Below are positions 1 to 64,000 of a stretch of DNA of 64,000 nucleotides, in pieces. The notes under the pieces were generated by a model. It did not search any database. It was not told where the DNA came from and saw nothing but the letters and a program-made list of their open reading frames with translations. The stretch spans positions 2,496,001 to 2,560,000 of the forward strand of contig OY762492.1 of the NCBI GenBank assembly GCA_963665845.2, in the 5' to 3' direction. A program made the translations under genes and the position numbers. This stretch comes from Candidatus Poribacteria bacterium. Lineage in GTDB: Bacteria > Poribacteria > WGA-4E > GCA-2687025. Every line of letters begins with the position of its first letter. Within the stretch, counting starts at the first letter, position 1.

Positions 1-114
1 GTCCAACGCAACGCCGCCAGCCCGAGATGAGTCGTAAGCAACGAATTACGGCAAGAAAAAACGTAAAAAAAACGCAACGCTGAAAACAATGGCGGGGTAT
101 ATGCCTCTGGCAAA

Positions 115-310
115 TCAAACGTGTAGTTCCCCTTGAAAAGGGGAGTCCCGAAACCGCGCCCCAACCGCTGTTATTGGCTATTCGTCATTCCCGCGTAAGC
201 GGGAATCTAGAGGCGTCGCAGAAGAAGTCCGCGTTCGCCCGCCGGCATGTCCAATTAAAGACGTAAGGACAGATTCCTCTTGAAAGGGGCTAGGGGGGTT
301 TAAAGGACAG
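115..310. repeat. Mosaic intergenic repeat cluster with a probable IS1595 end
   Basis: 115-138 is the exact reverse complement of 24190-24213, which precedes the IS1595 transposase. Also holds CCCCTTGAAAAGGGG, GTCATTCCCGCGTAAGCGGGAATC and a MITE-A end (AAAGACGTAAGGACAG). Confidence 0.8.
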
Positions 311-489
311 CGCAGGACGTTTAAGGTGAAAATGAATAGCTCCGCATGGGCGTACCGCCGAATTTTTTTAAAAAACGACGCCGCTGTACGGCTATACTTG
401 TTGAACATCGAAGCGCATGCGCCGGCTCATAGGAACGGCGCGGCGGCAGTCGCTGTTCAACAACCTTTTAATAGAAGAAAGGCGAAGCG

Positions 490-1701
490 ATGGAGCAATG
501 GAAACCGATCGGCGGAGGCATCAACGCGGCGAAGGGATTCATATCCGCGGGTGTCGAAGCGCGTATCCGTTACCGCGGACGCCCTGACGTCGGCATCGCT
601 CTCTGCTCAACGCGCGCTTCGGCGGCGGCCGTCTTCACCCAAAACCGATTCGCTTCCCCGACCATCGCCTGCGACAAGGAGCGTCTAGCGCAAACAGGCG
701 GATATGCGCGGGCGGTCGTTGTGAACGCCGGCAACGCGAACGCCGCCACCGGCGAGCGCGGACTCGCCGACGCCAACGCCATGTGCGACCGCGCCGCCGA
801 AAAGCTGGGCGTCAACCCCGCTGAAACGCTGGGCGCCTCTACAGGCGTCATCGGTCAGTTTTTGCCGATGGATAAGACGCTGAACGGCGTTGACGCCGCT
901 GCGGAAGCGGTTAAAAACGGCGGAAACGAACTCTTCTCCAGCGCCATTTTGACGACAGATCATGCGGAAAAAACGAGCGCCGTTGAAGCGGTCATCGACG
1001 GAAAAACGACGCGCATCGGCGGCTGCGCCAAAGGCAGCGGCATGATCGCGCCGAACATGGCGACGATGCTCGCGTTCATCTCAACCGACGCGGCGGCCGC
1101 GCCTGAATTTTTACAGCAGGCGCTGCGCAGAGCGGCGGCGAAAACCTTCAACCGCATCAGCGTTGACGGCGACTGCAGCACCAACGATCTCGTTCTTGTC
1201 ATGGCGTCCGGCATGTCGGCGCCGATCGAATCGCACACGGAGGCGGCGGACATTTTTGAAGCGGGGCTGGAGCGGGTCTGCCGGGAGCTGGCGGTTCAAA
1301 TCGTCCGCGACGGCGAAGGCGCGTCCGCGCTGATCGAGGTGACGGTGAACGGCGCGCGTACTGAAGAAGAGGCGGAAATCGCCGCGCGGGCGGTCGCCGA
1401 ATCCTCGCTTGTCAAAACCGCCGTGTACGGCAAGGACGCGAACTGGGGGCGCATCCTGTGCGCGCTTGGATACTCCGGCGCGCAATTCGACCCCAAAAAT
1501 GTCAGCCTGCGACTTGGAGAGACGGCGCTGGTGAAGGAAGGGCGCCCGCTCAACTACAGCGAAGAGGAAGCCTCCGCCCGCCTTTCAGAAGACCCGGTGC
1601 GCGTCATCGCCGACCTCGGCGCGGGGGACGGGCATGCCGTCTTCTGGACATGCGACCTGACGCACGGCTACATCGACATCAACGCCTCCTACAGATCATA
1701 A
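490..1701 (+). CDS. argJ: Bifunctional ornithine acetyltransferase/N-acetylglutamate synthase
   Basis: NAGNANAATG, STGVIG, AKGSGMIAPNMATML (autocleavage Thr), DGEGA and CDLTHGYIDINASYRS motifs. Confidence 0.97.
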   Translation: MEQWKPIGGGINAAKGFISAGVEARIRYRGRPDVGIALCSTRASAAAVFTQNRFASPTIACDKERLAQTGGYARAVVVNAGNANAATGERGLADANAMCDRAAEKLGVNPAETLGASTGVIGQFLPMDKTLNGVDAAAEAVKNGGNELFSSAILTTDHAEKTSAVEAVIDGKTTRIGGCAKGSGMIAPNMATMLAFISTDAAAAPEFLQQALRRAAAKTFNRISVDGDCSTNDLVLVMASGMSAPIESHTEAADIFEAGLERVCRELAVQIVRDGEGASALIEVTVNGARTEEEAEIAARAVAESSLVKTAVYGKDANWGRILCALGYSGAQFDPKNVSLRLGETALVKEGRPLNYSEEEASARLSEDPVRVIADLGAGDGHAVFWTCDLTHGYIDINASYRS

Positions 1702-1715
1702 GAACGGAGCGGAGC

Positions 1716-2627
1716 ATGGATTGCAGCATTGGACATATGACCGACCGCGCGCATCTCCTGATCGAAGCGCTGCCGTATATTCGGCAGTTTTACGGCAAAA
1801 CGATCGTCGTCAAATACGGCGGGCATGCGCTCGGCGATATGGAGGTGCGGCGATGCATCACCAACGACATCATTCTGATGAAGTATGTCGGAATGAAGCC
1901 GATACTGGTTCACGGCGGCGGTCCGCAGATTAGCGCGCTGATGTCCCGCGTCGGCAAAACGTCGGAGTTTGTGAACGGACTGCGCGTCACGGACGAGGAC
2001 GCGGTTGAGCTGGTGGAGATGGCGCTGGTTGGGCAGGTCAACAAAAGCGTCGTTTCGCTCATCAACCAGATGGGCGGAAGCGCGGTCGGTATCAGCGGCA
2101 AGGACGGCGGCATGATACGCGCCCGCAAAAAATACGCGCGCGTTCAACAGGAAAACGGCAGCGAAGAGCTGGTCGACATCGGGTATGTGGGCGAGATCAC
2201 GGAGGTGAACTCCGCCCCCATCCGCGCCCTTGAAGACGGCGGATTTGTGCCGGTCATTGCCGGCATCGGAACGGGAGAGAACGGCGAGACGTACAATATC
2301 AACGCGGACACCGCCGCCGGACGCATCGCCGCGGCGCTTGGCGCCGAAAAGTTTATCCTGTTGACCGACGTCCGCGGCGTCCTGCGCGACCCCTCGGACG
2401 AATCGACGCTCATCTCCACCATGCGCGTCTCCGACGCCCCGAAACTGATTGCGGACGGAACGCTCGCCGGCGGCATGATACCGAAGACGGAGGCATGCAT
2501 CGAAGCGCTGCGTCAAGGCGTCCGGAAAGCGCACATCATCGATGGGCGCATCTCGCATTCGCTCCTGCTGGAGATCTTCACGGACGAGGGCATCGGCACG
2601 CAGATTCTTCCTGACGGCGAGGAGTGA
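1716..2627 (+). CDS. argB: Acetylglutamate kinase
   Basis: LIEALPYI, VVKYGG, VHGGGPQI, NINADTAA, GGMIPK, HIIDGR. Start placed at ATG 1716 after GGAG, just behind argJ (1737 is an alternative). Confidence 0.96.
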   Translation: MDCSIGHMTDRAHLLIEALPYIRQFYGKTIVVKYGGHALGDMEVRRCITNDIILMKYVGMKPILVHGGGPQISALMSRVGKTSEFVNGLRVTDEDAVELVEMALVGQVNKSVVSLINQMGGSAVGISGKDGGMIRARKKYARVQQENGSEELVDIGYVGEITEVNSAPIRALEDGGFVPVIAGIGTGENGETYNINADTAAGRIAAALGAEKFILLTDVRGVLRDPSDESTLISTMRVSDAPKLIADGTLAGGMIPKTEACIEALRQGVRKAHIIDGRISHSLLLEIFTDEGIGTQILPDGEE

Positions 2628-2659
2628 CGCTTAGGCGCCGCGGTCGCTGTCCGCCCGCG

Positions 2660-2830
2660 GAAACCCCCCCCCCCCGCCCCCCTTTTCAAGGGGGGAGTCT
2701 AGAAACCCCCCCAGCCCCCCTTTTCAAGGGGGGAGTCTAGAAACCCGCGCCAACCCGCCGTCATTCCCGCGCAAGCGGGAATCTAGAGGCGCCGCAGAAG
2801 ACGTCCGCGTTGCATGCCGACATGTTCAAA
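2660..2830. repeat. Mosaic repeat cluster (two CCCCCTTTTCAAGGGGGG hairpins plus an ATTCCC-N8-GGGAAT palindrome)
   Basis: Directly visible tandem hairpins and GTCATTCCCGCGCAAGCGGGAATC. Confidence 0.85.
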
Positions 2831-2894
2831 CTTGCATCCGTCCGCCGTTTACGTGTATCATAAAAAGCGCGCCTACATGCAGACGGGAGAACCG

Positions 2895-4025
2895 ATGCGC
2901 ATCAACATTCAACGCGCGGTCGACAAAGCGCGACGCAACGAACGGCTCAACCTAGAGGACGCCCTTGCGTTATGGGAATCGAACGACCTGCCTCTGCTCG
3001 GAAGCCTGGCGCAGCGCGCCCGCTTTCAGCGCAAGCCGGACGACATCGTCACCTTCATCGCCTCCCGAAACATCAACTACACGAACGTGTGCTGGGTACA
3101 GTGTAAATTCTGCGCCTTTTACCGGCTCCCGAATTCTCCCGAAGGATACACGCTTCCCGACGAAGAGATTTTTCAAAAAATCGAAGAGCTGGTCGCAGCG
3201 GGCGGATATGAAATACTGATACAGGGCGGACTCAACCCGAAACTGCGCATCGACTACTTTGAGCGCCTCTTCGGCGCGATACGCGATCGGTACCCGACCG
3301 TCCATATACACGGACTCTCCGTCGCGGAGGTCATGTATATCGCCAAAATATCGAAGCTGACCATCCGAGAGACGCTTCAACGGCTCCAAGCGTCCGGGAT
3401 GCGCACCGTCCCCGGCGCCGGCGGAGAGATACTGGACGACGAAGCGCGCCAGATCATCGCCCCGTATAAAGACACGACGCAGGAGTGGCTGGATGTCATG
3501 CGCACAGCGCATCAGCTCGGCATGCGCTCCACGGCGACGATGATGTACGGGCATGTGGAGACGATTGAACATCGCATGAAGCACCTGATGCGAGTCCGCG
3601 AGCTGCAGGATGAAACGGGCGGGTTCACCGCCTTTGCCGCGTGGAGCTTTCAGCCGGACGGAACCGATCTGCCGATCGCAAAACGCTCCAGCGGATTTGA
3701 GCATCTGAAGATGATGGCGATGTGCCGCCTCATGCTGGACAATATCGACAACCTGCAGGCGTCATGGGTCACGCAGGGACCGAAAATCGCGCAAATATCG
3801 CTTGACTTCGGCGTGAACGACTTTGGGCAGACGATGATGGAGGAGAATGTGGTCAGCGCCGCCGGAACCGCCTTCACTATGGACGCGCCCGAAATATGCC
3901 GCCTCATCCGCAACGCCGGCTACACGCCGCGCCTGCGCAACGCTTACTACGACGACATGGGCGACCCCGATCTGCTGCCGAAGCCGAAACGCGCCCCGCT
4001 TGACCTGCCGCTTGTGAACGCCTGA
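2895..4025 (+). CDS. mqnC: Cyclic dehypoxanthine futalosine synthase (CofH/MqnC radical SAM family)
   Basis: RNINYTNVCWVQCKFCAF (CX3CX2C), PGAGGEIL, QASWVTQG, GVNDFGQTMMEENVV. Start at ATG 2895 after GGGAGA. Confidence 0.88.
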   Translation: MRINIQRAVDKARRNERLNLEDALALWESNDLPLLGSLAQRARFQRKPDDIVTFIASRNINYTNVCWVQCKFCAFYRLPNSPEGYTLPDEEIFQKIEELVAAGGYEILIQGGLNPKLRIDYFERLFGAIRDRYPTVHIHGLSVAEVMYIAKISKLTIRETLQRLQASGMRTVPGAGGEILDDEARQIIAPYKDTTQEWLDVMRTAHQLGMRSTATMMYGHVETIEHRMKHLMRVRELQDETGGFTAFAAWSFQPDGTDLPIAKRSSGFEHLKMMAMCRLMLDNIDNLQASWVTQGPKIAQISLDFGVNDFGQTMMEENVVSAAGTAFTMDAPEICRLIRNAGYTPRLRNAYYDDMGDPDLLPKPKRAPLDLPLVNA

Positions 4026-4031
4026 AACGGG

Positions 4032-4796
4032 TTGATGACCGTCTCTTTTTATGCGGTGTGCGCGCAGATGGCGGTGGGAGGGTTCGCGTCGCTTCTGTTC
4101 GCGCCGCCCCGTCAGATTGGGCGCGGGTTTTACAGGCTCGCCGCCGCCATTTACGCCGCCGCGGTTGGAGCGCTCATCTGGCTCGGTCCGCAAACGCCGT
4201 TCGGCGCCTTCTCCGCCGCCGGGGCGATTTTTTCAGCGCTTGTTTTTCTCGGCGCCGTTCTCTCATGGACGCGCTGGGCTGCGCTCATGCCGATTCTGGC
4301 ATGGGCGTCCATACCGGCGGGCGCGTTTTTTTTAATCGCCCTGGCGTCGCGCGTCCATGCGGCGCTTTCGCCCGCTTTGAATGCGCAGACGCTCGCCGTC
4401 CGCTTCGGGCTGTCGGCGGGGCTGGTCGGCTTCTCTATGACCGCCATGCTGTTTGGACACTGGTATCTCACAACGCCTGAAATGCCGACCCGCTGCCTGA
4501 TGCGCCTTCAGCGCTGCCTGCTGGCCGCCTGGGCGGGAACGGCGGCATGGATACTTTACTCGTTATGGGGGCGGTGGGGATACGCTTCGCTGACGGCTCC
4601 CGGCGGCGTCTTTATACTGGCGCGAATTCTGTTTGGAGCGGCGGCGGTCGGCGCATGCGTCTGGCTCGCCTGGTTTTTTCTGCGCGAAGAGTCGACGCAG
4701 TCGGCGACTGGCTTTCTGTATCTCGCGTCGGTCTTTGCGGTTATGGGCGAGTTTCTCGCTTACGATTTGACGCTGCGCGCGGGCTTGCCTATCTGA
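4032..4796 (+). CDS. Uncharacterised multi-pass membrane protein (GHWYL motif)
   Basis: About 7-8 hydrophobic segments, MLFGHWYL and QSATGFLY motifs; starts 6 bp after mqnC. Confidence 0.75.
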   Translation: MMTVSFYAVCAQMAVGGFASLLFAPPRQIGRGFYRLAAAIYAAAVGALIWLGPQTPFGAFSAAGAIFSALVFLGAVLSWTRWAALMPILAWASIPAGAFFLIALASRVHAALSPALNAQTLAVRFGLSAGLVGFSMTAMLFGHWYLTTPEMPTRCLMRLQRCLLAAWAGTAAWILYSLWGRWGYASLTAPGGVFILARILFGAAAVGACVWLAWFFLREESTQSATGFLYLASVFAVMGEFLAYDLTLRAGLPI

Positions 4797-4843
4797 AAAC
4801 CTTGTGGCATACTATAAACGACGCGCGCAACTGAAGGACGGCG

Positions 4844-5275
4844 ATGAATATTTCGTTTGACAATATCAAGATCCGAACGACGGAGCGATTCGAGCTGCAG
4901 GACATCACCGGCAAGGTTCTGGAGATCCTGCGCAAATCCAAAATCAAGAACGGGTTTATCAACCTCGCTTCGCTCCACACGACCACAAGCCTGCTGCTCA
5001 ACGAGTTTCAGAGCGCTCTTTTGGACGACATCAAGCGCATGCTGAAACGGCTGGTGGACGACAACGACTGGTTCCAGCACAACTCGGTCGACTTCTCCGA
5101 CTGCGAACGCAAGAACGCCGCATCTCATCTTAGAGGGTTGATTTTAGGCACCGGCGCGCTCTGCATTCAGGTGGCGCGCGGGGAGCTGGTCTTGGGTCAA
5201 TTTCAGAGCGTTATCTTTGCCGAGCTGGACGGACCGCGCGAACGCGCCTTGCAGGTGCAGCTGGTCGGCGAATAG
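4844..5275 (+). CDS. YjbQ/UPF0047 family protein
   Basis: DIT, HTT, NAASH and LGQFQSVIFAELDGPRER motifs. Confidence 0.88.
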   Translation: MNISFDNIKIRTTERFELQDITGKVLEILRKSKIKNGFINLASLHTTTSLLLNEFQSALLDDIKRMLKRLVDDNDWFQHNSVDFSDCERKNAASHLRGLILGTGALCIQVARGELVLGQFQSVIFAELDGPRERALQVQLVGE

Positions 5276-5356
5276 CGGGCGCCCGCTGGTCGGCGGAAAT
5301 CGCAGCAGAGAAATCAGCGGCGCCTAAGGTTGCCGCATGTCCAGGCGGTTTGGCTC

Positions 5357-5513
5357 TCATTCTCTTCTCAACCGCTCCCGTTTCAGATCGGCAATCAGCT
5401 CCTCCATAGATCGTTTCCCTTTCTTCGAATTGCATGCCGCGCATGATGTCCAGGTTGTCGCCCGTCCAGATTGTTTGCGAAGCGAAATTAGCGGCGCGCG
5501 TTTCTTGTTTCAT
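5357..5513 (-). pseudogene. Internally deleted DNA methyltransferase-HNH fusion gene
   Basis: N-terminus (TIWTGDNLDIMRGM) is joined out of frame to an HNH C-terminus (CAACNSKKGKRSMEELIADLKRERLRRE*). Both parts match the intact copies at 18274 and 48856. Confidence 0.85.
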
Positions 5514-6400
5514 TTTTCTTTACGCAACGCTTCCTGTTCGTCCTTGTGCGCATCCGTTTGCGGTTTCAGTTCGTCAGCCGCCTTTTCCAAGATACCGACA
5601 TTGTCTTTGACAAAGCGGGCTTCGGAGCGTTCCGTTTTCATCGGCAGCGTCTTTGCCCATGTGATCTCAATACGGAGCGACGGAAACGGCGTTGCCATCT
5701 CGACAAGCGCTTCGCACAGGTTGGCGCTGACCCCCTTTTCAACGGCGCGCTCAAACGCTCCACTTTCGCCCTTTGCCGTCTGGTCAACAGCGGCTCTGGC
5801 AGCGTCAAGCGTTTGCATCAAATGGCGCGTCAACCGCCGTTCAATCGGATCGTTCACCGTTTCCATTGGCGCCTGCGTTTCCTCATGAGACGGTTCAATG
5901 GGCGGCGTCAACAGCGTTATGACGAGGCTGCCTTTCTCGGTTTGACCGAAACGGATTTTATCCAGCAGTTCAGCGTTTTTGCCGATCGGCCCCTTGTAAG
6001 CCTTCTTTCGATTGTTCAAGGAACGCAGCGCCGCCTCCAGCAGCTTGTTGGAGCCGTTTATCAGATCCAGCGCGGCGTTGAAAGGCAGGCTGTCCTGATC
6101 GCCTCCAGCCCTCGCGCGAACGACATCGCAGCGGGCGTATGTCAAATCTAGGAAGACGCTTCGCTCGTCTTTTTTTGCCGCCATCGCAAAATAACGAATC
6201 AGCCTTGACACGCCGTCTATGTAGTCGGCCAAATCGGCGGTGTGCGGTATCAAAATCTCCGGCTTGCCGTCCGCTCCGTAAATGTAGGAATAGCTGCCGT
6301 ATTCGCCCACCTTTTTCCAACCTGCGGCTTCAGCGTACTTCATCAGAGTGTCTGGAGTGATCGCCTGCAGATCGTTTTCTTCAAAAAGCGCCGCTCTCAT
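5510..6400 (-). CDS. Hypothetical protein, partner of the DUF4365-like gene
   Basis: 296-aa ORF with ATGA overlaps to both neighbours; FGQTEKGS and GVSANLCEAL segments. Confidence 0.75.
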   Translation of the reverse strand: MRAALFEENDLQAITPDTLMKYAEAAGWKKVGEYGSYSYIYGADGKPEILIPHTADLADYIDGVSRLIRYFAMAAKKDERSVFLDLTYARCDVVRARAGGDQDSLPFNAALDLINGSNKLLEAALRSLNNRKKAYKGPIGKNAELLDKIRFGQTEKGSLVITLLTPPIEPSHEETQAPMETVNDPIERRLTRHLMQTLDAARAAVDQTAKGESGAFERAVEKGVSANLCEALVEMATPFPSLRIEITWAKTLPMKTERSEARFVKDNVGILEKAADELKPQTDAHKDEQEALRKEK

Positions 6401-6900
6401 GAGTCTCTCCTTGCCGGCTCCCGCGCCTTGTCCATCAATTGCCGCAAAATTACATCATCGAATCGATTTTCTTCCGGAATTCGCACCGTGATATTGTCTT
6501 TATTCTCGGTCGCGCTCATCCCTTTTAGATCCATCCAAAACGCTCTTTTCCTTAGCGTCAGACCGTCGTCTGCGATGACGATCCACTCGCTTTCATCCGT
6601 TGGCAGGTCAAAAACGACGAGATAATGCGGAATCAGTTGCTCTTTGCGGAACACATCGTAGGTTTTCACATCCAGCGGGAACCTGTATGTTCCGTCAATG
6701 GAGCGAAGGTTTGTCCTCGCTTTCAACTGCAATTTAATGGAAGGCGACATGTCCCCTCCAGCCGTAATCGTCAAATCCACGCGACCTCGATCTCGGCGCG
6801 GGTTTTCAATGTTATACCCGACTTTTGCGGCGACTGCCATGACATACAGCAGAGAAACCTCTTCTTTTTGATCCTCCGGCGTCAAAATCGCGTCGTTCAT
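6397..6900 (-). CDS. DUF4365-like PD-(D/E)xK nuclease-fold protein
   Basis: DRGRVDL...IKLQLKA catalytic-like pattern, then YLVVFDLP and AFWMDLKG. Confidence 0.75.
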   Translation of the reverse strand: MNDAILTPEDQKEEVSLLYVMAVAAKVGYNIENPRRDRGRVDLTITAGGDMSPSIKLQLKARTNLRSIDGTYRFPLDVKTYDVFRKEQLIPHYLVVFDLPTDESEWIVIADDGLTLRKRAFWMDLKGMSATENKDNITVRIPEENRFDDVILRQLMDKAREPARRDS

Positions 6901-6937
6901 AGGCTAACCGCGCTTTCCTTCCTTCGCAAGCATCTCG

Positions 6938-7954
6938 TCATGCGCCCGCGTTGGACGCGCGGATCAGTCCCTCCAAAGCTCCCTTGGCGGCTCCTGAACG
7001 AATCGACTCGCGCGCCAGTTCAAGCGCGTCGTGGAGGCTGTCGGCGATCCCCGCTGTCTTGAGCGCCGCCGCCGCGTTCAAGACGGCGATGTCCAGCGCG
7101 GGTCCCGCCTCCCCGTTTAAAACGGCGCGAAGGATCTGCGCGTTCTCGTCCGCGTCGCCGCCTTTCAGGTCGGACGGCGCGGCGCGCGGGATGCCGTACT
7201 CCAGCGGCTCCAGCTCATAGGTCTCGACGGCGCCGTTTCGCAGCTCCGAGACGCGCGTCGGTCCTGTGGTGGATATCTCGTCCAGTCCGCCCGCTCCGTG
7301 TACGACCACCGCCCGTTCGCTTCCGAGTTTGCCGAGCGCCGTTGCCATCGGCTCCGTCCATGCGCCGTCGAAGACGCCGAGCAGCTGCCGTTTGGCGCCC
7401 GCCGGGTTCGTCATCGGTCCGACAATGTTAAAAAAGGTTCGGACGCCCATCTCTCGGCGCGGTCCGGCGACATGGCGCATCGCGCTGTGAAATGTCGGCG
7501 CGAACAGAAAGCCGATGCCGACCTGGTCGATGCATTGCCCGACCCGTTCAGGCGGCGCGCCGATCTGAACGCCGAGCGCTTCCAGGACATTGGAGCTGCC
7601 GCATCGGCTGGAGACGGAGCGGTTGCCGTGCTTGGCGACCGCGGCGCCCGCGCCCGCGGCGATAAAGGCGGCGGTCGTGGAGATGTTGAAGGTGTGCGAT
7701 CCGTCCCCGCCGGTGCCGCATGTGTCGATGAGCGGCGCGCGGGAGGTTTCGACGCGGGTCGCTTTTTGGCGCATGGCGCGGGCGAAGCCGGCGATCTCGT
7801 CCGCCGTTTCGCCTTTCATACGCGCGGCGGTCAGCAAAGCCCCAATCTGCGCGTCGGTGGCTTCCCCCTCCATGAGCCGCGCCATCAGCTGCGCCGCTTC
7901 CTCCTCGGTCATATTCTCTCGGTTGATGATGCGCTCAATGGCGTTTTGAATCAT
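6938..7954 (-). CDS. trpD: Anthranilate phosphoribosyltransferase
   Basis: DTCGTGGDG, FNIST, KHGNRSVSS, GLDEIS. Confidence 0.97.
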   Translation of the reverse strand: MIQNAIERIINRENMTEEEAAQLMARLMEGEATDAQIGALLTAARMKGETADEIAGFARAMRQKATRVETSRAPLIDTCGTGGDGSHTFNISTTAAFIAAGAGAAVAKHGNRSVSSRCGSSNVLEALGVQIGAPPERVGQCIDQVGIGFLFAPTFHSAMRHVAGPRREMGVRTFFNIVGPMTNPAGAKRQLLGVFDGAWTEPMATALGKLGSERAVVVHGAGGLDEISTTGPTRVSELRNGAVETYELEPLEYGIPRAAPSDLKGGDADENAQILRAVLNGEAGPALDIAVLNAAAALKTAGIADSLHDALELARESIRSGAAKGALEGLIRASNAGA

Positions 7955-8023
7955 GCGCTTGCTTCCTAGATGTGTTCTCTTGTCGCCGCCTTCAACGCTT
8001 CATTATAGCCGATGCCGCATTGC

Positions 8024-8136
8024 CGGGCAGTCTCTACAGAAGATGTTTTGACTTTGTAGGGTTCCGTTTTGGAATGCGGGGCAGTCAGGGAAAACTTAAG
8101 ATTTCCGTATGTTTTACCGCAAGGGCGGGAATGACG
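8024..8136. repeat. Partial MITE-C copy
   Basis: GGCAGTCTCTACAGAAGATG...CCGTTTTGGAATGCGG matches the elements at 37129 and 54606. Confidence 0.6.
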
Positions 8137-8192
8137 AAGCGCGGGCGCGGAAGAGGAAAGGGCGCCGGGAAGGCGCAGGCGGGACAGGAAAA

Positions 8193-8234
8193 TGCCAGAC
8201 CCCTTTACATAAACCTACATAAAGGAGTCTGGCA
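8193..8234 (-). terminator. Hairpin downstream of the DUF1080 gene
   Basis: Imperfect inverted repeat TGCCAGACCCCTTTA...TAAAGGAGTCTGGCA. Confidence 0.45.
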
Positions 8235-8245
8235 AAGATCAGCGC

Positions 8246-8779
8246 TTACAGCTCTCGAACACGTATGTTGCGGAACTGGACAGGTCCATGATCGCCCTGC
8301 AGCATGAGAGGACCGGTCGGGTTGTCGTCGTTGAACAGCTGCCCGCCGGTCGGACCCTTGATGGTCACGTTGTCGTGGATCGTCTGTCCGTTCAGCTGAA
8401 CCGTCAGCGTCATTCCGACGATCTTGGCGTCCACCGTCTGCCATTCGCCCGCCGGCTTGCTCGCCTCGACATCCGGGCTTTTCTGGTTGTACAGCGCGCC
8501 GTTTTCGGCGGGGTAGTTGTACTCCTTGCCGAGGCTGTCCAGTATCTGCAGCTCATACCGCCCGCGCAGGTAGATGCCGCTGTTGCTGCCTTCAGGGACA
8601 AGGTATTCGATATGCAGCTCGTGGTCGCCGAATTCGGCTTCGCTGACGATGTCGACCCCTGTCCCGGTGTTGTCTAGGATGCCGTCATGGGCGACCCATT
8701 GATGCTCGCGGTCGGTATTCCGCATCCGCCAGCCGGTCAGGTCGGTACCGTTGAACAGCTGAATCCATTCGTCTGCCAT
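8246..8779 (-). CDS. DUF1080 / 3-keto-disaccharide hydrolase family protein
   Basis: LFNGTDLTGW, NSGIYLRGRYELQILD, LQGDHGPVQFRNIRVREL. Confidence 0.9.
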   Translation of the reverse strand: MADEWIQLFNGTDLTGWRMRNTDREHQWVAHDGILDNTGTGVDIVSEAEFGDHELHIEYLVPEGSNSGIYLRGRYELQILDSLGKEYNYPAENGALYNQKSPDVEASKPAGEWQTVDAKIVGMTLTVQLNGQTIHDNVTIKGPTGGQLFNDDNPTGPLMLQGDHGPVQFRNIRVREL

Positions 8780-8848
8780 GCGCGTCCTTTCCGATGTTGA
8801 TCCGTTGCCGCGCCGCCTATCATACCAGACAGCGCGGCAAAGGCAACC

Positions 8849-9640
8849 TTACTGCGCCGCCCGTTTTTTGATGGTTCCCCATGCAAGCGGAGCCTTGCCG
8901 GACGGGTCGACCGACAGCAGCGACGCGCTCAAGCCTTGATCGGCGATCTGCGCCACCTCATCCTCCGACATGGCGTATCCAAAAACGGCGACCTCGTCAA
9001 TGGAGCCGTTCAGGAAGCGTCCGCCGCCGCAGCAGTCGTCAAAGCCGATCGTCATGGATCCGGTGTGTTCAGCCAGCTGCGTCGCGTTGAGGCTCAGTTC
9101 GCTTTCAACTTTTCCGTCAATGTAAAGTCTCCAGTCGCCTGTGGCGCTGTCGAAGGTGCCGATATAGCTGCGCCAGACGGTGATGTCGTCAACTGCGATC
9201 TGTCCAGTGTTCCATGCGTTGGGCTGGTTCCATCCTGCGCCGTTCCAGACGGGGAAGGCGACCACGGTACCGCCGGCGTTCGGGTGAAGAATATAGAGGT
9301 TGCGTTTGCCGGCGATGGCGCCGGAGGTGTTCCATGCCGCCGCCGCGCTTTTGACAACGGCGATGACCGTTATCGCGTCGCGCGGGCTTGCGTGGTCGGG
9401 GGTGCGGACATAGTCGCCGTCGCCGTCCAGTTCGAGCGCGCCGCCGAATTGGCCTTCGACCCATTCGGGATCGCCGTTCAGTTCGGCGTCCAGTTTGTTG
9501 CCGGAGCTGTCTTTGGCTTCGTTGCCGCCTCCGTCATCGAAGAGCCAGATGCCGACCGCCTTGTCCATATCGAACGCCTGCGCGGCAGAGAGCGACATCG
9601 CCGCTGCGCACACTGCAACCGTGAAGAACCGTCGAGTCAT
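8849..9640 (-). CDS. Secreted LamG/concanavalin A-like domain protein with conserved C-terminal motif
   Basis: Signal peptide (AQA), WLFDDGGG..AKDSSGN, GALELDGDGDYV, LYIDG, GSIDEVAVF; ends VDPSGKAPLAWGTIKK. Confidence 0.88.
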   Translation of the reverse strand: MTRRFFTVAVCAAAMSLSAAQAFDMDKAVGIWLFDDGGGNEAKDSSGNKLDAELNGDPEWVEGQFGGALELDGDGDYVRTPDHASPRDAITVIAVVKSAAAAWNTSGAIAGKRNLYILHPNAGGTVVAFPVWNGAGWNQPNAWNTGQIAVDDITVWRSYIGTFDSATGDWRLYIDGKVESELSLNATQLAEHTGSMTIGFDDCCGGGRFLNGSIDEVAVFGYAMSEDEVAQIADQGLSASLLSVDPSGKAPLAWGTIKKRAAQ

Positions 9641-9716
9641 GAGATGCCTCCATCAAGTTTTTTAGATTTAACGCCAACATTCTAAATCAAAGCCGCGCGC
9701 CGCGCAACCTATGGAT

Positions 9717-10240
9717 CTGACCTTACGTCTTTCACGGGTCAGGCTATGAGGATGCGGCATGTTGAGGCGGCGTGTTGGTTTTCGGCAAACCTCAAGTCAA
9801 TCTTTTCAATCCTGAAAATCCTAGTTCAGACAACAGACGGTTCGGGTTCGCCTCTGGATTCCCGCACGTTTTACCGCAAGGGCGGGAATGCATGTCCTCG
9901 CGGAAGCGGGGAACGGCGTGTAGGGCGCGGGTTTCTAGATTCCCTGACCTCACGCCTAAAGTAGGAACATCCCGGCATGGAAACGCGGACGGTTTCGAGG
10001 TGGACTCTGGATTCCTGCTTACGCGGGAATGACGGCTTGGTTGGCGGCGCCTTTTTCCTATGAATCGAGCGATCGTCGGTTCAAATGTCCCAACTTTACG
10101 CATAAGGCCAGAGATTCCCCCTTGAAAAGGGGGCAGGGGTTTTTAGCCGCGCGGCGTGTCGGTTTTCGGCAAATCACTTGACAATCTTTTCAATAAGGCT
10201 TTATTCGTTCAAATGTCCCAACGTTCTGCATGAGGTCAGA
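9717..10240. repeat. Mosaic repeat cluster
   Basis: Contains MITE-A ends, a MITE-B half (AATCCTAGTTCAGA), extended ATTCCCGC...GCGGGAAT palindromes and a CCCCCTTGAAAAGGGGG hairpin. Confidence 0.85.
9944..10111. mobile_element. MITE-A, 168 bp, imperfect terminal inverted repeats and 7-bp target duplication
   Basis: CTGACCTCACG...CATAAGGCCAG flanked by AGATTCC at 9937-9943 and 10112-10118; homologous to 59630-59798 in reverse orientation. Confidence 0.8.
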
Positions 10241-10270
10241 GACCGCCCTTCTCTTTTCGGCGCGCTCTTT

Positions 10271-10696
10271 TCATTTGTCAGCGGCGCGGCTTTCTTCATA
10301 CGCTTTGCGCCTCGCTTCATAACTCTTCCACTCCCACCGAGCGGCGATCGACAGCCTTCGTTCCGCTTCTGCGCGCGCTTCCAGCGCCGCCGCATATATG
10401 TTCGTTATATTCGGCTCTATAACCCGCAGGGGTTCCAATGCGGCGGCTTTTTTCGGCTCCTCCTCCGCCGCTTGATACGCCTTCCACTCGATCGGCGCCG
10501 CTTTTTCTAACTTCCGCGCGGCGGCGTCCATAATTCGTTGAGCGTTTTTCCATTCCTTATACGTCTCAGGAGCCGTCGCTTTCAAAGCCCGCTCCAATTC
10601 AGGAAAGACAGGTTCCTCCGCCGAACGTTGAGCGGCGCAGCTCAACATAAACGCCGCCAGGAACGAAGCCAAGCCCAGTTTCAACAGACGTTTCAT
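10271..10696 (-). CDS. Hypothetical lipoprotein
   Basis: MKRLLKLGLASFLAAFMLSC lipobox-like signal, GGGAGG RBS, helical repeats (APETYKEW, APIEWKAY). Confidence 0.7.
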   Translation of the reverse strand: MKRLLKLGLASFLAAFMLSCAAQRSAEEPVFPELERALKATAPETYKEWKNAQRIMDAAARKLEKAAPIEWKAYQAAEEEPKKAAALEPLRVIEPNITNIYAAALEARAEAERRLSIAARWEWKSYEARRKAYEESRAADK

Positions 10697-10774
10697 TGCG
10701 AGCCTCCCGCCAAGTGTTATGTTTTTTGATATGTTTGTTTTACAGGAATGCAGCGCTTGACGCAACCTTTGCCG

Positions 10775-11053
10775 CTGACCTTACGTCTTTAGTGGGGATA
10801 TGCCGGCATGGGTACGCGGACGGCGTGTAGGGCGCGGGTTCTAGACTCCCCCTTGAAAAGGGGATGGGGGGTTTAAAGAGGCGCGCAGGGGTTGCGATGC
10901 CTTAAGATTCCCGCTTGCGCGGGAATGACGGCGTGTAGGGCGCGGGTTTCTGGACTCCCCCTTGAAAAGGGGGGATGGGGGGTTTAAAGACGGGCGCGGG
11001 GGCTGCGATGCCTTAAGATTCCCGCACGTTTTACCGCAAGGGCGGGAATGACA
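10775..11053. repeat. Mosaic repeat cluster with two tandem hairpin-plus-palindrome units
   Basis: Duplicated GGCGTGTAGGGCGCGGGTT..ACTCCCCCTTGAAAAGGGG..GATGCCTTAAGATTCCCGC units after a MITE-A end. Confidence 0.85.
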
Positions 11054-11085
11054 GCCAGGATCGGCGGGCTTTAGCGCAAATAAAG

Positions 11086-11114
11086 TTGACACTGCCGTTC
11101 TCGTCCGTTATGAT
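11086..11114 (+). promoter_or_regulatory. Sigma70-type promoter of the tRNA cluster
   Basis: TTGACA-N17-TATGAT, 15 bp upstream of tRNA-Ser. Confidence 0.75.
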
Positions 11115-11129
11115 ATGCATGCTGTGTTT

Positions 11130-11219
11130 GGTGGGATGGCAGAGCGGCTTAACGCGGCGGTCTTGAAAACCGTTGTATCGGAAGCGATACCGCAGGTTCG
11201 AATCCTGCTCCCACCGCCA
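11130..11219 (+). tRNA. tRNA-Ser(TGA)
   Basis: GGTGGGA/TCCCACC acceptor stem, CT-TGA-AA loop, long variable arm, GTTCGAATC, CCA. Confidence 0.95.
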
Positions 11220-11230
11220 AACAAGATTGC

Positions 11231-11322
11231 GGAGAGATGCTGGAGTGGCTGAACAGGGCAGCCTGCTAAGCTGTTGTGGGGCTTACGCCTCACCGAGGGT
11301 TCAAATCCCTCTCTCTCCGCCA
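11231..11322 (+). tRNA. tRNA-Ser(GCT)
   Basis: GGAGAGA/TCTCTCC stem, CT-GCT-AA loop, long variable arm, CCA. Confidence 0.95.
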
Positions 11323-11331
11323 GACGAATGC

Positions 11332-11408
11332 GCGCCCGTAGCTCAGTGGATTAGAGCGCGTGACTACGGATCACGAAGTCGGGAGTTCGAATCTCTCCGG
11401 GCGCGCCA
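11332..11408 (+). tRNA. tRNA-Arg(ACG)
   Basis: GCGCCCG/CGGGCGC stem, CT-ACG-GA loop, GTTCGAATC, CCA. Confidence 0.95.
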
Positions 11409-11431
11409 CCTTTTTTGAAACCGGCGCAAAC

Positions 11432-11905
11432 ATGTTTTTTGTGACGAAACGCGACGAATACTGGATGGGCGAAGCGCTGAAAGAGGCGCGCGAAGCGATG
11501 GCGCGGGGCGAAACGCCGGTCGGCGCCGTCATCGAACGCGGCGGAAAAGAGCTGGCGCGCGACTCCAACCGCCGGCGCGAGCTTCAAGATCCGACCGCGC
11601 ACGCCGAGATCGGAGCCATCCGAAAAGCGGCGCGCCAAACCGGCAGCGAAACGCTGGACGGCGCGACCCTGTATGTCACCGTTGAGCCATGCGTTATGTG
11701 CGCCGGCGCCGTTCAGTGGGCGCGCATTGACCGCGTCGTGTACGGCATTGACGAACCGAAAAGCGGCGCCGTCCGCTCCCGTTATACGCTGCTCGCGGAC
11801 GCCAAAACGGGCAGGGCGGTTCCGTCGGTCGGCGGCTGCCGCGCGGACGAGGCGCTGGAACTGATGCAGGAATTTTTTGCCGGCTTACGCGCGTCTGCCA
11901 GATAG
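11432..11905 (+). CDS. tadA: tRNA adenosine(34) deaminase
   Basis: ETPVGAV, DPTAHAE and TVEPCVMCAGA zinc motifs; lies next to tRNA-Arg(ACG). Confidence 0.93.
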   Translation: MFFVTKRDEYWMGEALKEAREAMARGETPVGAVIERGGKELARDSNRRRELQDPTAHAEIGAIRKAARQTGSETLDGATLYVTVEPCVMCAGAVQWARIDRVVYGIDEPKSGAVRSRYTLLADAKTGRAVPSVGGCRADEALELMQEFFAGLRASAR

Positions 11906-11920
11906 ACGCGCGTTCATTGC

Positions 11921-12012
<92 letters not shown>

Positions 12013-12305
12013 TCCCTTGTTTAAATCATGGCGCCCGCCATCGCGGGCGCGCGGGCCGTTCTCCCTTGAAAAGGGGCTAGGGTTCAGAGGTGAAACGACG
12101 CGAATGGCGGCGCGTCCGATTCCCCCCTTGAAAAGGGGGGCTAGGGGGTTTAAAGGGCGGAAGCGGCGTCTTTTCGTCGTTCATGGCGGTTCTTTCGCCC
12201 TAACGCCCCAACTTTACGCATGAAGTTCCCCCTCAGCTTGACTTTGTCGATAGATCGGTTATCATACTGCATGGGTTATTAGAACTGCCAACGTGAGGCG
12301 CCGCC

Positions 12306-14741
12306 TTGAAAAAAATACGCGCTGTCAAAACGATCAACTCCTACCTGCGAATTCCGACCCCGAAAGGGGTCGCGCGCGGCGAATTCTGGTCGCCCGACCG
12401 AATCGAGTATATGCGCGAGCTGTCTGAAACCGGAAAAGCGGTCATACGCAGCCTGGACGACGCCGCCCAGTACGCCGCCGACTCCCGCTCCCTGCGCGAC
12501 CGCATCCGCCTCTCCCCAAACGAAAACGGACGCGGCGAACAGAAGACGGACATCAGCGTCCAGCTGAACGGGTTCAACGGAACCAAACCGATACCGCTTG
12601 CCGCCCCGCTTGTCTGGGGCGATATGTCGTTCGGCGCGATACATGCCGAGGCGGTCAAGGCGCTGGTGCGCTCCGCCGAAGCGACCGGCATTCTCTCCGG
12701 AACCGGCGAAGGCGGACTCCACCCCGACATACGCCATCTCAAACGTTTCAATGTGCAATGGGCGTCCGCGCGGTTCGGCGTCAACCTTGAATCGCTCAAA
12801 TCCGGCTCCGCCGTCTTCATCAAGATCGGGCAGGGCGCGAAGCCGGGCATCGGCGGACATCTGCCGGGCATGAAGGTGGTCGGCGACATCCCGACGACGC
12901 GGCGCATCCCTGAAGGCAGGGACGCCATCTCGCCCGCGCCGCACCATGACATCTACTCCATCGAAGACCTGGGGCAGCGCATCTGGGCGTTGAAACTGGC
13001 GACAGGGCAGCCCGTTTATGTGAAGGTCGCCGCGACAAATTATGTGCCGTATGTGGCATGCGGCATCGCGCGCATGGGCGGGGACGGCGTCGTCATCGAC
13101 GGGCATCTCGCCGGGACAGGCGCGACGCCCGAAGTCATCCGCGACAATGTCGGCATACCGATAGAGATCGCCGTCGCCGCGAGCGACCAGATGCTGCGCG
13201 AGCAGATGATGGACGGCGAACCGCTGCGCAGCCGCGTCTCCATCATCGCCGGCGGCGGGGTCACCAGCTCAAGCGACATGCTGAAACTTGCCGCCCTCGG
13301 CGCGGACGCCTCCATGATGGGAACGGGCGCGCTGGTCGCCATGGGGTGCGTCATGGTGCATCGCTGCCACACCGGCAAATGTCCAACGGCGCTCGCGACG
13401 CAGAAACCGCACCGCCTGCTGGATGTGGACTGGGCGACGGAGCGGTGCATTCAGTTTGTGAACGGTCTGAAAGAGGAAATAGAGCTGCTTTTGGACGAGC
13501 TTGGATACGACTCGATGAAGCAGCTGATTGGGAATCGAAACGCGCTGGAAGCGAGAGACCTGAACGACGAAACGCTGGACATACTAGGGCTGAAACGCGC
13601 CAACGGACGTTCGGCGCCGAAGAGCCGTACCGAAACGGACGCGCCGGCGGAGGCGCCCGACTTCTGGACGCCCTGGCGCATTGACCATATCAAAGCGAAC
13701 GCGGAGACGGGCGAGGCGCTGATCACCAGCATGGGAAGCCAGTCGCCGCCGTTTGTGGAGCCGCCGCGCGTCATCTGCGACTGGCTGCGTTCGGACGGCG
13801 CGCAGGTCACCCGACCGAGCGTTGACCCGTACCGCGAAGAGATCGAGACCAGCGTCTATCTCGCCGGCGGGAAGGCGCGGCTTGCCTCCCCCTGTTTCTT
13901 TGATCTGTCCCGCTACGACCGTCTAGAGCCTGAAGCGCATGCGCTCATTGCGCGGACGGCGTCGGCGGTCGGTTCGCTTGCTGTTGTGTCGATGGACGAT
14001 ATGGATGAGCGGGTCGCGCGGTACGGGCGCGCCGTCGCGCTGGATCTGATGTCTGAAGACGCGCCGCCGGCGGGGATGGGCGAACGGGTTGCCGCGTTTC
14101 TGATCGAAGACCGCGCCGACCGAGACCGGCTGCCGCTGCGCGTCGAGTCGCTCAAACGCGCCTACGGGAAGCCCGTGTTCGTCCGCACGCCGCCGATACG
14201 AAACATTCACCGCCGGGTGAAACGGCTCGCGGACGCGCAGGTGGACGCGATCATCATACGGGACGAGGTGAACGCCGAGACGGGCGAGGTGGTCTCCGAC
14301 CTGTCGTCTGATCAGCATTATCCGCTGGAGATTGCGCTCTCGATAGCGGATATGGCGATGCGTTTTACTGAAAACGGAGAAACGGCGGCGCGGCGGCGCG
14401 TGAACCTGCTGGCGTCGTCGGAGCGGCTGCGCGGGGCGGACGATATTTTCAAGTTGATCGCTCTCGGCGCGGACGCGGCGGGCATCGGGGACGCGGCGCT
14501 GATTGCGTCGGTCGGCCGCCCCGGCGGCGATCTGGACGCCGAGGTCGATTTTGAATCGCCGGACGCTTCCATTCGTCTGGAAAACTACTACTGGGCGTCG
14601 CAAAAAGAATTGAAACTGCTTTTAGGAGCCGCCGGGACATCCAGCGTCGCAACGCTGCTCGGAAGCCGCGAGCTGCTGCGTTCGGTCGACCTTGACCCGA
14701 ACGCGCGCGAGCTGCTGGACGTCAAACCGGCGGGGCGGTAA
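12306..14741 (+). CDS. FMN-binding glutamate synthase subunit with a second degenerate FMN-like domain
   Basis: MSFGA, GTGEGG, IKIGQGAKPGIGGHLPG, ISPAPHHDIYSIEDL and a [3Fe-4S] CX5CX4C motif. The second half repeats FWxPxRI and KLxALGADA. TTG start. Confidence 0.85.
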   Translation: MKKIRAVKTINSYLRIPTPKGVARGEFWSPDRIEYMRELSETGKAVIRSLDDAAQYAADSRSLRDRIRLSPNENGRGEQKTDISVQLNGFNGTKPIPLAAPLVWGDMSFGAIHAEAVKALVRSAEATGILSGTGEGGLHPDIRHLKRFNVQWASARFGVNLESLKSGSAVFIKIGQGAKPGIGGHLPGMKVVGDIPTTRRIPEGRDAISPAPHHDIYSIEDLGQRIWALKLATGQPVYVKVAATNYVPYVACGIARMGGDGVVIDGHLAGTGATPEVIRDNVGIPIEIAVAASDQMLREQMMDGEPLRSRVSIIAGGGVTSSSDMLKLAALGADASMMGTGALVAMGCVMVHRCHTGKCPTALATQKPHRLLDVDWATERCIQFVNGLKEEIELLLDELGYDSMKQLIGNRNALEARDLNDETLDILGLKRANGRSAPKSRTETDAPAEAPDFWTPWRIDHIKANAETGEALITSMGSQSPPFVEPPRVICDWLRSDGAQVTRPSVDPYREEIETSVYLAGGKARLASPCFFDLSRYDRLEPEAHALIARTASAVGSLAVVSMDDMDERVARYGRAVALDLMSEDAPPAGMGERVAAFLIEDRADRDRLPLRVESLKRAYGKPVFVRTPPIRNIHRRVKRLADAQVDAIIIRDEVNAETGEVVSDLSSDQHYPLEIALSIADMAMRFTENGETAARRRVNLLASSERLRGADDIFKLIALGADAAGIGDAALIASVGRPGGDLDAEVDFESPDASIRLENYYWASQKELKLLLGAAGTSSVATLLGSRELLRSVDLDPNARELLDVKPAGR

Positions 14742-14753
14742 AGGAACGGAACT

Positions 14754-16898
14754 ATGCCTGCGCGATTTCGACACGACAAGATACCGATTCATCATGACGG
14801 ATGCGGCGTTCTCGGCATACTTGCCAAGTCGCACGCGCCGCCCATCCGCAGCGACGAGACGCTCACGGCGATAGAATGCGCCCGTTTCAGAGGCAGCAAG
14901 TTCGGGGCGGGCTTCACAGGCTTTAAAATCGACACGTTTCCCGAAAAATATGTCACGCTCCGCACGTTTGTACTGGACAACGAAGCGTACGCCGAAGCGC
15001 GAAAAACGCTCCAATCGTTCGCGCCTGAAGGCTTGCAGATTGTTCACGAAACGCCGCCCGACTTCGCCAGCGCCTCCACGATGGCGACCTGGGAAGCGTA
15101 CGTTCTCGCGGACGACGACATCCTTTTCAACGCCGCGATGGAGATCAACGCGAAACTGGAAACGGACGGCATTTTCCGAGCGCGCGTCTACTCGTCGGCA
15201 AAACACCATGTGACCTTCAAAGGCGTCGGCTACCCGACTGACGTCGCCGAAGAATACGGCATGCTGAACCCGGCGCTCTCCGCGCGCATGTGGATCGCCC
15301 ACACGCGCCAGCCGACCAACTCGCCCGGCGCCTATCCGATCTGGTCGCATCCGTTCTCGCTTATGGAATGGTCTATCGTCCATAACGGCGACGTCTCCTC
15401 CTTCGGCGGCAATATCCCGTTCATGCGCTCCGCCGGCGTTGAAAGCGTCGTCGGAAACGACAGCGAGCTGATCTGCTGCCTCATCGACTATCTGACGCGC
15501 GTCGAACGGCTCTCTTTGCCTGAAGCCGCGCTGACGCTCACTTCCCCCTACGAACGCTGGTGGAAGCGGATCGAAACGGACGAAGGCATCGAGGAAGAGC
15601 GGCTGCGGCAGCTCGCCATGAATTATGTCGGGTCGCATCTGGACGGACCCTTCGCCGTTGTCGCCGGACATGCGGACGAAGAGGATGCGTATATGCTCGG
15701 CATCATCGACCGCTTGAAGTTTCGCCCGTTCGTTGTGGGCGAAGACGCCGACCGCATCTATCTCGCCTCCGAAGAGTGCGAGATACGAGTCTTGTCGCCG
15801 AATGCGGCGGTATGGGGCTGCGATCCTGGGCGGTATGTCCTGGCAAGCGGAAAAGAGGGGTTTATTGAGCGCGGGCTGGCGCCGAACCGCGTCATGTTTG
15901 AGTTCACCAACTTAAAGCGCCCCGCGGACGAATCCGCCCCGGATGCGGTCATCGACGCGACAGGGATGGAATATGAAACGCTGAACCGCGAGATACGCAA
16001 GGTTTGCGACGACGGCGCAAAAGAGATTCACGTTCAGCGGGTGAGGGGGCAGCGTTACCTTGCCGTCAACCTGCCGCCTGAAACGCATTTGACGCTGCAT
16101 GGCGCGCCCGGCAACTGCCTCGCCAACTTCAATGAAGGCGCGCATATTACGGTATGGGGCAACGCCGCCGACGACACCGCCGATACGATGCATGACGGCA
16201 GCATTACGGTACACGGCAGCGCGCGCGACGTCCTAGGGCAGGCGCTTCAAGGCGGGCGAATCTATGTGCGCGGCGACATCGGCAACCGCGCGGGAATACT
16301 CATGCGCCAGTATGTGGACAGGCGCCCGGTCATCATGGCGGGCGGACGCGCGGGCAACTACCTCGGCGAGTATATGTCGGGAGGGACCATCGCCGTTCTG
16401 GGACTCGCCGAGCTGGAAAGCGGCTCGGACGCGCAGATTGTGGGCGACTTTGTGGCGCCGGGCATGCTCGGCGGACGCATCTATATCCGCGGGAAAGTGG
16501 ACCGCGGATGCGTCGGCTATGTGCCGAACCGCGTTGATGTGGAGAGCTATCTGGAGACGCTGCATATTGACGGGCTGATTGCGGACGCGGCGCTTCAACA
16601 GCTGCTGGCGCTGCCCGCGCTGACGCTGGACCTGATGGAGCCGCTGATGGAAGAAGAGGCGGTTACGCGCGTCCGGCGGCTTTACGACAGCAAATACCGC
16701 ATGCCGCTCATCGTGCGGGAGGGTCAGCTGGAGGACGAAGACCGAGAGATTCTCGCCCCGCATATCGACCGCTTTTTTGAGACGTTCGGTTTGGAGGAGG
16801 CGCTGAAAACGGCGCTGATGGACGCCGTCTTCACGCGCGTTCTCGCCGCGCCGCGCATGGCGCTGGAGACCGACCCCCCGCCTGTGATTGAAGAATAA
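14754..16898 (+). CDS. Glutamate synthase subunit: class II glutamine amidotransferase fused to GXGXG beta-helix
   Basis: DGCGVLG, AHTRQPTNS, HPF, HNGD, ASEE; C-terminal GQRYL and GEYMSGG GXGXG repeats. Confidence 0.85.
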   Translation: MPARFRHDKIPIHHDGCGVLGILAKSHAPPIRSDETLTAIECARFRGSKFGAGFTGFKIDTFPEKYVTLRTFVLDNEAYAEARKTLQSFAPEGLQIVHETPPDFASASTMATWEAYVLADDDILFNAAMEINAKLETDGIFRARVYSSAKHHVTFKGVGYPTDVAEEYGMLNPALSARMWIAHTRQPTNSPGAYPIWSHPFSLMEWSIVHNGDVSSFGGNIPFMRSAGVESVVGNDSELICCLIDYLTRVERLSLPEAALTLTSPYERWWKRIETDEGIEEERLRQLAMNYVGSHLDGPFAVVAGHADEEDAYMLGIIDRLKFRPFVVGEDADRIYLASEECEIRVLSPNAAVWGCDPGRYVLASGKEGFIERGLAPNRVMFEFTNLKRPADESAPDAVIDATGMEYETLNREIRKVCDDGAKEIHVQRVRGQRYLAVNLPPETHLTLHGAPGNCLANFNEGAHITVWGNAADDTADTMHDGSITVHGSARDVLGQALQGGRIYVRGDIGNRAGILMRQYVDRRPVIMAGGRAGNYLGEYMSGGTIAVLGLAELESGSDAQIVGDFVAPGMLGGRIYIRGKVDRGCVGYVPNRVDVESYLETLHIDGLIADAALQQLLALPALTLDLMEPLMEEEAVTRVRRLYDSKYRMPLIVREGQLEDEDREILAPHIDRFFETFGLEEALKTALMDAVFTRVLAAPRMALETDPPPVIEE

Positions 16899-16968
16899 AC
16901 ATGGGCGCTCCGGCGGGTCGTCATTCCCGCGCAAGCGGGAATCTTAAGGTCGGGTAAAGGTTGAAACC

Positions 16969-18189
16969 GTGTCGGATCGCCGTAGAAAAATACTGCTAGA
17001 AGGCGCGGTATTGCGCTGGGCGCGCGAGCGGGCGGGACTCGACATTGCGGATCTGGCGCAAAAGATGTCGGTGAAGCCGGGGCGCGTAAACGAATGGGAA
17101 AAAACAGGCGTTATCAGCGTCGCCCAGGTTGAAAAGCTTGCTCAAAAGACGCATGCGCCTCTTGGATTTCTCTATCTGCCGGAACCGCCCGACGAACCGC
17201 TGCCCATCAACGATTTCCGCACTCAGAAAGATCAGCCGCTGAAACGCCCAAGCCCAGAGCTGCTCGACACGCTTTATACAATGCAGCTGCGCCAAGACTG
17301 GATGCGAAGCGATCTAATTGAGCAGGGCGCAGAGCCTCTCGACTTTGTTAAATCGTTCAGCGTCGGCGATGACGCTAAGCGCGTTGCCGAGGCGATGAGA
17401 GCGGCGCTGGGAATAGAAGACGAATGGGCGGCAAACGTAAAGACGCGGCAAGCGGCGCTGCGCCGCTTAGCGGACCTGGCGGAGGAGGCGGGCGTCTTAG
17501 TATTCGGCAACGGCATTGTGAACAATAGTACGAATCGAAAACTGGACCCTGGCGAATTTCAGGGCTTTGCGATGACAGACGAATACGCCCCTCTCATCTT
17601 CATTAACAAGGCAGATTACGAGGGAGCGCAGATGTTCACCCTGGCGCATGAGCTGGCGCATCTCTTTGTCGGCGAATCGGGGCTTTCCCTTTTTGAATTG
17701 CAGGCGCAGCCGACGAACGAAGTGGAACAGTTTTGCAATCAAGCGGCCGCCGAGTTTTTGGTTCCGGAACCTCTGCTGATCAATTACTGGAAACAAGTGA
17801 AATCCGCAGACGATCCGTATAAAGCGGTCGCAAACCGCTTCAAAGTGAGCAGGCTTGTCGCGGCGCGGCGGGCTTTAGATACGCAGCGCATCAACCGTGA
17901 CGCCTTTATAGAATACTATCGTACGCTCATCCATGAGGATTCGCGTAAAACAAAACCTGCGGGCGGCCCGAGTTTTTGGGTCAGTCAAAAATGGCGCGTC
18001 GGGCGCCGTTTTGGAACTGCTGTCGCAAGAGCGGCGAAGGAAGACAGGCTGCAGTATCTGGAAGCGTACCGCCTCACCGAACTATACGGGGATACGTTTG
18101 ACTGCCTTACGTCTTTAGTTGGGACACGTCGGCATAGGAACGCAAACAGTTTTTGTAGCGCCTCTGGATTCCCGCTTGCGCGGGAATGA
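16969..18189 (+). CDS. XRE-HTH plus ImmA/IrrE metallopeptidase; 3' end overwritten by a repeat
   Basis: LRWARERAGL HTH, DFRT, FTLAHELAH, EQFCNQAAAEFLVP. The last ~28 codons come from MITE-A and palindrome sequence. Confidence 0.88.
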   Translation: MSDRRRKILLEGAVLRWARERAGLDIADLAQKMSVKPGRVNEWEKTGVISVAQVEKLAQKTHAPLGFLYLPEPPDEPLPINDFRTQKDQPLKRPSPELLDTLYTMQLRQDWMRSDLIEQGAEPLDFVKSFSVGDDAKRVAEAMRAALGIEDEWAANVKTRQAALRRLADLAEEAGVLVFGNGIVNNSTNRKLDPGEFQGFAMTDEYAPLIFINKADYEGAQMFTLAHELAHLFVGESGLSLFELQAQPTNEVEQFCNQAAAEFLVPEPLLINYWKQVKSADDPYKAVANRFKVSRLVAARRALDTQRINRDAFIEYYRTLIHEDSRKTKPAGGPSFWVSQKWRVGRRFGTAVARAAKEDRLQYLEAYRLTELYGDTFDCLTSLVGTRRHRNANSFCSASGFPLARE

Positions 18190-18396
18190 CGGAGAGGAGC
18201 GCGGGAATGACGCGGTGAAAAACGCGGATGATGGCGGGCAGAATGAACGCCTGTTCACTCTTAAGGTGGAAGGTCAAAGAATGCCGTTGCGCCGAAGCTC
18301 CGCGACCAGGAACGCCTGATCGCGGTTTCCTTTCGTCGAGTTGCATGCGCCGCACAACAGCTGCAGGTTGTCGAGATGATCCGACCCGCCCTTGCT
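18167..18396 (-). repeat. 230-bp inverted repeat, copy 1 (HNH 3' end plus downstream DNA)
   Basis: Near-identical reverse complement of 23908-24137. Confidence 0.92.
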
Positions 18397-19539
18397 GCGC
18401 GGCACGATATGATCAATCGTGAAATTCCTGAATGGAAACGCGATTTGACAGCCCGCGCAATCGCCCTCCTGTTTCCCAAACAACGTATGCTTATGCGTCC
18501 GGTAATTCGGCAGCTTGCCGAGATCGGTTCGGTTTGGAATGTCGGTTCGATGCGCCATCGGATGCTGCGAAAACAGAAGCGGATTGTCCTTTTCAATGCG
18601 TATCTTGACCAGCTGCGCAGCCTTCGGCGACAGGTCGATTCCCGCCCATTGGCGGTTCAAACGTTCGGCGGCGACGCATGCCGTCGCGCAGCCGCAGAAC
18701 GGATCCAACACCATATCTCCCTCGTTGGAGGACGCCTTGATGATGCGGTCAAGCAGCGCCAGCGGCTTTTGTGTCGGATAACCTAGGTGTTCTCGATTCG
18801 CATTTACTTGCTGGAATGAGGGTATATCCGTCCAGGCAGAACTCATCGGCGCGCCTCTGTCCTCCTTTAAATAAACCCGCCGCTCCTGCCCTTTATATTT
18901 GTAAATTTTGTAACGCTTACCCTCCGAATCCGTCTTGTCGTACCGACGGATCGTTGCTTCTTTCAATGGCCGTCTCTGGACATTGAACGTTGCGCCTTCT
19001 CCGCGCCGATAGAACAGCAAGGTGTCGTGTCCTCTGACCCAGTTGCGAGCCTGTCCTTTGAACCCAGAAACGTCCTCGTTTGACCAGACAACCTCCCGCC
19101 GAAACGCCAGCCGCCCGAATACAGCGTCCATGATCAATTTCAGATAGTGGGACGCGGTCGAGTCGCAATGCAGGTAAATGCTGCCCGTATCCTTCAAGAT
19201 GCGTTTCATCTCCAGCAGGCGAACCGCCATCATGATCGCGTACGCCTTCATGCCTTTGCTGTGGGCGGTTCCGGCGGCGTCAATGACAGCGTACAGGGCA
19301 GGCTCTCGGTCGGCGATTTCGCCATGCCATGCGAGGTTGACATCGTCCAGCGTCCATGTGTCTTTGAACGCCGCGCCCGCCGCTTCCGATCCAATCGGAG
19401 CCGAGTAGTTTTGATTCGAGTTGAACGGCGGGTCTAGATAGATCAGGTCAACGCTGTCGGAGTTCATGCCGCGCATGATGTCCAGGTTGTCGCCTGTCCA
19501 CATCGTGCGGTTCGTCCAGTTCGGCTGATGTTGATTCAT
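18274..19539 (-). CDS. Beta-class N6A/N4C DNA methyltransferase fused to a C-terminal HNH endonuclease
   Basis: LIYLDPPF (motif IV), YPTQKP, LDPFCGCAT (motif I), then CAGC...IDHIVPRSKGG..NLQLLCGACN. Confidence 0.92.
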   Translation of the reverse strand: MNQHQPNWTNRTMWTGDNLDIMRGMNSDSVDLIYLDPPFNSNQNYSAPIGSEAAGAAFKDTWTLDDVNLAWHGEIADREPALYAVIDAAGTAHSKGMKAYAIMMAVRLLEMKRILKDTGSIYLHCDSTASHYLKLIMDAVFGRLAFRREVVWSNEDVSGFKGQARNWVRGHDTLLFYRRGEGATFNVQRRPLKEATIRRYDKTDSEGKRYKIYKYKGQERRVYLKEDRGAPMSSAWTDIPSFQQVNANREHLGYPTQKPLALLDRIIKASSNEGDMVLDPFCGCATACVAAERLNRQWAGIDLSPKAAQLVKIRIEKDNPLLFSQHPMAHRTDIPNRTDLGKLPNYRTHKHTLFGKQEGDCAGCQIAFPFRNFTIDHIVPRSKGGSDHLDNLQLLCGACNSTKGNRDQAFLVAELRRNGIL

Positions 19540-19608
19540 GCTCGCCCCTTGACCGTTTCGTTCATGCGTCCAATATAATGCAATGTCTAGGGAAAATCCA
19601 GCGCATGA

Positions 19609-19805
19609 ACTGAGCTTACGGCTTTAGTTGGGGCATGTCGGCATGCGTACGCAGACGTTGTCTGCTGGACTCCTGGATTCCCGCTTACGCGGGAATGACA
19701 GGCTAGGCGGCGGTGCGGCGAACGGGAATGACAAGCGGGGCGGCGGTGCGGGAATGGAAGTTATGGACAGCGGGGCGGGAATGAAGGTTGTGAACAGCGG
19801 GCGGA
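19609..19805. repeat. MITE-A end followed by degenerate tandem CGGGAATG half-sites
   Basis: CTGAGCTTACGGCTTTAGTTGGGGCATG, then four recurrences of CGGGAATG. Confidence 0.7.
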
Positions 19806-19845
19806 TGAGGCGAAGGCTTTCCCGCCCTCATACGCATCGCCCGCT

Positions 19846-20382
19846 TTAAAAGACGATTGGCTCTTCGGCGTCGCCGCAGGCGTCCTCCGCGTCGCCTTTC
19901 TCTTGGCGGACAAGTCCTTTTAACGTTCTTAAAAGGTCCGCCTCGGCGCAATCGAAGTCTAGGCTGCTCGCTTTTTCTAGGCTCTCTATTGCGGCGTCCA
20001 TATCGCCCGCCAGCGCATACGCTTCGCCCAAGCGCAGATAGGTCTTGGCGTCGGGTCTCATCTCCGCCGATTTGACAAAGTCCGCAATTGCATTCTTGAT
20101 GTTGTCCGAGCCGCTCTCTATCTTGTTCAGCAAAGCAAAAGCGCGTCCGCGGCAAAAGTAGACCCATGCCAAGATGCCGTCCGCGTCGCTGCCTAAGTCG
20201 ATCTGAACCGACAGCTTAATCGCCGCGTTAAAATGCCCAACCGCTTTCATGAGAGCGCGCCGGACGCCGGGCTTGTTTGCGCTGTCCAGCTCCGCATCCG
20301 CTTGTTCAAGCGCGGCGTCCGCGCCTCTCAATTCTTTTTTGAACCCTGAGAAGTCGTAGCGGCCTTCAGGTTTATTTAGCAT
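19846..20382 (-). CDS. TPR-repeat protein
   Basis: AWVYFCRGRAF..AIADF and TYLRLGEAYALAGDMDAAIESLEKA TPR patterns; GGAGG RBS. Confidence 0.75.
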   Translation of the reverse strand: MLNKPEGRYDFSGFKKELRGADAALEQADAELDSANKPGVRRALMKAVGHFNAAIKLSVQIDLGSDADGILAWVYFCRGRAFALLNKIESGSDNIKNAIADFVKSAEMRPDAKTYLRLGEAYALAGDMDAAIESLEKASSLDFDCAEADLLRTLKGLVRQEKGDAEDACGDAEEPIVF

Positions 20383-20630
20383 GGTCGCCTCCTGTTATGC
20401 GTTGATAAAGTTTATACCGAGCCGCGGGGCGTTGTCAAGCGCCGTTTGCTGACCTTACGTCTTAAGTTGGGACATGTCGGCATGCAACGCGGACGTCTTC
20501 TGCGGCGCCTCTAGATTCCCGCTTGCGCGGGAATGACAGCGCGGTTGGCGCAACCGTTGACATGCGGCGCAAAAAGCGGCATGATACGCCCATCAACCAA
20601 AACGACCCAACACCATTGAGACAGGCGCGC

Positions 20631-21947
20631 ATGTCCATCTCCATCGTTGATTTAACCGCCCGCGACATCCGTTTCCCAACCTCGCTGAACCTCGCCGGTT
20701 CCGACGCCATGAACCCCGACCCGGACTACTCCGCCGCCTATGCCGTTCTTAAAACAGACGGCGCGGACGGGTTAGAAGGGCATGGCTTGACCTTCACCAT
20801 CGGGCGCGGCAACGACCTGTGCGCCGAAGCGATCCGACTTTTTAAACCGCTGCTGGTCGGGCTGGAGCTGGACGAGATCGCCGGCAACATGGCGGGTTTC
20901 TGGCGGCATATCACCGGCGACAGCCAGATGCGCTGGCTCGGACCGGACAAGGGGGTTGTTCACCTCGCAACAGGCGCCGTTGTGAACGCCGTATGGGACC
21001 TGCTCGCCAAACGGGAAGGCAAACCGCTCTGGAAACTGCTGGTCGACATGACGCCCGAAGAGTTGGTCGACTGCATCGATTTTCGTTATATCGATGACGC
21101 GCTCACGCCTGAAGAGGCGCTGGACATCTTGAGCGAGTCGGAGCCGTATAAAGCGGCGCGCGAAGCCGAAATGCGCGCGGACGGCTACCCCGCCTACAAC
21201 ACCTCCGCCGGCTGGCTCGGTTACTCTGAAGAAAAGCTGCGCGAAGGCTGCCGTCAGGCGGTCGCGGAGGGATGGGACCGCCTGAAGATGAAGGTCGGGC
21301 GCGACCTAGAGGAAGACATGCATCGGGCGCAAATCATCCGCGAGGAGATCGGATGGAGCCGACAACTCATGATGGACGCAAATCAGGTCTGGGGCGTCCA
21401 TGAGGCGATTGAAAACATGCGGCAGCTCGCCCATTTCAAGCCGACATGGATCGAAGAGCCGACCAGCCCGGACGATGTCCTAGGGCATTCCGTTATCCGC
21501 CGGGCGCTGTCCCCGATCGGCGTCGCGACGGGCGAAATGTGCCAGAACCGAATCCTGTTTAAGCAGCTGTTTCTGATGGAGGCGATCGATGTTTGCCAGC
21601 TGGACGCGGCGCGCATCGGCGGCGTGAACGAGGCGCTGTCGATCCTCTTAATGGCGGCGAAGTTCGGCGTTCCGGTCTGTCCGCATGCGGGCGGCGTCGG
21701 CTTGTGCGAGTATGTGCAGCATCTCGGCATGTTCGATTTCATCGCCGTTTCAGGCTCCCTGCGCAACCGCGTCATCGAGTATGTCGAGCATCTGCATGAG
21801 CATTTTAAATACCCCGTTCAACTCAAAAACGGGCGGTATATGCCGCCGAACGACCCTGGATACAGCATCGAAATGAAAGCGGAATCGTTGGACGCGCATG
21901 AGTATCCCGACGGAAAGGTCTGGCGGGAGCTGTTGAAAACACCTTAG
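20631..21947 (+). CDS. fucD: L-fuconate dehydratase (enolase superfamily, ENOSF1-like)
   Basis: DIRFPTS..GSDAMNPDPDYSAAY, TSAGWLGY, KMKVG, MMDANQ, WIEEPTSPDD, CPHAGGVGLCEYVQH. Confidence 0.9.
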   Translation: MSISIVDLTARDIRFPTSLNLAGSDAMNPDPDYSAAYAVLKTDGADGLEGHGLTFTIGRGNDLCAEAIRLFKPLLVGLELDEIAGNMAGFWRHITGDSQMRWLGPDKGVVHLATGAVVNAVWDLLAKREGKPLWKLLVDMTPEELVDCIDFRYIDDALTPEEALDILSESEPYKAAREAEMRADGYPAYNTSAGWLGYSEEKLREGCRQAVAEGWDRLKMKVGRDLEEDMHRAQIIREEIGWSRQLMMDANQVWGVHEAIENMRQLAHFKPTWIEEPTSPDDVLGHSVIRRALSPIGVATGEMCQNRILFKQLFLMEAIDVCQLDAARIGGVNEALSILLMAAKFGVPVCPHAGGVGLCEYVQHLGMFDFIAVSGSLRNRVIEYVEHLHEHFKYPVQLKNGRYMPPNDPGYSIEMKAESLDAHEYPDGKVWRELLKTP

Positions 21948-21956
21948 GAGAAACGA

Positions 21957-23012
21957 ATGGAACCTGTGAGAGTAGGCGTGATCGGCTGCGGCGTCATCGG
22001 GACGAACCATATGGGCATCGCAAACTCATCGCCGGGGCTGGAACTGGCGGCGGCGGCGGATCTGGTCGAGTCGTACCGAACGCGCGCCCAAGAGCGTTTC
22101 AAACCGGCGGCGATGTACGAAAGCGGCGAGGAGCTGTTGGACGACCCGAATGTGGAGCTGGTTGTGCTGGCGTTTCCGACCTGTTTTCGGTATGAGATGG
22201 GCATGAAGGCGCTGGCTGCCGGCAAGCATCTGCTGACCGAGAAGCCGGTCGCCATGAACGCGGACGAAGTGCGTTCGTTGATTGCGGCGCGCGGCGATCT
22301 GAAAGCGGCATGCTGCTCCTCCCGCTACCGGTTCACAGACGGCGCCCGCAAGGCGACCGAGATCGTGCGTTCCGGCGCGCTGGGCGAGCTGCGCATCCTG
22401 CGCCACCGCAACATCAACCCCGCCGGCAACAAGCCAGGCTCGCCGCGCCCTGAATGGCGGCTCAAAAAACATCTGAACGGCGGCGGATACCTTGTCAACT
22501 GGGGTTGCTACGATCTGGACTACCTGCTCGGCTTGACCGAATGGACGCTGAAGCCGACCTCCGTTTTCGCGCAGGTCTGGACGATCCCGTCCATCTTTGT
22601 TGAGCATGCGGCGCCGAATTCAGACGCGGAGACGCATTACACGGCGCTGATACGGTGCGAAGGCGGAACGATCTTGAGCCTAGAGCGGAGCGAATATACG
22701 GCGGCGTCGCGCGAGGAGGCGTGGGCGGTCATCGGGTCGGAAGGGTCGCTGCGGCTGCATATGCTGGCGTCGCGCCCAAACCGCATCGTTCATGACAAGG
22801 GGAATTCGGAGACGGGCGTTTCATCCGAGACGGTCTGGGAGCAGAACGAATCGTCAGGCGGACACCACCGCGGCCCGCTGAACGACATCGCCGCCGCCGT
22901 CCGCGAGGACAGGGAGCCGATGACATCGCTGGAACGCGCGCTGGTCATGCAGCAGATCACCGACGCGATCTACGAGTCGGCGGAGACGGGGCAGTCCGTT
23001 TCCATCGAGTGA
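21957..23012 (+). CDS. Gfo/Idh/MocA family oxidoreductase
   Basis: GVIGCGVIG, GKHLLTEKP, GGG..NWGCYDLD. Confidence 0.92.
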   Translation: MEPVRVGVIGCGVIGTNHMGIANSSPGLELAAAADLVESYRTRAQERFKPAAMYESGEELLDDPNVELVVLAFPTCFRYEMGMKALAAGKHLLTEKPVAMNADEVRSLIAARGDLKAACCSSRYRFTDGARKATEIVRSGALGELRILRHRNINPAGNKPGSPRPEWRLKKHLNGGGYLVNWGCYDLDYLLGLTEWTLKPTSVFAQVWTIPSIFVEHAAPNSDAETHYTALIRCEGGTILSLERSEYTAASREEAWAVIGSEGSLRLHMLASRPNRIVHDKGNSETGVSSETVWEQNESSGGHHRGPLNDIAAAVREDREPMTSLERALVMQQITDAIYESAETGQSVSIE

Positions 23013-23026
23013 AGAGAACGAGGCAT

Positions 23027-23050
23027 GGGGGGATGCGGCGGCATCCCCCC
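23027..23050 (+). terminator. GC-rich hairpin after the oxidoreductase
   Basis: GGGGGGATGC-GGCG-GCATCCCCCC; no clear U tract. Confidence 0.4.
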
Positions 23051-23181
23051 TGACCGCCATTCCCGTCCATTCTCTCTTTAGTGGGAGTTGACGCGTAGGA
23101 CGCGCGGCGGATCCTGTTCTTCAGGGGCGTCAAGTTCAGGCTGGAAGAGGAATGGACGTAACATTCATTGGAGGCGAGAGC

Positions 23182-23901
23182 ATGAACACAACTGCGGCTA
23201 AGACTCAAGAAACGCCGAAGCGAGATACCTACCAATCGTCAAGCGAAACGCGCGCCTATGCCATCCATCTTTACAAGCAGGGGCTGTCGTTGAAAGAAGT
23301 CGGCGCCGCTGTCGGCTTCTCACGCGAGGCGGTGCGCAAATGGATCCCTGCGAACCTGAAACGCAAGAAAATCATCAAACCCCTCGGCGCCCGCATCCTG
23401 ACAATAGAAACCGCCCGTGAAATTGCGGAGCTGTTACGGCAAGGCATGCCCTTCGTAAAAATCGCCGAGAAAGTCGGGGTGAGAACTGCAAACCTATACA
23501 CATGGGCTGTCAAAGGCGGCGATCCGCGCGCCGAAGAAAAGCTGCGCATCATTCACGATGCCTACCCCTTTACGCCCCGCGGCGCCGACGAAAAGACGCG
23601 GCAACGCGCCATCGCCATGCGCAAGAGCGGCATGACCTATTGGAACATCGCCAAAGAGATCGGATACTGCGAGTACACCATACGCCGGTGGATGCCTAAA
23701 GGCATCACGTTTTCAGAAGACGCCCCGCCCCATAAAATGCGCCAGCGCCGCAGCGTTCCAAGGGAACGCGCGCGCGCCGTAAAAATGGTCAAAAACGGGG
23801 CGACGTTGAGACAAGCGTCCCTTGAAACTGGATTTACGAAAGGCACTGTCCTTAAATGGGTTCAAGAAGCGGACGAACTCAAAAGAACGGACGCGCCGTA
23901 A
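23182..23901 (+). CDS. Protein composed of four tandem HTH-like units
   Basis: Recurring A..L...G.[ST]...[IV]A..[VI]G......V..W pattern; GGAGG RBS. Confidence 0.7.
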   Translation: MNTTAAKTQETPKRDTYQSSSETRAYAIHLYKQGLSLKEVGAAVGFSREAVRKWIPANLKRKKIIKPLGARILTIETAREIAELLRQGMPFVKIAEKVGVRTANLYTWAVKGGDPRAEEKLRIIHDAYPFTPRGADEKTRQRAIAMRKSGMTYWNIAKEIGYCEYTIRRWMPKGITFSEDAPPHKMRQRRSVPRERARAVKMVKNGATLRQASLETGFTKGTVLKWVQEADELKRTDAP

Positions 23902-23907
23902 CAACAA

Positions 23908-24137
23908 AGCAAGGGCGGGTCGGATCATCTCGACAACCTGCAGCTGTTGTGCGGCGCATGCAACTCGACGAAAGGAAACCGCGATCAGGCGTTCCTGGTC
24001 GCGGAGCTTCGGCGCAACGGCATTCTTTGACCTTCCGCCTTAAGAGTGAACAGGCGTTCATTCTGCCCGCCATCATCCGCGCTTCTCACCGCGTCATTCC
24101 CGCGCTCCTCTCCGTCATTCCCGCGCAGGCGGGAATC
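23908..24137 (+). pseudogene. 3' fragment of an MTase-HNH gene (inverted repeat copy 2)
   Basis: Encodes SKGGSDHLDNLQLLCGACNSTKGNRDQAFLVAELRRNGIL*, the same as the end of 18274-19539. Confidence 0.9.
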
Positions 24138-24195
24138 TTAAGGCTTCACAGCCGACGCGCCCGTCCTTTAAAACCCTCCCTAACCCCCCTTTCAA

Positions 24196-24775
24196 GGGGA
24201 ACTACACGTTTGACTATGTAAGCGGATTGCGCTACTCTAAAGGAAGATTGAGAAAGGAAATTCCAATGCGGTCTACCAGTATCTACGAGATCTTTGAAAA
24301 ATATCCCGATGAAAAAAGCGCCGCCCGATTCTTTGAAGAAAGCCGATGGCCGAACCACATCTGCTGCCCCCGATGCGATTCCAAAAACATCGCCCGAGTG
24401 AAAAACGCCAAACCGATGCCGCTCAGATGCCGAACATGCCGCAAGTATTTCAGCGTCCGCACGGGAACCGTCATGGAGAAAAGCAAAATCCCCCTGCATC
24501 TATGGCTTCTGGCGCTCTACTTGCTCCTGACGTTTAAGAAGGGCGTATCGAGCGTTACGATGGGAAAGCTACTGGGCATAAGGCAAGACTCCGCATGGTC
24601 CCTAGGCCGCCGCATCCGAGCCTCGATGGTAAACGACGACGAAATGCTGAGCGGAACCGTGGAGATAGACGAGGCCTACATCGGCGGCAAAGAGAGTAAT
24701 AAGCATCGCAGGAAAAAGCTGGGCGTCGGAAGCGGAACCCGCGGCAAGCAGACCGTGATCGGCATGCGTCAAAAC
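24196..24775 (+). mobile_element. Truncated IS1595-family element (transposase from 24266)
   Basis: RWP...CPRC...RCRTCRKYFSVRTGT zinc ribbon, SKIPL..W, KGVSS, LSGTVEIDEAYIGG; breaks off into a hairpin repeat before the remaining catalytic residues. Confidence 0.9.
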
Positions 24776-24815
24776 TCCCCCTTGAAAAGGGGGCTGGGGG
24801 GGTTTTAGCCTCGCG

Positions 24816-25415
24816 CTATGAGCCGTCCATCTCCGCGGCGAGGCGTTGGGCGAGGGCGTGGTCTTCAGGCGCGTTCATGTTGAAGAGGCGGCGCGCGTCT
24901 TCGCCTTTCAATAAAACGCGGTTGAGGCGAAGGCGGCGGGCGGCGTTGCGCGCGGCGAGATCCCCCTCCCGCATCATCGCGCGGAAGACATGCTCCGCCG
25001 ATTTTCGATACGCGGCGCACAACGGCTCTATCCCGCGGTCAGTTTCGGCGGCGGCGGCGTCCGCGTCTTCGAGGCGCGACGCGATCCGCTTCAACAGCTC
25101 CCCCGTTAAAAAAGGCATGTCGCAGCCGACCGTCAAGGCGGCGTCCCCGCGCATGGCGGAAAGCCCCGCCGCAATGCCCCCGACGACGCCAAAACCAGGG
25201 GGATCGTCCGGCGCGACTCGAACGCCGTAGACCTCAAACCGCTCCGGACTCCCCCCGACAATCAGCGTCTCGAACGCGCCCGCTTCGTTCAGCGCGTTCA
25301 GGATGCGCTCCATAACCGGAACGCCGCCGACCGCCAGCTCCGTTTTATCGCGCCGCATGCGCCGGCTTTTCCCGCCGGCGAGAACGATTCCGCTCAAACC
25401 TCCTAAACGGCGCAC
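24816..25415 (-). CDS. mobA: Molybdenum cofactor guanylyltransferase
   Basis: LAGGKSRRM..DK, GCDMPF, EPLCAAY, FNMNAPED. Confidence 0.88.
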   Translation of the reverse strand: MRRLGGLSGIVLAGGKSRRMRRDKTELAVGGVPVMERILNALNEAGAFETLIVGGSPERFEVYGVRVAPDDPPGFGVVGGIAAGLSAMRGDAALTVGCDMPFLTGELLKRIASRLEDADAAAAETDRGIEPLCAAYRKSAEHVFRAMMREGDLAARNAARRLRLNRVLLKGEDARRLFNMNAPEDHALAQRLAAEMDGS

Positions 25416-26164
25416 AGATCATGAGCCGCCTGAAGCGCGGAGAACAGATCGCCCTTCGGAATGAACTCATGACCCACATAGCCGTCGTAATCGGTCTCGG
25501 CGACAGCGCGCATGATCGGCGGATAATAGATCTCCTGCGTCTCATCCATATCGTTCCGCCCAGGGTTGCCCGCCGTATGAAAATGCCCGATGTAGTCGAT
25601 GCTGTCCCGTATCGTTCTGATCAGGTCGCCCTCCATGATCTGCATGTGGTAGATGTCGTACAGCAGCTTCACATTCGGCGAGTCGACCTTCTTGCACAGC
25701 TCCACGCCCCACGCGGTATGGTCGCATTGGTAGTCGGGGTGATCCACCTTGCTGTTGAGCAGTTCGACGCAGACAACGATGTTTTTCTCTTCCGCCAGTT
25801 TTTTGACGCGGTTCAGCCCCTCGGCGCAGATGTCGATGCCTTCGTCGTCCGGCAGTCCGTTTCGGTTGCCGCTGAAGGCGATGAGCGACGGGATACGGTT
25901 CTGCGCCGCGATTTCGATGTTTTTGGAGAGTTCGTCTTCGATGCGGTCATGGTTCTCCAGCTTGTTGAGTCCGTTTGTGAGCGTTCCATGTCCGCCGACG
26001 ATGGCGATCTCCATGCCGGCGTCGTGTATGAGGGGCCAGACATCCGGCCCGCTCATTTCAACGGAGCTGTACCCCATCGCCGCCGCTCTTTTGATCAGGT
26101 CGGCATGGTCGATTCCGCCGCGCGCGGCGCACCACCAGACGACCGACTGCTTGATTGCAGGCAT
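25403..26164 (-). CDS. Hydroxypyruvate isomerase-like TIM-barrel protein (paralog 2)
   Basis: ELLNSKVDHPDYQCD, LLYDIYHMQIMEGD, GHFHTAGNPGR, GHEF. Confidence 0.9.
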   Translation of the reverse strand: MPAIKQSVVWWCAARGGIDHADLIKRAAAMGYSSVEMSGPDVWPLIHDAGMEIAIVGGHGTLTNGLNKLENHDRIEDELSKNIEIAAQNRIPSLIAFSGNRNGLPDDEGIDICAEGLNRVKKLAEEKNIVVCVELLNSKVDHPDYQCDHTAWGVELCKKVDSPNVKLLYDIYHMQIMEGDLIRTIRDSIDYIGHFHTAGNPGRNDMDETQEIYYPPIMRAVAETDYDGYVGHEFIPKGDLFSALQAAHDLCAV

Positions 26165-26190
26165 TGTTCGCGCTCCTCTTTCTATGCGCG

Positions 26191-26952
26191 TCAGACGTTG
26201 CAGGTGTCGTAGGCGGCTTTCATGGCGGCGAGCGGCTCGCCCTTCGGACCGAACTCATGACCGACGAAGCCGTCGTAGTCGGTGTCGGCGATGGCGCGCA
26301 TGACAGCGGGGTAGTAGATCTCCTGCGTCTCGTCCATGTCGTTTCGCCCAGGGTTGCCCGCCGTGTGGAAATGCCCGATGTAGTCGATGCTGTCCCGTAT
26401 CGTTCTGATCAGGTCGCCCTCCATGATCTGCATGTGGTAGATGTCGTACAGCAGTTTCACATTCGGCGAGTCGACCTTCTTGCACAGCTCCACGCCCCAA
26501 GGGGTTCGGTCGCACTGGTAGTCGGGATGGTTCACCTTGCTGTTGAGCAGTTCGATGTTGATCGTGACGCCTTTTTCTTCGGCGAAGCCTTTGACCCTGT
26601 CCAGCCCCTCGGCGCAGATGTCGATGCCTTCGTCGTCCGGCAGTCCGTTTCGGTTGCCGCTGAACCCGATGAGGCCTGGGATGCCGTATTCGGCGGCGGT
26701 TTCGATGTTCCGTTTCAGCTCGTCTTCGATGCGGTCATGGTTGTCGCGCCTGTTGAGTCCGTTCGGAAGCGAACCGTGTCCGACGACGCATGCGATCGAG
26801 AGTCCGGCGTCAATGACCTTGTTCCAGTGGTCGCGCGGCAGCATTTCAACCGACTTGTAACCGATCTCGGCGGCCGATTCGATCACCTGTTCAGCCGAGA
26901 CGCCTTGTCGGGCAAAGCAGCCGAAACAGGCGGACTGTTTGATGGCGGGCAT
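26191..26952 (-). CDS. Hydroxypyruvate isomerase-like TIM-barrel protein (paralog 1)
   Basis: Same motifs and same length (253 aa) as paralog 2. Confidence 0.9.
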   Translation of the reverse strand: MPAIKQSACFGCFARQGVSAEQVIESAAEIGYKSVEMLPRDHWNKVIDAGLSIACVVGHGSLPNGLNRRDNHDRIEDELKRNIETAAEYGIPGLIGFSGNRNGLPDDEGIDICAEGLDRVKGFAEEKGVTINIELLNSKVNHPDYQCDRTPWGVELCKKVDSPNVKLLYDIYHMQIMEGDLIRTIRDSIDYIGHFHTAGNPGRNDMDETQEIYYPAVMRAIADTDYDGFVGHEFGPKGEPLAAMKAAYDTCNV

Positions 26953-27034
26953 GATGTTGTCTCCGTGAATGTATCCAGCGAATGTGTTTAACCGAAGCGA
27001 CTTTACCAGAGCGGAGCCGCCATGTCAAGAGGCG

Positions 27035-27292
27035 CGCCGCAACGGGCGGTAAAACGCGCAGGAATCTTAAGGCATCGCCGCCGCCCCGCGCGGCTAAAAC
27101 CCCCCCAGCCCCCCTTTTCAAGGGGGGAGTTCAGAAATCCCACGCCCTACCGCTGTCATTCCCGCGTAAGCGGGAATCTTAAGGCATCGCCGCCTCCGCG
27201 CGCGGCTAAAACCCCCCAGCCCCCCTTTTCAAGGGGGGAGTCCAGAAACCCCGCGCCCTAACGCTGTCATTCCCGCGCAAGCGGGAATCTTA
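27035..27292. repeat. Mosaic repeat cluster with tandem ~115-bp units
   Basis: Repeated GGAATCTTAAGGCATCGCCGCC..CCCCCTTTTCAAGGGGGGAG..GTCATTCCCGCG. Confidence 0.85.
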
Positions 27293-27347
27293 ACCTTTGG
27301 ATCCTCGTCGGCAAAATCGCATGCGTTCTGTTGACGGCAGATGGACG

Positions 27348-27369
27348 AAACGTACCATATGGTACGTTT
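27348..27369. promoter_or_regulatory. Perfect 22-bp palindrome, possible operator
   Basis: AAACGTACCATATGGTACGTTT is its own reverse complement. Confidence 0.4.
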
Positions 27370-27616
27370 TGGGCGCGCGGGTCTGTTTTAGCCGCTCCTC
27401 TGCGTTTGACGCGCCGGGCTAGCGCTGGAGCGGACTGACGCGGATTCGCAGGCCGGTTACATACGATTCTTGTTGCGGATGCGTCTTGGAACGATTATTG
27501 CTAATATACTGAAGGTCGAAGCCTGGACTCTGCAACGCTCGCGGATCCAATCGATCTGGTGAGAAGCAGCAAGCATTTCAAACCACAAAAAATCAAGCAA
27601 AAGTAAAGGAGCGGTC

Positions 27617-28531
27617 ATGAAACACCGCAGGTTCCTCATCGGCAAAATCGCATGCGTTCTGTTGGCGGTCGGCTGGCTGCTGCCGCTCAACGGATGCAAC
27701 AGGTGGGCGGACGATACTGAAGATGAAATCGAACGGCGCGACTTGACGGATCGGCATGCCAACGGGCTGAGACCCGAAGATCAAACGCCCCGCTACCGCC
27801 CTGCGCCGGACGCTTCGGAATCGTTGATTGAAGGCGGCGCGCCCGCTCTACAGCAGAAAGAAAATAACGCCTTTCAACCCACCTACGACTTCAAGACATG
27901 GGAAGATGCCATGGACGCCTACGCGTATCTGGTCGGTCTTGAATACGAGCAGGTCAAGAAGGAGGGTCTGAAAACGAAATGGAATCGACCGCCCAGTCCA
28001 AAAATCGTCCGCGCTTTCATGGCGCATGAAGCTGCAGGAAGGGTGTTTAAACAGACTTACGAGGAAAATAAGAACCCTGAGTTAAGCGCCGCTATGGATC
28101 CATTTCTCGAAGATATCCCGGAGTCCGCATGGCGGGGGGAAAATCTTTTGGCGCGCATCGGCAAGCTGCCCGCCTCCGATCTGCGCAACGAGATCAAGCT
28201 TCCGAACGGCAAGATGTACGATCTGAAGGAGAATACGGAGCTGGTCGTGAAGTTCCAAAGGCCGGGTCAGCTCAGCGAATCGGGCAAGAGGAAGCTGGCG
28301 GCGTTTCGAGAGCGGGAGAAGGAGCTGCTGCGCCAGCTGGACGGTTCCCCGTCCGAAAGCGAGAAGGCGTCCCTGACCGAGGAGCTGGAATGGGCGCGCT
28401 CGGAAATTGAAACCCTAAGCGGCAAAGGTCCGCTGTTCGATTTCGTTCGGCGGTACGGGTTGGGCGATCCAAGCGATCCTGGCTATAAGGTGATCGAGAT
28501 GGATCTGGGCGTCATTGAGCGGCGCGATTGA
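27617..28531 (+). CDS. Hypothetical exported protein or lipoprotein
   Basis: AAGGAG RBS; basic N-terminus, hydrophobic stretch and LNGC lipobox-like site. Confidence 0.7.
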   Translation: MKHRRFLIGKIACVLLAVGWLLPLNGCNRWADDTEDEIERRDLTDRHANGLRPEDQTPRYRPAPDASESLIEGGAPALQQKENNAFQPTYDFKTWEDAMDAYAYLVGLEYEQVKKEGLKTKWNRPPSPKIVRAFMAHEAAGRVFKQTYEENKNPELSAAMDPFLEDIPESAWRGENLLARIGKLPASDLRNEIKLPNGKMYDLKENTELVVKFQRPGQLSESGKRKLAAFREREKELLRQLDGSPSESEKASLTEELEWARSEIETLSGKGPLFDFVRRYGLGDPSDPGYKVIEMDLGVIERRD

Positions 28532-28594
28532 GGCTCCGCCTGTCGGCAATGCCTACATGCGGCGACCTTCGTTTTTACGCGGCGGCCGATCCAT

Positions 28595-29085
28595 GCCTTA
28601 AGATTCTTACGTAAGCGGGAATCTTAAGGCATCGCCGCCGCCGCTAAAAACCCCCCTAGCCCCCCTTTTCAAGGGGGAATCGGATGCGCCTTTTCAAGGG
28701 AGAGTCCAGAAACCCCGCGCCCTACCGCTGTCATTCCCGCGTAAGCGGGAATCTTAAGGCATCGCCGCCTCCGCGCGCGGCTAAAACCCCCCAGCCCCCC
28801 TTTTCAAGGGGGGAGTCCAGAAAACCCCCGCTCCCTCATAGCCTGCCCCCGTGAAAACGGGGGTCATTCCCGCGTAAGCGGGAATCTTAAGGCATCGCCG
28901 CCGCCCGCGCGGCTAAAACCCCCCCAGCCCCCCTTTTCAAGGGGGGAGTCCAGAAAACCCCCGCTCCCTCATAGCCTGCCCCCGTGAAAACGGGGGTCAT
29001 TCCCGCGTAAGCGGGAATCTAGAGGCGCCGCCGAAACCGTCCGCGTTCCCATGCCGACATGTCCCAACTATAGACGTAAGGTCAG
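28595..29085. repeat. Mosaic repeat cluster with tandem ~130-bp units ending in a MITE-A end
   Basis: Repeated CCCCCTTTTCAAGGGGGG, CATAGCCTGCCCCCGTGAAAACGGGGG and GTCATTCCCGCGTAAGCGGGAATC; ends GACGTAAGGTCAG. Confidence 0.88.
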
Positions 29086-29104
29086 AGAAATCGCCTCCCG
29101 TGTT

Positions 29105-29746
29105 TCATTGGCGCGTTTTTTTGGCGTTTTTTCTTGCCGCTTTTTTTGCCGCCTTTCGTTGTTTGGGAGTCATCTTTGCCGACTGCGGTTTCACTGGACG
29201 CAGCACCGCCGCCACCAGTTCATCGAACTTCCCATAATACGGATTGGTAATCTCGATCTCGCGCTGTTGGAACGCGAGGTCGTACTTGCCGACGATAATG
29301 TGTTCCAGCTCTGTTAAAACGGCGCGCCCGTTTTCGTCCTCAAGCGCCAGGTATTTCTCATTGACGAGCTGGACGATGCCTCTGACGGTCTCCTCTTCGT
29401 CCGGATTTTTCGCTTTTCGGCGGCGCAGGCTGACAGCATGTCCGGCCGCCCGCCGAAAATCGGCCGGAGTACGGAGCGGGCGGTCCAGCCCAGGCGACGC
29501 CACCTCCAGCGATCCGCGCTCATCCAGAATCCCCTCCGCCTGCAAGAGCGGCTGCGCCATTTTATGCGCCTTTTGACAATCGCCGATGGTCGCCCCGCCC
29601 TCGCGGTGAATGAACAGCTGAACCGTCGACCCGCGCCGATGGCGGTTCCACACCGCGTCCACCAGCTCGTACCCGTTCGCTTCCAGCTGCGCGCCGCACG
29701 CTTTGGCGATGATTTCCCGCGCCTCCTCTTTCGTCAAATGCTGCAT
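29105..29746 (-). CDS. rimP: Ribosome maturation factor RimP with basic C-terminal extension
   Basis: GYELVD, VQLFI..GGATIGDC, LEVASPGLDRPL...DFRR. Confidence 0.85.
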   Translation of the reverse strand: MQHLTKEEAREIIAKACGAQLEANGYELVDAVWNRHRRGSTVQLFIHREGGATIGDCQKAHKMAQPLLQAEGILDERGSLEVASPGLDRPLRTPADFRRAAGHAVSLRRRKAKNPDEEETVRGIVQLVNEKYLALEDENGRAVLTELEHIIVGKYDLAFQQREIEITNPYYGKFDELVAAVLRPVKPQSAKMTPKQRKAAKKAARKNAKKTRQ

Positions 29747-29857
29747 ATGAAAGCCTTTCTTGATGAATGAGAATGCGCATACGATACGCGATGAAGGCGG
29801 CAGTTGCAAGCGGCGCTCTTTTCGGCGACTCTATACGAACGGCTTGGAGAACGCGCT

Positions 29858-31036
29858 ATGAAACCGATCGCCGCTGTCGTCACCGAATACCGATACCTGT
29901 CGCATGCGCAGGTGATCTGCGACCGCTTTTTGTCCGGCTATGCGCTCAACGGGCAGCCGATGCGGACGAACGCCCAGATCGTCTCCATGTACGTCGACCA
30001 GTTTCCCGACAACGATCTGAGCCGAGAGCGCGCCGAACGTTTCGGCTTTAACATCCATCCCACGATACCCTCCGCGCTGCGCAGCGGCGGACATGCGCTC
30101 GCCGTCGAAGGCGTCCTGCTCATCGGCGAGCATGGAGAATACCCGAAAAACGAGCTGGGGCAGACGCTTTATCCGCGGCATGAGTTCTATCGGCAGATTG
30201 TCAAAACATTTCAACAAGATCAGCGAACCGTTCCCGTCTTTGTGGACAAGCACCTCTCATACGAATTTGAAAAAGCGGAATGGATGGCGCGGGAGGCGAG
30301 GCGCGGCAACTTCGCCCTCATGGCGGGCAGCTCCATACCGGTCGCCATACGGCTTCCCGCCCTGGAGCTGCCGCTTGAAAGCGAGCTGGAGGAGGCGCTG
30401 GTTGTCGGATACGGCGGGCTGGACAGCTACGATTTTCACGCGCTTGAGGGGCTTCAATGCATGACGGAGCGGCGGCAGGGCGGCGAAACAGGCGTTCAAG
30501 CGGTCGAGTATCTGGAAGGGGAGGCGGTGTGGCAAGCGGGGGACGAGGGGGTCTGGTCATGGGAGCTGTTGGAGGCGGCCGTCTCTCGGTCAGACACGCC
30601 GCAGGGAAACGCCGTGGAGGACGGGCGCCCCGAAAATGTTGTCGGGCTGGGTTATGCGCGGGAGCTGGCGAAAAATCCGACCGCTTACATTCTCCATTAC
30701 GCGGACGGGCTTCGGGCGTCTATGTTGATGCTGAACGGGTTGACGACCGATTTTCTGTTTGCGGCGCGTCTGCGGGGGGAGCCGGCGCCGGTCTCGACGC
30801 AGTTTTTTTTGACGCCGACGCCGGGCGTTCACCATTTCAGCGGTCTTGTTCATAAGATCGATGAGATGTTTGAAACGGGGGCGGCGCCGTATCCCGCCGA
30901 CCGGACGCTGCTGGTTTCGGGCGTCATGGAGGCATGTTTGAAGGCGCGGCATGCGGGCGTTCGGCGGCTTGAGACGCCGGAGCTGCTGAAAGTTCAGTAT
31001 CAACCCTCCGTCGAGTCGCATTTCATGCGCAGTTAG
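29858..31036 (+). CDS. Conserved hypothetical oxidoreductase-like protein
   Basis: SHA, SMYVDQFP, GVLLIGEHGEYP, VPVFVDKHLSY, MAGSS, YDFHALE. Confidence 0.75.
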   Translation: MKPIAAVVTEYRYLSHAQVICDRFLSGYALNGQPMRTNAQIVSMYVDQFPDNDLSRERAERFGFNIHPTIPSALRSGGHALAVEGVLLIGEHGEYPKNELGQTLYPRHEFYRQIVKTFQQDQRTVPVFVDKHLSYEFEKAEWMAREARRGNFALMAGSSIPVAIRLPALELPLESELEEALVVGYGGLDSYDFHALEGLQCMTERRQGGETGVQAVEYLEGEAVWQAGDEGVWSWELLEAAVSRSDTPQGNAVEDGRPENVVGLGYARELAKNPTAYILHYADGLRASMLMLNGLTTDFLFAARLRGEPAPVSTQFFLTPTPGVHHFSGLVHKIDEMFETGAAPYPADRTLLVSGVMEACLKARHAGVRRLETPELLKVQYQPSVESHFMRS

Positions 31037-31135
31037 CGTTGGCATTCATGTTTGCAATGCGCGCCAAAGTAGGCTAATCTGGTACGCAGCAGCATGGGCG
31101 GGGTGTGAAGCAGAGGTTCGCAGGAGGATGCCGCG

Positions 31136-32326
31136 ATGGACTTGTTCGACAAATGCAGCCAATTTGAAAAATTCCTTCAATCGTACGAAGCCATCAAGCA
31201 TGGAGCCTACCCGTACTTTGTACCCAACAGGGCGGTCAACCCGTCCGAATCGATCATCGAAGGCGAAAAGAAAATCATGATCGGTTCCAACAACTACCTC
31301 GGATTGACGCACCATCCCAAAGTTTTAGAAGCGGCAGCGGCAGCCGTCCAAAAATACGGCAGCGGATGCACAGGCAGCCGCTTTTTAAACGGAACGCTGG
31401 ACCTCCACGTAGAACTGGAGGAGCGGCTTGCCGAGTTTGTCGGCAAACCCGCAGCTCTGCTGTTCAGCACAGGCTATCAGACGAACCTCGGCGTTCTCCA
31501 CGCGCTCCTAGACCGCAAAGCGACCGCCTTTTTAGACGCCGACAGCCACGCATGCATCGTGGACGGCGCGATGGTTTCCTTCGGCAAAATGACGCGGTTC
31601 AAGCACAACGACATGGACGATCTGAAAGCGAAACTGGACCTCGCGGATGAAAAAACCGCCAAACTGGTCGCCACCGACGGCGTCTTCAGCATGAGCGGAG
31701 CCGTCGCCAAACTGCCCGAACTGATTGCCGCTTCCAAACCGAGCGGCGCGCGCATTCTGGTGGACGACGCGCATTCCATCGGCGTCCTGGGCGACACGGG
31801 AGCCGGCACCGCCGAACATTTCGGCGTCACTGACCAGATCGATTTGATCACCGCTACCTTCAGCAAGTCGTTCGGAAGCATCGGCGGATTTGCGGCGGCA
31901 GACCCGTCCGTCATCAACTTTCTGAAACACAACTCGCGCAGTTTCATTTTTAGCGCCAGCCCGCCGGCAAGCGCTACGGCGACCGTTCTCGCCGCGCTGA
32001 CGGTCATCCAGTCGGAGCCGGAGCGGCGGGAACAGCTGTGGAGAAACACGAAGATCATGCTGGAGGGGTTCCGCGCCCTTGGGTTCAATGTCGGGGATTC
32101 GGAAACGCCGATTGTGCCGGTCATCATCGGTGACGACCTGCAGACGTTTCTATTCTGGCGCGCCCTGCTGGACGCGGGCATTTTTGTGAACGCCGCGGTC
32201 AGCCCCGCCGTCCCGCCGGGAACCGCCCGCCTGCGCACCAGTTACACCGCCTCCCACACCGAAAGCCAGCTCTCCTATGTGTTGGAAACGTTTGAAAAGA
32301 TCGGGAAACAGCTAGGCGTTCTCTAA
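31136..32326 (+). CDS. Alpha-oxoamine synthase, serine palmitoyltransferase-like
   Basis: YPYF, GSNNYLGLT, GSRFLNGTLDLH, HACIVDG, DDAH, TFSKS (PLP lysine). Confidence 0.85.
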   Translation: MDLFDKCSQFEKFLQSYEAIKHGAYPYFVPNRAVNPSESIIEGEKKIMIGSNNYLGLTHHPKVLEAAAAAVQKYGSGCTGSRFLNGTLDLHVELEERLAEFVGKPAALLFSTGYQTNLGVLHALLDRKATAFLDADSHACIVDGAMVSFGKMTRFKHNDMDDLKAKLDLADEKTAKLVATDGVFSMSGAVAKLPELIAASKPSGARILVDDAHSIGVLGDTGAGTAEHFGVTDQIDLITATFSKSFGSIGGFAAADPSVINFLKHNSRSFIFSASPPASATATVLAALTVIQSEPERREQLWRNTKIMLEGFRALGFNVGDSETPIVPVIIGDDLQTFLFWRALLDAGIFVNAAVSPAVPPGTARLRTSYTASHTESQLSYVLETFEKIGKQLGVL

Positions 32327-32352
32327 CCCGCGCCGCGGAGGTTTTGGAATGA

Positions 32353-32526
32353 TTGACCGCATGCTGAAAGCTGGGACAGCTGAACGAAATCTTTATTCAT
32401 GGAAAAAGATGCCGCCAACCAGATCGTCATTCCCGCGTAAGCGGGAATCTAGAGGCGCCGCAAACGACGTCCGCCCTTGCATTAAGACGTCATGCCGACA
32501 TGTTCCAATTAAAGACGTAAGGTCTG
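32353..32526. mobile_element. MITE-A copy (degenerate)
   Basis: TTGACCGCATGCTGAAAGCTGGGACA...AATTAAAGACGTAAGGTCTG; interior similar to 59630-59798; flanks GAATGA/GAATAA. Confidence 0.7.
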
Positions 32527-32534
32527 GAATAACG

Positions 32535-33893
32535 ATGCGGAGACTGCTTTTGACAACGGCTCTGGCGTTGGCGGCGCTTTGGACGGCGCCGTCCGCCCGC
32601 GCGCAGCCAAGCTATCTGGACGATATCCTTCCGATACTGAAACGCAGCTGCCAAGGGTGCCACAACCCCGCCGAACCCGCCGGCGACTTGAGCGTCGTCA
32701 GCCATGCCGACCTGCTCAAAGGGGGCAAATCCGGCTCCGCCGTCAAGCCCGGCAAACCGGACGAAAGCCTGCTCTATACGCTCGTCATCGGCGACGAACC
32801 GGCGATGCCGATGGGCGGCGATCCGCTTCCCCCCGAAGAAACCGACCTGCTCAAGCGGTGGATACTGGACGGCGCCAAAGACGACTCCCCCCCGCCCGAA
32901 GCGCAGCCCGCCCTTGCGCCGCCTGTTTACACCGCCGCTCCCGTCATCACGGCGCTTGCTTACGCGCCGGACGGAGAGACGATCGCCGTTTCAGGCTTTA
33001 GCGAGACGCTCATTCTTTCCGCTGACGGAACCGAACGGATCCGCCGCCTCGTCGGAGAGGCGCGCCGCATCGAGTCGATCGCCTACTCGGAGGAGGGGGA
33101 TATTCTGTGCGTCGGGGCGGGTTCGCCGGCGCAGTTTGGACAGGCGCAGCTGTGGGACCCGAAGACGGGGCGGCTCATCCGCGCCGTTAAATCCACCTAC
33201 GACACGATCTATTCCGCCGTTCTCTCGCCGGACGGAAAAAGCGTCGCGTTTGGATGCGCCGATAAAACGGCGCGCATCGTCTCCACTATCGACGGCGCGG
33301 AGCTGCTGAAATTTGAAAACCACAGCGACTGGGTCTTCGGCGCCATGTTCTCGCGGGACGGAACGCATCTGGTCACCGGCGGACGCGACGGCGCGCTCAA
33401 ACTGGTCAACGTCGAACTAGGGCAATTCATCGACGACATCAACGCAAGCAACAAAGGCTACGGCGGCATCAACGCCATCGCCCGCCATCCGGGCGCCGAT
33501 CAGGTCTTGAGCGGCGGAAGCGACCGGACGCCGCGCCTTTACAAGATCTACCGCGAACAGCGGCGCGACGTCGGCAACACCGACTTCAACCTTGTCCGCG
33601 CCTATGAAGCGCAGGCGGGTTCCATCAACGCGCTCGCGTTCGACAAGGAGGGCAAGATTTTTGCTGTCGGCTCCGCGGGGGGAGAGGTCCGCGTTTATGA
33701 AACGGCGTCTGGAAAACGCGCTGCGCAGTTTCAGGGCGACTCCGCCGCTGTCTTTGCGCTCGCCTTTCGTCCTGAAAGCGAGGAGCTGGCGGTCGGCGGT
33801 TTCGACGGACTCATCCGCGTCTTCAACCCGAATACAGGCGAGACGATACGCGAATTCAGCCCCTTCCCCATCGAAAACGAAGCCGAAAAATAA
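32535..33893 (+). CDS. Secreted planctomycete-type cytochrome c domain plus WD40 repeats
   Basis: Signal peptide, ILPILKRSCQGCH (CXXCH), PGKPDESLL, MP..WILDGA, WD40 blades. Confidence 0.88.
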   Translation: MRRLLLTTALALAALWTAPSARAQPSYLDDILPILKRSCQGCHNPAEPAGDLSVVSHADLLKGGKSGSAVKPGKPDESLLYTLVIGDEPAMPMGGDPLPPEETDLLKRWILDGAKDDSPPPEAQPALAPPVYTAAPVITALAYAPDGETIAVSGFSETLILSADGTERIRRLVGEARRIESIAYSEEGDILCVGAGSPAQFGQAQLWDPKTGRLIRAVKSTYDTIYSAVLSPDGKSVAFGCADKTARIVSTIDGAELLKFENHSDWVFGAMFSRDGTHLVTGGRDGALKLVNVELGQFIDDINASNKGYGGINAIARHPGADQVLSGGSDRTPRLYKIYREQRRDVGNTDFNLVRAYEAQAGSINALAFDKEGKIFAVGSAGGEVRVYETASGKRAAQFQGDSAAVFALAFRPESEELAVGGFDGLIRVFNPNTGETIREFSPFPIENEAEK

Positions 33894-33911
33894 CCCGAAA
33901 GGAAGACACGC

Positions 33912-34586
33912 ATGCGCCATGAAATTCTGCATCGCCCCTCCTACGCGCTCGGCGTCATACAGCTCGAATCCGGCGAACGGATACAGGCGGAACCCGGCGC
34001 GATGGTCAGCATGTCGCCGACGATACATCTGGAAACCTCCACGCGCGGCGGCATCCTGCGAGGTCTCAAACGCTCCGTTCTAGGCGGCGAAAGCTTTTTT
34101 ATGAACACCTTCACCGCGGAAGCGCCCGGCGAAGTGACCGTCGCGCCCGCCCTGCCCGGCGACATTGAAGCGATACAGCTGGAGGGCGAGTCGATCATGG
34201 TTCAGTCCGGCTCCTTCCTGGCGGCGGATACCGGCATCGAGATCGATTCAAAGTGGGGCGGCGCGCGGACCTTCTTTTCAAAGGAGGGGCTGTTTCTTTT
34301 GAAATGCGAGGGGGCGGGATCGCTCTTCGTCTCCAGCTTCGGCGCGATTCATCTGAAGGAGCTGGCGGACGGCGAACGGTACACGGTCGACACGGGGCAT
34401 ATGGTCGCCTTCGACAGCTCGATTCAGTACTCGGTGGCGCGGTCGGGCGGATGGAAAACGACGCTGCTTTCAGGGGAAGGTCTTGTGTGCAAGTTGGTCG
34501 GTCCGGGGCGTTTTTATATGCAGACGCGCAGCGACGACGCTTTTGTCAGCTGGCTTTCGTCCAAGCTTCCCAGCCGCTCTAGCTAG
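33912..34586 (+). CDS. AIM24 / TIGR00266 family protein
   Basis: AEPGAMVSM, GGESFFMNTF, APALPGDI, VDTGHMVAF, GEGLV..GPG...QTR. Confidence 0.9.
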   Translation: MRHEILHRPSYALGVIQLESGERIQAEPGAMVSMSPTIHLETSTRGGILRGLKRSVLGGESFFMNTFTAEAPGEVTVAPALPGDIEAIQLEGESIMVQSGSFLAADTGIEIDSKWGGARTFFSKEGLFLLKCEGAGSLFVSSFGAIHLKELADGERYTVDTGHMVAFDSSIQYSVARSGGWKTTLLSGEGLVCKLVGPGRFYMQTRSDDAFVSWLSSKLPSRSS

Positions 34587-34639
34587 TCCGCCCGCGGCTT
34601 CATTCCCGCCCTCGCCGGCGGAAAAGCCGCCGCGCCCCG

Positions 34640-35425
34640 CGCCAAACCCCTGCCCCCTTTTCAAGGGGGAAACAACCCGCGCGCCTTAAACCCCCCTAAC
34701 CCCCCTTTTCAAAGGGGGAACAGCCCGCGCCCCACTCCCTGTCATTCCCGCGTAAGCGGGAATCTTATCCTTCGTCTGAACTAGGATTTGCATGATTGAA
34801 AAGATTGCCAAGAGGCTTGCTGAAAACGATACGCCGCCCTTGACATGCCTGCGACCCCAAAACCCTTTCATCCTATAAATCCTGAAAATCTTAGTTCAAA
34901 AGCAAGCGCGCCGCGCCAAACCCCCCCTGCCCCCCTTTTCAAGGTGGAAACAGCGCGCGCCTTAAACCCCCCTAACCCCCTTATCAAGGGGGAACAGCCC
35001 GCGCCCCACTCCCTGTCATTCCCGCGTAAGCGGGAATCTTATCCGTCGTCTGAACTAGGATTTGCATGATTGAAAAGATTGCCAAGAGGATTGCTGAAAA
35101 CGATACGCCGCCCTTGACATGCCTGCGACCCCAAAATCTGACTTCATGCTTAGAGTAGGGAAAGTTCTGGTTGTGAACGCGGACGGTTTCGGGGTTGACT
35201 CTGGATTCCCGCTTGCGCGGGAATGACGAATTGTACTGCTGGACGTTTGGATGAACGCGGACGTTGTCGGGTTGACTCTGGATTCCCGCTTACGCGGGAA
35301 TGACGAATTGTACTGCTGGACGTTTGGATGAACGCGGACGTTGTCGGGTTGACTCTCCGACTCCCCCTTGAAAAGGGGGAGTCTAGTCGGCGCCCTCATA
35401 GCCTGCCCCTTTTCAAGGGGAATCG
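34640..35425. repeat. Large mosaic repeat cluster including MITE-B, a ~180-bp duplication and a ~77-bp tandem duplication
   Basis: 34681-34862 is repeated at about 34957-35136; GTTGACTCTGGATTCCCGC..GACGTTGTCGG occurs twice; TGAACTAGGAT...ATCTTAGTTCA inverted ends. Confidence 0.88.
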
Positions 35426-35518
35426 GACGCAGCAGGCGAGAAAATAATCGATAGCTGTATACCATCGTCAACAGCTATCGTTACGTCTGTAGTTAAAGCG
35501 AACCGAAAGGCGGCGACA

Positions 35519-36271
35519 ATGTCTTCCATCTCCCGCATTGCGGCGGCGCTCATGCCGCTCCTGACGATCATGGTTCTCGGCTGCGGCAAGCGGACCGAGA
35601 ACCCCGACGTCGTCCATATCGTAACCGACGCCACCTACCGCCCGTTCGAATACTTTAATGAGAATCGGGAGCTGGTGGGTTATGACATCGACCTTTTCCG
35701 CGCCATCGGCGAAGCCGCCGGTTTTGAAACGCGGTTTCAACATCAGACGTTTGAAGGCGGCTTGGCGGGTCTCCGCATCGGCAAGTTTGACGCCATGATC
35801 TCCGCGATGACGATCACCGAAGAACGCCAAAAGACGTTCCTGTTCAGCGACCCGTATTACGACGCCGGGCAGGTTGTGGCGGTGCGGGAAGACGAGGCGG
35901 AGATCGACTCGTTTGAAGACCTGGCGGGGCGGATCGTCGGCGCGGTGCGCGGCACCACGGGATATTACAAAGCGACCGAGATTCCAGACGCGGAAATTCT
36001 TGAATACGACACGATTGAGCTCGCGTTCACAGCGCTTCAGATCGGATCGGTTGATGCGGTCGTGAACGATGAGCCGACATCGAGAGCCATCTCCGCCAAA
36101 CGCGGAGGGTTCAAACTGGTCGGCGGTCCGTTGACAAAGGAGCAGTACGGGATCGTCATGATGAAAGACAGAGAGGCGTTGGCAGCGCGCATCAACGCCG
36201 CGTTGAAGCTGTTGAAAGAAAACGGAGAGCTGGATCGTCTTCATCAGAAATGGATCGCCGGCGGACCGTAA
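35519..36271 (+). CDS. Polar amino-acid ABC transporter substrate-binding lipoprotein (family 3)
   Basis: LGC lipobox, DATYRPFEY, GYDIDL, SAMTITEER, FSDPYY, GTTG. Confidence 0.92.
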   Translation: MSSISRIAAALMPLLTIMVLGCGKRTENPDVVHIVTDATYRPFEYFNENRELVGYDIDLFRAIGEAAGFETRFQHQTFEGGLAGLRIGKFDAMISAMTITEERQKTFLFSDPYYDAGQVVAVREDEAEIDSFEDLAGRIVGAVRGTTGYYKATEIPDAEILEYDTIELAFTALQIGSVDAVVNDEPTSRAISAKRGGFKLVGGPLTKEQYGIVMMKDREALAARINAALKLLKENGELDRLHQKWIAGGP

Positions 36272-36295
36272 CCTTAATGGAAAGAGCGCCGCTTC

Positions 36296-37117
36296 ATGTT
36301 AGACGCATACCTGATTCTACTGGGCGCGCTCATCGGAGCGTTCGGATCGGCGGTTGGAGCCGGCGGCGGATTTCTGGTCGTCCCTCTGCTGATGTACCTG
36401 TATCCGGACGATTCTATAGAGGTCGTCAACGCGATTGCGATCGCGATTGTCTTTTTAAGGTCGCTCTCGGCGGCGGCCGCCTTTGGACGGCAGAAGCGAA
36501 TCGACTACCGTTCCGGCTGGCTTTTTGCCGCGGCGACGGCTCCGTTTGCGGCGCTCGGTTCCTATGCGATACAATTTGTGGACGCGAGCCATTTTCGCCT
36601 GCTGCTTGGACTGGCGCTGCTCGGTCTGGCGGCGCAAACCTTCTTTGCAAAGTTGTCGAAGCCGAGGCGTAAAGAGACGCGCTATGCGAATATCCGCCGC
36701 GAGCTGATCGACGCGGAAGGGACGCGCTACCGGTACGCATACCGCTTGGACGCCGCGGTCGCCTCCAGCGCGGTCATCGGTTTCGCCGCCAACTTTTTTG
36801 CGGTCGGCGGCGGCGTTCTTCGCATGCCGGCTCTCGTTCAGTGGCTTCGTTTTCCGGCGCATATTGCGGTTGCGACGACGCAGTTTGCGCTGGTCTTTTC
36901 GTCGTTTGCGGGCGTCGCGGTTCATTTGAGCAGCGGGGCGCTGGTTCCGCATTTGACGCAGACCGTCTATCTCGCTCTCGGCGCGGTGGCGGGGGCGCAG
37001 TTTGGGGCATGGTTCGCCAAAAAATCGAAAGAGGTTGTCCTGATGCGCCTGCTGGTTGCGGCTCTCGTCATTATTGGCGTACAATTGATCATGGGAGGCT
37101 TGGAGCCGCCTCACTAA
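36296..37117 (+). CDS. TauE/SafE (TSUP) family transporter
   Basis: GAGGGFLVVP and VGGGVLRMP repeats, AVATTQF, multiple TM helices. Confidence 0.88.
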   Translation: MLDAYLILLGALIGAFGSAVGAGGGFLVVPLLMYLYPDDSIEVVNAIAIAIVFLRSLSAAAAFGRQKRIDYRSGWLFAAATAPFAALGSYAIQFVDASHFRLLLGLALLGLAAQTFFAKLSKPRRKETRYANIRRELIDAEGTRYRYAYRLDAAVASSAVIGFAANFFAVGGGVLRMPALVQWLRFPAHIAVATTQFALVFSSFAGVAVHLSSGALVPHLTQTVYLALGAVAGAQFGAWFAKKSKEVVLMRLLVAALVIIGVQLIMGGLEPPH

Positions 37118-37128
37118 AAAAACAAGAA

Positions 37129-37284
37129 AGCAGTCTCTATAGACGATGGTTTCGATTTTTAGAGTGCCGTTTAGAATGCGGAGGCTGTCTGAAAAAACTC
37201 TGGATTCCCGCTTACGCGGGAATGACGGTTTGGATCGGCGGGCCGTCGCACAAAATATGAACGTCATCGCCTGTAGAGACTTCC
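37129..37284. mobile_element. MITE-C, 156 bp, ~20-bp TIRs and near-perfect 8-bp target duplication
   Basis: AGCAGTCTCTATAGACGATG...CATCGCCTGTAGAGACTTCC flanked by AACAAGAA and AACAAAAA. Confidence 0.7.
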
Positions 37285-37314
37285 AACAAAAAGAAAACAA
37301 GGCTGGGATGGTCT

Positions 37315-39885
37315 ATGAAACCGTTGCGTTCCTTCCGAAGCGTTTCAAAGTTGCCCGCCCCGCTGGAGCCAATGAGCCGTCTGGCGCGCAATTTCTGGTG
37401 GCGCTGGAGCAGCTCAACGCGGGAGCTTTTTGAAGAGCTGGATCCTGAATTGTGGGAAAAACTGGACGGCAACCCGACCGCCGTTTTGCAGCGTCTCAGC
37501 GCGGAGCGGATGGCGGAGCTGGCGGCGGACGACGCGATCCTGTTCCGCCTTCAGCGCGAGCTGGAGGCGTTTGAGGCGTACTACGGGCGGACGCCGGCTT
37601 TTTTGGAGGAGCCGCTTCCGCTTGCCGCCTATTTCTGCGCCGAGTTCGCTCTGGCGGAGTTTTTCCGCATCTACTCCGGCGGGCTGGGCGTCCTGGCGGG
37701 CGATCATTTAAAAGCATGCAGCGATCTCGGCGCGCCGCTGGTCGGCGTCGGACTGTTTTATCACCGCGGCTACTTTCAACAGCGGCTCACCCCGGACGGA
37801 TGGCAGCTGGAGGCGTACCCGTATAACGACGCGACGCAGCTTCCGATGGAGGAGGCGGTCGATTCCAACGGCGATCCGATCCATATTAGCGTCCAGATTG
37901 ACGGCGAAACGGTCTGGGCGCGCATTTGGAATGTGGATGTCGGACGGACGCGGCTGCTTCTGCTCGATTCGAATATGCAGAGCAATTCGTCCAATTTCCG
38001 CGCCGTTACGGACAGGCTTTACGGCGGGGATGAGAAACGGCGCCTGGCGCAGGAGATCATGCTCGGCATCGGCGGGGCGCGCGCCCTGGAAGCGCTCGGC
38101 ATTCGCCCGGATGTTTTTCATATGAACGAGGGGCATGCGGCTCTCCTGTCCGTTGAGCGGCTGCGTCAGCTGACGGCGCAGGGGGCGTCTCTGCCGGAGG
38201 CGCTGGAACGGGTTCGAGCCGCGAATGTGTTCACAACGCACACGCCTGTTCCGGCGGGCAACCGCGCCTATCCGTCCGCGCTCATGGAAAGCCAACTCAG
38301 CCCGTATCTGAACGAGATCGGCGTCTCCTGGGAAGCGTTTCGGAAGCTGGGGCAATCGACCGACGACCCAGAGAAGTTTGGAATGACCGACCTGGCGCTG
38401 CGCATGTCCAGCTATGCGAACGGCGTGAGTCGGCTGCATGGCGACGTCTCGCGGAAGATGTGGAGCAGGCTATGGGGGACGCTGCCGGACGAGGAGACGC
38501 CGATTGACCATATCACCAACGGGGTTCATCTGCCGACATGGGTCTCTAAGGAGATGGGCGCGCTGTTCGACTCGCGCTTGGGGCCGCGCTGGCGGACGGA
38601 GCCGGCGCATGAGAAGGTGTGGGAAAATGTGGACTCGATTCGCGCGTCGGAGCTGTGGCGGGCGCATGAACGCTGCCGCGAGAGGTTGATCGAGTATGCG
38701 CGGGCGCAGCTTAAAATGCGTCTGCGGGAACGGCATGCGCGCCTTTCAGAGATCGAAGCGGCGAATGAAGCGCTGGACGCCGAAACGCTCACGATCGGGT
38801 TCGCGCGGCGCGCGGCGACGTACAAGCGGCTCTATCTGCTGCTTCAGGACGAGGCGCGTTTGACGGCTCTTTTGACGAACGCCGAACGCCCCGTTCAGCT
38901 GATCATCGCCGGCAAGTCGCACCCGGACGACGGCGGCGGCAAGGAGATCATTCAAAGCGTCGTTCAATTTTCACAAAGCCCAGAGATACTGGGGCGGGTC
39001 GTTTTTCTAGAGAATTACAACATGCGGCTCGGAGAACTGATGGTCGCGGGCGTCGATATCTGGCTCAACACGCCAAGGCGCCCCTATGAAGCGAGCGGAA
39101 CGAGCGGAATGAAAGCCGCCGCAAACGGCGTTCTGAACCTAAGCGTCCTAGACGGATGGTGGGCGGAAGCGTACGAAGAAGCGGCGGAAATGGGGCGGCA
39201 TCTGGCGGGATGGGCGATCGGCGACCCGAGCGCGGACAACCTATCGGACGAAGAGATCGACATCATGGACGCCAACCTTCTCTATGAGACGCTGGAGCGG
39301 GACGCGGTCCCCGTTTTTTACGACCGCGACGAGGCAAACATCCCGCGCGAATGGACGCGCCGAATGAAGCAGTCGATACAGACCTTCGCGCCCCGTTACA
39401 ACATGCGGCGCACGGTGAGAGATTATGTGGAAAAGGCGTACCGCCCCGCGGCGCGGCGCCGAGCGCGTTTAGAGGAAAACAACGCCGCCGCGGCGAAGGA
39501 GCTGGGCGAATGGAAACAGCGCGTCGCGGAGCGGTGGAGCCATGTGAAGCTCCTTCGAACGCAGATCGATGCGCCCGACCCGTTGACCGCAGGCGAGCCG
39601 GCGCCGGCGGAGGTGGAGATGGACCTTGGCGGGCTGCTTCCGTCCGACCTGCGCGTTCAGGCGGTCGCCGGGCGGTTGAGCTTGACCGACATCGCCGCGC
39701 CGATGAGCGAAATGGAGTATTTTGACCTGGAATACAAGCCGGAACGTTCATCGGGGCAAAACGCCGTGTTTGCGGGCGAGCTGCGCGTTTCGTTGAGCGG
39801 GCATGTCGGCGTCACGGCGCGCGCCCTGCCGACCCATCCAAACCTGATGAGCCATGTTGAAACGGGGCTTATTCTTTGGGCTTGA
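37315..39885 (+). CDS. glgP: Alpha-glucan phosphorylase
   Basis: YSGGLGVLAGDHLK, HMNEGH, FTTHTPVPAG, GFARRAATYKR, EASGTSGMKAAANG. Confidence 0.96.
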   Translation: MKPLRSFRSVSKLPAPLEPMSRLARNFWWRWSSSTRELFEELDPELWEKLDGNPTAVLQRLSAERMAELAADDAILFRLQRELEAFEAYYGRTPAFLEEPLPLAAYFCAEFALAEFFRIYSGGLGVLAGDHLKACSDLGAPLVGVGLFYHRGYFQQRLTPDGWQLEAYPYNDATQLPMEEAVDSNGDPIHISVQIDGETVWARIWNVDVGRTRLLLLDSNMQSNSSNFRAVTDRLYGGDEKRRLAQEIMLGIGGARALEALGIRPDVFHMNEGHAALLSVERLRQLTAQGASLPEALERVRAANVFTTHTPVPAGNRAYPSALMESQLSPYLNEIGVSWEAFRKLGQSTDDPEKFGMTDLALRMSSYANGVSRLHGDVSRKMWSRLWGTLPDEETPIDHITNGVHLPTWVSKEMGALFDSRLGPRWRTEPAHEKVWENVDSIRASELWRAHERCRERLIEYARAQLKMRLRERHARLSEIEAANEALDAETLTIGFARRAATYKRLYLLLQDEARLTALLTNAERPVQLIIAGKSHPDDGGGKEIIQSVVQFSQSPEILGRVVFLENYNMRLGELMVAGVDIWLNTPRRPYEASGTSGMKAAANGVLNLSVLDGWWAEAYEEAAEMGRHLAGWAIGDPSADNLSDEEIDIMDANLLYETLERDAVPVFYDRDEANIPREWTRRMKQSIQTFAPRYNMRRTVRDYVEKAYRPAARRRARLEENNAAAAKELGEWKQRVAERWSHVKLLRTQIDAPDPLTAGEPAPAEVEMDLGGLLPSDLRVQAVAGRLSLTDIAAPMSEMEYFDLEYKPERSSGQNAVFAGELRVSLSGHVGVTARALPTHPNLMSHVETGLILWA

Positions 39886-40441
39886 GCCGCCGAACGGACG
39901 GCGGGTCTAACGTCTGAAACAGAATGTCGAGCGGCGGGCGGTCGTCTAGACGAAGCGAAATGCTGTCCTCCACCGCGGCGGTAGAGCCTGAGTAATCGTA
40001 GACGCGCAGCCGCGTCCGCGCGTTCGTCTTCCAAACGAGATCGTCCAGCTGAAACGCCTCATAAAAATCGTCCGATTCGCCGGGGGTGAGATGCGTCGGC
40101 AGGGCGTTCCGGACGAGGCTGGCGAAAATGTCCGCCTCCGGCGCCTGACAGAAGCGGAGCGGTTTCCACGCGCGTCTGTGCCGTATATCCGCTTCGATTT
40201 TGGAGACGGTCGCGTCGCGCTGTTCGCTTTCGTTGTAGACGCGCAGCGACAGGAAAACAAGCGTGCTGCCGCCGCGCGTCAAAAAGCTGTTCGTGCCGTC
40301 CTTGAGCAGTTCGACGCGCAGGGCGACCCTTTCGCGCCGCCCCCTTCGGTTGAAAAGCCTACCCTGCCAGAGGTCGAACGCCCACCGCCCAGCCGCCAGA
40401 ATCAGCGCGACTAGGCTTAAAATGAACGCCGCCAGCGCCAC
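39869..40441 (-). CDS. Hypothetical membrane-anchored protein
   Basis: N-terminal hydrophobic helix; start overlaps the sulfatase-like stop codon. Confidence 0.6.
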   Translation of the reverse strand: MALAAFILSLVALILAAGRWAFDLWQGRLFNRRGRRERVALRVELLKDGTNSFLTRGGSTLVFLSLRVYNESEQRDATVSKIEADIRHRRAWKPLRFCQAPEADIFASLVRNALPTHLTPGESDDFYEAFQLDDLVWKTNARTRLRVYDYSGSTAAVEDSISLRLDDRPPLDILFQTLDPPSVRRLKPKE

Positions 40442-41811
40442 TAGAGTATCTGATTTCTCGGAACCGCCGTCTCCAGACTGCCGATTCTGCGCAGGGTGAT
40501 CTCCTGCTCTTCAGTCGGATCGGGCAGACCCGTCTCGCAGAGCCGCTGGTCGACGAACTCCCGCATCTCCGCCAGAAGCTGCGCGGCAATCTCCGGGCGC
40601 TCGTTGATCAGGTTGTTCAGTTCGCCGGGGTCCGCCTTCAGGTCGTACAGCTCGTTCTCGGACAGGTTATAGACTTCAGGCGTATGCCCCGTCTCTTCGA
40701 TGAATTTCCATCGGTCAGTGCGCCAACCGCGCTTGCGCATCCATGCGTTTTCGGTGATGTAGACGCCTTCATGGACGCCCTCATGGCTGCCGTTCTGGAT
40801 GATCGTTTTGAGCGAGCCGCCTTCCATCCGGGCGTCCGCGGCGGCGTTTTCAAGCCCGCAGAAATCCAGTATGGTCGGCGCGGCGTCTTTGAGCGTCACA
40901 AGCCCGTTCAGGCGCGCTTCGCTTGGGACGCAGCCCGGATGTTTGAAGATGAGCGGAACCCAGATGTTCGTCTCATACATTCCATGATGGTCGTACCAGA
41001 GCTTGTGTTCATCCAGCTCCTCGCCGTGGTCAGCCGTGACGACCAGCAGCGTGTTGTCGGTCAAGCCCGTTTCGTCCAGATATGCCCAGAGCCGCCCCAT
41101 GGTATCGTCCATGTAGGCGATTTCGGCGTCGTAAAGCGCGTTCACATAGTCTCGGTCCGTCCAGAGGCGCGCTTTGGAACGGTCGTCGGGGTCGTTTTCG
41201 TCCGGCTTGAACATCCAGTTCATGAAGTAGTATTTGAACGGCTCGCAGTCGTACACCTCGTCCATGGAGCGGTTGTCGGGGTCGCATTCGTCGCCGCTGT
41301 AAAACATGCGCTCCCACGGTTCCGGCGGCAGGTAGGGCGTGTGCGGATCCCAGTAATGCAGAAAGGCGAAGAACGGCTTGTCCTGACCGCGCGCGGCGTC
41401 CAGAACCTTCAAGGCGGTTTTGTTGACCGCTTCCGCCTTGCGCGCGCCTTTGTATTTCATCGTCCATGAGTAGCCTTCGTACAAATCAAAACCGCGCGAG
41501 AACCAGCGCCCAAGGTTGTCCGCCGCCACGGTGAAATAACCATGCTTCTGCATGATCTGCGCGAGCGTCGGTATGTTCTCGTCCAGGTTTTTCCGTCCGC
41601 CCTGCGCGATGATCTGATGCGTGAAAACATCTTTCCCTGTGAAAAGCGTCGTATGCGCAGGATGCGTCGGGATATGCGGCGAAATGCAGGTTTCAAACAG
41701 CGTTCCGCCCTCGGCGATGCGGTCAAGGTTGGGCGAGGTGCGCCTCTCATACCCGTAGCAGGAGAGGCTTTGCGCCCGCGTCGTGTCGAGCGAGATGAGT
41801 ATGACGTTCAT
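40441..41811 (-). CDS. Sulfatase-like hydrolase/transferase (Thr at the nucleophile position)
   Basis: NVILISLDTTRA, PTHPAHTTLFTG, HYWDPHTPY, YDAEIAYMD, TADHGE, ELYDLKADPGE. Confidence 0.88.
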   Translation of the reverse strand: MNVILISLDTTRAQSLSCYGYERRTSPNLDRIAEGGTLFETCISPHIPTHPAHTTLFTGKDVFTHQIIAQGGRKNLDENIPTLAQIMQKHGYFTVAADNLGRWFSRGFDLYEGYSWTMKYKGARKAEAVNKTALKVLDAARGQDKPFFAFLHYWDPHTPYLPPEPWERMFYSGDECDPDNRSMDEVYDCEPFKYYFMNWMFKPDENDPDDRSKARLWTDRDYVNALYDAEIAYMDDTMGRLWAYLDETGLTDNTLLVVTADHGEELDEHKLWYDHHGMYETNIWVPLIFKHPGCVPSEARLNGLVTLKDAAPTILDFCGLENAAADARMEGGSLKTIIQNGSHEGVHEGVYITENAWMRKRGWRTDRWKFIEETGHTPEVYNLSENELYDLKADPGELNNLINERPEIAAQLLAEMREFVDQRLCETGLPDPTEEQEITLRRIGSLETAVPRNQIL

Positions 41812-41830
41812 TCCGAGATTCCTTTGACGT

Positions 41831-42847
41831 TTATTCCCACGGATGGAGAATGATCTTGGCGCACTGCTTGGAGGCGGAGGTCTCAAACGCTTCCTGTATC
41901 TTGGTCATCGGAAAGCGGTGGCTGATCAGCAGCTCAATCAGATCGGAGCGCTGAACGATGCGCATGATGTCCTGTACGCCGCTCAAGTTGTAATGCCATG
42001 AACCCATGACGGTGAGGCCTTTTCGGATCAGGTCGGGGCTGGCGCGGAGAGAGAGCTGCGCGCCGGACTCTCCGACATAGGCGACTTTCCCGCGCCGGCG
42101 CGTCGCGTCGATGCCTAGACGCTCGGCGTTCACATTGCCGGAGCAGTCGAGCGCGTAGTCGACGCCGACGCCGTTTGTGAGTCCGCGTATCTGGTCGAGT
42201 ATGTCGTCGTTGCGCGGGTCGAGTACCGCTTCGGCGCCCATCTGGGCGGCGCGCGTTTGCCGCCACGGTTCCAGGTCAACGCCGATGACGCGCGCGTTCA
42301 GGAAACGGGCGTTCACAACGGCGCCGAGGCCGACCGGACCCAGTCCGGTGATCAAAACGGTGTCGTACGCCCTCACCCCCATTTTTTTGAATGCCTCGTA
42401 AGAGGGTCCGAGCGCGCAGACCGCCAGCGAACCGTAATCGTACGAAACGTCGTCGGGAATGGGGGACAGGAGCCAAGCGGGTTTTAAAAGGTACTGCGCG
42501 TAGGTGGCTTTTCCTTCAGGTCCGCCGGTGAACTGGTCGAAGTTGTGGCCGTTCTGGCAATGGATGAAGTCGCCCGTGACGCACAGCTGGCATCGTCCGC
42601 ATGGGTACTGCGGCTGAACGACGACGCGGTCGCCGACATTGACGCCGCACGGCTGCGCCACTTCGACCACTTCGCCCGCCGCCTCATGCCCCATATACTG
42701 CGCAGGGCGCCCCCCTAAGAAAGCGCCGTATTCGGTACACATGGGGGTGGAATGGATCTTGACAAGCGCCCAGTCCTTAACAGGCTTCGGATCTGGGACG
42801 TCAATCAGCCCCGCGTTGCGCGGTCCGAGTATCGCAACTTTTTTCAT
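41831..42847 (-). CDS. Zinc-binding alcohol/polyol dehydrogenase (MDR family)
   Basis: GHEAAGEV, CGRCQLC..C, GLGPVG. Confidence 0.92.
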   Translation of the reverse strand: MKKVAILGPRNAGLIDVPDPKPVKDWALVKIHSTPMCTEYGAFLGGRPAQYMGHEAAGEVVEVAQPCGVNVGDRVVVQPQYPCGRCQLCVTGDFIHCQNGHNFDQFTGGPEGKATYAQYLLKPAWLLSPIPDDVSYDYGSLAVCALGPSYEAFKKMGVRAYDTVLITGLGPVGLGAVVNARFLNARVIGVDLEPWRQTRAAQMGAEAVLDPRNDDILDQIRGLTNGVGVDYALDCSGNVNAERLGIDATRRRGKVAYVGESGAQLSLRASPDLIRKGLTVMGSWHYNLSGVQDIMRIVQRSDLIELLISHRFPMTKIQEAFETSASKQCAKIILHPWE

Positions 42848-42927
42848 TAGCGCCCTTTCCATGTTGATGCGGTCGCGTCGGCTGCAACGGCACTATAACA
42901 GAAAATGCGGGGCGGGGGAACTGGCGC
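42799..42927. repeat. 129-bp direct repeat A (dehydrogenase 5' end and upstream DNA); second copy at 47971-48099
   Basis: Identical except for one base. Confidence 0.92.
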
Positions 42928-43038
42928 GGTTTTGTTAAGCGGGGCGGGAATCTAGAAAAGGCGCGTTTCCTGCGCAGATAAGGCTGGAAAGGGAAGGCAT
43001 GCCCCCGCCGGCGCGAGGGCATGAACCTTCCCCGATTG

Positions 43039-44121
43039 TCATTCGCCGTCTTGCGAAGTTGGGCTATTCGGGCTGCTGTCCGCTTTTTTCACCGCTCCCC
43101 ACTGCGCTTTTTTTTTACCGGCTGGATCGACGGAGAGGAAGCGGCTTTTGCCCGCTAAAACCCAGGACCCGAACACGGCGTTCACGCCTTCGGGCGTAAC
43201 GCGAACGATCTCCTTCGTATCCACATTCACCCGCACCACGCGAAAGCCAAATTGTACGTTGTCCGGATTCGTTCCATATAAGAGCCACTTGCTGTCCGGA
43301 GACCAAGCCGTGAGTTCTATCCACCCCTTGACCGGTGTGATCAGCTCTATATTGGAACCGTCCGGATTCATGATAGAAATGCCGCCAAAACCTAGAAGCG
43401 CGATCTTTTTGCTGTCCGGAGACCACACAGGGGAAATTTCAGACGAATCGGGGGTGTTGGTGATGTTTCTCAGACCCGTTCCGTCCGCGTTCATGATGAA
43501 AATGTCGCGTTTGTGAGTGTGGTGGAACGGCTCCTTCACGTTCGTAGAGAATGCGATTTTTCCGTCCGGAGACACGGTTACCTGACTTTCCGACTTGCCC
43601 GCCGTGTTCGTGAGGTTAACCATCTTGCCTGTGGTGATGGTCAGCATATAAATCTCTCTGTGCGGACCATGAGGCGGCAGGAAGGCTCCCCCGACCGCGC
43701 AAACCATCTGCCTGCCCCCGGGCATCCATTGGCTGCTAAGTATTTCGAATTCGCGCCAAAAGTCGAAGCCCATTGTCTGGATGATCCTCTTGTCCATGTT
43801 TATTTCTTCCCCGGTTCTGAGGTTCAGAACATATTTTCCATAGAACTTATCCGGAACGCCGCCGGCGACAGAGACGTATTTGCCGTCCATGCTCCATATC
43901 GGAAGTCCGTATTCTCCCTTCAGCCAGAGCCGGTTGTTTTGACCGTCCCAGTCGATCAGGTACACGCCTCCTTCGGCTGTATAAGAAATGGTCGGCTTTT
44001 CCAGCTTCGTCACATCTTCGAGCGGTTCAAGATCGTTTCCGACAGCGGCGGCGGAGAGCAGAGCGAACAGACCCGCCGCTATGAAAACGGCGCAGCGTTT
44101 TGAAAATTGAGCGGTTGTCAT
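43039..44121 (-). CDS. Secreted TolB-like (PD40) beta-propeller protein, copy 1, with conserved C-terminal motif
   Basis: Signal peptide, WSPD repeats, IFIMNADGTGLRNIT; VDPAGKKKAQWGAVKK. Confidence 0.88.
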   Translation of the reverse strand: MTTAQFSKRCAVFIAAGLFALLSAAAVGNDLEPLEDVTKLEKPTISYTAEGGVYLIDWDGQNNRLWLKGEYGLPIWSMDGKYVSVAGGVPDKFYGKYVLNLRTGEEINMDKRIIQTMGFDFWREFEILSSQWMPGGRQMVCAVGGAFLPPHGPHREIYMLTITTGKMVNLTNTAGKSESQVTVSPDGKIAFSTNVKEPFHHTHKRDIFIMNADGTGLRNITNTPDSSEISPVWSPDSKKIALLGFGGISIMNPDGSNIELITPVKGWIELTAWSPDSKWLLYGTNPDNVQFGFRVVRVNVDTKEIVRVTPEGVNAVFGSWVLAGKSRFLSVDPAGKKKAQWGAVKKADSSPNSPTSQDGE

Positions 44122-44217
44122 GCCGAGCTCCTTTCTGGGAGAGGCGCCGCGGACGCGAATATCCCCGTATGAGCGTACTGCCCTGCGCCCTTCAGCCGCA
44201 AAATCCCCGCCGGCGCG

Positions 44218-45300
44218 TCAGTCGCCGTCTTGCGAAGTTGGACTATTCGGGCTGCTGTCCGCTTCTTTCAACGCTCCCCATTCCGCTTTTTTTTTACCCG
44301 CAGGGTCAACGGAGAGGAAGCGGCTCTTGCCCGCTAAAACCCAGGACCCGAACACGGCGTTCACGCCTTCGGGCGTAACGCGAACGATCTCCTTCGTATC
44401 CACATTCACCCGCACCACGCGAAAGCCAAATTGTACGTTGTCCGGATTCGTTCCATATAAGAGCCACTTGCTGTCCGGAGACCAAGCCGTGAGTTCTATC
44501 CACCCCTTGACCGGTGTGATCAGCTCTATATTGGAACCGTCCGGATTCATGATAGAAATGCCGCCAAAACCTAGAAGCGCGATCTTTTTGCCGTCCGGAG
44601 ACCACACAGGGGAAATTTCAGACGAATCGGGGGTGTTGGTGATGTTTCTCAGACCCGTTCCGTCCGCGTTCATGATGAAAATGTCGCGTTTGTGAGTGTG
44701 GTGGAACGGCTCCTTCACGTTCGTAGAGAATGCGATTTTTCCGTCAGGAGACACGGTTATCTGACTCTCTGATTTGCCCGCTGTATTCGTGATGTTGACC
44801 ATCTTGCCTGTGGTGATGGTCAGCATATAAATCTCTCTGTGCGGACCATGAGGCGGCAGGAAGGCTCCCCCGACCGCGCAAACCATCTGCCTGCCCCCGG
44901 GCATCCATTGGCTGCTAAGTATTTCGAATTCGCGCCAAAAGTCGAAGCCCATTGTCTGGATGATCCTCTTGTCCATGTTTATTTCTTCCCCGGTTCTGAG
45001 GTTCAGAACGTAATCGCCGTAGAACTTGTCCGGGACGCCGCCGGCGACAGAGACGTATTTGCCGTCCATGCTCCATATCGGAAGTCCGTATTCTCCCTTC
45101 AGCCAGAGCCGGTTGTTTTGACCGTCCCAGTCGATCAGGTACACGCCTCCTTCGGCTGTATAAGAAATGGTCGGCTTTTCCAGCTTCGTCACATCTTCGA
45201 GCGGTTCAAGATCGTTTCCGACAGCGGCGGCGGAGAGCAGGGCGAACAGACCCGCCGCTATGAAAACGGCGCAGCGTTTTGAAAATTGAGCGGTTGTCAT
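44218..45300 (-). CDS. Secreted TolB-like protein, copy 2 (1179-bp tandem duplication)
   Basis: Near-identical to copy 1; ends VDPAGKKKAEWGALKE. Confidence 0.88.
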   Translation of the reverse strand: MTTAQFSKRCAVFIAAGLFALLSAAAVGNDLEPLEDVTKLEKPTISYTAEGGVYLIDWDGQNNRLWLKGEYGLPIWSMDGKYVSVAGGVPDKFYGDYVLNLRTGEEINMDKRIIQTMGFDFWREFEILSSQWMPGGRQMVCAVGGAFLPPHGPHREIYMLTITTGKMVNITNTAGKSESQITVSPDGKIAFSTNVKEPFHHTHKRDIFIMNADGTGLRNITNTPDSSEISPVWSPDGKKIALLGFGGISIMNPDGSNIELITPVKGWIELTAWSPDSKWLLYGTNPDNVQFGFRVVRVNVDTKEIVRVTPEGVNAVFGSWVLAGKSRFLSVDPAGKKKAEWGALKEADSSPNSPTSQDGD

Positions 45301-45396
45301 GCCGAGCTCCTTTCTGGGAGAGGCGCCGCGGACGCGAATATCCCCGTATGAGCGTACTGCCCTGCGCCCTTCAGCCGCAAAATCCCCGCCGGCGCG

Positions 45397-46497
45397 TCAT
45401 TCGCCGTCTTGCGAAGTTGGGCTATTCGGGCTGCTGTCCGCTTTTTTCACCGCTCCCCACTGCGCTTTTTTTTTAACCGCTGGATCGACGGAGAGGAAGC
45501 GGCTTTTGCCCGCCATGACCCAGCGCGGGTCGCGCCCCCCATTGACCGTCAGCTGAACAACCTCCTTCGTTTTCACATCAACTCGAAAGACATTCCAAAC
45601 CTCATTTGGCTTCCATTCGCCTGAAAAGTACACAAGCCACCGCCCGTCCGGCGACCAGCAGGGGGCATGATCCCAGTTCGGGCTGGTTGTCATCTGCTCT
45701 ATGTTGGATCCGTCCGCATCCATCACGAAGACGTTGAGATCGGGAAATTCGGTGCCGATGTGCGCCGTGAAGGCGATCTGTTTCCCGTCCGGCGACCATG
45801 CAGCTATCTGGGCGTAATTGGTCGCTCTTTGATGGGGAGGACGGGTGAGGCGGGTCAAGCCGCTTCCGTCCGCGTTGATCGTAAAAATATCCCGCGCGCC
45901 GGTACCTGGATTAGAGTCGAACACTATTATGTCCGCCGTCGGCGACCACGAGGGGGTTTGGCTGATATCTCGCGGCGCTTTTGTCAGATTCGTCAGCCGC
46001 CCCGACGAAATATGCATCTTATAAATATCGGAGTGTGATTTGCCGATCCCCCCAGGCAGCACATAGCCTGAAAAAGCGAGCCAACGGCCGTCGCTAGACC
46101 AGGAGGGGGAGATGAGGCTGTATTCGCCATCGAAACGCTTTGTTATGTTTTCGGATCGATTCGTGGACAGATCAAGCACAAAAGTTGCGTAATTCCATGT
46201 TTCGCGGTCAAAGGCGACGATGGCGGCGCGCTTGCCGTCCGGCGACCACTCAACGCCCCCAGGAAAGCGCGTTCGCCCCCTCTTGTCTTTTATCCAGAGT
46301 CGGTCGTTCTGTCCGTCCCAGTCAATGAGCCGCAACTCGTAATCCAACATAGAATTGTAAACAATCGTTGGTTTGTTAAGCCGCAGAACATTCTCTTTGG
46401 GCTTTGGCAGCTGCGTCTCGGCAGACATCTCGCAGTAGAAGACTGACAACAGCGCGACTGCCAGAACGGCCGTCTTGAAAGCGGCAGCGATTCGCAT
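45397..46497 (-). CDS. Secreted TolB-like protein, divergent paralog
   Basis: AAGGAG RBS, signal peptide, WSPDG repeats; ends VDPAVKKKAQWGAVKK. Confidence 0.88.
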   Translation of the reverse strand: MRIAAAFKTAVLAVALLSVFYCEMSAETQLPKPKENVLRLNKPTIVYNSMLDYELRLIDWDGQNDRLWIKDKRGRTRFPGGVEWSPDGKRAAIVAFDRETWNYATFVLDLSTNRSENITKRFDGEYSLISPSWSSDGRWLAFSGYVLPGGIGKSHSDIYKMHISSGRLTNLTKAPRDISQTPSWSPTADIIVFDSNPGTGARDIFTINADGSGLTRLTRPPHQRATNYAQIAAWSPDGKQIAFTAHIGTEFPDLNVFVMDADGSNIEQMTTSPNWDHAPCWSPDGRWLVYFSGEWKPNEVWNVFRVDVKTKEVVQLTVNGGRDPRWVMAGKSRFLSVDPAVKKKAQWGAVKKADSSPNSPTSQDGE

Positions 46498-46511
46498 TGC
46501 CAACTCCTTTC

Positions 46512-47864
46512 TCAATCTTTTGGAAGAGGAACGCCGTCAGAGCGGGGTACTGCGTTATCGTCCAATGTAGGTTCGTGCATCATGTAGCTGGGCGAAGGAA
46601 TGCTGGGAACGATAGGATAGCGAGGCCCGTCAAGATCGTCTAGATGCGGCAGCTGTATCTGAGCTCCGTTGTCATCATTTTGATTGTCCCAGCCGCTGTG
46701 AAGGTTGGTATATCCTTGGACGGCATAATAACGCCCATCAGTAAGCGTCTTCATGTGCGGTACTGGGAATGAGAAACTCGTTTTGAATGCAATTCTGTCG
46801 GGAATTGCGCGATCATACGTCACGCCAAAATTATTCCAGACCGCGCCCGGCGCATCAAACTTTTCGTACCAGGAGGCTCGTCCGCGCATCTCTGTAAGGA
46901 TTTTTCCTGGACGGTCGTTGTAGTACCAGACCGTGTGAGAAGTGACAAAAGTGTAATTGTCGCCGCTAGTCTGAGCAATGGAATCCAGCGACAGATCGAC
47001 ATACCACCAAAGAAGCCCAAGATCCTCATAGACGCGGACATCGCGCGTCCAGGAATCGGAGCTTGCGTCGCGCGGCATATCGTTCTCCTTGATGTTTCCC
47101 CATATTATGGGGACGTTTGCCTCTTCCGATGCAGGATCATTGAGAAAAACGGTCGCGCTGATCGTATGTATTTTGCCGCCGTCTTTGGGCGACCCGTCGC
47201 CCGACACAAATCGATGAGGAACGCGGCTCTCTGTTCCTCCGCTGGTATCCTCATCAATCAGCTCTTTCCCGTCATACCATCGGACCGTATGAAACGGAAT
47301 GTTTGTGGTGAGCGTCAGGTCAAATTCTTCACCTACCGCGAAGCTGGACTGAAACGGCATCGATTGGATCCGTATCGGTTTCCAGACGGTGATGGTTTTT
47401 TCGGCGGCATCCTCATTTCCGTTAGCATCCTTGACGACCGCTCTGACGGCGACGAGGTTTCCGTCTGTTGAGCCCATGTTGTCGTACGCGTAACTGAACA
47501 CGCTTGTTCTGGCTGTGTTGTTGTCTGTCCACTCATGACTGCCGGCTGTCCATGTGACGCTGACAAAGTCCACATTGGTGTCGATTCGCATGGAGTGCGA
47601 TTCCCCTTCGATGGCGTCGGATGTGCAGTGGTAGGGGCCGATAGAGGCGATCTCAATCGGCGGCGGCGGCAGAACTGGCGGAGCTGGCGGAGCTGGCGCA
47701 GCAGCGTTGGCTGGCGCGCCGACGAAGAAAGCGGATGTTGCCGCAGCGAGGAAGACCAAAGCGGCTTTCACCAGCCGACTGACGCGGGGAAGGGACACAG
47801 CGGACGAGTCATGACGGTCGGTTCGTCCAAGAAGCGCGGACATGAGGTTTCGTATGCGTTTCAC
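46512..47864 (-). CDS. Hypothetical exported protein with beta-rich (Ig/PKD-like) modules
   Basis: Hydrophobic leader, Pro-rich linker, two related segments (IDTNVDFVSVTW / LTTNIPFHTVRW). Start uncertain. Confidence 0.6.
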   Translation of the reverse strand: MKRIRNLMSALLGRTDRHDSSAVSLPRVSRLVKAALVFLAAATSAFFVGAPANAAAPAPPAPPVLPPPPIEIASIGPYHCTSDAIEGESHSMRIDTNVDFVSVTWTAGSHEWTDNNTARTSVFSYAYDNMGSTDGNLVAVRAVVKDANGNEDAAEKTITVWKPIRIQSMPFQSSFAVGEEFDLTLTTNIPFHTVRWYDGKELIDEDTSGGTESRVPHRFVSGDGSPKDGGKIHTISATVFLNDPASEEANVPIIWGNIKENDMPRDASSDSWTRDVRVYEDLGLLWWYVDLSLDSIAQTSGDNYTFVTSHTVWYYNDRPGKILTEMRGRASWYEKFDAPGAVWNNFGVTYDRAIPDRIAFKTSFSFPVPHMKTLTDGRYYAVQGYTNLHSGWDNQNDDNGAQIQLPHLDDLDGPRYPIVPSIPSPSYMMHEPTLDDNAVPRSDGVPLPKD

Positions 47865-47931
47865 TTGATCGTTTCTAGACGGTTCATGCCGCCTGCATAC
47901 ACCTTACCATAAGTCGTTCGCCCGTGTTGCC

Positions 47932-48099
47932 GCCTTTTTGCCGATGCGCCAAAAAACGAACGCGCCGCCGCGTCAATCAGCCCCGCGTTGCGCGGTCCGA
48001 GTATCGCAACTTTTTTCATTAGCGCCCTTTCCATGTTGATGCGGTCGCGTCGGCTGCAACGGCACTATAACAGAAAAGGCGGGGCGGGGGAACTGGCGC
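47932..48099. repeat. B|A junction: copy of tricorn-downstream DNA fused to a copy of the dehydrogenase 5' end
   Basis: 47932-47971 matches 50831-50871; 47971-48099 matches 42799-42927. Confidence 0.88.
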
Positions 48100-48277
48100 A
48101 AATCGGTTTATTCCGATGAAATTCTTTTGGACACGGGCGACTCGTTGCGCTATTATATACGTGTGAAACGACTAATTGCGCTGGAACTCGAGAAGCCGGT
48201 GATCCCGACAACTGGAGACTCAGCGGAATGCCAAACCGACAGCCCGTCCTTTTGGACGGAAACAGAAAGGAAAGCTG

Positions 48278-48757
48278 ATGGGACAGAAGGATTTCTACGA
48301 AGACCCTGTGGTTGATCTTCGCTGGCGCGAAGGGAAGGAGAGACTGATCGCTGCTGCTAAAGCGCTGCAGAAAGCGGCGGGCAGCATGTTTGCTCATGAC
48401 ATGCGTTGCGCACGGGAAGGCAAATTCTCGGTCTACGCATATAACAGGAAGGCATACGAAAAAACATGCCCCGAAGAGTTCGCTGAGTTCCTAGCGGCGT
48501 GCAAGGAAGAGGCTCCTGAGCTGGCTCACTACTACTCAGATGAGTTCCGCCAGCACTGGCGGAACAAGGCAAAGATTCGGAGCACGGATGCGGAACTGCG
48601 AGAGCAGAGCGTGGACGAGCCGGCATGGCAACTCTCTCTCGTCCTTGACGATGATCGTTTCTGGTACAAGCTTTACATCGAGGCGTGCAGGGATCGAGAC
48701 GAGGAAGCGTATCAGGAATGGTTTCAGCGCAACTGGTTACGTAATCTCCGCCCATAG
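48278..48757 (+). CDS. Hypothetical protein
   Basis: 159-aa ORF with AAGGA RBS; no recognised motif. Confidence 0.55.
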   Translation: MGQKDFYEDPVVDLRWREGKERLIAAAKALQKAAGSMFAHDMRCAREGKFSVYAYNRKAYEKTCPEEFAEFLAACKEEAPELAHYYSDEFRQHWRNKAKIRSTDAELREQSVDEPAWQLSLVLDDDRFWYKLYIEACRDRDEEAYQEWFQRNWLRNLRP

Positions 48758-48855
48758 AAATCAGAGACGCCTGATGGCATTGACCTTCTGAAAAGCAAGG
48801 GGTAATAGGATCGGCGCGCCCCGCTGGATCGCGCGTTACAGCGGGGTGCAGACGC

Positions 48856-50283
48856 TCATTTCCGCGAAGATTCAAGCCGGGAGAGCAGATACTCTTGCGA
48901 GCGGTCGCCTTTGACCGAATTGCACGCCGCGCACAGCAGTTGCAGGTTCTCGTAGTGGTCGGAGCCGCCCTTGCTGCGCGGTACTTTATGATCGATGGTG
49001 AAATTCCTAAACGGAAACATGAATTTACAACCGCCGCAGCGACCCTCCTGCTCGCCGAACAGACGATGCTTATGCGTCCGATAATTCGGCAGCGCCCCCT
49101 GATCCGTCCGCTGCGGTATGTCCGTCCGGTGTATAAGTGGATGCTGCGAAAACAGCAGCGGGTTGTCCTGCTCTATGCGCGTCTTCACCAGCTCCGCCGC
49201 CTTCGCCGACAGGTCGATGCCCGCCCATTGACGACTCAGACGCTCCGCGGCGACGCACGCTGTCGCGCAACCGCAGAACGGATCAAGAACGAGGTCGCCC
49301 GCGTTGGACGACGCCCGAATGATGCGGTCTAGCAGCACCAACGGCTTCTGCGTCGGATATCCAACTTTCTCCTTTGATCTGGATTTCAAAGCCCCTATGT
49401 CGGCAATGATGTCCTGCGCAGCCATGCCCTTCATCTCATCAAGATACTGTTTAAAGCTGGGTACGGAGCCTCTCGGCGGCCAATAGATCCTGCCAATTTC
49501 ATCCAGGTACTCCAACGCTTCGATGGTCGATTCAGGAACATTCTCCGCCCCTGGAAAATTGCGTGGAATTGCCCAATGCCGCCCTTTTGAAGTGGGATCA
49601 TGACCGCGCCATGGTTGACCAGATTCGCCGTCTCGCGTTCCTGCGCCGGTCAGATCTCCCGTCTTGTACTTTCGTCCGTTGGCGTCTTCGCGTCGAAAAT
49701 TGTTTTTAATGTAGTCCTGATCATAAGGCTGATAAACGCGATTCCATCGGTATTTTTTGGATTTGGAATAAAACAGCAGAACATCATGAATGGGTCCAAA
49801 TCGGCGCGCTCCAGAATGCGCGCTGGTTCGTTTCCAAACAATTTCATTTCGAAAATTGTCCCGCCCAAAGACAGCGTCCATGATCAGTTTCAGATAATGG
49901 CTCGCCGTCGGGTCGCAGTGGAGATAGAGGCTGCCTGTGTCTTTCAGGATGCGCTTCATCTCGATCAGGCGAACCGCCATCATGATCGTGTAGGACTTCA
50001 TGCCGGATCCGTGCGCCGCGCCTGCCGCGTCGATGACGGCATACAAGGCAGGTTCGCGGTCGGCGATCTCGCCGTGCCATGCGAGGTCAATGTCGTCCAG
50101 CGTCCATGTATCTTTGAACGCGGCGCCTGCCGCTTCCGAGCCAACAGGCGCCGAGTATGTCCTGTTGGAGTTGAACGGCGGGTCTAGGTAGATCAGATCG
50201 ACGCAGTCGGAGTTCATGCCGCGCATGATGTCCAGGTTGTCGGCCGTCCACATGGTACGGTTGGCGAAGTTGGCGACGGTCAT
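48856..50283 (-). CDS. Beta-class DNA methyltransferase-HNH endonuclease fusion, second intact copy
   Basis: DPPF, YPTQKP, DPFCGCAT, CGGC..IDHKVPRSKGG..NLQLLCAACN. Confidence 0.92.
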   Translation of the reverse strand: MTVANFANRTMWTADNLDIMRGMNSDCVDLIYLDPPFNSNRTYSAPVGSEAAGAAFKDTWTLDDIDLAWHGEIADREPALYAVIDAAGAAHGSGMKSYTIMMAVRLIEMKRILKDTGSLYLHCDPTASHYLKLIMDAVFGRDNFRNEIVWKRTSAHSGARRFGPIHDVLLFYSKSKKYRWNRVYQPYDQDYIKNNFRREDANGRKYKTGDLTGAGTRDGESGQPWRGHDPTSKGRHWAIPRNFPGAENVPESTIEALEYLDEIGRIYWPPRGSVPSFKQYLDEMKGMAAQDIIADIGALKSRSKEKVGYPTQKPLVLLDRIIRASSNAGDLVLDPFCGCATACVAAERLSRQWAGIDLSAKAAELVKTRIEQDNPLLFSQHPLIHRTDIPQRTDQGALPNYRTHKHRLFGEQEGRCGGCKFMFPFRNFTIDHKVPRSKGGSDHYENLQLLCAACNSVKGDRSQEYLLSRLESSRK

Positions 50284-50284
50284 T

Positions 50285-50656
50285 TTATTTGTCGATGATG
50301 AGCGATAACGCTTGAAAGATGACGCCGATTGCTGCTAGCGTTGCCGTTATGCACACCAATGCAATCCCAATGAGCCACCTGAAGTGGGCTGTAAACTTGT
50401 CATTTTGCTTATCAATACGATCGTGAAGTTTCCGCTCAAGCGCATCGCGTCGCTTGTGTTGTTCGTTATTGGCTCCGTCAAAGCGCTCTGTGAGTTCATC
50501 GAATCTCTTATAGGCGGCGCCTTGAAACTCCTCCACCCGTCCCATCCGTGCCTCAACGCCTTCGGCGGCGCTTCGAAACCCAGCATTCACTCTCTCATTG
50601 AGAGCTGCCAGTTGACGCTCAAGCGTGTCGACTCTTTCCCCGACCTTATCGTTCAT
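50285..50656 (-). CDS. Small coiled-coil protein with C-terminal TM helix
   Basis: Heptad-like helix, then FRWLIGIALVCITATLAAIGVIF; AGGAAGGA RBS; abuts the MTase start. Confidence 0.65.
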   Translation of the reverse strand: MNDKVGERVDTLERQLAALNERVNAGFRSAAEGVEARMGRVEEFQGAAYKRFDELTERFDGANNEQHKRRDALERKLHDRIDKQNDKFTAHFRWLIGIALVCITATLAAIGVIFQALSLIIDK

Positions 50657-50872
50657 GTTGCGCGTCCTTCCTGTTTGGATGCCCCTGATCATACAACAGA
50701 TTTCTGTTTCGTTCAAGGCATTCGTCTGACCTTACGTCTTTAGTTGGGACATTCCGTTCGGCGAGCGCGGATGTCATCTGCGGCGCCTCTGGATTCCCGC
50801 TTACGCGGGAATGACGGTCTGGTTAGCGGAGCCTTTTTTGCCGATGCGCCAAAAAACGAACGCGCCGCCGCC

Positions 50873-53800
50873 TCAATCCTCCGAGCGCGGCGGAAGCGTC
50901 GGCAGCGGAAGGCGCGGACGCCGCTGCAGCTCCGGCGCGCGCGGCGGGTTCTCCGCTATCAGCCCCAAAATGACCTCGATCCCCCGCTCCATCTGCGGAT
51001 CCCTCCCGGCAACATAATCATGCGGCGCATACGGAACCTCAATATCGGGGTCCGTCCCGTAGTTCTCCACGCCCCACTCCACATCCTCAAACCAGAACGA
51101 GTACTCCGGCTGCGTCGTATGTCCGCTGTCGACAAAGCGCGACTTCGGGCTGATGCCGATGACGCCGCCCCATGTGCGTACTCCGATGAGCGGTCCCAGC
51201 CCCATCAGCTTGAAGCAGTGCGAAAAGATGTCGCCGTCCGAGCCGGCGTTTTCGTCGGTCAACGCTGCCATCGGTCCCAGAACCGAGTCGCCGGGGTAGG
51301 GGCGCGCGACGCCGTACCGCGGCTGCGTATAGGCGATGCGTTTGCGCGCCAGCTTCTCCAGCAGCAGCTGCGACACATGCCCGCCGCGGTTATGCCGCAC
51401 ATCCACAATGAGCGCCGGGAAATCCAGCTCCGCCAAATAGGCGCGGTGAAACTCCGCATAGCCGCGCACGCCCATGTCCGGTATATGGACGTAGCCGACC
51501 TGTCCGTCGGTCCGCTCATGGACATACCGCCTGTTTTGGACGACCCATTCGCGGTAACGCGCGCCCGCTTCGGAACCGATCGGTTTCACGGCGACGGTTC
51601 GCTCGTTGCCGTCTTCGCCGCGGACGACCAGCTCCGTCTCCTGTCCGGCGAGGTTCACCAGCGCCTCGCTCGGCGACGACAGCTCCGCCGCCGGCAAGCC
51701 CGCGACCGACAGGATCACATCCCCCGGCTGAATGTTGACGCCCGCGCGGCTCAACGGCGAATCGGAGCCGTCGTTCCAGCAGTCCCCCTCCACGATGCGC
51801 CGCACGGCGAACCCGTTCTCCGCCCGTTCAAAGTCGGCGCCGAGAAAGCCTTGCCCGTAGTTCGGATGCGAACGGTAATCGCCGCCCATCTCATACGCAT
51901 GGGAGGTTCCCAGTTCGCCCTGCATCTCCCACATGAGATCGGCAAACTCGGTGCGCGTTCCGACCCGCTCCAGCATCGGCAGATACCGCTCATAGACGCG
52001 CTCCCAGTCGACGCCGGACATGTCGTCTGTCCAGAAATGGTCGCGCTGGAGCCGCCACGCCTCGCGGTACATCTGGCGCCATTCGTGCAGCGGAACGACG
52101 GAGGGTTTGACGCGGTTCAGGTCGATCCATCCGTCGCCGCGGTTTGTTCCGCCGCCGTCGCCCGGTTTGGCGCCCGCCTTGACGACGCGGATGCGGTTGC
52201 CGGCGCGGTAGGTGAGCGTCTTGCGGTCGCGCGTCAGGCTGAATCCGTCCAAGCCCTTCACCAGAACCTCTTTTTTCTGGTTTTTAAATTCGTATGAGTG
52301 CAACTCAACGCCGCCGCCGCTCCCCGGCGACGGGCGCGACAAAATGAGCGCTTTTCCTTCGATGCCGTCGATCTGCGAGTACACGCCCGCCGGGAACGGA
52401 AACGCGATCGCCCGCCGTTCAATGCCCTCAAAGTCGATCTCGATCCGTTTTTCCTTCTTCTCCTCTTTTTTCTTTTCCTCCTTCTGATCGGCGTCCTCGT
52501 CCGCTTTTTTGTCCGAGTCGCCGCCGTCTCCGTTTTCTTCAGCGGCGCCGTCCTTCTTTTCCGACTCGTTTTCCTTTCCGTCCTTCTCTTTTTTCTTGTC
52601 ATCTTTTTTGTCGAGCGGGCGCGGCTGCGGCACAAACGGATGCGCCTCGTCCGCCTTCAACGTCAGCAGATACGGACGCATCGACTGCAAAAAGGTCAAC
52701 CCGAAATGATGCTGATTGTAGACCGGGTTGAACTCCCGACTGGAGATGAAGTACAGATATTTGCCGTCAGGGTCCCAGCCGGGCGACCCGTCCCCGAACT
52801 CGCGGTGGGTGACGACGCGCGCCTCGCCTGTCTCGATGTTGACGATTTTGATGGAGGCGGTCTGGCGCGTCGCGGCGAACCCGTAGGCGATCCAGCGCCC
52901 GTCCGGCGACCATGCCGCGCCCCAAATGTTCATATAATCGCTCTTGTCGAGTATCTTCAGCGTCTTCTCTTCCAGGTCGATGAGAAGCAGCTCAAAGCGG
53001 TTGTTTGTCAGCAGGAGCTGGTCTTTTTTGGGCGACACTTCGAGGCGGTTCGGGCGTCCGATGTCCAGCCCGTCTAGGCGCACAGGTTCCGTTTTGCCGT
53101 CCGCGGCGTGTATTTCAACCGCCTCCTCGCCGCCCGCGTCCGAGAGGGCAACGATGCGCTTGCCGTCGTTCAGCCACTCTGCAAGTCGGCGCCGCGCCGC
53201 AAAGGGCGCGCTGTCCCGTTCGCCATGCTGCGCGACGGCGCCTTCCCAGTTCGCCATCGAAAACAGCTTTCCGCGCGCCGTCACAGCGACCGCATGCCCG
53301 TCCGGATGCAGCGCATGCCCATGCAGATACTGGGACGCGCTCACAAATTTGCGCTGCCGCTGTATGAACGGGCTTCGGTAGTCGATCTCGATTTGGCGGC
53401 TTTCGCCGTCGTCCAGGTCTAAAAAGAACAGATCGCCGCCGGCGTGGTACACGATGCGGTTTTCGTCATGGGACGCCGAGCGGGCGTAGTAGGTTTCATG
53501 GTCGGTGTGCCGGCGCAGGTCGTCGCCGTCCGGCAGGCAGGAGTAGATGTTGCCGAAACCTTCATGGTCGGCGATGAAATAGACGCGTCCATCGATCCAC
53601 ATCGGGGCGGCGTAGTTTGCGTCGACAGGGTTGAGCCGTTCAAAGAGGCCGTCTCCGTCCGCATCGATCCAGAGCTGTCCTGCTGTTCCGCCGCGGTAAC
53701 GCTTCCACCATGACGGGTCGCGTCCGGCGTGGCGTCCGAGTACGACCCGCCCGTCCGGTCCGTAGGCGATGCGGGCGGCGGGTCCGTAGGGCAGTTTTTG

Positions 53801-54172
53801 AGGCAGCCCGCCGTCCGGCGAGACGGTCCAAAGCTCTTGGACATGGGCGTAGGGTCCGTGGGCGTTGCTGGAATAGACGATGCCGCCTTCTGGACTCCAT
53901 GCGGCGGTCGCGGCGTTGCCTGCCTGATAGGTGAGCCGCTTCGCCTCTCCGCCGAGGGACGGCATGATATACACTTCGCTCGGTCCTTCTTCCCGCGCGA
54001 TGAACGCGGTTCGCGTTCCGTCCGGCGAGACGCGGGGCCATGAAACCGGCCCGAGGTTCGATGTCAAGCGGCGCGGAATTCCTCCGCCGACCGACACGAT
54101 CCATAAATCGTCTTCGCAAACAAAGGTGACATCGTCGCCAAACAGCGCGGGTGAGCGGTAATAACCTGCCAT
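50873..54172 (-). CDS. Tricorn-type S41 family protease
   Basis: FVCEDDLW, WKRYRGGTAG, GELGTSH, GYVHIPDM, DVRHNRGG, AGSDGDIF, GVRTWGGVIGI, VENYGTDPD. Confidence 0.95.
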   Translation of the reverse strand: MAGYYRSPALFGDDVTFVCEDDLWIVSVGGGIPRRLTSNLGPVSWPRVSPDGTRTAFIAREEGPSEVYIMPSLGGEAKRLTYQAGNAATAAWSPEGGIVYSSNAHGPYAHVQELWTVSPDGGLPQKLPYGPAARIAYGPDGRVVLGRHAGRDPSWWKRYRGGTAGQLWIDADGDGLFERLNPVDANYAAPMWIDGRVYFIADHEGFGNIYSCLPDGDDLRRHTDHETYYARSASHDENRIVYHAGGDLFFLDLDDGESRQIEIDYRSPFIQRQRKFVSASQYLHGHALHPDGHAVAVTARGKLFSMANWEGAVAQHGERDSAPFAARRRLAEWLNDGKRIVALSDAGGEEAVEIHAADGKTEPVRLDGLDIGRPNRLEVSPKKDQLLLTNNRFELLLIDLEEKTLKILDKSDYMNIWGAAWSPDGRWIAYGFAATRQTASIKIVNIETGEARVVTHREFGDGSPGWDPDGKYLYFISSREFNPVYNQHHFGLTFLQSMRPYLLTLKADEAHPFVPQPRPLDKKDDKKKEKDGKENESEKKDGAAEENGDGGDSDKKADEDADQKEEKKKEEKKEKRIEIDFEGIERRAIAFPFPAGVYSQIDGIEGKALILSRPSPGSGGGVELHSYEFKNQKKEVLVKGLDGFSLTRDRKTLTYRAGNRIRVVKAGAKPGDGGGTNRGDGWIDLNRVKPSVVPLHEWRQMYREAWRLQRDHFWTDDMSGVDWERVYERYLPMLERVGTRTEFADLMWEMQGELGTSHAYEMGGDYRSHPNYGQGFLGADFERAENGFAVRRIVEGDCWNDGSDSPLSRAGVNIQPGDVILSVAGLPAAELSSPSEALVNLAGQETELVVRGEDGNERTVAVKPIGSEAGARYREWVVQNRRYVHERTDGQVGYVHIPDMGVRGYAEFHRAYLAELDFPALIVDVRHNRGGHVSQLLLEKLARKRIAYTQPRYGVARPYPGDSVLGPMAALTDENAGSDGDIFSHCFKLMGLGPLIGVRTWGGVIGISPKSRFVDSGHTTQPEYSFWFEDVEWGVENYGTDPDIEVPYAPHDYVAGRDPQMERGIEVILGLIAENPPRAPELQRRPRLPLPTLPPRSED

Positions 54173-54248
54173 GCAAACGGCTCCTTACGATTTGAAACAA
54201 CGTACTTTTTCTATCATACCCGAAAGCGCGCCCCATTGTAAGCGCGCC

Positions 54249-54840
54249 GACCTTAAGTCTTTGGTTGAAACATGCAGGCGGGCGGACGCGAGATGGAGGG
54301 CGGGATGGAGAGTCTTTGAACTAGGATGGAAGGATTGAAAAGATTGCCAAGAATATCGATCTTTTCTATCTTTTGAATCTTGGAAATCCTAGTTCAGACG
54401 ACGGCTAAGATTCCCGCCCGTTTTACCGCAGGGGCGGGAATGCATGTCCTCGCAGACGCGGGGAACCGCCGTTTTCACGGGGCAGGCTATGGAGGGCGCG
54501 GGTTTCCTAGACTCCCCTTGAAAAGGGGGGCTGGGGGGTTTTCCGCGGACGCGGGGAAGGTCTGGTCGGCGGCGCCTTTTCTCATAAATAAGGCGCCATG
54601 TCAGCGGGCAGTACCTACAGGCGATGATTTGACTTTAGAAGTCCGTTTTGGAATGCGGAGCTTGTCTGGAAAAAACTCTGGATTCCCGCTTACGCGGGAA
54701 TGACAGCCGCCCGATGACAACCGTAAGGCGCGGGTCTCTAGACTCCCCCCTTGAAAAGGGGGGCAGGGGGGGTTTTCCGTGGACGCGGGGAAGGTCTGGT
54801 TGACGGCGCCTTTTCTCATAAATAAGGCGCCATGTCAGCG
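54249..54840. repeat. Mosaic repeat cluster (MITE-A end, MITE-B at 54317-54395, MITE-C left part, ~100-bp duplicated unit)
   Basis: TGAACTAGGAT...ATCCTAGTTCA; GGCAGTACCTACAGGCGATG; duplicated CTAGACTCCCCC..CCATGTCAGCG. Confidence 0.85.
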
Positions 54841-54847
54841 ATTTTTC

Positions 54848-54876
54848 TTGACGCCTCGGTTTCTATCGGTTATAGT
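54848..54876 (+). promoter_or_regulatory. Sigma70-type promoter of the tRNA cluster
   Basis: TTGACG-N17-TATAGT, 9 bp before tRNA-Thr. Confidence 0.7.
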
Positions 54877-54885
54877 ATCTTGTGC

Positions 54886-54960
54886 GCTGGCGTAGCTCAG
54901 AGGTAGAGCAGCTGATTTGTAATCAGCCGGTCGGAGGTTCAATTCCTCTCGCCAGCCCCA
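54886..54960 (+). tRNA. tRNA-Thr(TGT)
   Basis: GCTGGCG/CGCCAGC stem, TT-TGT-AA loop, CCA. Confidence 0.95.
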
Positions 54961-54967
54961 CAGATGT

Positions 54968-55052
54968 GGGAGGATACTCAAGTGGTCAACGAGGGCAGAC
55001 TGTAAATCTGCTGGCGAAGCCTTCGGGGGTTCGAATCCTCCTCCTCCCACCA
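54968..55052 (+). tRNA. tRNA-Tyr(GTA)
   Basis: GGGAGGA/TCCTCCC stem, CT-GTA-AA loop, variable arm, CCA. Confidence 0.95.
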
Positions 55053-55058
55053 CCGCTT

Positions 55059-55133
55059 GCGGACATAGCTCAGTTGGTAGAGCCCCAGCCTTCCAAGCTG
55101 GTCGCAGGGGTTCGATTCCCCTTGTCCGCCCCA
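55059..55133 (+). tRNA. tRNA-Gly(TCC)
   Basis: GCGGACA/TGTCCGC stem, CT-TCC-AA loop, CCA. Confidence 0.93.
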
Positions 55134-55241
55134 TGTTCTCGGCGCGCCGCGTCTTGCGTCCGCCGCCTCAATCCAGTATCCTATAAACGCTTTCTAACGT
55201 CGAAAGACGAATGTACGCAACGTAAACGGTAGGAGAGTTCA

Positions 55242-57707
55242 ATGGTTGGAGTCAACATCGGCGTCGGCGACCGCATCGTCGCCGCAGTCGCGCAGGAACC
55301 TTTTGTGAGCGGCGGAAACGATTTTTGCCGCCTGATACCGATATGCACGATGGAAGGGATACCGCTTTCCGCGGAGGAGTTTCCGAATAAGGGGCTTGTT
55401 TGGTGGCGCATCATGGAGTCGGACCGAGACCATGCGGTGCCGAAAAACCTTGTGTTAGTGGAGCTGGAGGAGGCGCCGGCGTATAGCGCGGTCGATCAGA
55501 ACAAAGATTTTTATCAGGCGCGTTCGATCTCGCGCTTGAAAGGCGTCAACGAAATCATCCGCGTCGATCAATACCGGCAGACGGCGGAATTGATACGGGC
55601 GGGCGTCGTGAGACTTCGCCGCCTCGTCCACGGCGCGGTCTATTTCTTGACAGGCGACGAGGTGAGCGGTCCATGGCGCGTCTCCCTGCGCGACGAATCG
55701 AGCGACCCGTATGTGTATGACGTCCAAGCGCTGCAGCAGGAGCGGGTCTGGAACTGGAACTGGAACGAATTCGTCTCGCTTGTGGACGTCATTCCGCGCG
55801 AGGTGCGGTTTGAAACGGACCGCCGATGGGGCGACTACGAGCTGGAGTCCTACACGCTTGTTTTTTACGACCATCTGAAAACCGCCTTTGAAAAGGCGGT
55901 CAACCTAGAAGCGTTGAGCGACCGCGACATCGTCTCTAGGGTCGCGCGCGCCTCGGTGACGCATGCCGAACGGAGAGAGCTGGAGCGGTTCTTTGAGAAC
56001 GCGCTGAAGGATATTGAGGAAGGCGATCTGGCGCGTTACCGCCCGCGCATAGAGACCTATCTGGCGCGCGTTCGCGGTTTTGAGCAGGAGCTGCGCCCGC
56101 TGTACGACTCCATTTTGACGCAGGAGCATATGAAAGCGGCGCTGGAGAAACGGCAGAGCGAACTCGCCGAAGAGTATGTGCGTCAGCGGACGGGCGAGCT
56201 GGAAGAGAAGGCGCGTCAGGAGATCGACGCGCTGCTGGCGGAGCGGGACGAGACGGCGCAGAAAATTGAGGCGTCCCGCGACGCTTTTGAGGAAGAGCGG
56301 CGGCGTCAGGAGGCGGAGCTGGAGAAGGAGCGGCGCAAGCATGAGCTGGAGATGGCGCGCAAACATGAGGCAGAGACGGCGCGGAGCCGCGAAACGATCG
56401 CCGCGCTGGAGAAAGCGGCTGACAACTTCAAGGAGAAGCGGGAAGAAATTCTTCAAAACATGATGAGTTTTCTGCCGTTGATTCAGGAGATGGGCGTCCC
56501 GTCGATTGCCGGCGCGCCGTCTGTGGCCGCTGTTCATCACCAGGAGCGCGCCCCGAAACGCTCCGTCTTCGAATTTCCGCCTTATGTGCTGGAAGGCGCG
56601 CCCGACAACCCGATGGAAGAGTCGCTCTTCATCGACACATGGCTGCAGAATGTGCGTGATTCCGGCTTCTCGTACGCCGATTCTGACCTGCTCAACTATC
56701 ATATTGCGATGAAGTCGGAGCGGTTCAACATACTGGCGGGACCGAGCGGCGTCGGCAAGTCGACCCTGCCGCGCCTATACAGCCTCGCGCTGCACGGGTA
56801 TGCCGGGTCGCAGTCGCCCGATCGATATCTGATGGTGCCGGTGCGCCCTGGATGGATGGACATGCGCGACCTTCTCGGATATTTCAACAGCCTTGAAGGC
56901 GTCTTTGAGCCGGCCCCGGCGCGCCTGTTTGAAACGCTCGTGTTCGCCTGCGAGGAGGAGCGGATGGGGCATTCCGGCGTCTATGTGATCAATCTGGACG
57001 AGATCAATCTGTCCTATGTTGAGCATTACTTTGCCGACTTTTTGAGCGCGCTTCAAAATCCGGAGGGGGCGCAGGGCGTCCGCTGCTTCAACCCCGACCT
57101 GTGCGCGGAGGGCGACCCGCTGCGTCCGTACGGCTACCTTTCCATCGCGCGCAGCGTGCGTTTCACCGGGACGGCGAATGTGGACGAAACGACCAAGCCG
57201 TTCAGCCCGCGCATGCTGGACCGGGTCAATGTGATCGAGATACAGCCGCCGGCAACGCCGATCTTCGCGGGGCAGGAGGCGGCGGCTCTCGGCTCCTCTT
57301 ATTTAGAACGAAAAAACGCCGCGCCCATTTCCGCCTCCGTGTACCGCAGCTGGACGAGAACGCGCCCGTCAGAAGAAACCATCAGCTTTGTGCGCCGTTC
57401 GATAGACCCGATTCAGAAGATACTTTACCAGTACGGATACCCGCTCAGCATGCGCGCCTTGAGCGGCATCGCGCGGTATGTGGCGAACAGCGCCAATCTG
57501 ATCTCGGAGCGGGAGGCGTTCGACCGGCAGATACTCCAGCGCGCCCTGCCGAAACTGCGCGGGCATACCGACCGGTTCCGACAGCTGCTGCAGGAGCTGC
57601 TGGGCGAGTTGCCGGAGGAGCTGTTCCCGCGCTCCCACAAGCGGCTGTCGCGCATGGTGGAGTCGGAATACGCGATGGACTTTTTCCACTGCATACAGGA
57701 AGCGTAA
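55242..57707 (+). CDS. McrB-family AAA+ GTPase (NxD type) with long coiled coil
   Basis: GPSGVGKS Walker A, LDEINLSYVEHYFADFLS, GTANVDETT..FSPRMLDR, QRALPKLRG; E/R/K-rich helical region at about aa 250-410. Confidence 0.88.
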   Translation: MVGVNIGVGDRIVAAVAQEPFVSGGNDFCRLIPICTMEGIPLSAEEFPNKGLVWWRIMESDRDHAVPKNLVLVELEEAPAYSAVDQNKDFYQARSISRLKGVNEIIRVDQYRQTAELIRAGVVRLRRLVHGAVYFLTGDEVSGPWRVSLRDESSDPYVYDVQALQQERVWNWNWNEFVSLVDVIPREVRFETDRRWGDYELESYTLVFYDHLKTAFEKAVNLEALSDRDIVSRVARASVTHAERRELERFFENALKDIEEGDLARYRPRIETYLARVRGFEQELRPLYDSILTQEHMKAALEKRQSELAEEYVRQRTGELEEKARQEIDALLAERDETAQKIEASRDAFEEERRRQEAELEKERRKHELEMARKHEAETARSRETIAALEKAADNFKEKREEILQNMMSFLPLIQEMGVPSIAGAPSVAAVHHQERAPKRSVFEFPPYVLEGAPDNPMEESLFIDTWLQNVRDSGFSYADSDLLNYHIAMKSERFNILAGPSGVGKSTLPRLYSLALHGYAGSQSPDRYLMVPVRPGWMDMRDLLGYFNSLEGVFEPAPARLFETLVFACEEERMGHSGVYVINLDEINLSYVEHYFADFLSALQNPEGAQGVRCFNPDLCAEGDPLRPYGYLSIARSVRFTGTANVDETTKPFSPRMLDRVNVIEIQPPATPIFAGQEAAALGSSYLERKNAAPISASVYRSWTRTRPSEETISFVRRSIDPIQKILYQYGYPLSMRALSGIARYVANSANLISEREAFDRQILQRALPKLRGHTDRFRQLLQELLGELPEELFPRSHKRLSRMVESEYAMDFFHCIQEA

Positions 57708-57709
57708 TC

Positions 57710-59542
57710 ATGGCGGAGGAACTGCTGCTTTACGTCGAGTCGGACGAGACGCCGTATCCGGGCGGGATGCCGCTCCGCTTTCCGTTTGAAAACGGCGCGA
57801 CCCGCCAGGCGCCGCACCCTGTTTATGAGCTGGACGACATCGAGGCGGTGGCGACGAACCCTGACCCTGGATCGCGTTACACGCTGCGGATCGGCGGCAT
57901 TGAGCATCCGCCGTCCTCGCTGTTGTCGGGGGGTCTGCGCTGGGGCGGTCAAAAGCTTCTCGCCAACTTTCGCGGCTGGGTTTCGGTACAGATCGCGCGC
58001 ATCGGCCCGGGCGGCGAAAGCTCCATGGTCATCGAGATCCTGTGCCGTCCGTCGAAGATCACTGAAGACCAGTACGAGGCGATGGTCATGGAGATTGAGG
58101 CGGCGTCCAAAGGTCTCATCCTGGATGTGATGGGCGCGCGGGCGGGCTTCGGCTGGAGCCAGCAAAATATGGCGACGCGGTTTCGCCATACCGAGGAGCA
58201 TGCCGAAATCGGAAACGCCCTAAACAGAATACGCGCCGAACTGGGCGGACTACAAAGCGGAGCGGCGCTGCAGTTAAAGGTGGACAGGGAGCGGGTCCAA
58301 AAATGGAGCTACAACGGACTTGACCACCGCTCGCTGAACGATCTGATCTCGACCGGCGTCGATCCGCGCGACCCGTCCAGCCGCCCCTTTTTATGCAGCG
58401 CTCCAGTCCGTTCCTTGACGGCGCAGACGCATGAGAACCAGCAGATCGGGCGGTTCTTGATGTGGCTGCGGCAGCGGCTTGGGTTCATCGCGCAGATGAT
58501 GGAGGCGCAGATGGCGCTGATCGATGAGGATCGCTGGTGGAAAGACCTGCCGCGTCCGGACGGGCCCTCCATCTGGGAGACGGAGGATGAGCCGCGCCGA
58601 CGCCGCCTTGAGCAGATTATTGAATCATGCAATGAGCATCGCCGCTCCATCTGGCGCGACATGCGCGAATACCCGTTTCTGCAGGCGGACGCCAAGCCGA
58701 TGGATCTGCGCCCGACAGCGCTGTTTCTGCGCCATCCTGTTTATTCGACGATCTACCGCGTCATGCTCTCGTTCATGCGGCAGCATGGGAACATCTTCGA
58801 CCGCGCCAATTTTGAGATGCAGGCGCGCGTCAAAGGCACCGACAAGCTGTACGAATATTGGACATATCTCAACATGCTGCGGTATTTGACGGAGCGGGGT
58901 CGGTTGAAAGTGGAGGAATACGGGTCGCTGTATGAGCGCTCGTCGCAGATTGGCGCCTACACGCTGCATATTGAGCGCTCGTCGGCGCTGTTTCGGCTGG
59001 ATGACACGCGGACGCTGCGCCTCTTATACACGCCGCTCATTTATCAACGGGAGGAGGCGGCGCGGCGCAGTCTCCCCTTCTACAAAGCCGGCGGCGGACT
59101 GCCGTATAGCCCCGACTTCATGATCGAGGTGCGCGAGGAGGGGCGGCTGAAGATGGGCGTCATTCTGGACGCGAAGTATATGCGCGATGTGTCCCGCGAA
59201 ATGGACGACCTGCGCAAATACTTGACCGCGATCCGCGACGCCGAAACGGGAGAGCCGTTCGCCCGTTCGCTCTGGCTGCTGTATGTTGGGAGCGAGGAGG
59301 CGGTCGGTCCGCCGTGCCGCGCCGAGATTCATACGAATCGCGCCGCGTTCATCCCGAACGACGCGGACTATGTGGAGACGCGCGGAGACGACTCGGTCGT
59401 CATTGGCGCGATGCGTTTTGCGCCGCGTCCGTGGGAGGGGCCGGACAGTTCGCTTGACCAGCTGGACGCGCTGTTCCGTCCGCTGCTGGAGAGCCTGGGC
59501 GTCTCATTCAGCCCAGAGTTTGAGGCTGCCGCTGTCGGGTAG
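57710..59542 (+). CDS. McrC-like (DUF2357-type) PD-(D/E)xK nuclease
   Basis: PSKITEDQYEAM, THENQ, HPVY, DKLYEYW, PDF..ILDAKY; starts 2 bp after McrB. Confidence 0.82.
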   Translation: MAEELLLYVESDETPYPGGMPLRFPFENGATRQAPHPVYELDDIEAVATNPDPGSRYTLRIGGIEHPPSSLLSGGLRWGGQKLLANFRGWVSVQIARIGPGGESSMVIEILCRPSKITEDQYEAMVMEIEAASKGLILDVMGARAGFGWSQQNMATRFRHTEEHAEIGNALNRIRAELGGLQSGAALQLKVDRERVQKWSYNGLDHRSLNDLISTGVDPRDPSSRPFLCSAPVRSLTAQTHENQQIGRFLMWLRQRLGFIAQMMEAQMALIDEDRWWKDLPRPDGPSIWETEDEPRRRRLEQIIESCNEHRRSIWRDMREYPFLQADAKPMDLRPTALFLRHPVYSTIYRVMLSFMRQHGNIFDRANFEMQARVKGTDKLYEYWTYLNMLRYLTERGRLKVEEYGSLYERSSQIGAYTLHIERSSALFRLDDTRTLRLLYTPLIYQREEAARRSLPFYKAGGGLPYSPDFMIEVREEGRLKMGVILDAKYMRDVSREMDDLRKYLTAIRDAETGEPFARSLWLLYVGSEEAVGPPCRAEIHTNRAAFIPNDADYVETRGDDSVVIGAMRFAPRPWEGPDSSLDQLDALFRPLLESLGVSFSPEFEAAAVG

Positions 59543-59629
59543 GCCATGTCCGTATAGTCCGTCCCGCGCATGAGGGGGTTTTCTAGACTCCCCCTTGAAA
59601 AGGCGTTTACGGGCGCGGCGTCCGATTCC

Positions 59630-59798
59630 CTGACCTCATGCTTAAAGTTGGGACATTTGAACCAACGATCGCTCTATTCATGGGAAAAAGGCGCCGCCAA
59701 CCAGACCGTCATTCCCGCGCAAGCGGGAATCCAGAGGCATCCTAGAAACCGTCCGCGTCCGCCCGCCCGACATGTCTCAACTTAAGACGTAAGGTCAG
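59630..59798. mobile_element. MITE-A, 169 bp
   Basis: CTGACCTCATGCTTAAAGTTGGGACAT...ATGTCTCAACTTAAGACGTAAGGTCAG (21 of 27 bases inverted match); internal ATTCCC-N8-GGGAAT. Confidence 0.8.
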
Positions 59799-59870
59799 CA
59801 ACGCGCGATTGCCCAATCCAGCAGGCTGGGTGTATAATAAAAGAACGTTTTTCTATGAAGGAGCGAGACG

Positions 59871-60674
59871 ATGAAACGATTTGGATTGTGCATAGCGGTC
59901 GCGCTGGCAATGGCGGCGTTGACGCCGGCGATGGCGCAGGATCAAGAGTACACTGTTCGGTATGCGTCCGATTTTCCGGACGATCCAGCCTCCGAGGCGA
60001 TTGTGTGGTCGCTTGTCGACTTTGTCGAGTTGGACAAGGGCGATTTTACGGAGCATGGCGGCGGTACACACAACGGAAACGACGATGCCAGCGGGCGATT
60101 TCTGTTTCTCTGGAACGAAGAGGGCCTCTTTTTCATGTCAGAGATTACAGACGATTCGCACTTGAACGCCAACGCAGGGGCCGGCATCTGGAACGGCGAC
60201 AGTACCCAGATCGCCATTGAGCCGACAGGCGATCGTCCGGGAGGCGGAGGCGGCGTCATGTACGAGTACAACTTCGGACTCGGCGCGCCCGATTCCGCGA
60301 CGCCCAGCTTCGCGCGCGCCCTTCGGCATGCCGATGGACCTGGGGCGTTCGACCCAGATCTGTTCGTGTACAAATTCGAGCGGATAGAGGAGCTGAAGCT
60401 GACCAAGTATCTGGTCTTCTTTCCTGCCAGCGAGATCGTCCCCGCCGAGCTGGAGGCAGATTCAACGATCGGACTGGGACTCATTGTGAACGACGGCGAC
60501 GACGAACCTGGACAAGCTGGACAGAAAGGATGGCTCGGATGGGGCGCCAACTCCATCGTCTTTGGAAAAGACGCGAGCCAGACCAACCTGCTCATACTTT
60601 CGGAGGAAGACCTCAGCGTTGATCCTGCCGGCAAGCTGGCAGCGTCCTGGGCGGACATCAAAACGAGCCGATAA
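59871..60674 (+). CDS. Secreted CBM9/DOMON-like carbohydrate-binding protein, copy 1
   Basis: AAGGAG RBS, signal peptide, DASG.F..LWNEEGL....ITDD, IWNGDS.QIAI, IGLGLIVNDGD; ends VDPAGKLAASWADIK. Confidence 0.8.
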   Translation: MKRFGLCIAVALAMAALTPAMAQDQEYTVRYASDFPDDPASEAIVWSLVDFVELDKGDFTEHGGGTHNGNDDASGRFLFLWNEEGLFFMSEITDDSHLNANAGAGIWNGDSTQIAIEPTGDRPGGGGGVMYEYNFGLGAPDSATPSFARALRHADGPGAFDPDLFVYKFERIEELKLTKYLVFFPASEIVPAELEADSTIGLGLIVNDGDDEPGQAGQKGWLGWGANSIVFGKDASQTNLLILSEEDLSVDPAGKLAASWADIKTSR

Positions 60675-60830
60675 ACAACGGAGGAACGCTGCAAGAAACA
60701 AACAGCGCCGCGTCATGCTTGAATGCGCATGCCGCGGCGCTGGATCGGCGGGCCGCCGCGCAAAATGAACGTCATCGAATTGAGCAGTCTAGGCGTATCA
60801 CATAGGAGAATGTTTTCTATGAAGGGCGAG

Positions 60831-61627
60831 ATGAAACGATCTGGATTGCGCATAGCGGCGGCGATGTCGATGGCGGCGTTCATGACAGCGGCGACGGCGC
60901 AGGATCAAGAGTACATTGTTCGGTATGCGCCAGAGGCGGCGCTTCCTGACGATCCTGCCTCCCTGTGGTCGATTGTCGATTTTGTCGAGTTGGACAAGGA
61001 CGATTTTACGGCGGCGGCATACACAACGGAAACGAGGACGCCAGCGGACGATTTCTGCTTCTTTGGAACGAAGAAGGCATCATCCTGATGATCGAAGTGA
61101 CAGACGATTCGCACCTGAACAACAACACTGGAGACGACATCTGGGTTGGCGACAGCGTCCAGGCCGCCATTGAACCGACAGGCGAGCGTCCGCCGGGCGG
61201 AGACGGCGTCATGTACGAATTCAACTTTGGACTCGGCGCTCCCAATTCCTCGACGCCCAGTTTCGCGCGCGAACTGCGGCATTTCAAAGGACCTGCAGAG
61301 TTCCACCCTGAAACAGTTTTTTACGAATTCGAGCGGGTGGAGAAGCATAAGCTGACCAAGTATCTGGTCTTCTTTCCTGCCAAACAGATCGCGCCCGCCG
61401 AGATGAAGGCGGATACAACGATGGGGCTGGGACTCATCGTGAACGACGGCGACGACGAACCTGGACAAGACGGACAAAAAGGATGGCTCGGATGGGGCGC
61501 CAACTCCATCGTCTTTGGAAAAGACGCGAGCCAAACCAACCTGCTCATACTTTCGCAAGCCGCCCTAAGCGTCGATCCAGCCGGCAAGCTGGCAGCGTCC
61601 TGGGCGGACATCAAAACAAGCCGATAA
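60831..61627 (+). pseudogene. CBM9-like paralog, copy 2, frameshifted
   Basis: 7-bp deletion near 61009 relative to copy 1 (TTT ACG GAG CAT GGC GGC becomes TTT AC GGC GGC); the ORF is split over two frames. Confidence 0.8.
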
Positions 61628-61663
61628 ACAACGGCGCAACACTACAAGAAAGGATCGGATCAT

Positions 61664-62449
61664 ATGAAACGAACAGCGATGGCGGCGGCATGCGCATTTG
61701 CGCTTGCCGGAGCGGCATTTGCCCAAGACCAGGAGTACTCCGCCTACCACACAGGCGGCTCCGCGCCGACAATCGACGCCAACTTGAACGACTGGAGCGG
61801 CGTCCCTGAAGGCGTCGCGCTCGCCGACTTTAGGGAGCATGGCGGCGGCAAATGGAACGGCGAAGACGACGCCAGCGGAACCTTCTGGCTCCTCTGGAAC
61901 GAAAACGGACTCTACTTCGCCGCGGACATCACGGACGACTCGCATCTGAACACAGGCGTCGGCGGCGGCATCTGGAACGGCGACGGAGCGCAGGTCGCCA
62001 TCGACCCGACGGGAGAACGCGCCGGCGGAGGCAATATGTACGAGTTCAACTTCGGTCTCGGCGGCCCCAACTCCGACAGCCCGCAATTCAGCCGGGCGCT
62101 CAAATTTGCGACGGGACCTGCGGAGGTGGGCGTCACGGCGGACGATTACGCGATTGCGCGCATCGAAGGGGAAAAACGGACGCTCTATGAAGCGTTCTTC
62201 CCGGCGGCTGCGATTCCGCCCACGGCTCTAGAAGCGGGCGGCTCCATCGGCTTCGGAATGATTGTGAACGACGGGGACGATGAGCCTGGTCAACAAGGGC
62301 AGAAAGGGTGGCTCGGATGGGGCGCGAACGCGATCGTCTTCGGCAAAGACACCGCGCAGATGAATGTCGTCAACTTCGTCGGAACGCCCGCGTCGGTTGA
62401 TCCGTCGGGCAAGATGGCGTCCTCATGGGGAACGCTCAAAACCCGCTAA
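61664..62449 (+). CDS. Secreted CBM9/DOMON-like protein, copy 3
   Basis: APTIDANLNDW, LLWNENGLYFAADITDD; ends VDPSGKMASSWGTLK. Confidence 0.82.
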   Translation: MKRTAMAAACAFALAGAAFAQDQEYSAYHTGGSAPTIDANLNDWSGVPEGVALADFREHGGGKWNGEDDASGTFWLLWNENGLYFAADITDDSHLNTGVGGGIWNGDGAQVAIDPTGERAGGGNMYEFNFGLGGPNSDSPQFSRALKFATGPAEVGVTADDYAIARIEGEKRTLYEAFFPAAAIPPTALEAGGSIGFGMIVNDGDDEPGQQGQKGWLGWGANAIVFGKDTAQMNVVNFVGTPASVDPSGKMASSWGTLKTR

Positions 62450-62580
62450 GATTCCCGTTTTCACGGGAATGACGAGAGGTGAACGGAAGATTCCCGTTTT
62501 CACGGGAATGACGAAAAGGTGAACGGAAGATTCCCGTTTTCACGGGAATGACGAAAAGGTGAACGGGAATGACGAAAAGG
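62448..62580. repeat. Tandem 39-40 bp repeat, three copies plus a partial, built on ATTCCC-GTTTTCAC-GGGAAT
   Basis: AAGATTCCCGTTTTCACGGGAATGACGA(G/AA)AGGTGAACGG repeated. Confidence 0.9.
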
Positions 62581-62611
62581 GCGGTACCCATCATGGGTAC
62601 CGCCCTTTTTT
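62575..62611. terminator. Bidirectional intrinsic terminator
   Basis: AAAAGGGCGGTACCCA-TCA-TGGGTACCGCCCTTTTTT between convergent genes. Confidence 0.8.
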
Positions 62612-62784
62612 ATGGAGGCTCCGCGTCCGATTCCCCCTTGAAAAGGGGGCTAGGGGGGTTTAAAGAACGGGCGCGGCGGCTGCGATGCCTTTTTATAAAG
62701 GCGCCGCAGAAGACGTCTGCGTTCGCATGCCGACATATCCCAACTTAAGACGCGAGGTCAGATTTTATGGAGGAGCCGTTCCGC

Positions 62785-63774
62785 CTATCTCTTTAAGCCC
62801 GCCCAGACGACAGGCAACTTCCCTCCGCTTGCGACATTCATCGGCGGCTCTTCCGGGTCGTCGCCTTCGAAGGTTGTCGGCGGGGCGTAGGCGAAGGTGT
62901 GCATGAAATGGTTGCCCTGTATGTCCAGAATCTGAGCCACTAGGCTGTTGTCCCCGGCGAGCCAGGCGGTTCGGGTCTGGATCACCGCCGCGTCGCGCGC
63001 GCCCTGAATGGTCGTGTCCCAGCCGACGACGCCCACATCGGAGAGCCGCATCAGGTGCGCTTGATGCAGCCCGATGTCGGAGCCGGCGTTGATGGTGAAC
63101 TGCGCATACTTCTTGCCGTCCAGTTTGACGCCTTTCATATCAACCCCGAACACATCCGGCACATCGTTGATGCGGTGAACGTCGTTGAAGTAATGATGCT
63201 TGTCGAGCCAGCGGCATTCAAAATCGTTGAATTCGTCGTCGCCGGCGCCCATGATCGCCTTCGGATTTGTCAGGTCATGGTAGAGGCCGAACGCGTGGCC
63301 GAGTTCGTGGGCGGTGAGGGAGACATGATCGGGGCAATTGCTATGCTCGGCGATCAGCGCCGTCCCGCCGTTTGCCCAGCCGAAGATGGGAAAGCCTGTC
63401 CCGCAGGGCCAGCCCTCCACAAATTCGGCGCCGGCGAGAAAGATCGCATAGACGTTGTTCTGGTTGCGGAACCGCTGCGGCAGCTCCTGCTCAATCTTGT
63501 TGTAGGTGTCGTGCAGGTAATGGTTGAGCGCATGCTTGCCGCGGAGGATGTGGATCGCCGGGTCGAGGCGGAAGGTTTTCTCGCCGAAGCCGTGCCGATC
63601 CATTTCGGACTGGTACAGCTCCTGCGCGCCTTCGATGAGCCGTTTCACCTTCGCGGTGTTTTCCGCCACATTGGTCGGCTTGAAATAGATCGCCTTGACC
63701 TGAAACGGCAGCTGGGCGGAAGCGCCGGCGGTCGTCAGCAGGGCGGACGCCATCAGAACGAGCAGTTTTTTCAA
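62785..63774 (-). CDS. Secreted metzincin-type zinc metallopeptidase with conserved C-terminal motif
   Basis: GAGGAG RBS with TTG start, signal peptide, HELGHAFGLYH, AIMG Met-turn; ends VASGGKLPVVWAGLKR. Confidence 0.85.
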   Translation of the reverse strand: MKKLLVLMASALLTTAGASAQLPFQVKAIYFKPTNVAENTAKVKRLIEGAQELYQSEMDRHGFGEKTFRLDPAIHILRGKHALNHYLHDTYNKIEQELPQRFRNQNNVYAIFLAGAEFVEGWPCGTGFPIFGWANGGTALIAEHSNCPDHVSLTAHELGHAFGLYHDLTNPKAIMGAGDDEFNDFECRWLDKHHYFNDVHRINDVPDVFGVDMKGVKLDGKKYAQFTINAGSDIGLHQAHLMRLSDVGVVGWDTTIQGARDAAVIQTRTAWLAGDNSLVAQILDIQGNHFMHTFAYAPPTTFEGDDPEEPPMNVASGGKLPVVWAGLKR

Positions 63775-63867
63775 ATCGTCTCCTCAACAAAAGGTGTTTG
63801 ACATGTCATGGGGCGGATGCGCCTAAAGCGCAAGGGTATAATGCGACTGCAGACATCCTCTGATGCG

Positions 63868-63955
63868 CTTAAGATTCCCGCTTACGCGGGAATGACGGAA
63901 ACGGCGCGCGAGTGACCCCGTTTTCACGAGGGCAGGCTATGAGGGCGCGGGAATA
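63868..63955. repeat. Small mosaic repeat cluster
   Basis: GATTCCCGCTTACGCGGGAATGAC and CCCCGTTTTCACGAGGGCAGGCTATG. Confidence 0.75.
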
Positions 63956-64000
63956 CGGCATCAACAGCAACGCGCTCCTTTATATATAGTCGGTGGAGCC

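Follow-up and report, generated by a model that had tools for sequence, protein, structure and literature searches.

Here we describe a 17-residue C-terminal tag carried by approximately 120 small proteins, nearly all with a signal peptide, in a genome of the phylum Poribacteria. Since this peptide also occurs as the in-frame leader of the C-terminal domains (CTDs) of type IX secretion system (T9SS) cargo in Poribacteria, we give about an even chance to the reading that it is a portable CTD leader which, standing alone, serves as a minimal type IX address label on small cargo.

About 4% of the genes in a dominant phylum of sponge symbionts are marked by the tag as likely to encode envelope or surface proteins. 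Most of their products are sugar-binding or propeller proteins with no known role, and the motif is missed by annotation libraries. Should export or anchoring require no more than the tag, a folded CTD would no longer be obligatory for T9SS cargo, and a 17-residue surface-display tag would be gained.

Eight tagged genes in one window

The window, i.e. the whole stretch of 64,000 nucleotides analysed, contains eight genes with a common C-terminal motif. All eight copies are present as quoted in an earlier note on this DNA, 1-15 residues from the stop, with the consensus L-S-V-D-P-x-G-K-x-A-x-x-W-[GA]-x-L-K (17 residues). The four fold types named there were confirmed by Pfam as Laminin_G_3, PD40, CBM9_1 and reprolysin-like metallopeptidase.

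The LamG-like secreted protein (263 aa; 8849..9640, minus strand; PF13385, Laminin_G_3) has a visible signal peptide, and its tag (8867..8917, minus strand) is followed by the stop 5 residues on. Three TolB-like propeller proteins are also encoded on the minus strand: one of 360 aa (43039..44121; PF07676), from a family with 43 members in the genome by family count, and two more recognised by Pfam, of 360 aa (44218..45300) and 366 aa (45397..46497). Their tags (43087..43137, 44266..44316 and 45445..45495, all minus strand) are each followed by a 15-residue extension, polar and acidic in the first. On the plus strand lie three CBM9-like genes. The outer two encode secreted proteins of 267 aa (59871..60674; PF06452; tag at 60612..60662, stop 3 residues on) and 261 aa (61664..62449; Pfam; tag at 62390..62440, stop 2 residues on). 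The paralogue at 60831..61627 has its tag at 61565..61615, stop 3 residues on; as a correction to the earlier note, the gene is frameshifted near 61000 in the assembly, the tagged frame being open from 60950, and has an intact counterpart in the same-genus genome G008. Finally, a secreted zinc metallopeptidase (HExxH; 329 aa; 62785..63774, minus strand; PF13582), with HELGH invariant in the family alignment, ends in a divergent tag (62791..62841, minus strand) with the stop 1 residue on. The lipoproteins of the window and the 447-aa protein at 32550-33890, named cytochrome c-WD40 in the earlier note, do lack the tag.

A portable terminal signal on small secreted proteins

The strict tag pattern had 95 matches in 58,028 six-frame ORFs of the genome, every one at most 26 residues from the C-terminus, and a tag HMM gave 112 matches at 12 bits or above, all of them terminal, with reversed ORFs never reaching 12 bits. 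These results exclude a chance origin, and they confine the motif to protein ends in the genome's ORFs rather than finding it equally common internally. Full tags numbered 115, on 21 BLAST families of small proteins. Between 1 and 26 residues follow the tag, the TolB-like family taking 7-26. In the metallopeptidase family the tag ends 57 of 75 homologues, 23-89 residues past the last conserved domain motif and behind an E/D/P/K-rich linker. About eight more signal-peptide proteins keep the W core with the S-V-D part lost or altered, and in four genomes a LamG family of Poribacteria carries the core twice.

By a crude heuristic, signal peptides were found in 89 of 117 tagged proteins vs 560 of 2553 other genes, and at least 25 of the 28 tagged proteins failing it also have one by eye, which bears out the enrichment for Sec signal peptides. 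None of the tagged proteins has a TM helix (the 19-residue hydropathy peak has a median of 0.31 and a maximum of 1.32) and no CTD model matches, in agreement with the earlier statement on both points. The median size is 263 aa for tagged proteins (maximum 464) and 906 aa for CTD cargo; a search for longer homologues of the CBM9-like domain gave one match, without tag or CTD. Overall, the data support the idea that secreted proteins carry a portable signal for sorting or docking.

A helical conformation, also proposed earlier, receives mixed support. In the AlphaFold model of the metallopeptidase the W core is assigned a short helix, within the tail that is the least confident part of the model (pLDDT 60-75 vs 84-98), whereas the model of a tag-CTD fusion has no helix in the tag (leader residues 1-20, pLDDT 46-54), and the helical hydrophobic moment of the tag, 0.25, is not above the background of 0.29.

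Whole proteins, tails and both tag alignments matched no Pfam or NCBIfam model in the tag tail, so no sorting-signal model in these catalogues already describes it. No description of the tag was found in the literature searched, and one could exist in subscription journals or supplements. A profile search of the PDB returned only chance matches, to antibody light-chain N-termini, and an ESM Atlas search with the tag alone gave a top score of 0.81, under the lead threshold.

Distribution and a cousin tag

The tag is present in 151 of 151 genomes of the phylum; searches of three Bacteroidota genomes and one Elusimicrobia genome did not find it. The description "lineage-specific" is too narrow, as Eisenbacteria-like metagenome contigs contain a shorter cousin that shares the core. 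The cousin mostly has T-P-[VAT] at the place of S-V-D. On four apparent lipoproteins it occurs in 2-4 copies, once directly after the signal peptide, and such multiple, non-terminal copies are easier to reconcile with a docking motif that can be repeated than with a one-off cleavage signal. Co-occurrence of the cousin with T9SS outside Poribacteria amounts to neighbouring CTD cargo only, without a background control.

Fusion of the tag to type IX CTDs

Type IX secretion had been set aside in the earlier note, but the tag is tied to it: throughout the phylum it stands as in-frame leader before T9SS-type CTDs. In 93 of 151 genomes and 8 of 9 families the W core lay in frame ahead of the point where the CTD begins, with 0 matches for reversed-pattern controls. 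The gap from core to CTD is six codons in 111 of 116 fusion matches (hand count from the table), and a wider gap window gave only 7 matches, all in frame; many matches are orthologues in related genomes, so these counts are not independent. When 30 of the 116 were translated, most showed the full tag before the CTD, more than the core. The fused cargo spans at least five unrelated families and includes WD40, GSDH, FG-GAP, ASPIC and subtilase proteins, to which the longer-gap set adds BNR and fn3. Profile-profile comparison of the free tag with the fused leader gave a probability of 95% and an E-value of 2.4e-8 over 23 columns, and the model of the fused CTD matches structures of FlgD, PorU (6za2) and PorZ (5m11).

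In the source genome the W core lies upstream of the CTD in 16 of 60 CTD proteins (3 families). The other 44 lack it, and tag and CTD are therefore independent modules. Signal swapping was also seen, one tagged protein being 79-84% identical over ~210 residues to two CTD proteins.

Cleavage consensus and secretion machinery

According to the available text of PMC4560394, PorU cleavage follows the consensus X/(GSA)(VLI), D/SVED and T/SIAD being two examples. The dipeptide (GSA)(VLI) occupies tag positions -11/-10, the tag start, in 104 of 115 tags vs a dipeptide background of 5.4%. The source genome encodes SprA-, PorV- and PorU-like proteins, and both of its PorU-like proteins keep the His...Cys dyad pattern. 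A SprA-like gene, matching under the curated cut-off, was found in 61 of 61 genomes, as was C25 (PorU-like), with at least two matches in 60; PorV-family genes number 12-25 per genome in 15 of 15 genomes. GldM and GldN had no match in the source genome, and none in control genomes either. In the available text of Kamke et al. 2014, T9SS-type tails were noted in Poribacteria and structural genes were not found (PMC3909097); yet every Poribacteria genome tested has SprA-, PorV- and PorU-like genes, which makes the question left by that study testable. The CTD-leader position, the PorU consensus and these genes mean that the machinery, called unknown in the earlier note, is not wholly so.

Several candidate readers were considered. 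Complex prediction with a conserved general PorV-like barrel, one of 12 paralogues, and a 30-residue tag scored 0.01, a value that counts neither for nor against this pairing. A second conserved PorV clade (375-399 aa) has no orthologue seen in the source genome. A SurA-like gene in the T9SS-like cluster of the source genome was rejected, its neighbourhood being kept only in a same-genus genome and at 0 of 16 other loci. Additionally, the genome has a T2SS-like pseudopilin-to-secretin operon at C1:2726091-2737817 (genes besides the secretin named by inspection). The secretin, in 61 of 61 genomes, is as universal as SprA, so within-phylum profiling cannot separate T9SS from T2SS.

A proposed route and its alternatives

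If the tag is a minimal type IX label, the signal peptides seen would direct Sec export into the periplasm, where the W-[GA]-x-[LIV]-K core may be recognised by a candidate component of the Poribacteria T9SS-like machine. The folded cargo would then cross the outer membrane via the SprA-like translocon. One of the 2-3 PorU-like C25 proteases could cut at x/S-V-D, taking the tag off, and the new C-terminus would be joined to a surface anchor or the protein released, as consensus match and position suggest. CTDs would serve large cargo, with or without the tag in front, and the tag alone small cargo. Counting against this reading, the folded CTD and its C-terminus are required for secretion in Porphyromonas (PMC11285876, available text), the shortest known T9SS signals are three-stranded CTDs of 40-51 residues (PMC11969387, available text), and T9SS export by a 17-residue peptide is without precedent. 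The 44 CTD proteins without the W core, the proteins with the W core and S-V-D lost or altered, the T2SS-like operon with its equally universal secretin, the SprA-like match under the curated cut-off, the T-P-[VAT] and repeated copies of the cousin and the absence of the tag from the Bacteroidota and Elusimicrobia genomes examined also speak against it.

The same requirement for a folded CTD favours an uncleaved docking motif, which we consider a serious though distinctly less probable explanation. The W-[GA]-x-L-K core would bind LPS, the membrane, or a scaffold in the periplasm or at the surface, in the manner of a tiny dockerin/SLH-type anchor; tag-only proteins would stay in the envelope, and in fusions the CTD would export and the tag hold. 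In degenerate copies it is the W core that persists and the S-V-D part that goes, the cousin is repeated at non-terminal sites on apparent lipoproteins, the core is doubled in the LamG family, the TolB-like family tolerates 7-26 trailing residues, and one AlphaFold model has the short helix. Yet docking leaves unexplained the fixed six-residue register on CTD strand 1, with no linker where the CTD could be cut off and the tag kept, and the PorU-consensus match of 104/115; the hydrophobic moment is unremarkable and no scaffold gene was found. A hybrid route is rather unlikely: small tagged proteins would exit via the T2SS-like machine, the tag being recognised by that machine or by nothing but a PorU-like sortase at the surface; GlyGly-CTERM proteins similarly combine T2SS export with a sortase-type signal. 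It would accommodate the operon with its universal secretin, the small cargo, the retained cleavage consensus and the need for a CTD in fusions, and with several PorU paralogues in each genome one could be dedicated to the tag; however, tag and T2SS genes showed no positional link, the sole physical link found being to the T9SS CTD.

Periplasmic quality control, in which a chaperone or tail-specific protease would read the tag and set folding or turnover with no role in outer-membrane export, would suit a motif that is short, aromatic and near-terminal and occurs on a range of soluble secreted proteins, as well as the SurA-like gene inside the cluster. We consider it improbable, given the poor conservation of that neighbourhood and the position of the tag ~100 residues from the protein end in CTD fusions. 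It is least credible by far that the tag belongs to the structure of each fold, or that it arises where gene ends run into a DNA repeat. Downstream of some stop codons the tag-coding DNA recurs out of frame as a second copy, so duplication occurs, but the 21 families, the linker varying within one of them and the low-confidence tail tell against the fold, and synonymous codons differ between copies, both serine codon classes included; the constraint is therefore on the protein level and the tag is not a DNA repeat.

We tentatively suggest that Poribacteria and, in shorter form, Eisenbacteria and allied uncultured phyla may possess a further type IX signal besides the CTD, namely a linear Trp peptide that requires no folded CTD. 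It would have its own PorV- or PorU-family paralogue as reader and a T9SS without a recognisable Gld motor, and in each cell would direct 100-300 small proteins of lectin-like and propeller type to the surface.

Comparison with known systems

The signals of PEP-CTERM/exosortase, LPXTG/sortase and GlyGly-CTERM/rhombosortase are short, portable and C-terminal, serve about a hundred unrelated secreted proteins per genome, and often stand behind a low-complexity linker with basic residues at the end. The tag resembles them in these respects, but their motif is followed by a TM helix, which the tagged proteins lack, and exosortase PF09721 was not found in the source genome (90% complete).

With the T9SS type A CTD (TIGR04183, PF18962; FlgD_ig PF13860 in Poribacteria) the tag shares a Sec signal peptide plus C-terminal signal on unrelated cargo, X/(GSA)(VLI) at the start and SprA-, PorV- and PorU-like genes in the same genomes, and it leads such CTDs in the 93 genomes. 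The CTD, in contrast, is a folded beta-sandwich of ~70-100 residues, whereas the 17-residue tag has no beta-sandwich and no TIGR04183/PF18962 match. Motifs B, D (GxY) and E of the last CTD strands, as given in the available text of PMC11969387, are absent from the position table of the 115 tags, and the invariant Trp core of the tag, which is used on small cargo, is in no CTD model. The short CTDs of Prevotella intermedia show that a T9SS signal can become smaller without losing cleavage, at PT/GI, or glycosylation (PMC11969387, available text). These retain 40-51 residues, three strands and motifs B, D and E, whereas the tag corresponds only to the pre-CTD part.

The tag in the window

All eight C-terminal motifs quoted in the earlier note, of the form L-S-V-D-P-x-G-K-x-A-x-x-W-[GA]-x-L-K, are present in the window, 1–15 residues upstream of the stop, on the four fold types it had named: LamG, PD40-propeller, CBM9-like and metallopeptidase proteins. 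That the motif lies outside these folds was borne out in the metallopeptidase family, where the tag forms the end of 57/75 homologues, most of the others appearing truncated or frameshifted. Across those 57 aligned sequences, 23 to 89 residues separate the last conserved domain motif from the Trp, by way of a linker rich in E, D, P and K, and confidence in the AlphaFold model is lowest in the tail (pLDDT 60-75), where the W-[GA]-x-L-K core is modelled as a short helix. The closest named homologue of the window metallopeptidase is from Poribacteria, and one of the PorV-like proteins encoded in the genome shares 94% identity with its counterpart in a named Candidatus Poribacteria genome.

The second CBM9-like gene (window 60831-61627, +) carries a frameshift near 61000 in this assembly; since the copy in a same-genus genome is intact, either the gene has decayed recently or the assembly is wrong at this point. 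A short MITE- or REP-like intergenic repeat at about 59661-59792, noticed through spurious ORF matches, occurs in many dozens of copies at many sites in the genome. Two genes at 18277-19539 (-) and 48859-50283 (-) belong to a repeated family resembling, by eye, DNA methyltransferase-HNH fusions, with further copies elsewhere in the genome.

Genome-wide census of the tag

The tag is real and phylum-wide. In the genome under study, G000, which contains the window at C1:2496001-2560000, a strict pattern of the tag gave 95 matches in 58,028 six-frame ORFs, every one within 26 residues of the C-terminus, and an HMM search gave 112 matches of at least 12 bits, all C-terminal, a score never reached with reversed ORFs. 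After one iteration there were 124 terminal matches of at least 10 bits, falling into 21 BLAST families and 5 fragments. Restricting the set to ORFs with the Trp, a length of at least 150 aa and a score of at least 17 bits left 115, with residue counts of L86 S101 V107 D71 P103 x G103 K102 x A64 x x W115 G70/A44 x L80 K111. About 4% of the roughly 3143 called genes encode tagged proteins. The proposed association with signal peptides likewise held by a crude heuristic (89/117 tagged genes vs 560/2553 others), and at least 25 of the 28 tagged genes missed by it have a signal peptide by eye. Twelve non-tagged genes have the core near the end, about eight of them encoding signal-peptide proteins with a degenerate tag. 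The tags have no TM helix, as originally stated, and their helical hydrophobic moment is at background level.

Tag codons differ synonymously between copies. Extra tag-coding DNA lies out of frame, directly past the stop of tagged genes, at five loci (L325-L327, L340, L341); these second copies suggest that tags may be duplicated and swapped at gene ends.

The tag profile, with at most 54 matches scored in any one genome, matches 151/151 Poribacteria genomes and gave no match in four other genomes (three Bacteroidota, one Elusimicrobia).

T9SS-like machinery in the genome and phylum

The genome encodes a SprA-like protein of 2225 aa, 12 PorV-family genes, two PorU-sized C25 proteases, both with a His...Cys pattern, and 61 proteins with a T9SS-type C-terminal domain (CTD). 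SprA-like and C25 proteins each occur in 61/61 Poribacteria genomes and the PorV family in 15/15; GldM and GldN gave no match in the Poribacteria search, and none in the control genomes either.

Poribacteria genomes have 2-3 PorU-sized C25 proteases (here G000:C1:1293086-1299307 and 1858816-1864773) and 12-25 PorV-family barrels, several of which adjoin one large CTD protein. The gene for the 2073-aa PorU-like protein has a second, disrupted copy at G000:C3:6740-11236, on the small contig C3. Among L051:5270-10204, L034:5091-7070 and L060:2715-4589, DUF6785/6784 membrane proteins, one Pfam-confirmed, flank a PorV-like gene, and proteins resembling them by eye are encoded close to a PorU-like gene and to the gene of a large CTD protein. 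In one genome alone, three tagged genes flank a conserved general PorV-like gene (L279, G002:C117:7223-11047); none stand beside this gene at other loci of that clade. A short ORF of about one small domain plus CTD (L058:1956-2819, G000:C1:1956-2822) is a possible adaptor or gene remnant.

Fusion of the tag to the CTD

A DNA pattern of the core followed within 6-36 bases by a CTD start was searched in 151 genomes of 9 families and found in 93/151 genomes and 8/9 families, with zero matches for reversed-pattern controls. By hand count the gap was six codons in 111/116 matches, 115/116 being in frame; seven matches with a longer gap of 39-69 bases were in frame in 7/7. In most of 30 translated loci, from five BLAST families, the whole tag runs directly into CTD strand 1, on WD40, GSDH, FG-GAP, ASPIC and subtilase cargo, and this fused leader matches the free tag with a profile probability of 95%. 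The fusion model has a confident beta-sandwich CTD, its fold matching FlgD, PorU and PorZ, behind a low-confidence leader in which no helix was called.

This fusion pattern had zero matches in G000 itself. There the core lies upstream of the CTD in 16/60 CTD proteins (three families), in one subtilase six residues ahead, the same register as the phylum fusions, and about 210 residues at 79-84% identity are common to one tagged protein and two CTD proteins. The median size is 263 aa for tagged proteins vs 906 aa for CTD cargo.

Predicted cleavage at the tag start

Two reports give a PorU consensus of X/(GSA)(VLI), with sites including D/SVED, T/SIAD and N/GVED (PMC4560394; PMC11969387). The (GSA)(VLI) pair opens the tag in 104/115 cases vs 5.4% background, and the tag sits at the place of the cleavage linker in CTD cargo. 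From this match and this position we infer that PorU-type cleavage would occur at the tag start.

A cousin motif in Eisenbacteria-like contigs

The metagenome search used T-W-G-x-I-K-x-L-Y-R-stop, which we take to be a cousin of the tag, and found it in at least 123 stretches. Where the 5' end is present, most of the proteins start with a signal peptide, and neighbouring genes outside the pattern selection also close with cousin tags. One member of the cluster is assigned by name to Candidatus Eisenbacteria, in agreement with the Atlas. A FlgD-type CTD cargo gene was also found at 9/33 loci of at least 4 kb, a count without background control. A cousin profile gave 1498 matches among 1.84 billion representatives; among the best 150, the core is within 8 residues of the end in 147 and the match false in 2. 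Since the core itself was in the search pattern, and the cousin-tag profile alignment (probability 73%) covers the core only, homology of the two is no more than plausible. Four apparent lipoproteins (P0249, P0257, P0327, P0345) have 2-4 cousin copies, which may be arranged in tandem, lie between domains or follow the signal peptide.

What the tag may be

The tag is probably a sorting signal at the C-terminus, linked to a T9SS-like machine, and undescribed within the literature and libraries searched: it matches no Pfam or NCBIfam model, and no description of it turned up among the open-access papers listed. Kamke et al. 2014 report TIGR04183 tails only and no Por structural genes (PMC3909097).

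Our best explanation, held with even confidence, is that the CTD-leader peptide acts alone as a minimal T9SS signal on small cargo. Several observations count against it: most CTD cargo of G000 lacks the tag, degenerate tags lose the S-V-D part and retain the Trp core, in the cousin the small-residue position is mostly taken by Pro, the four apparent lipoproteins carry multiple cousin copies, in one of them directly behind the signal peptide, and the core is doubled in one LamG family of Poribacteria. That the tag is instead a docking motif seems to us rather unlikely. Export of tagged proteins by T2SS, a hybrid reading, is more doubtful still; it stays among the rivals because the genome has a T2SS-like operon (G000:C1:2726091-2737817, from pseudopilins to a 982-aa secretin) and the secretin occurs in 61/61 Poribacteria genomes, as 2-3 tandem copies in some.

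Known T9SS export requires a folded CTD (PMC11285876), which also weighs against a tag acting alone. The defining fold of the T9SS CTD families and the defining helix of TM-anchored sorting signals were both tested in the tag and are absent, which places it outside both; in its predicted working, it most likely resembles the front end of the T9SS signal.
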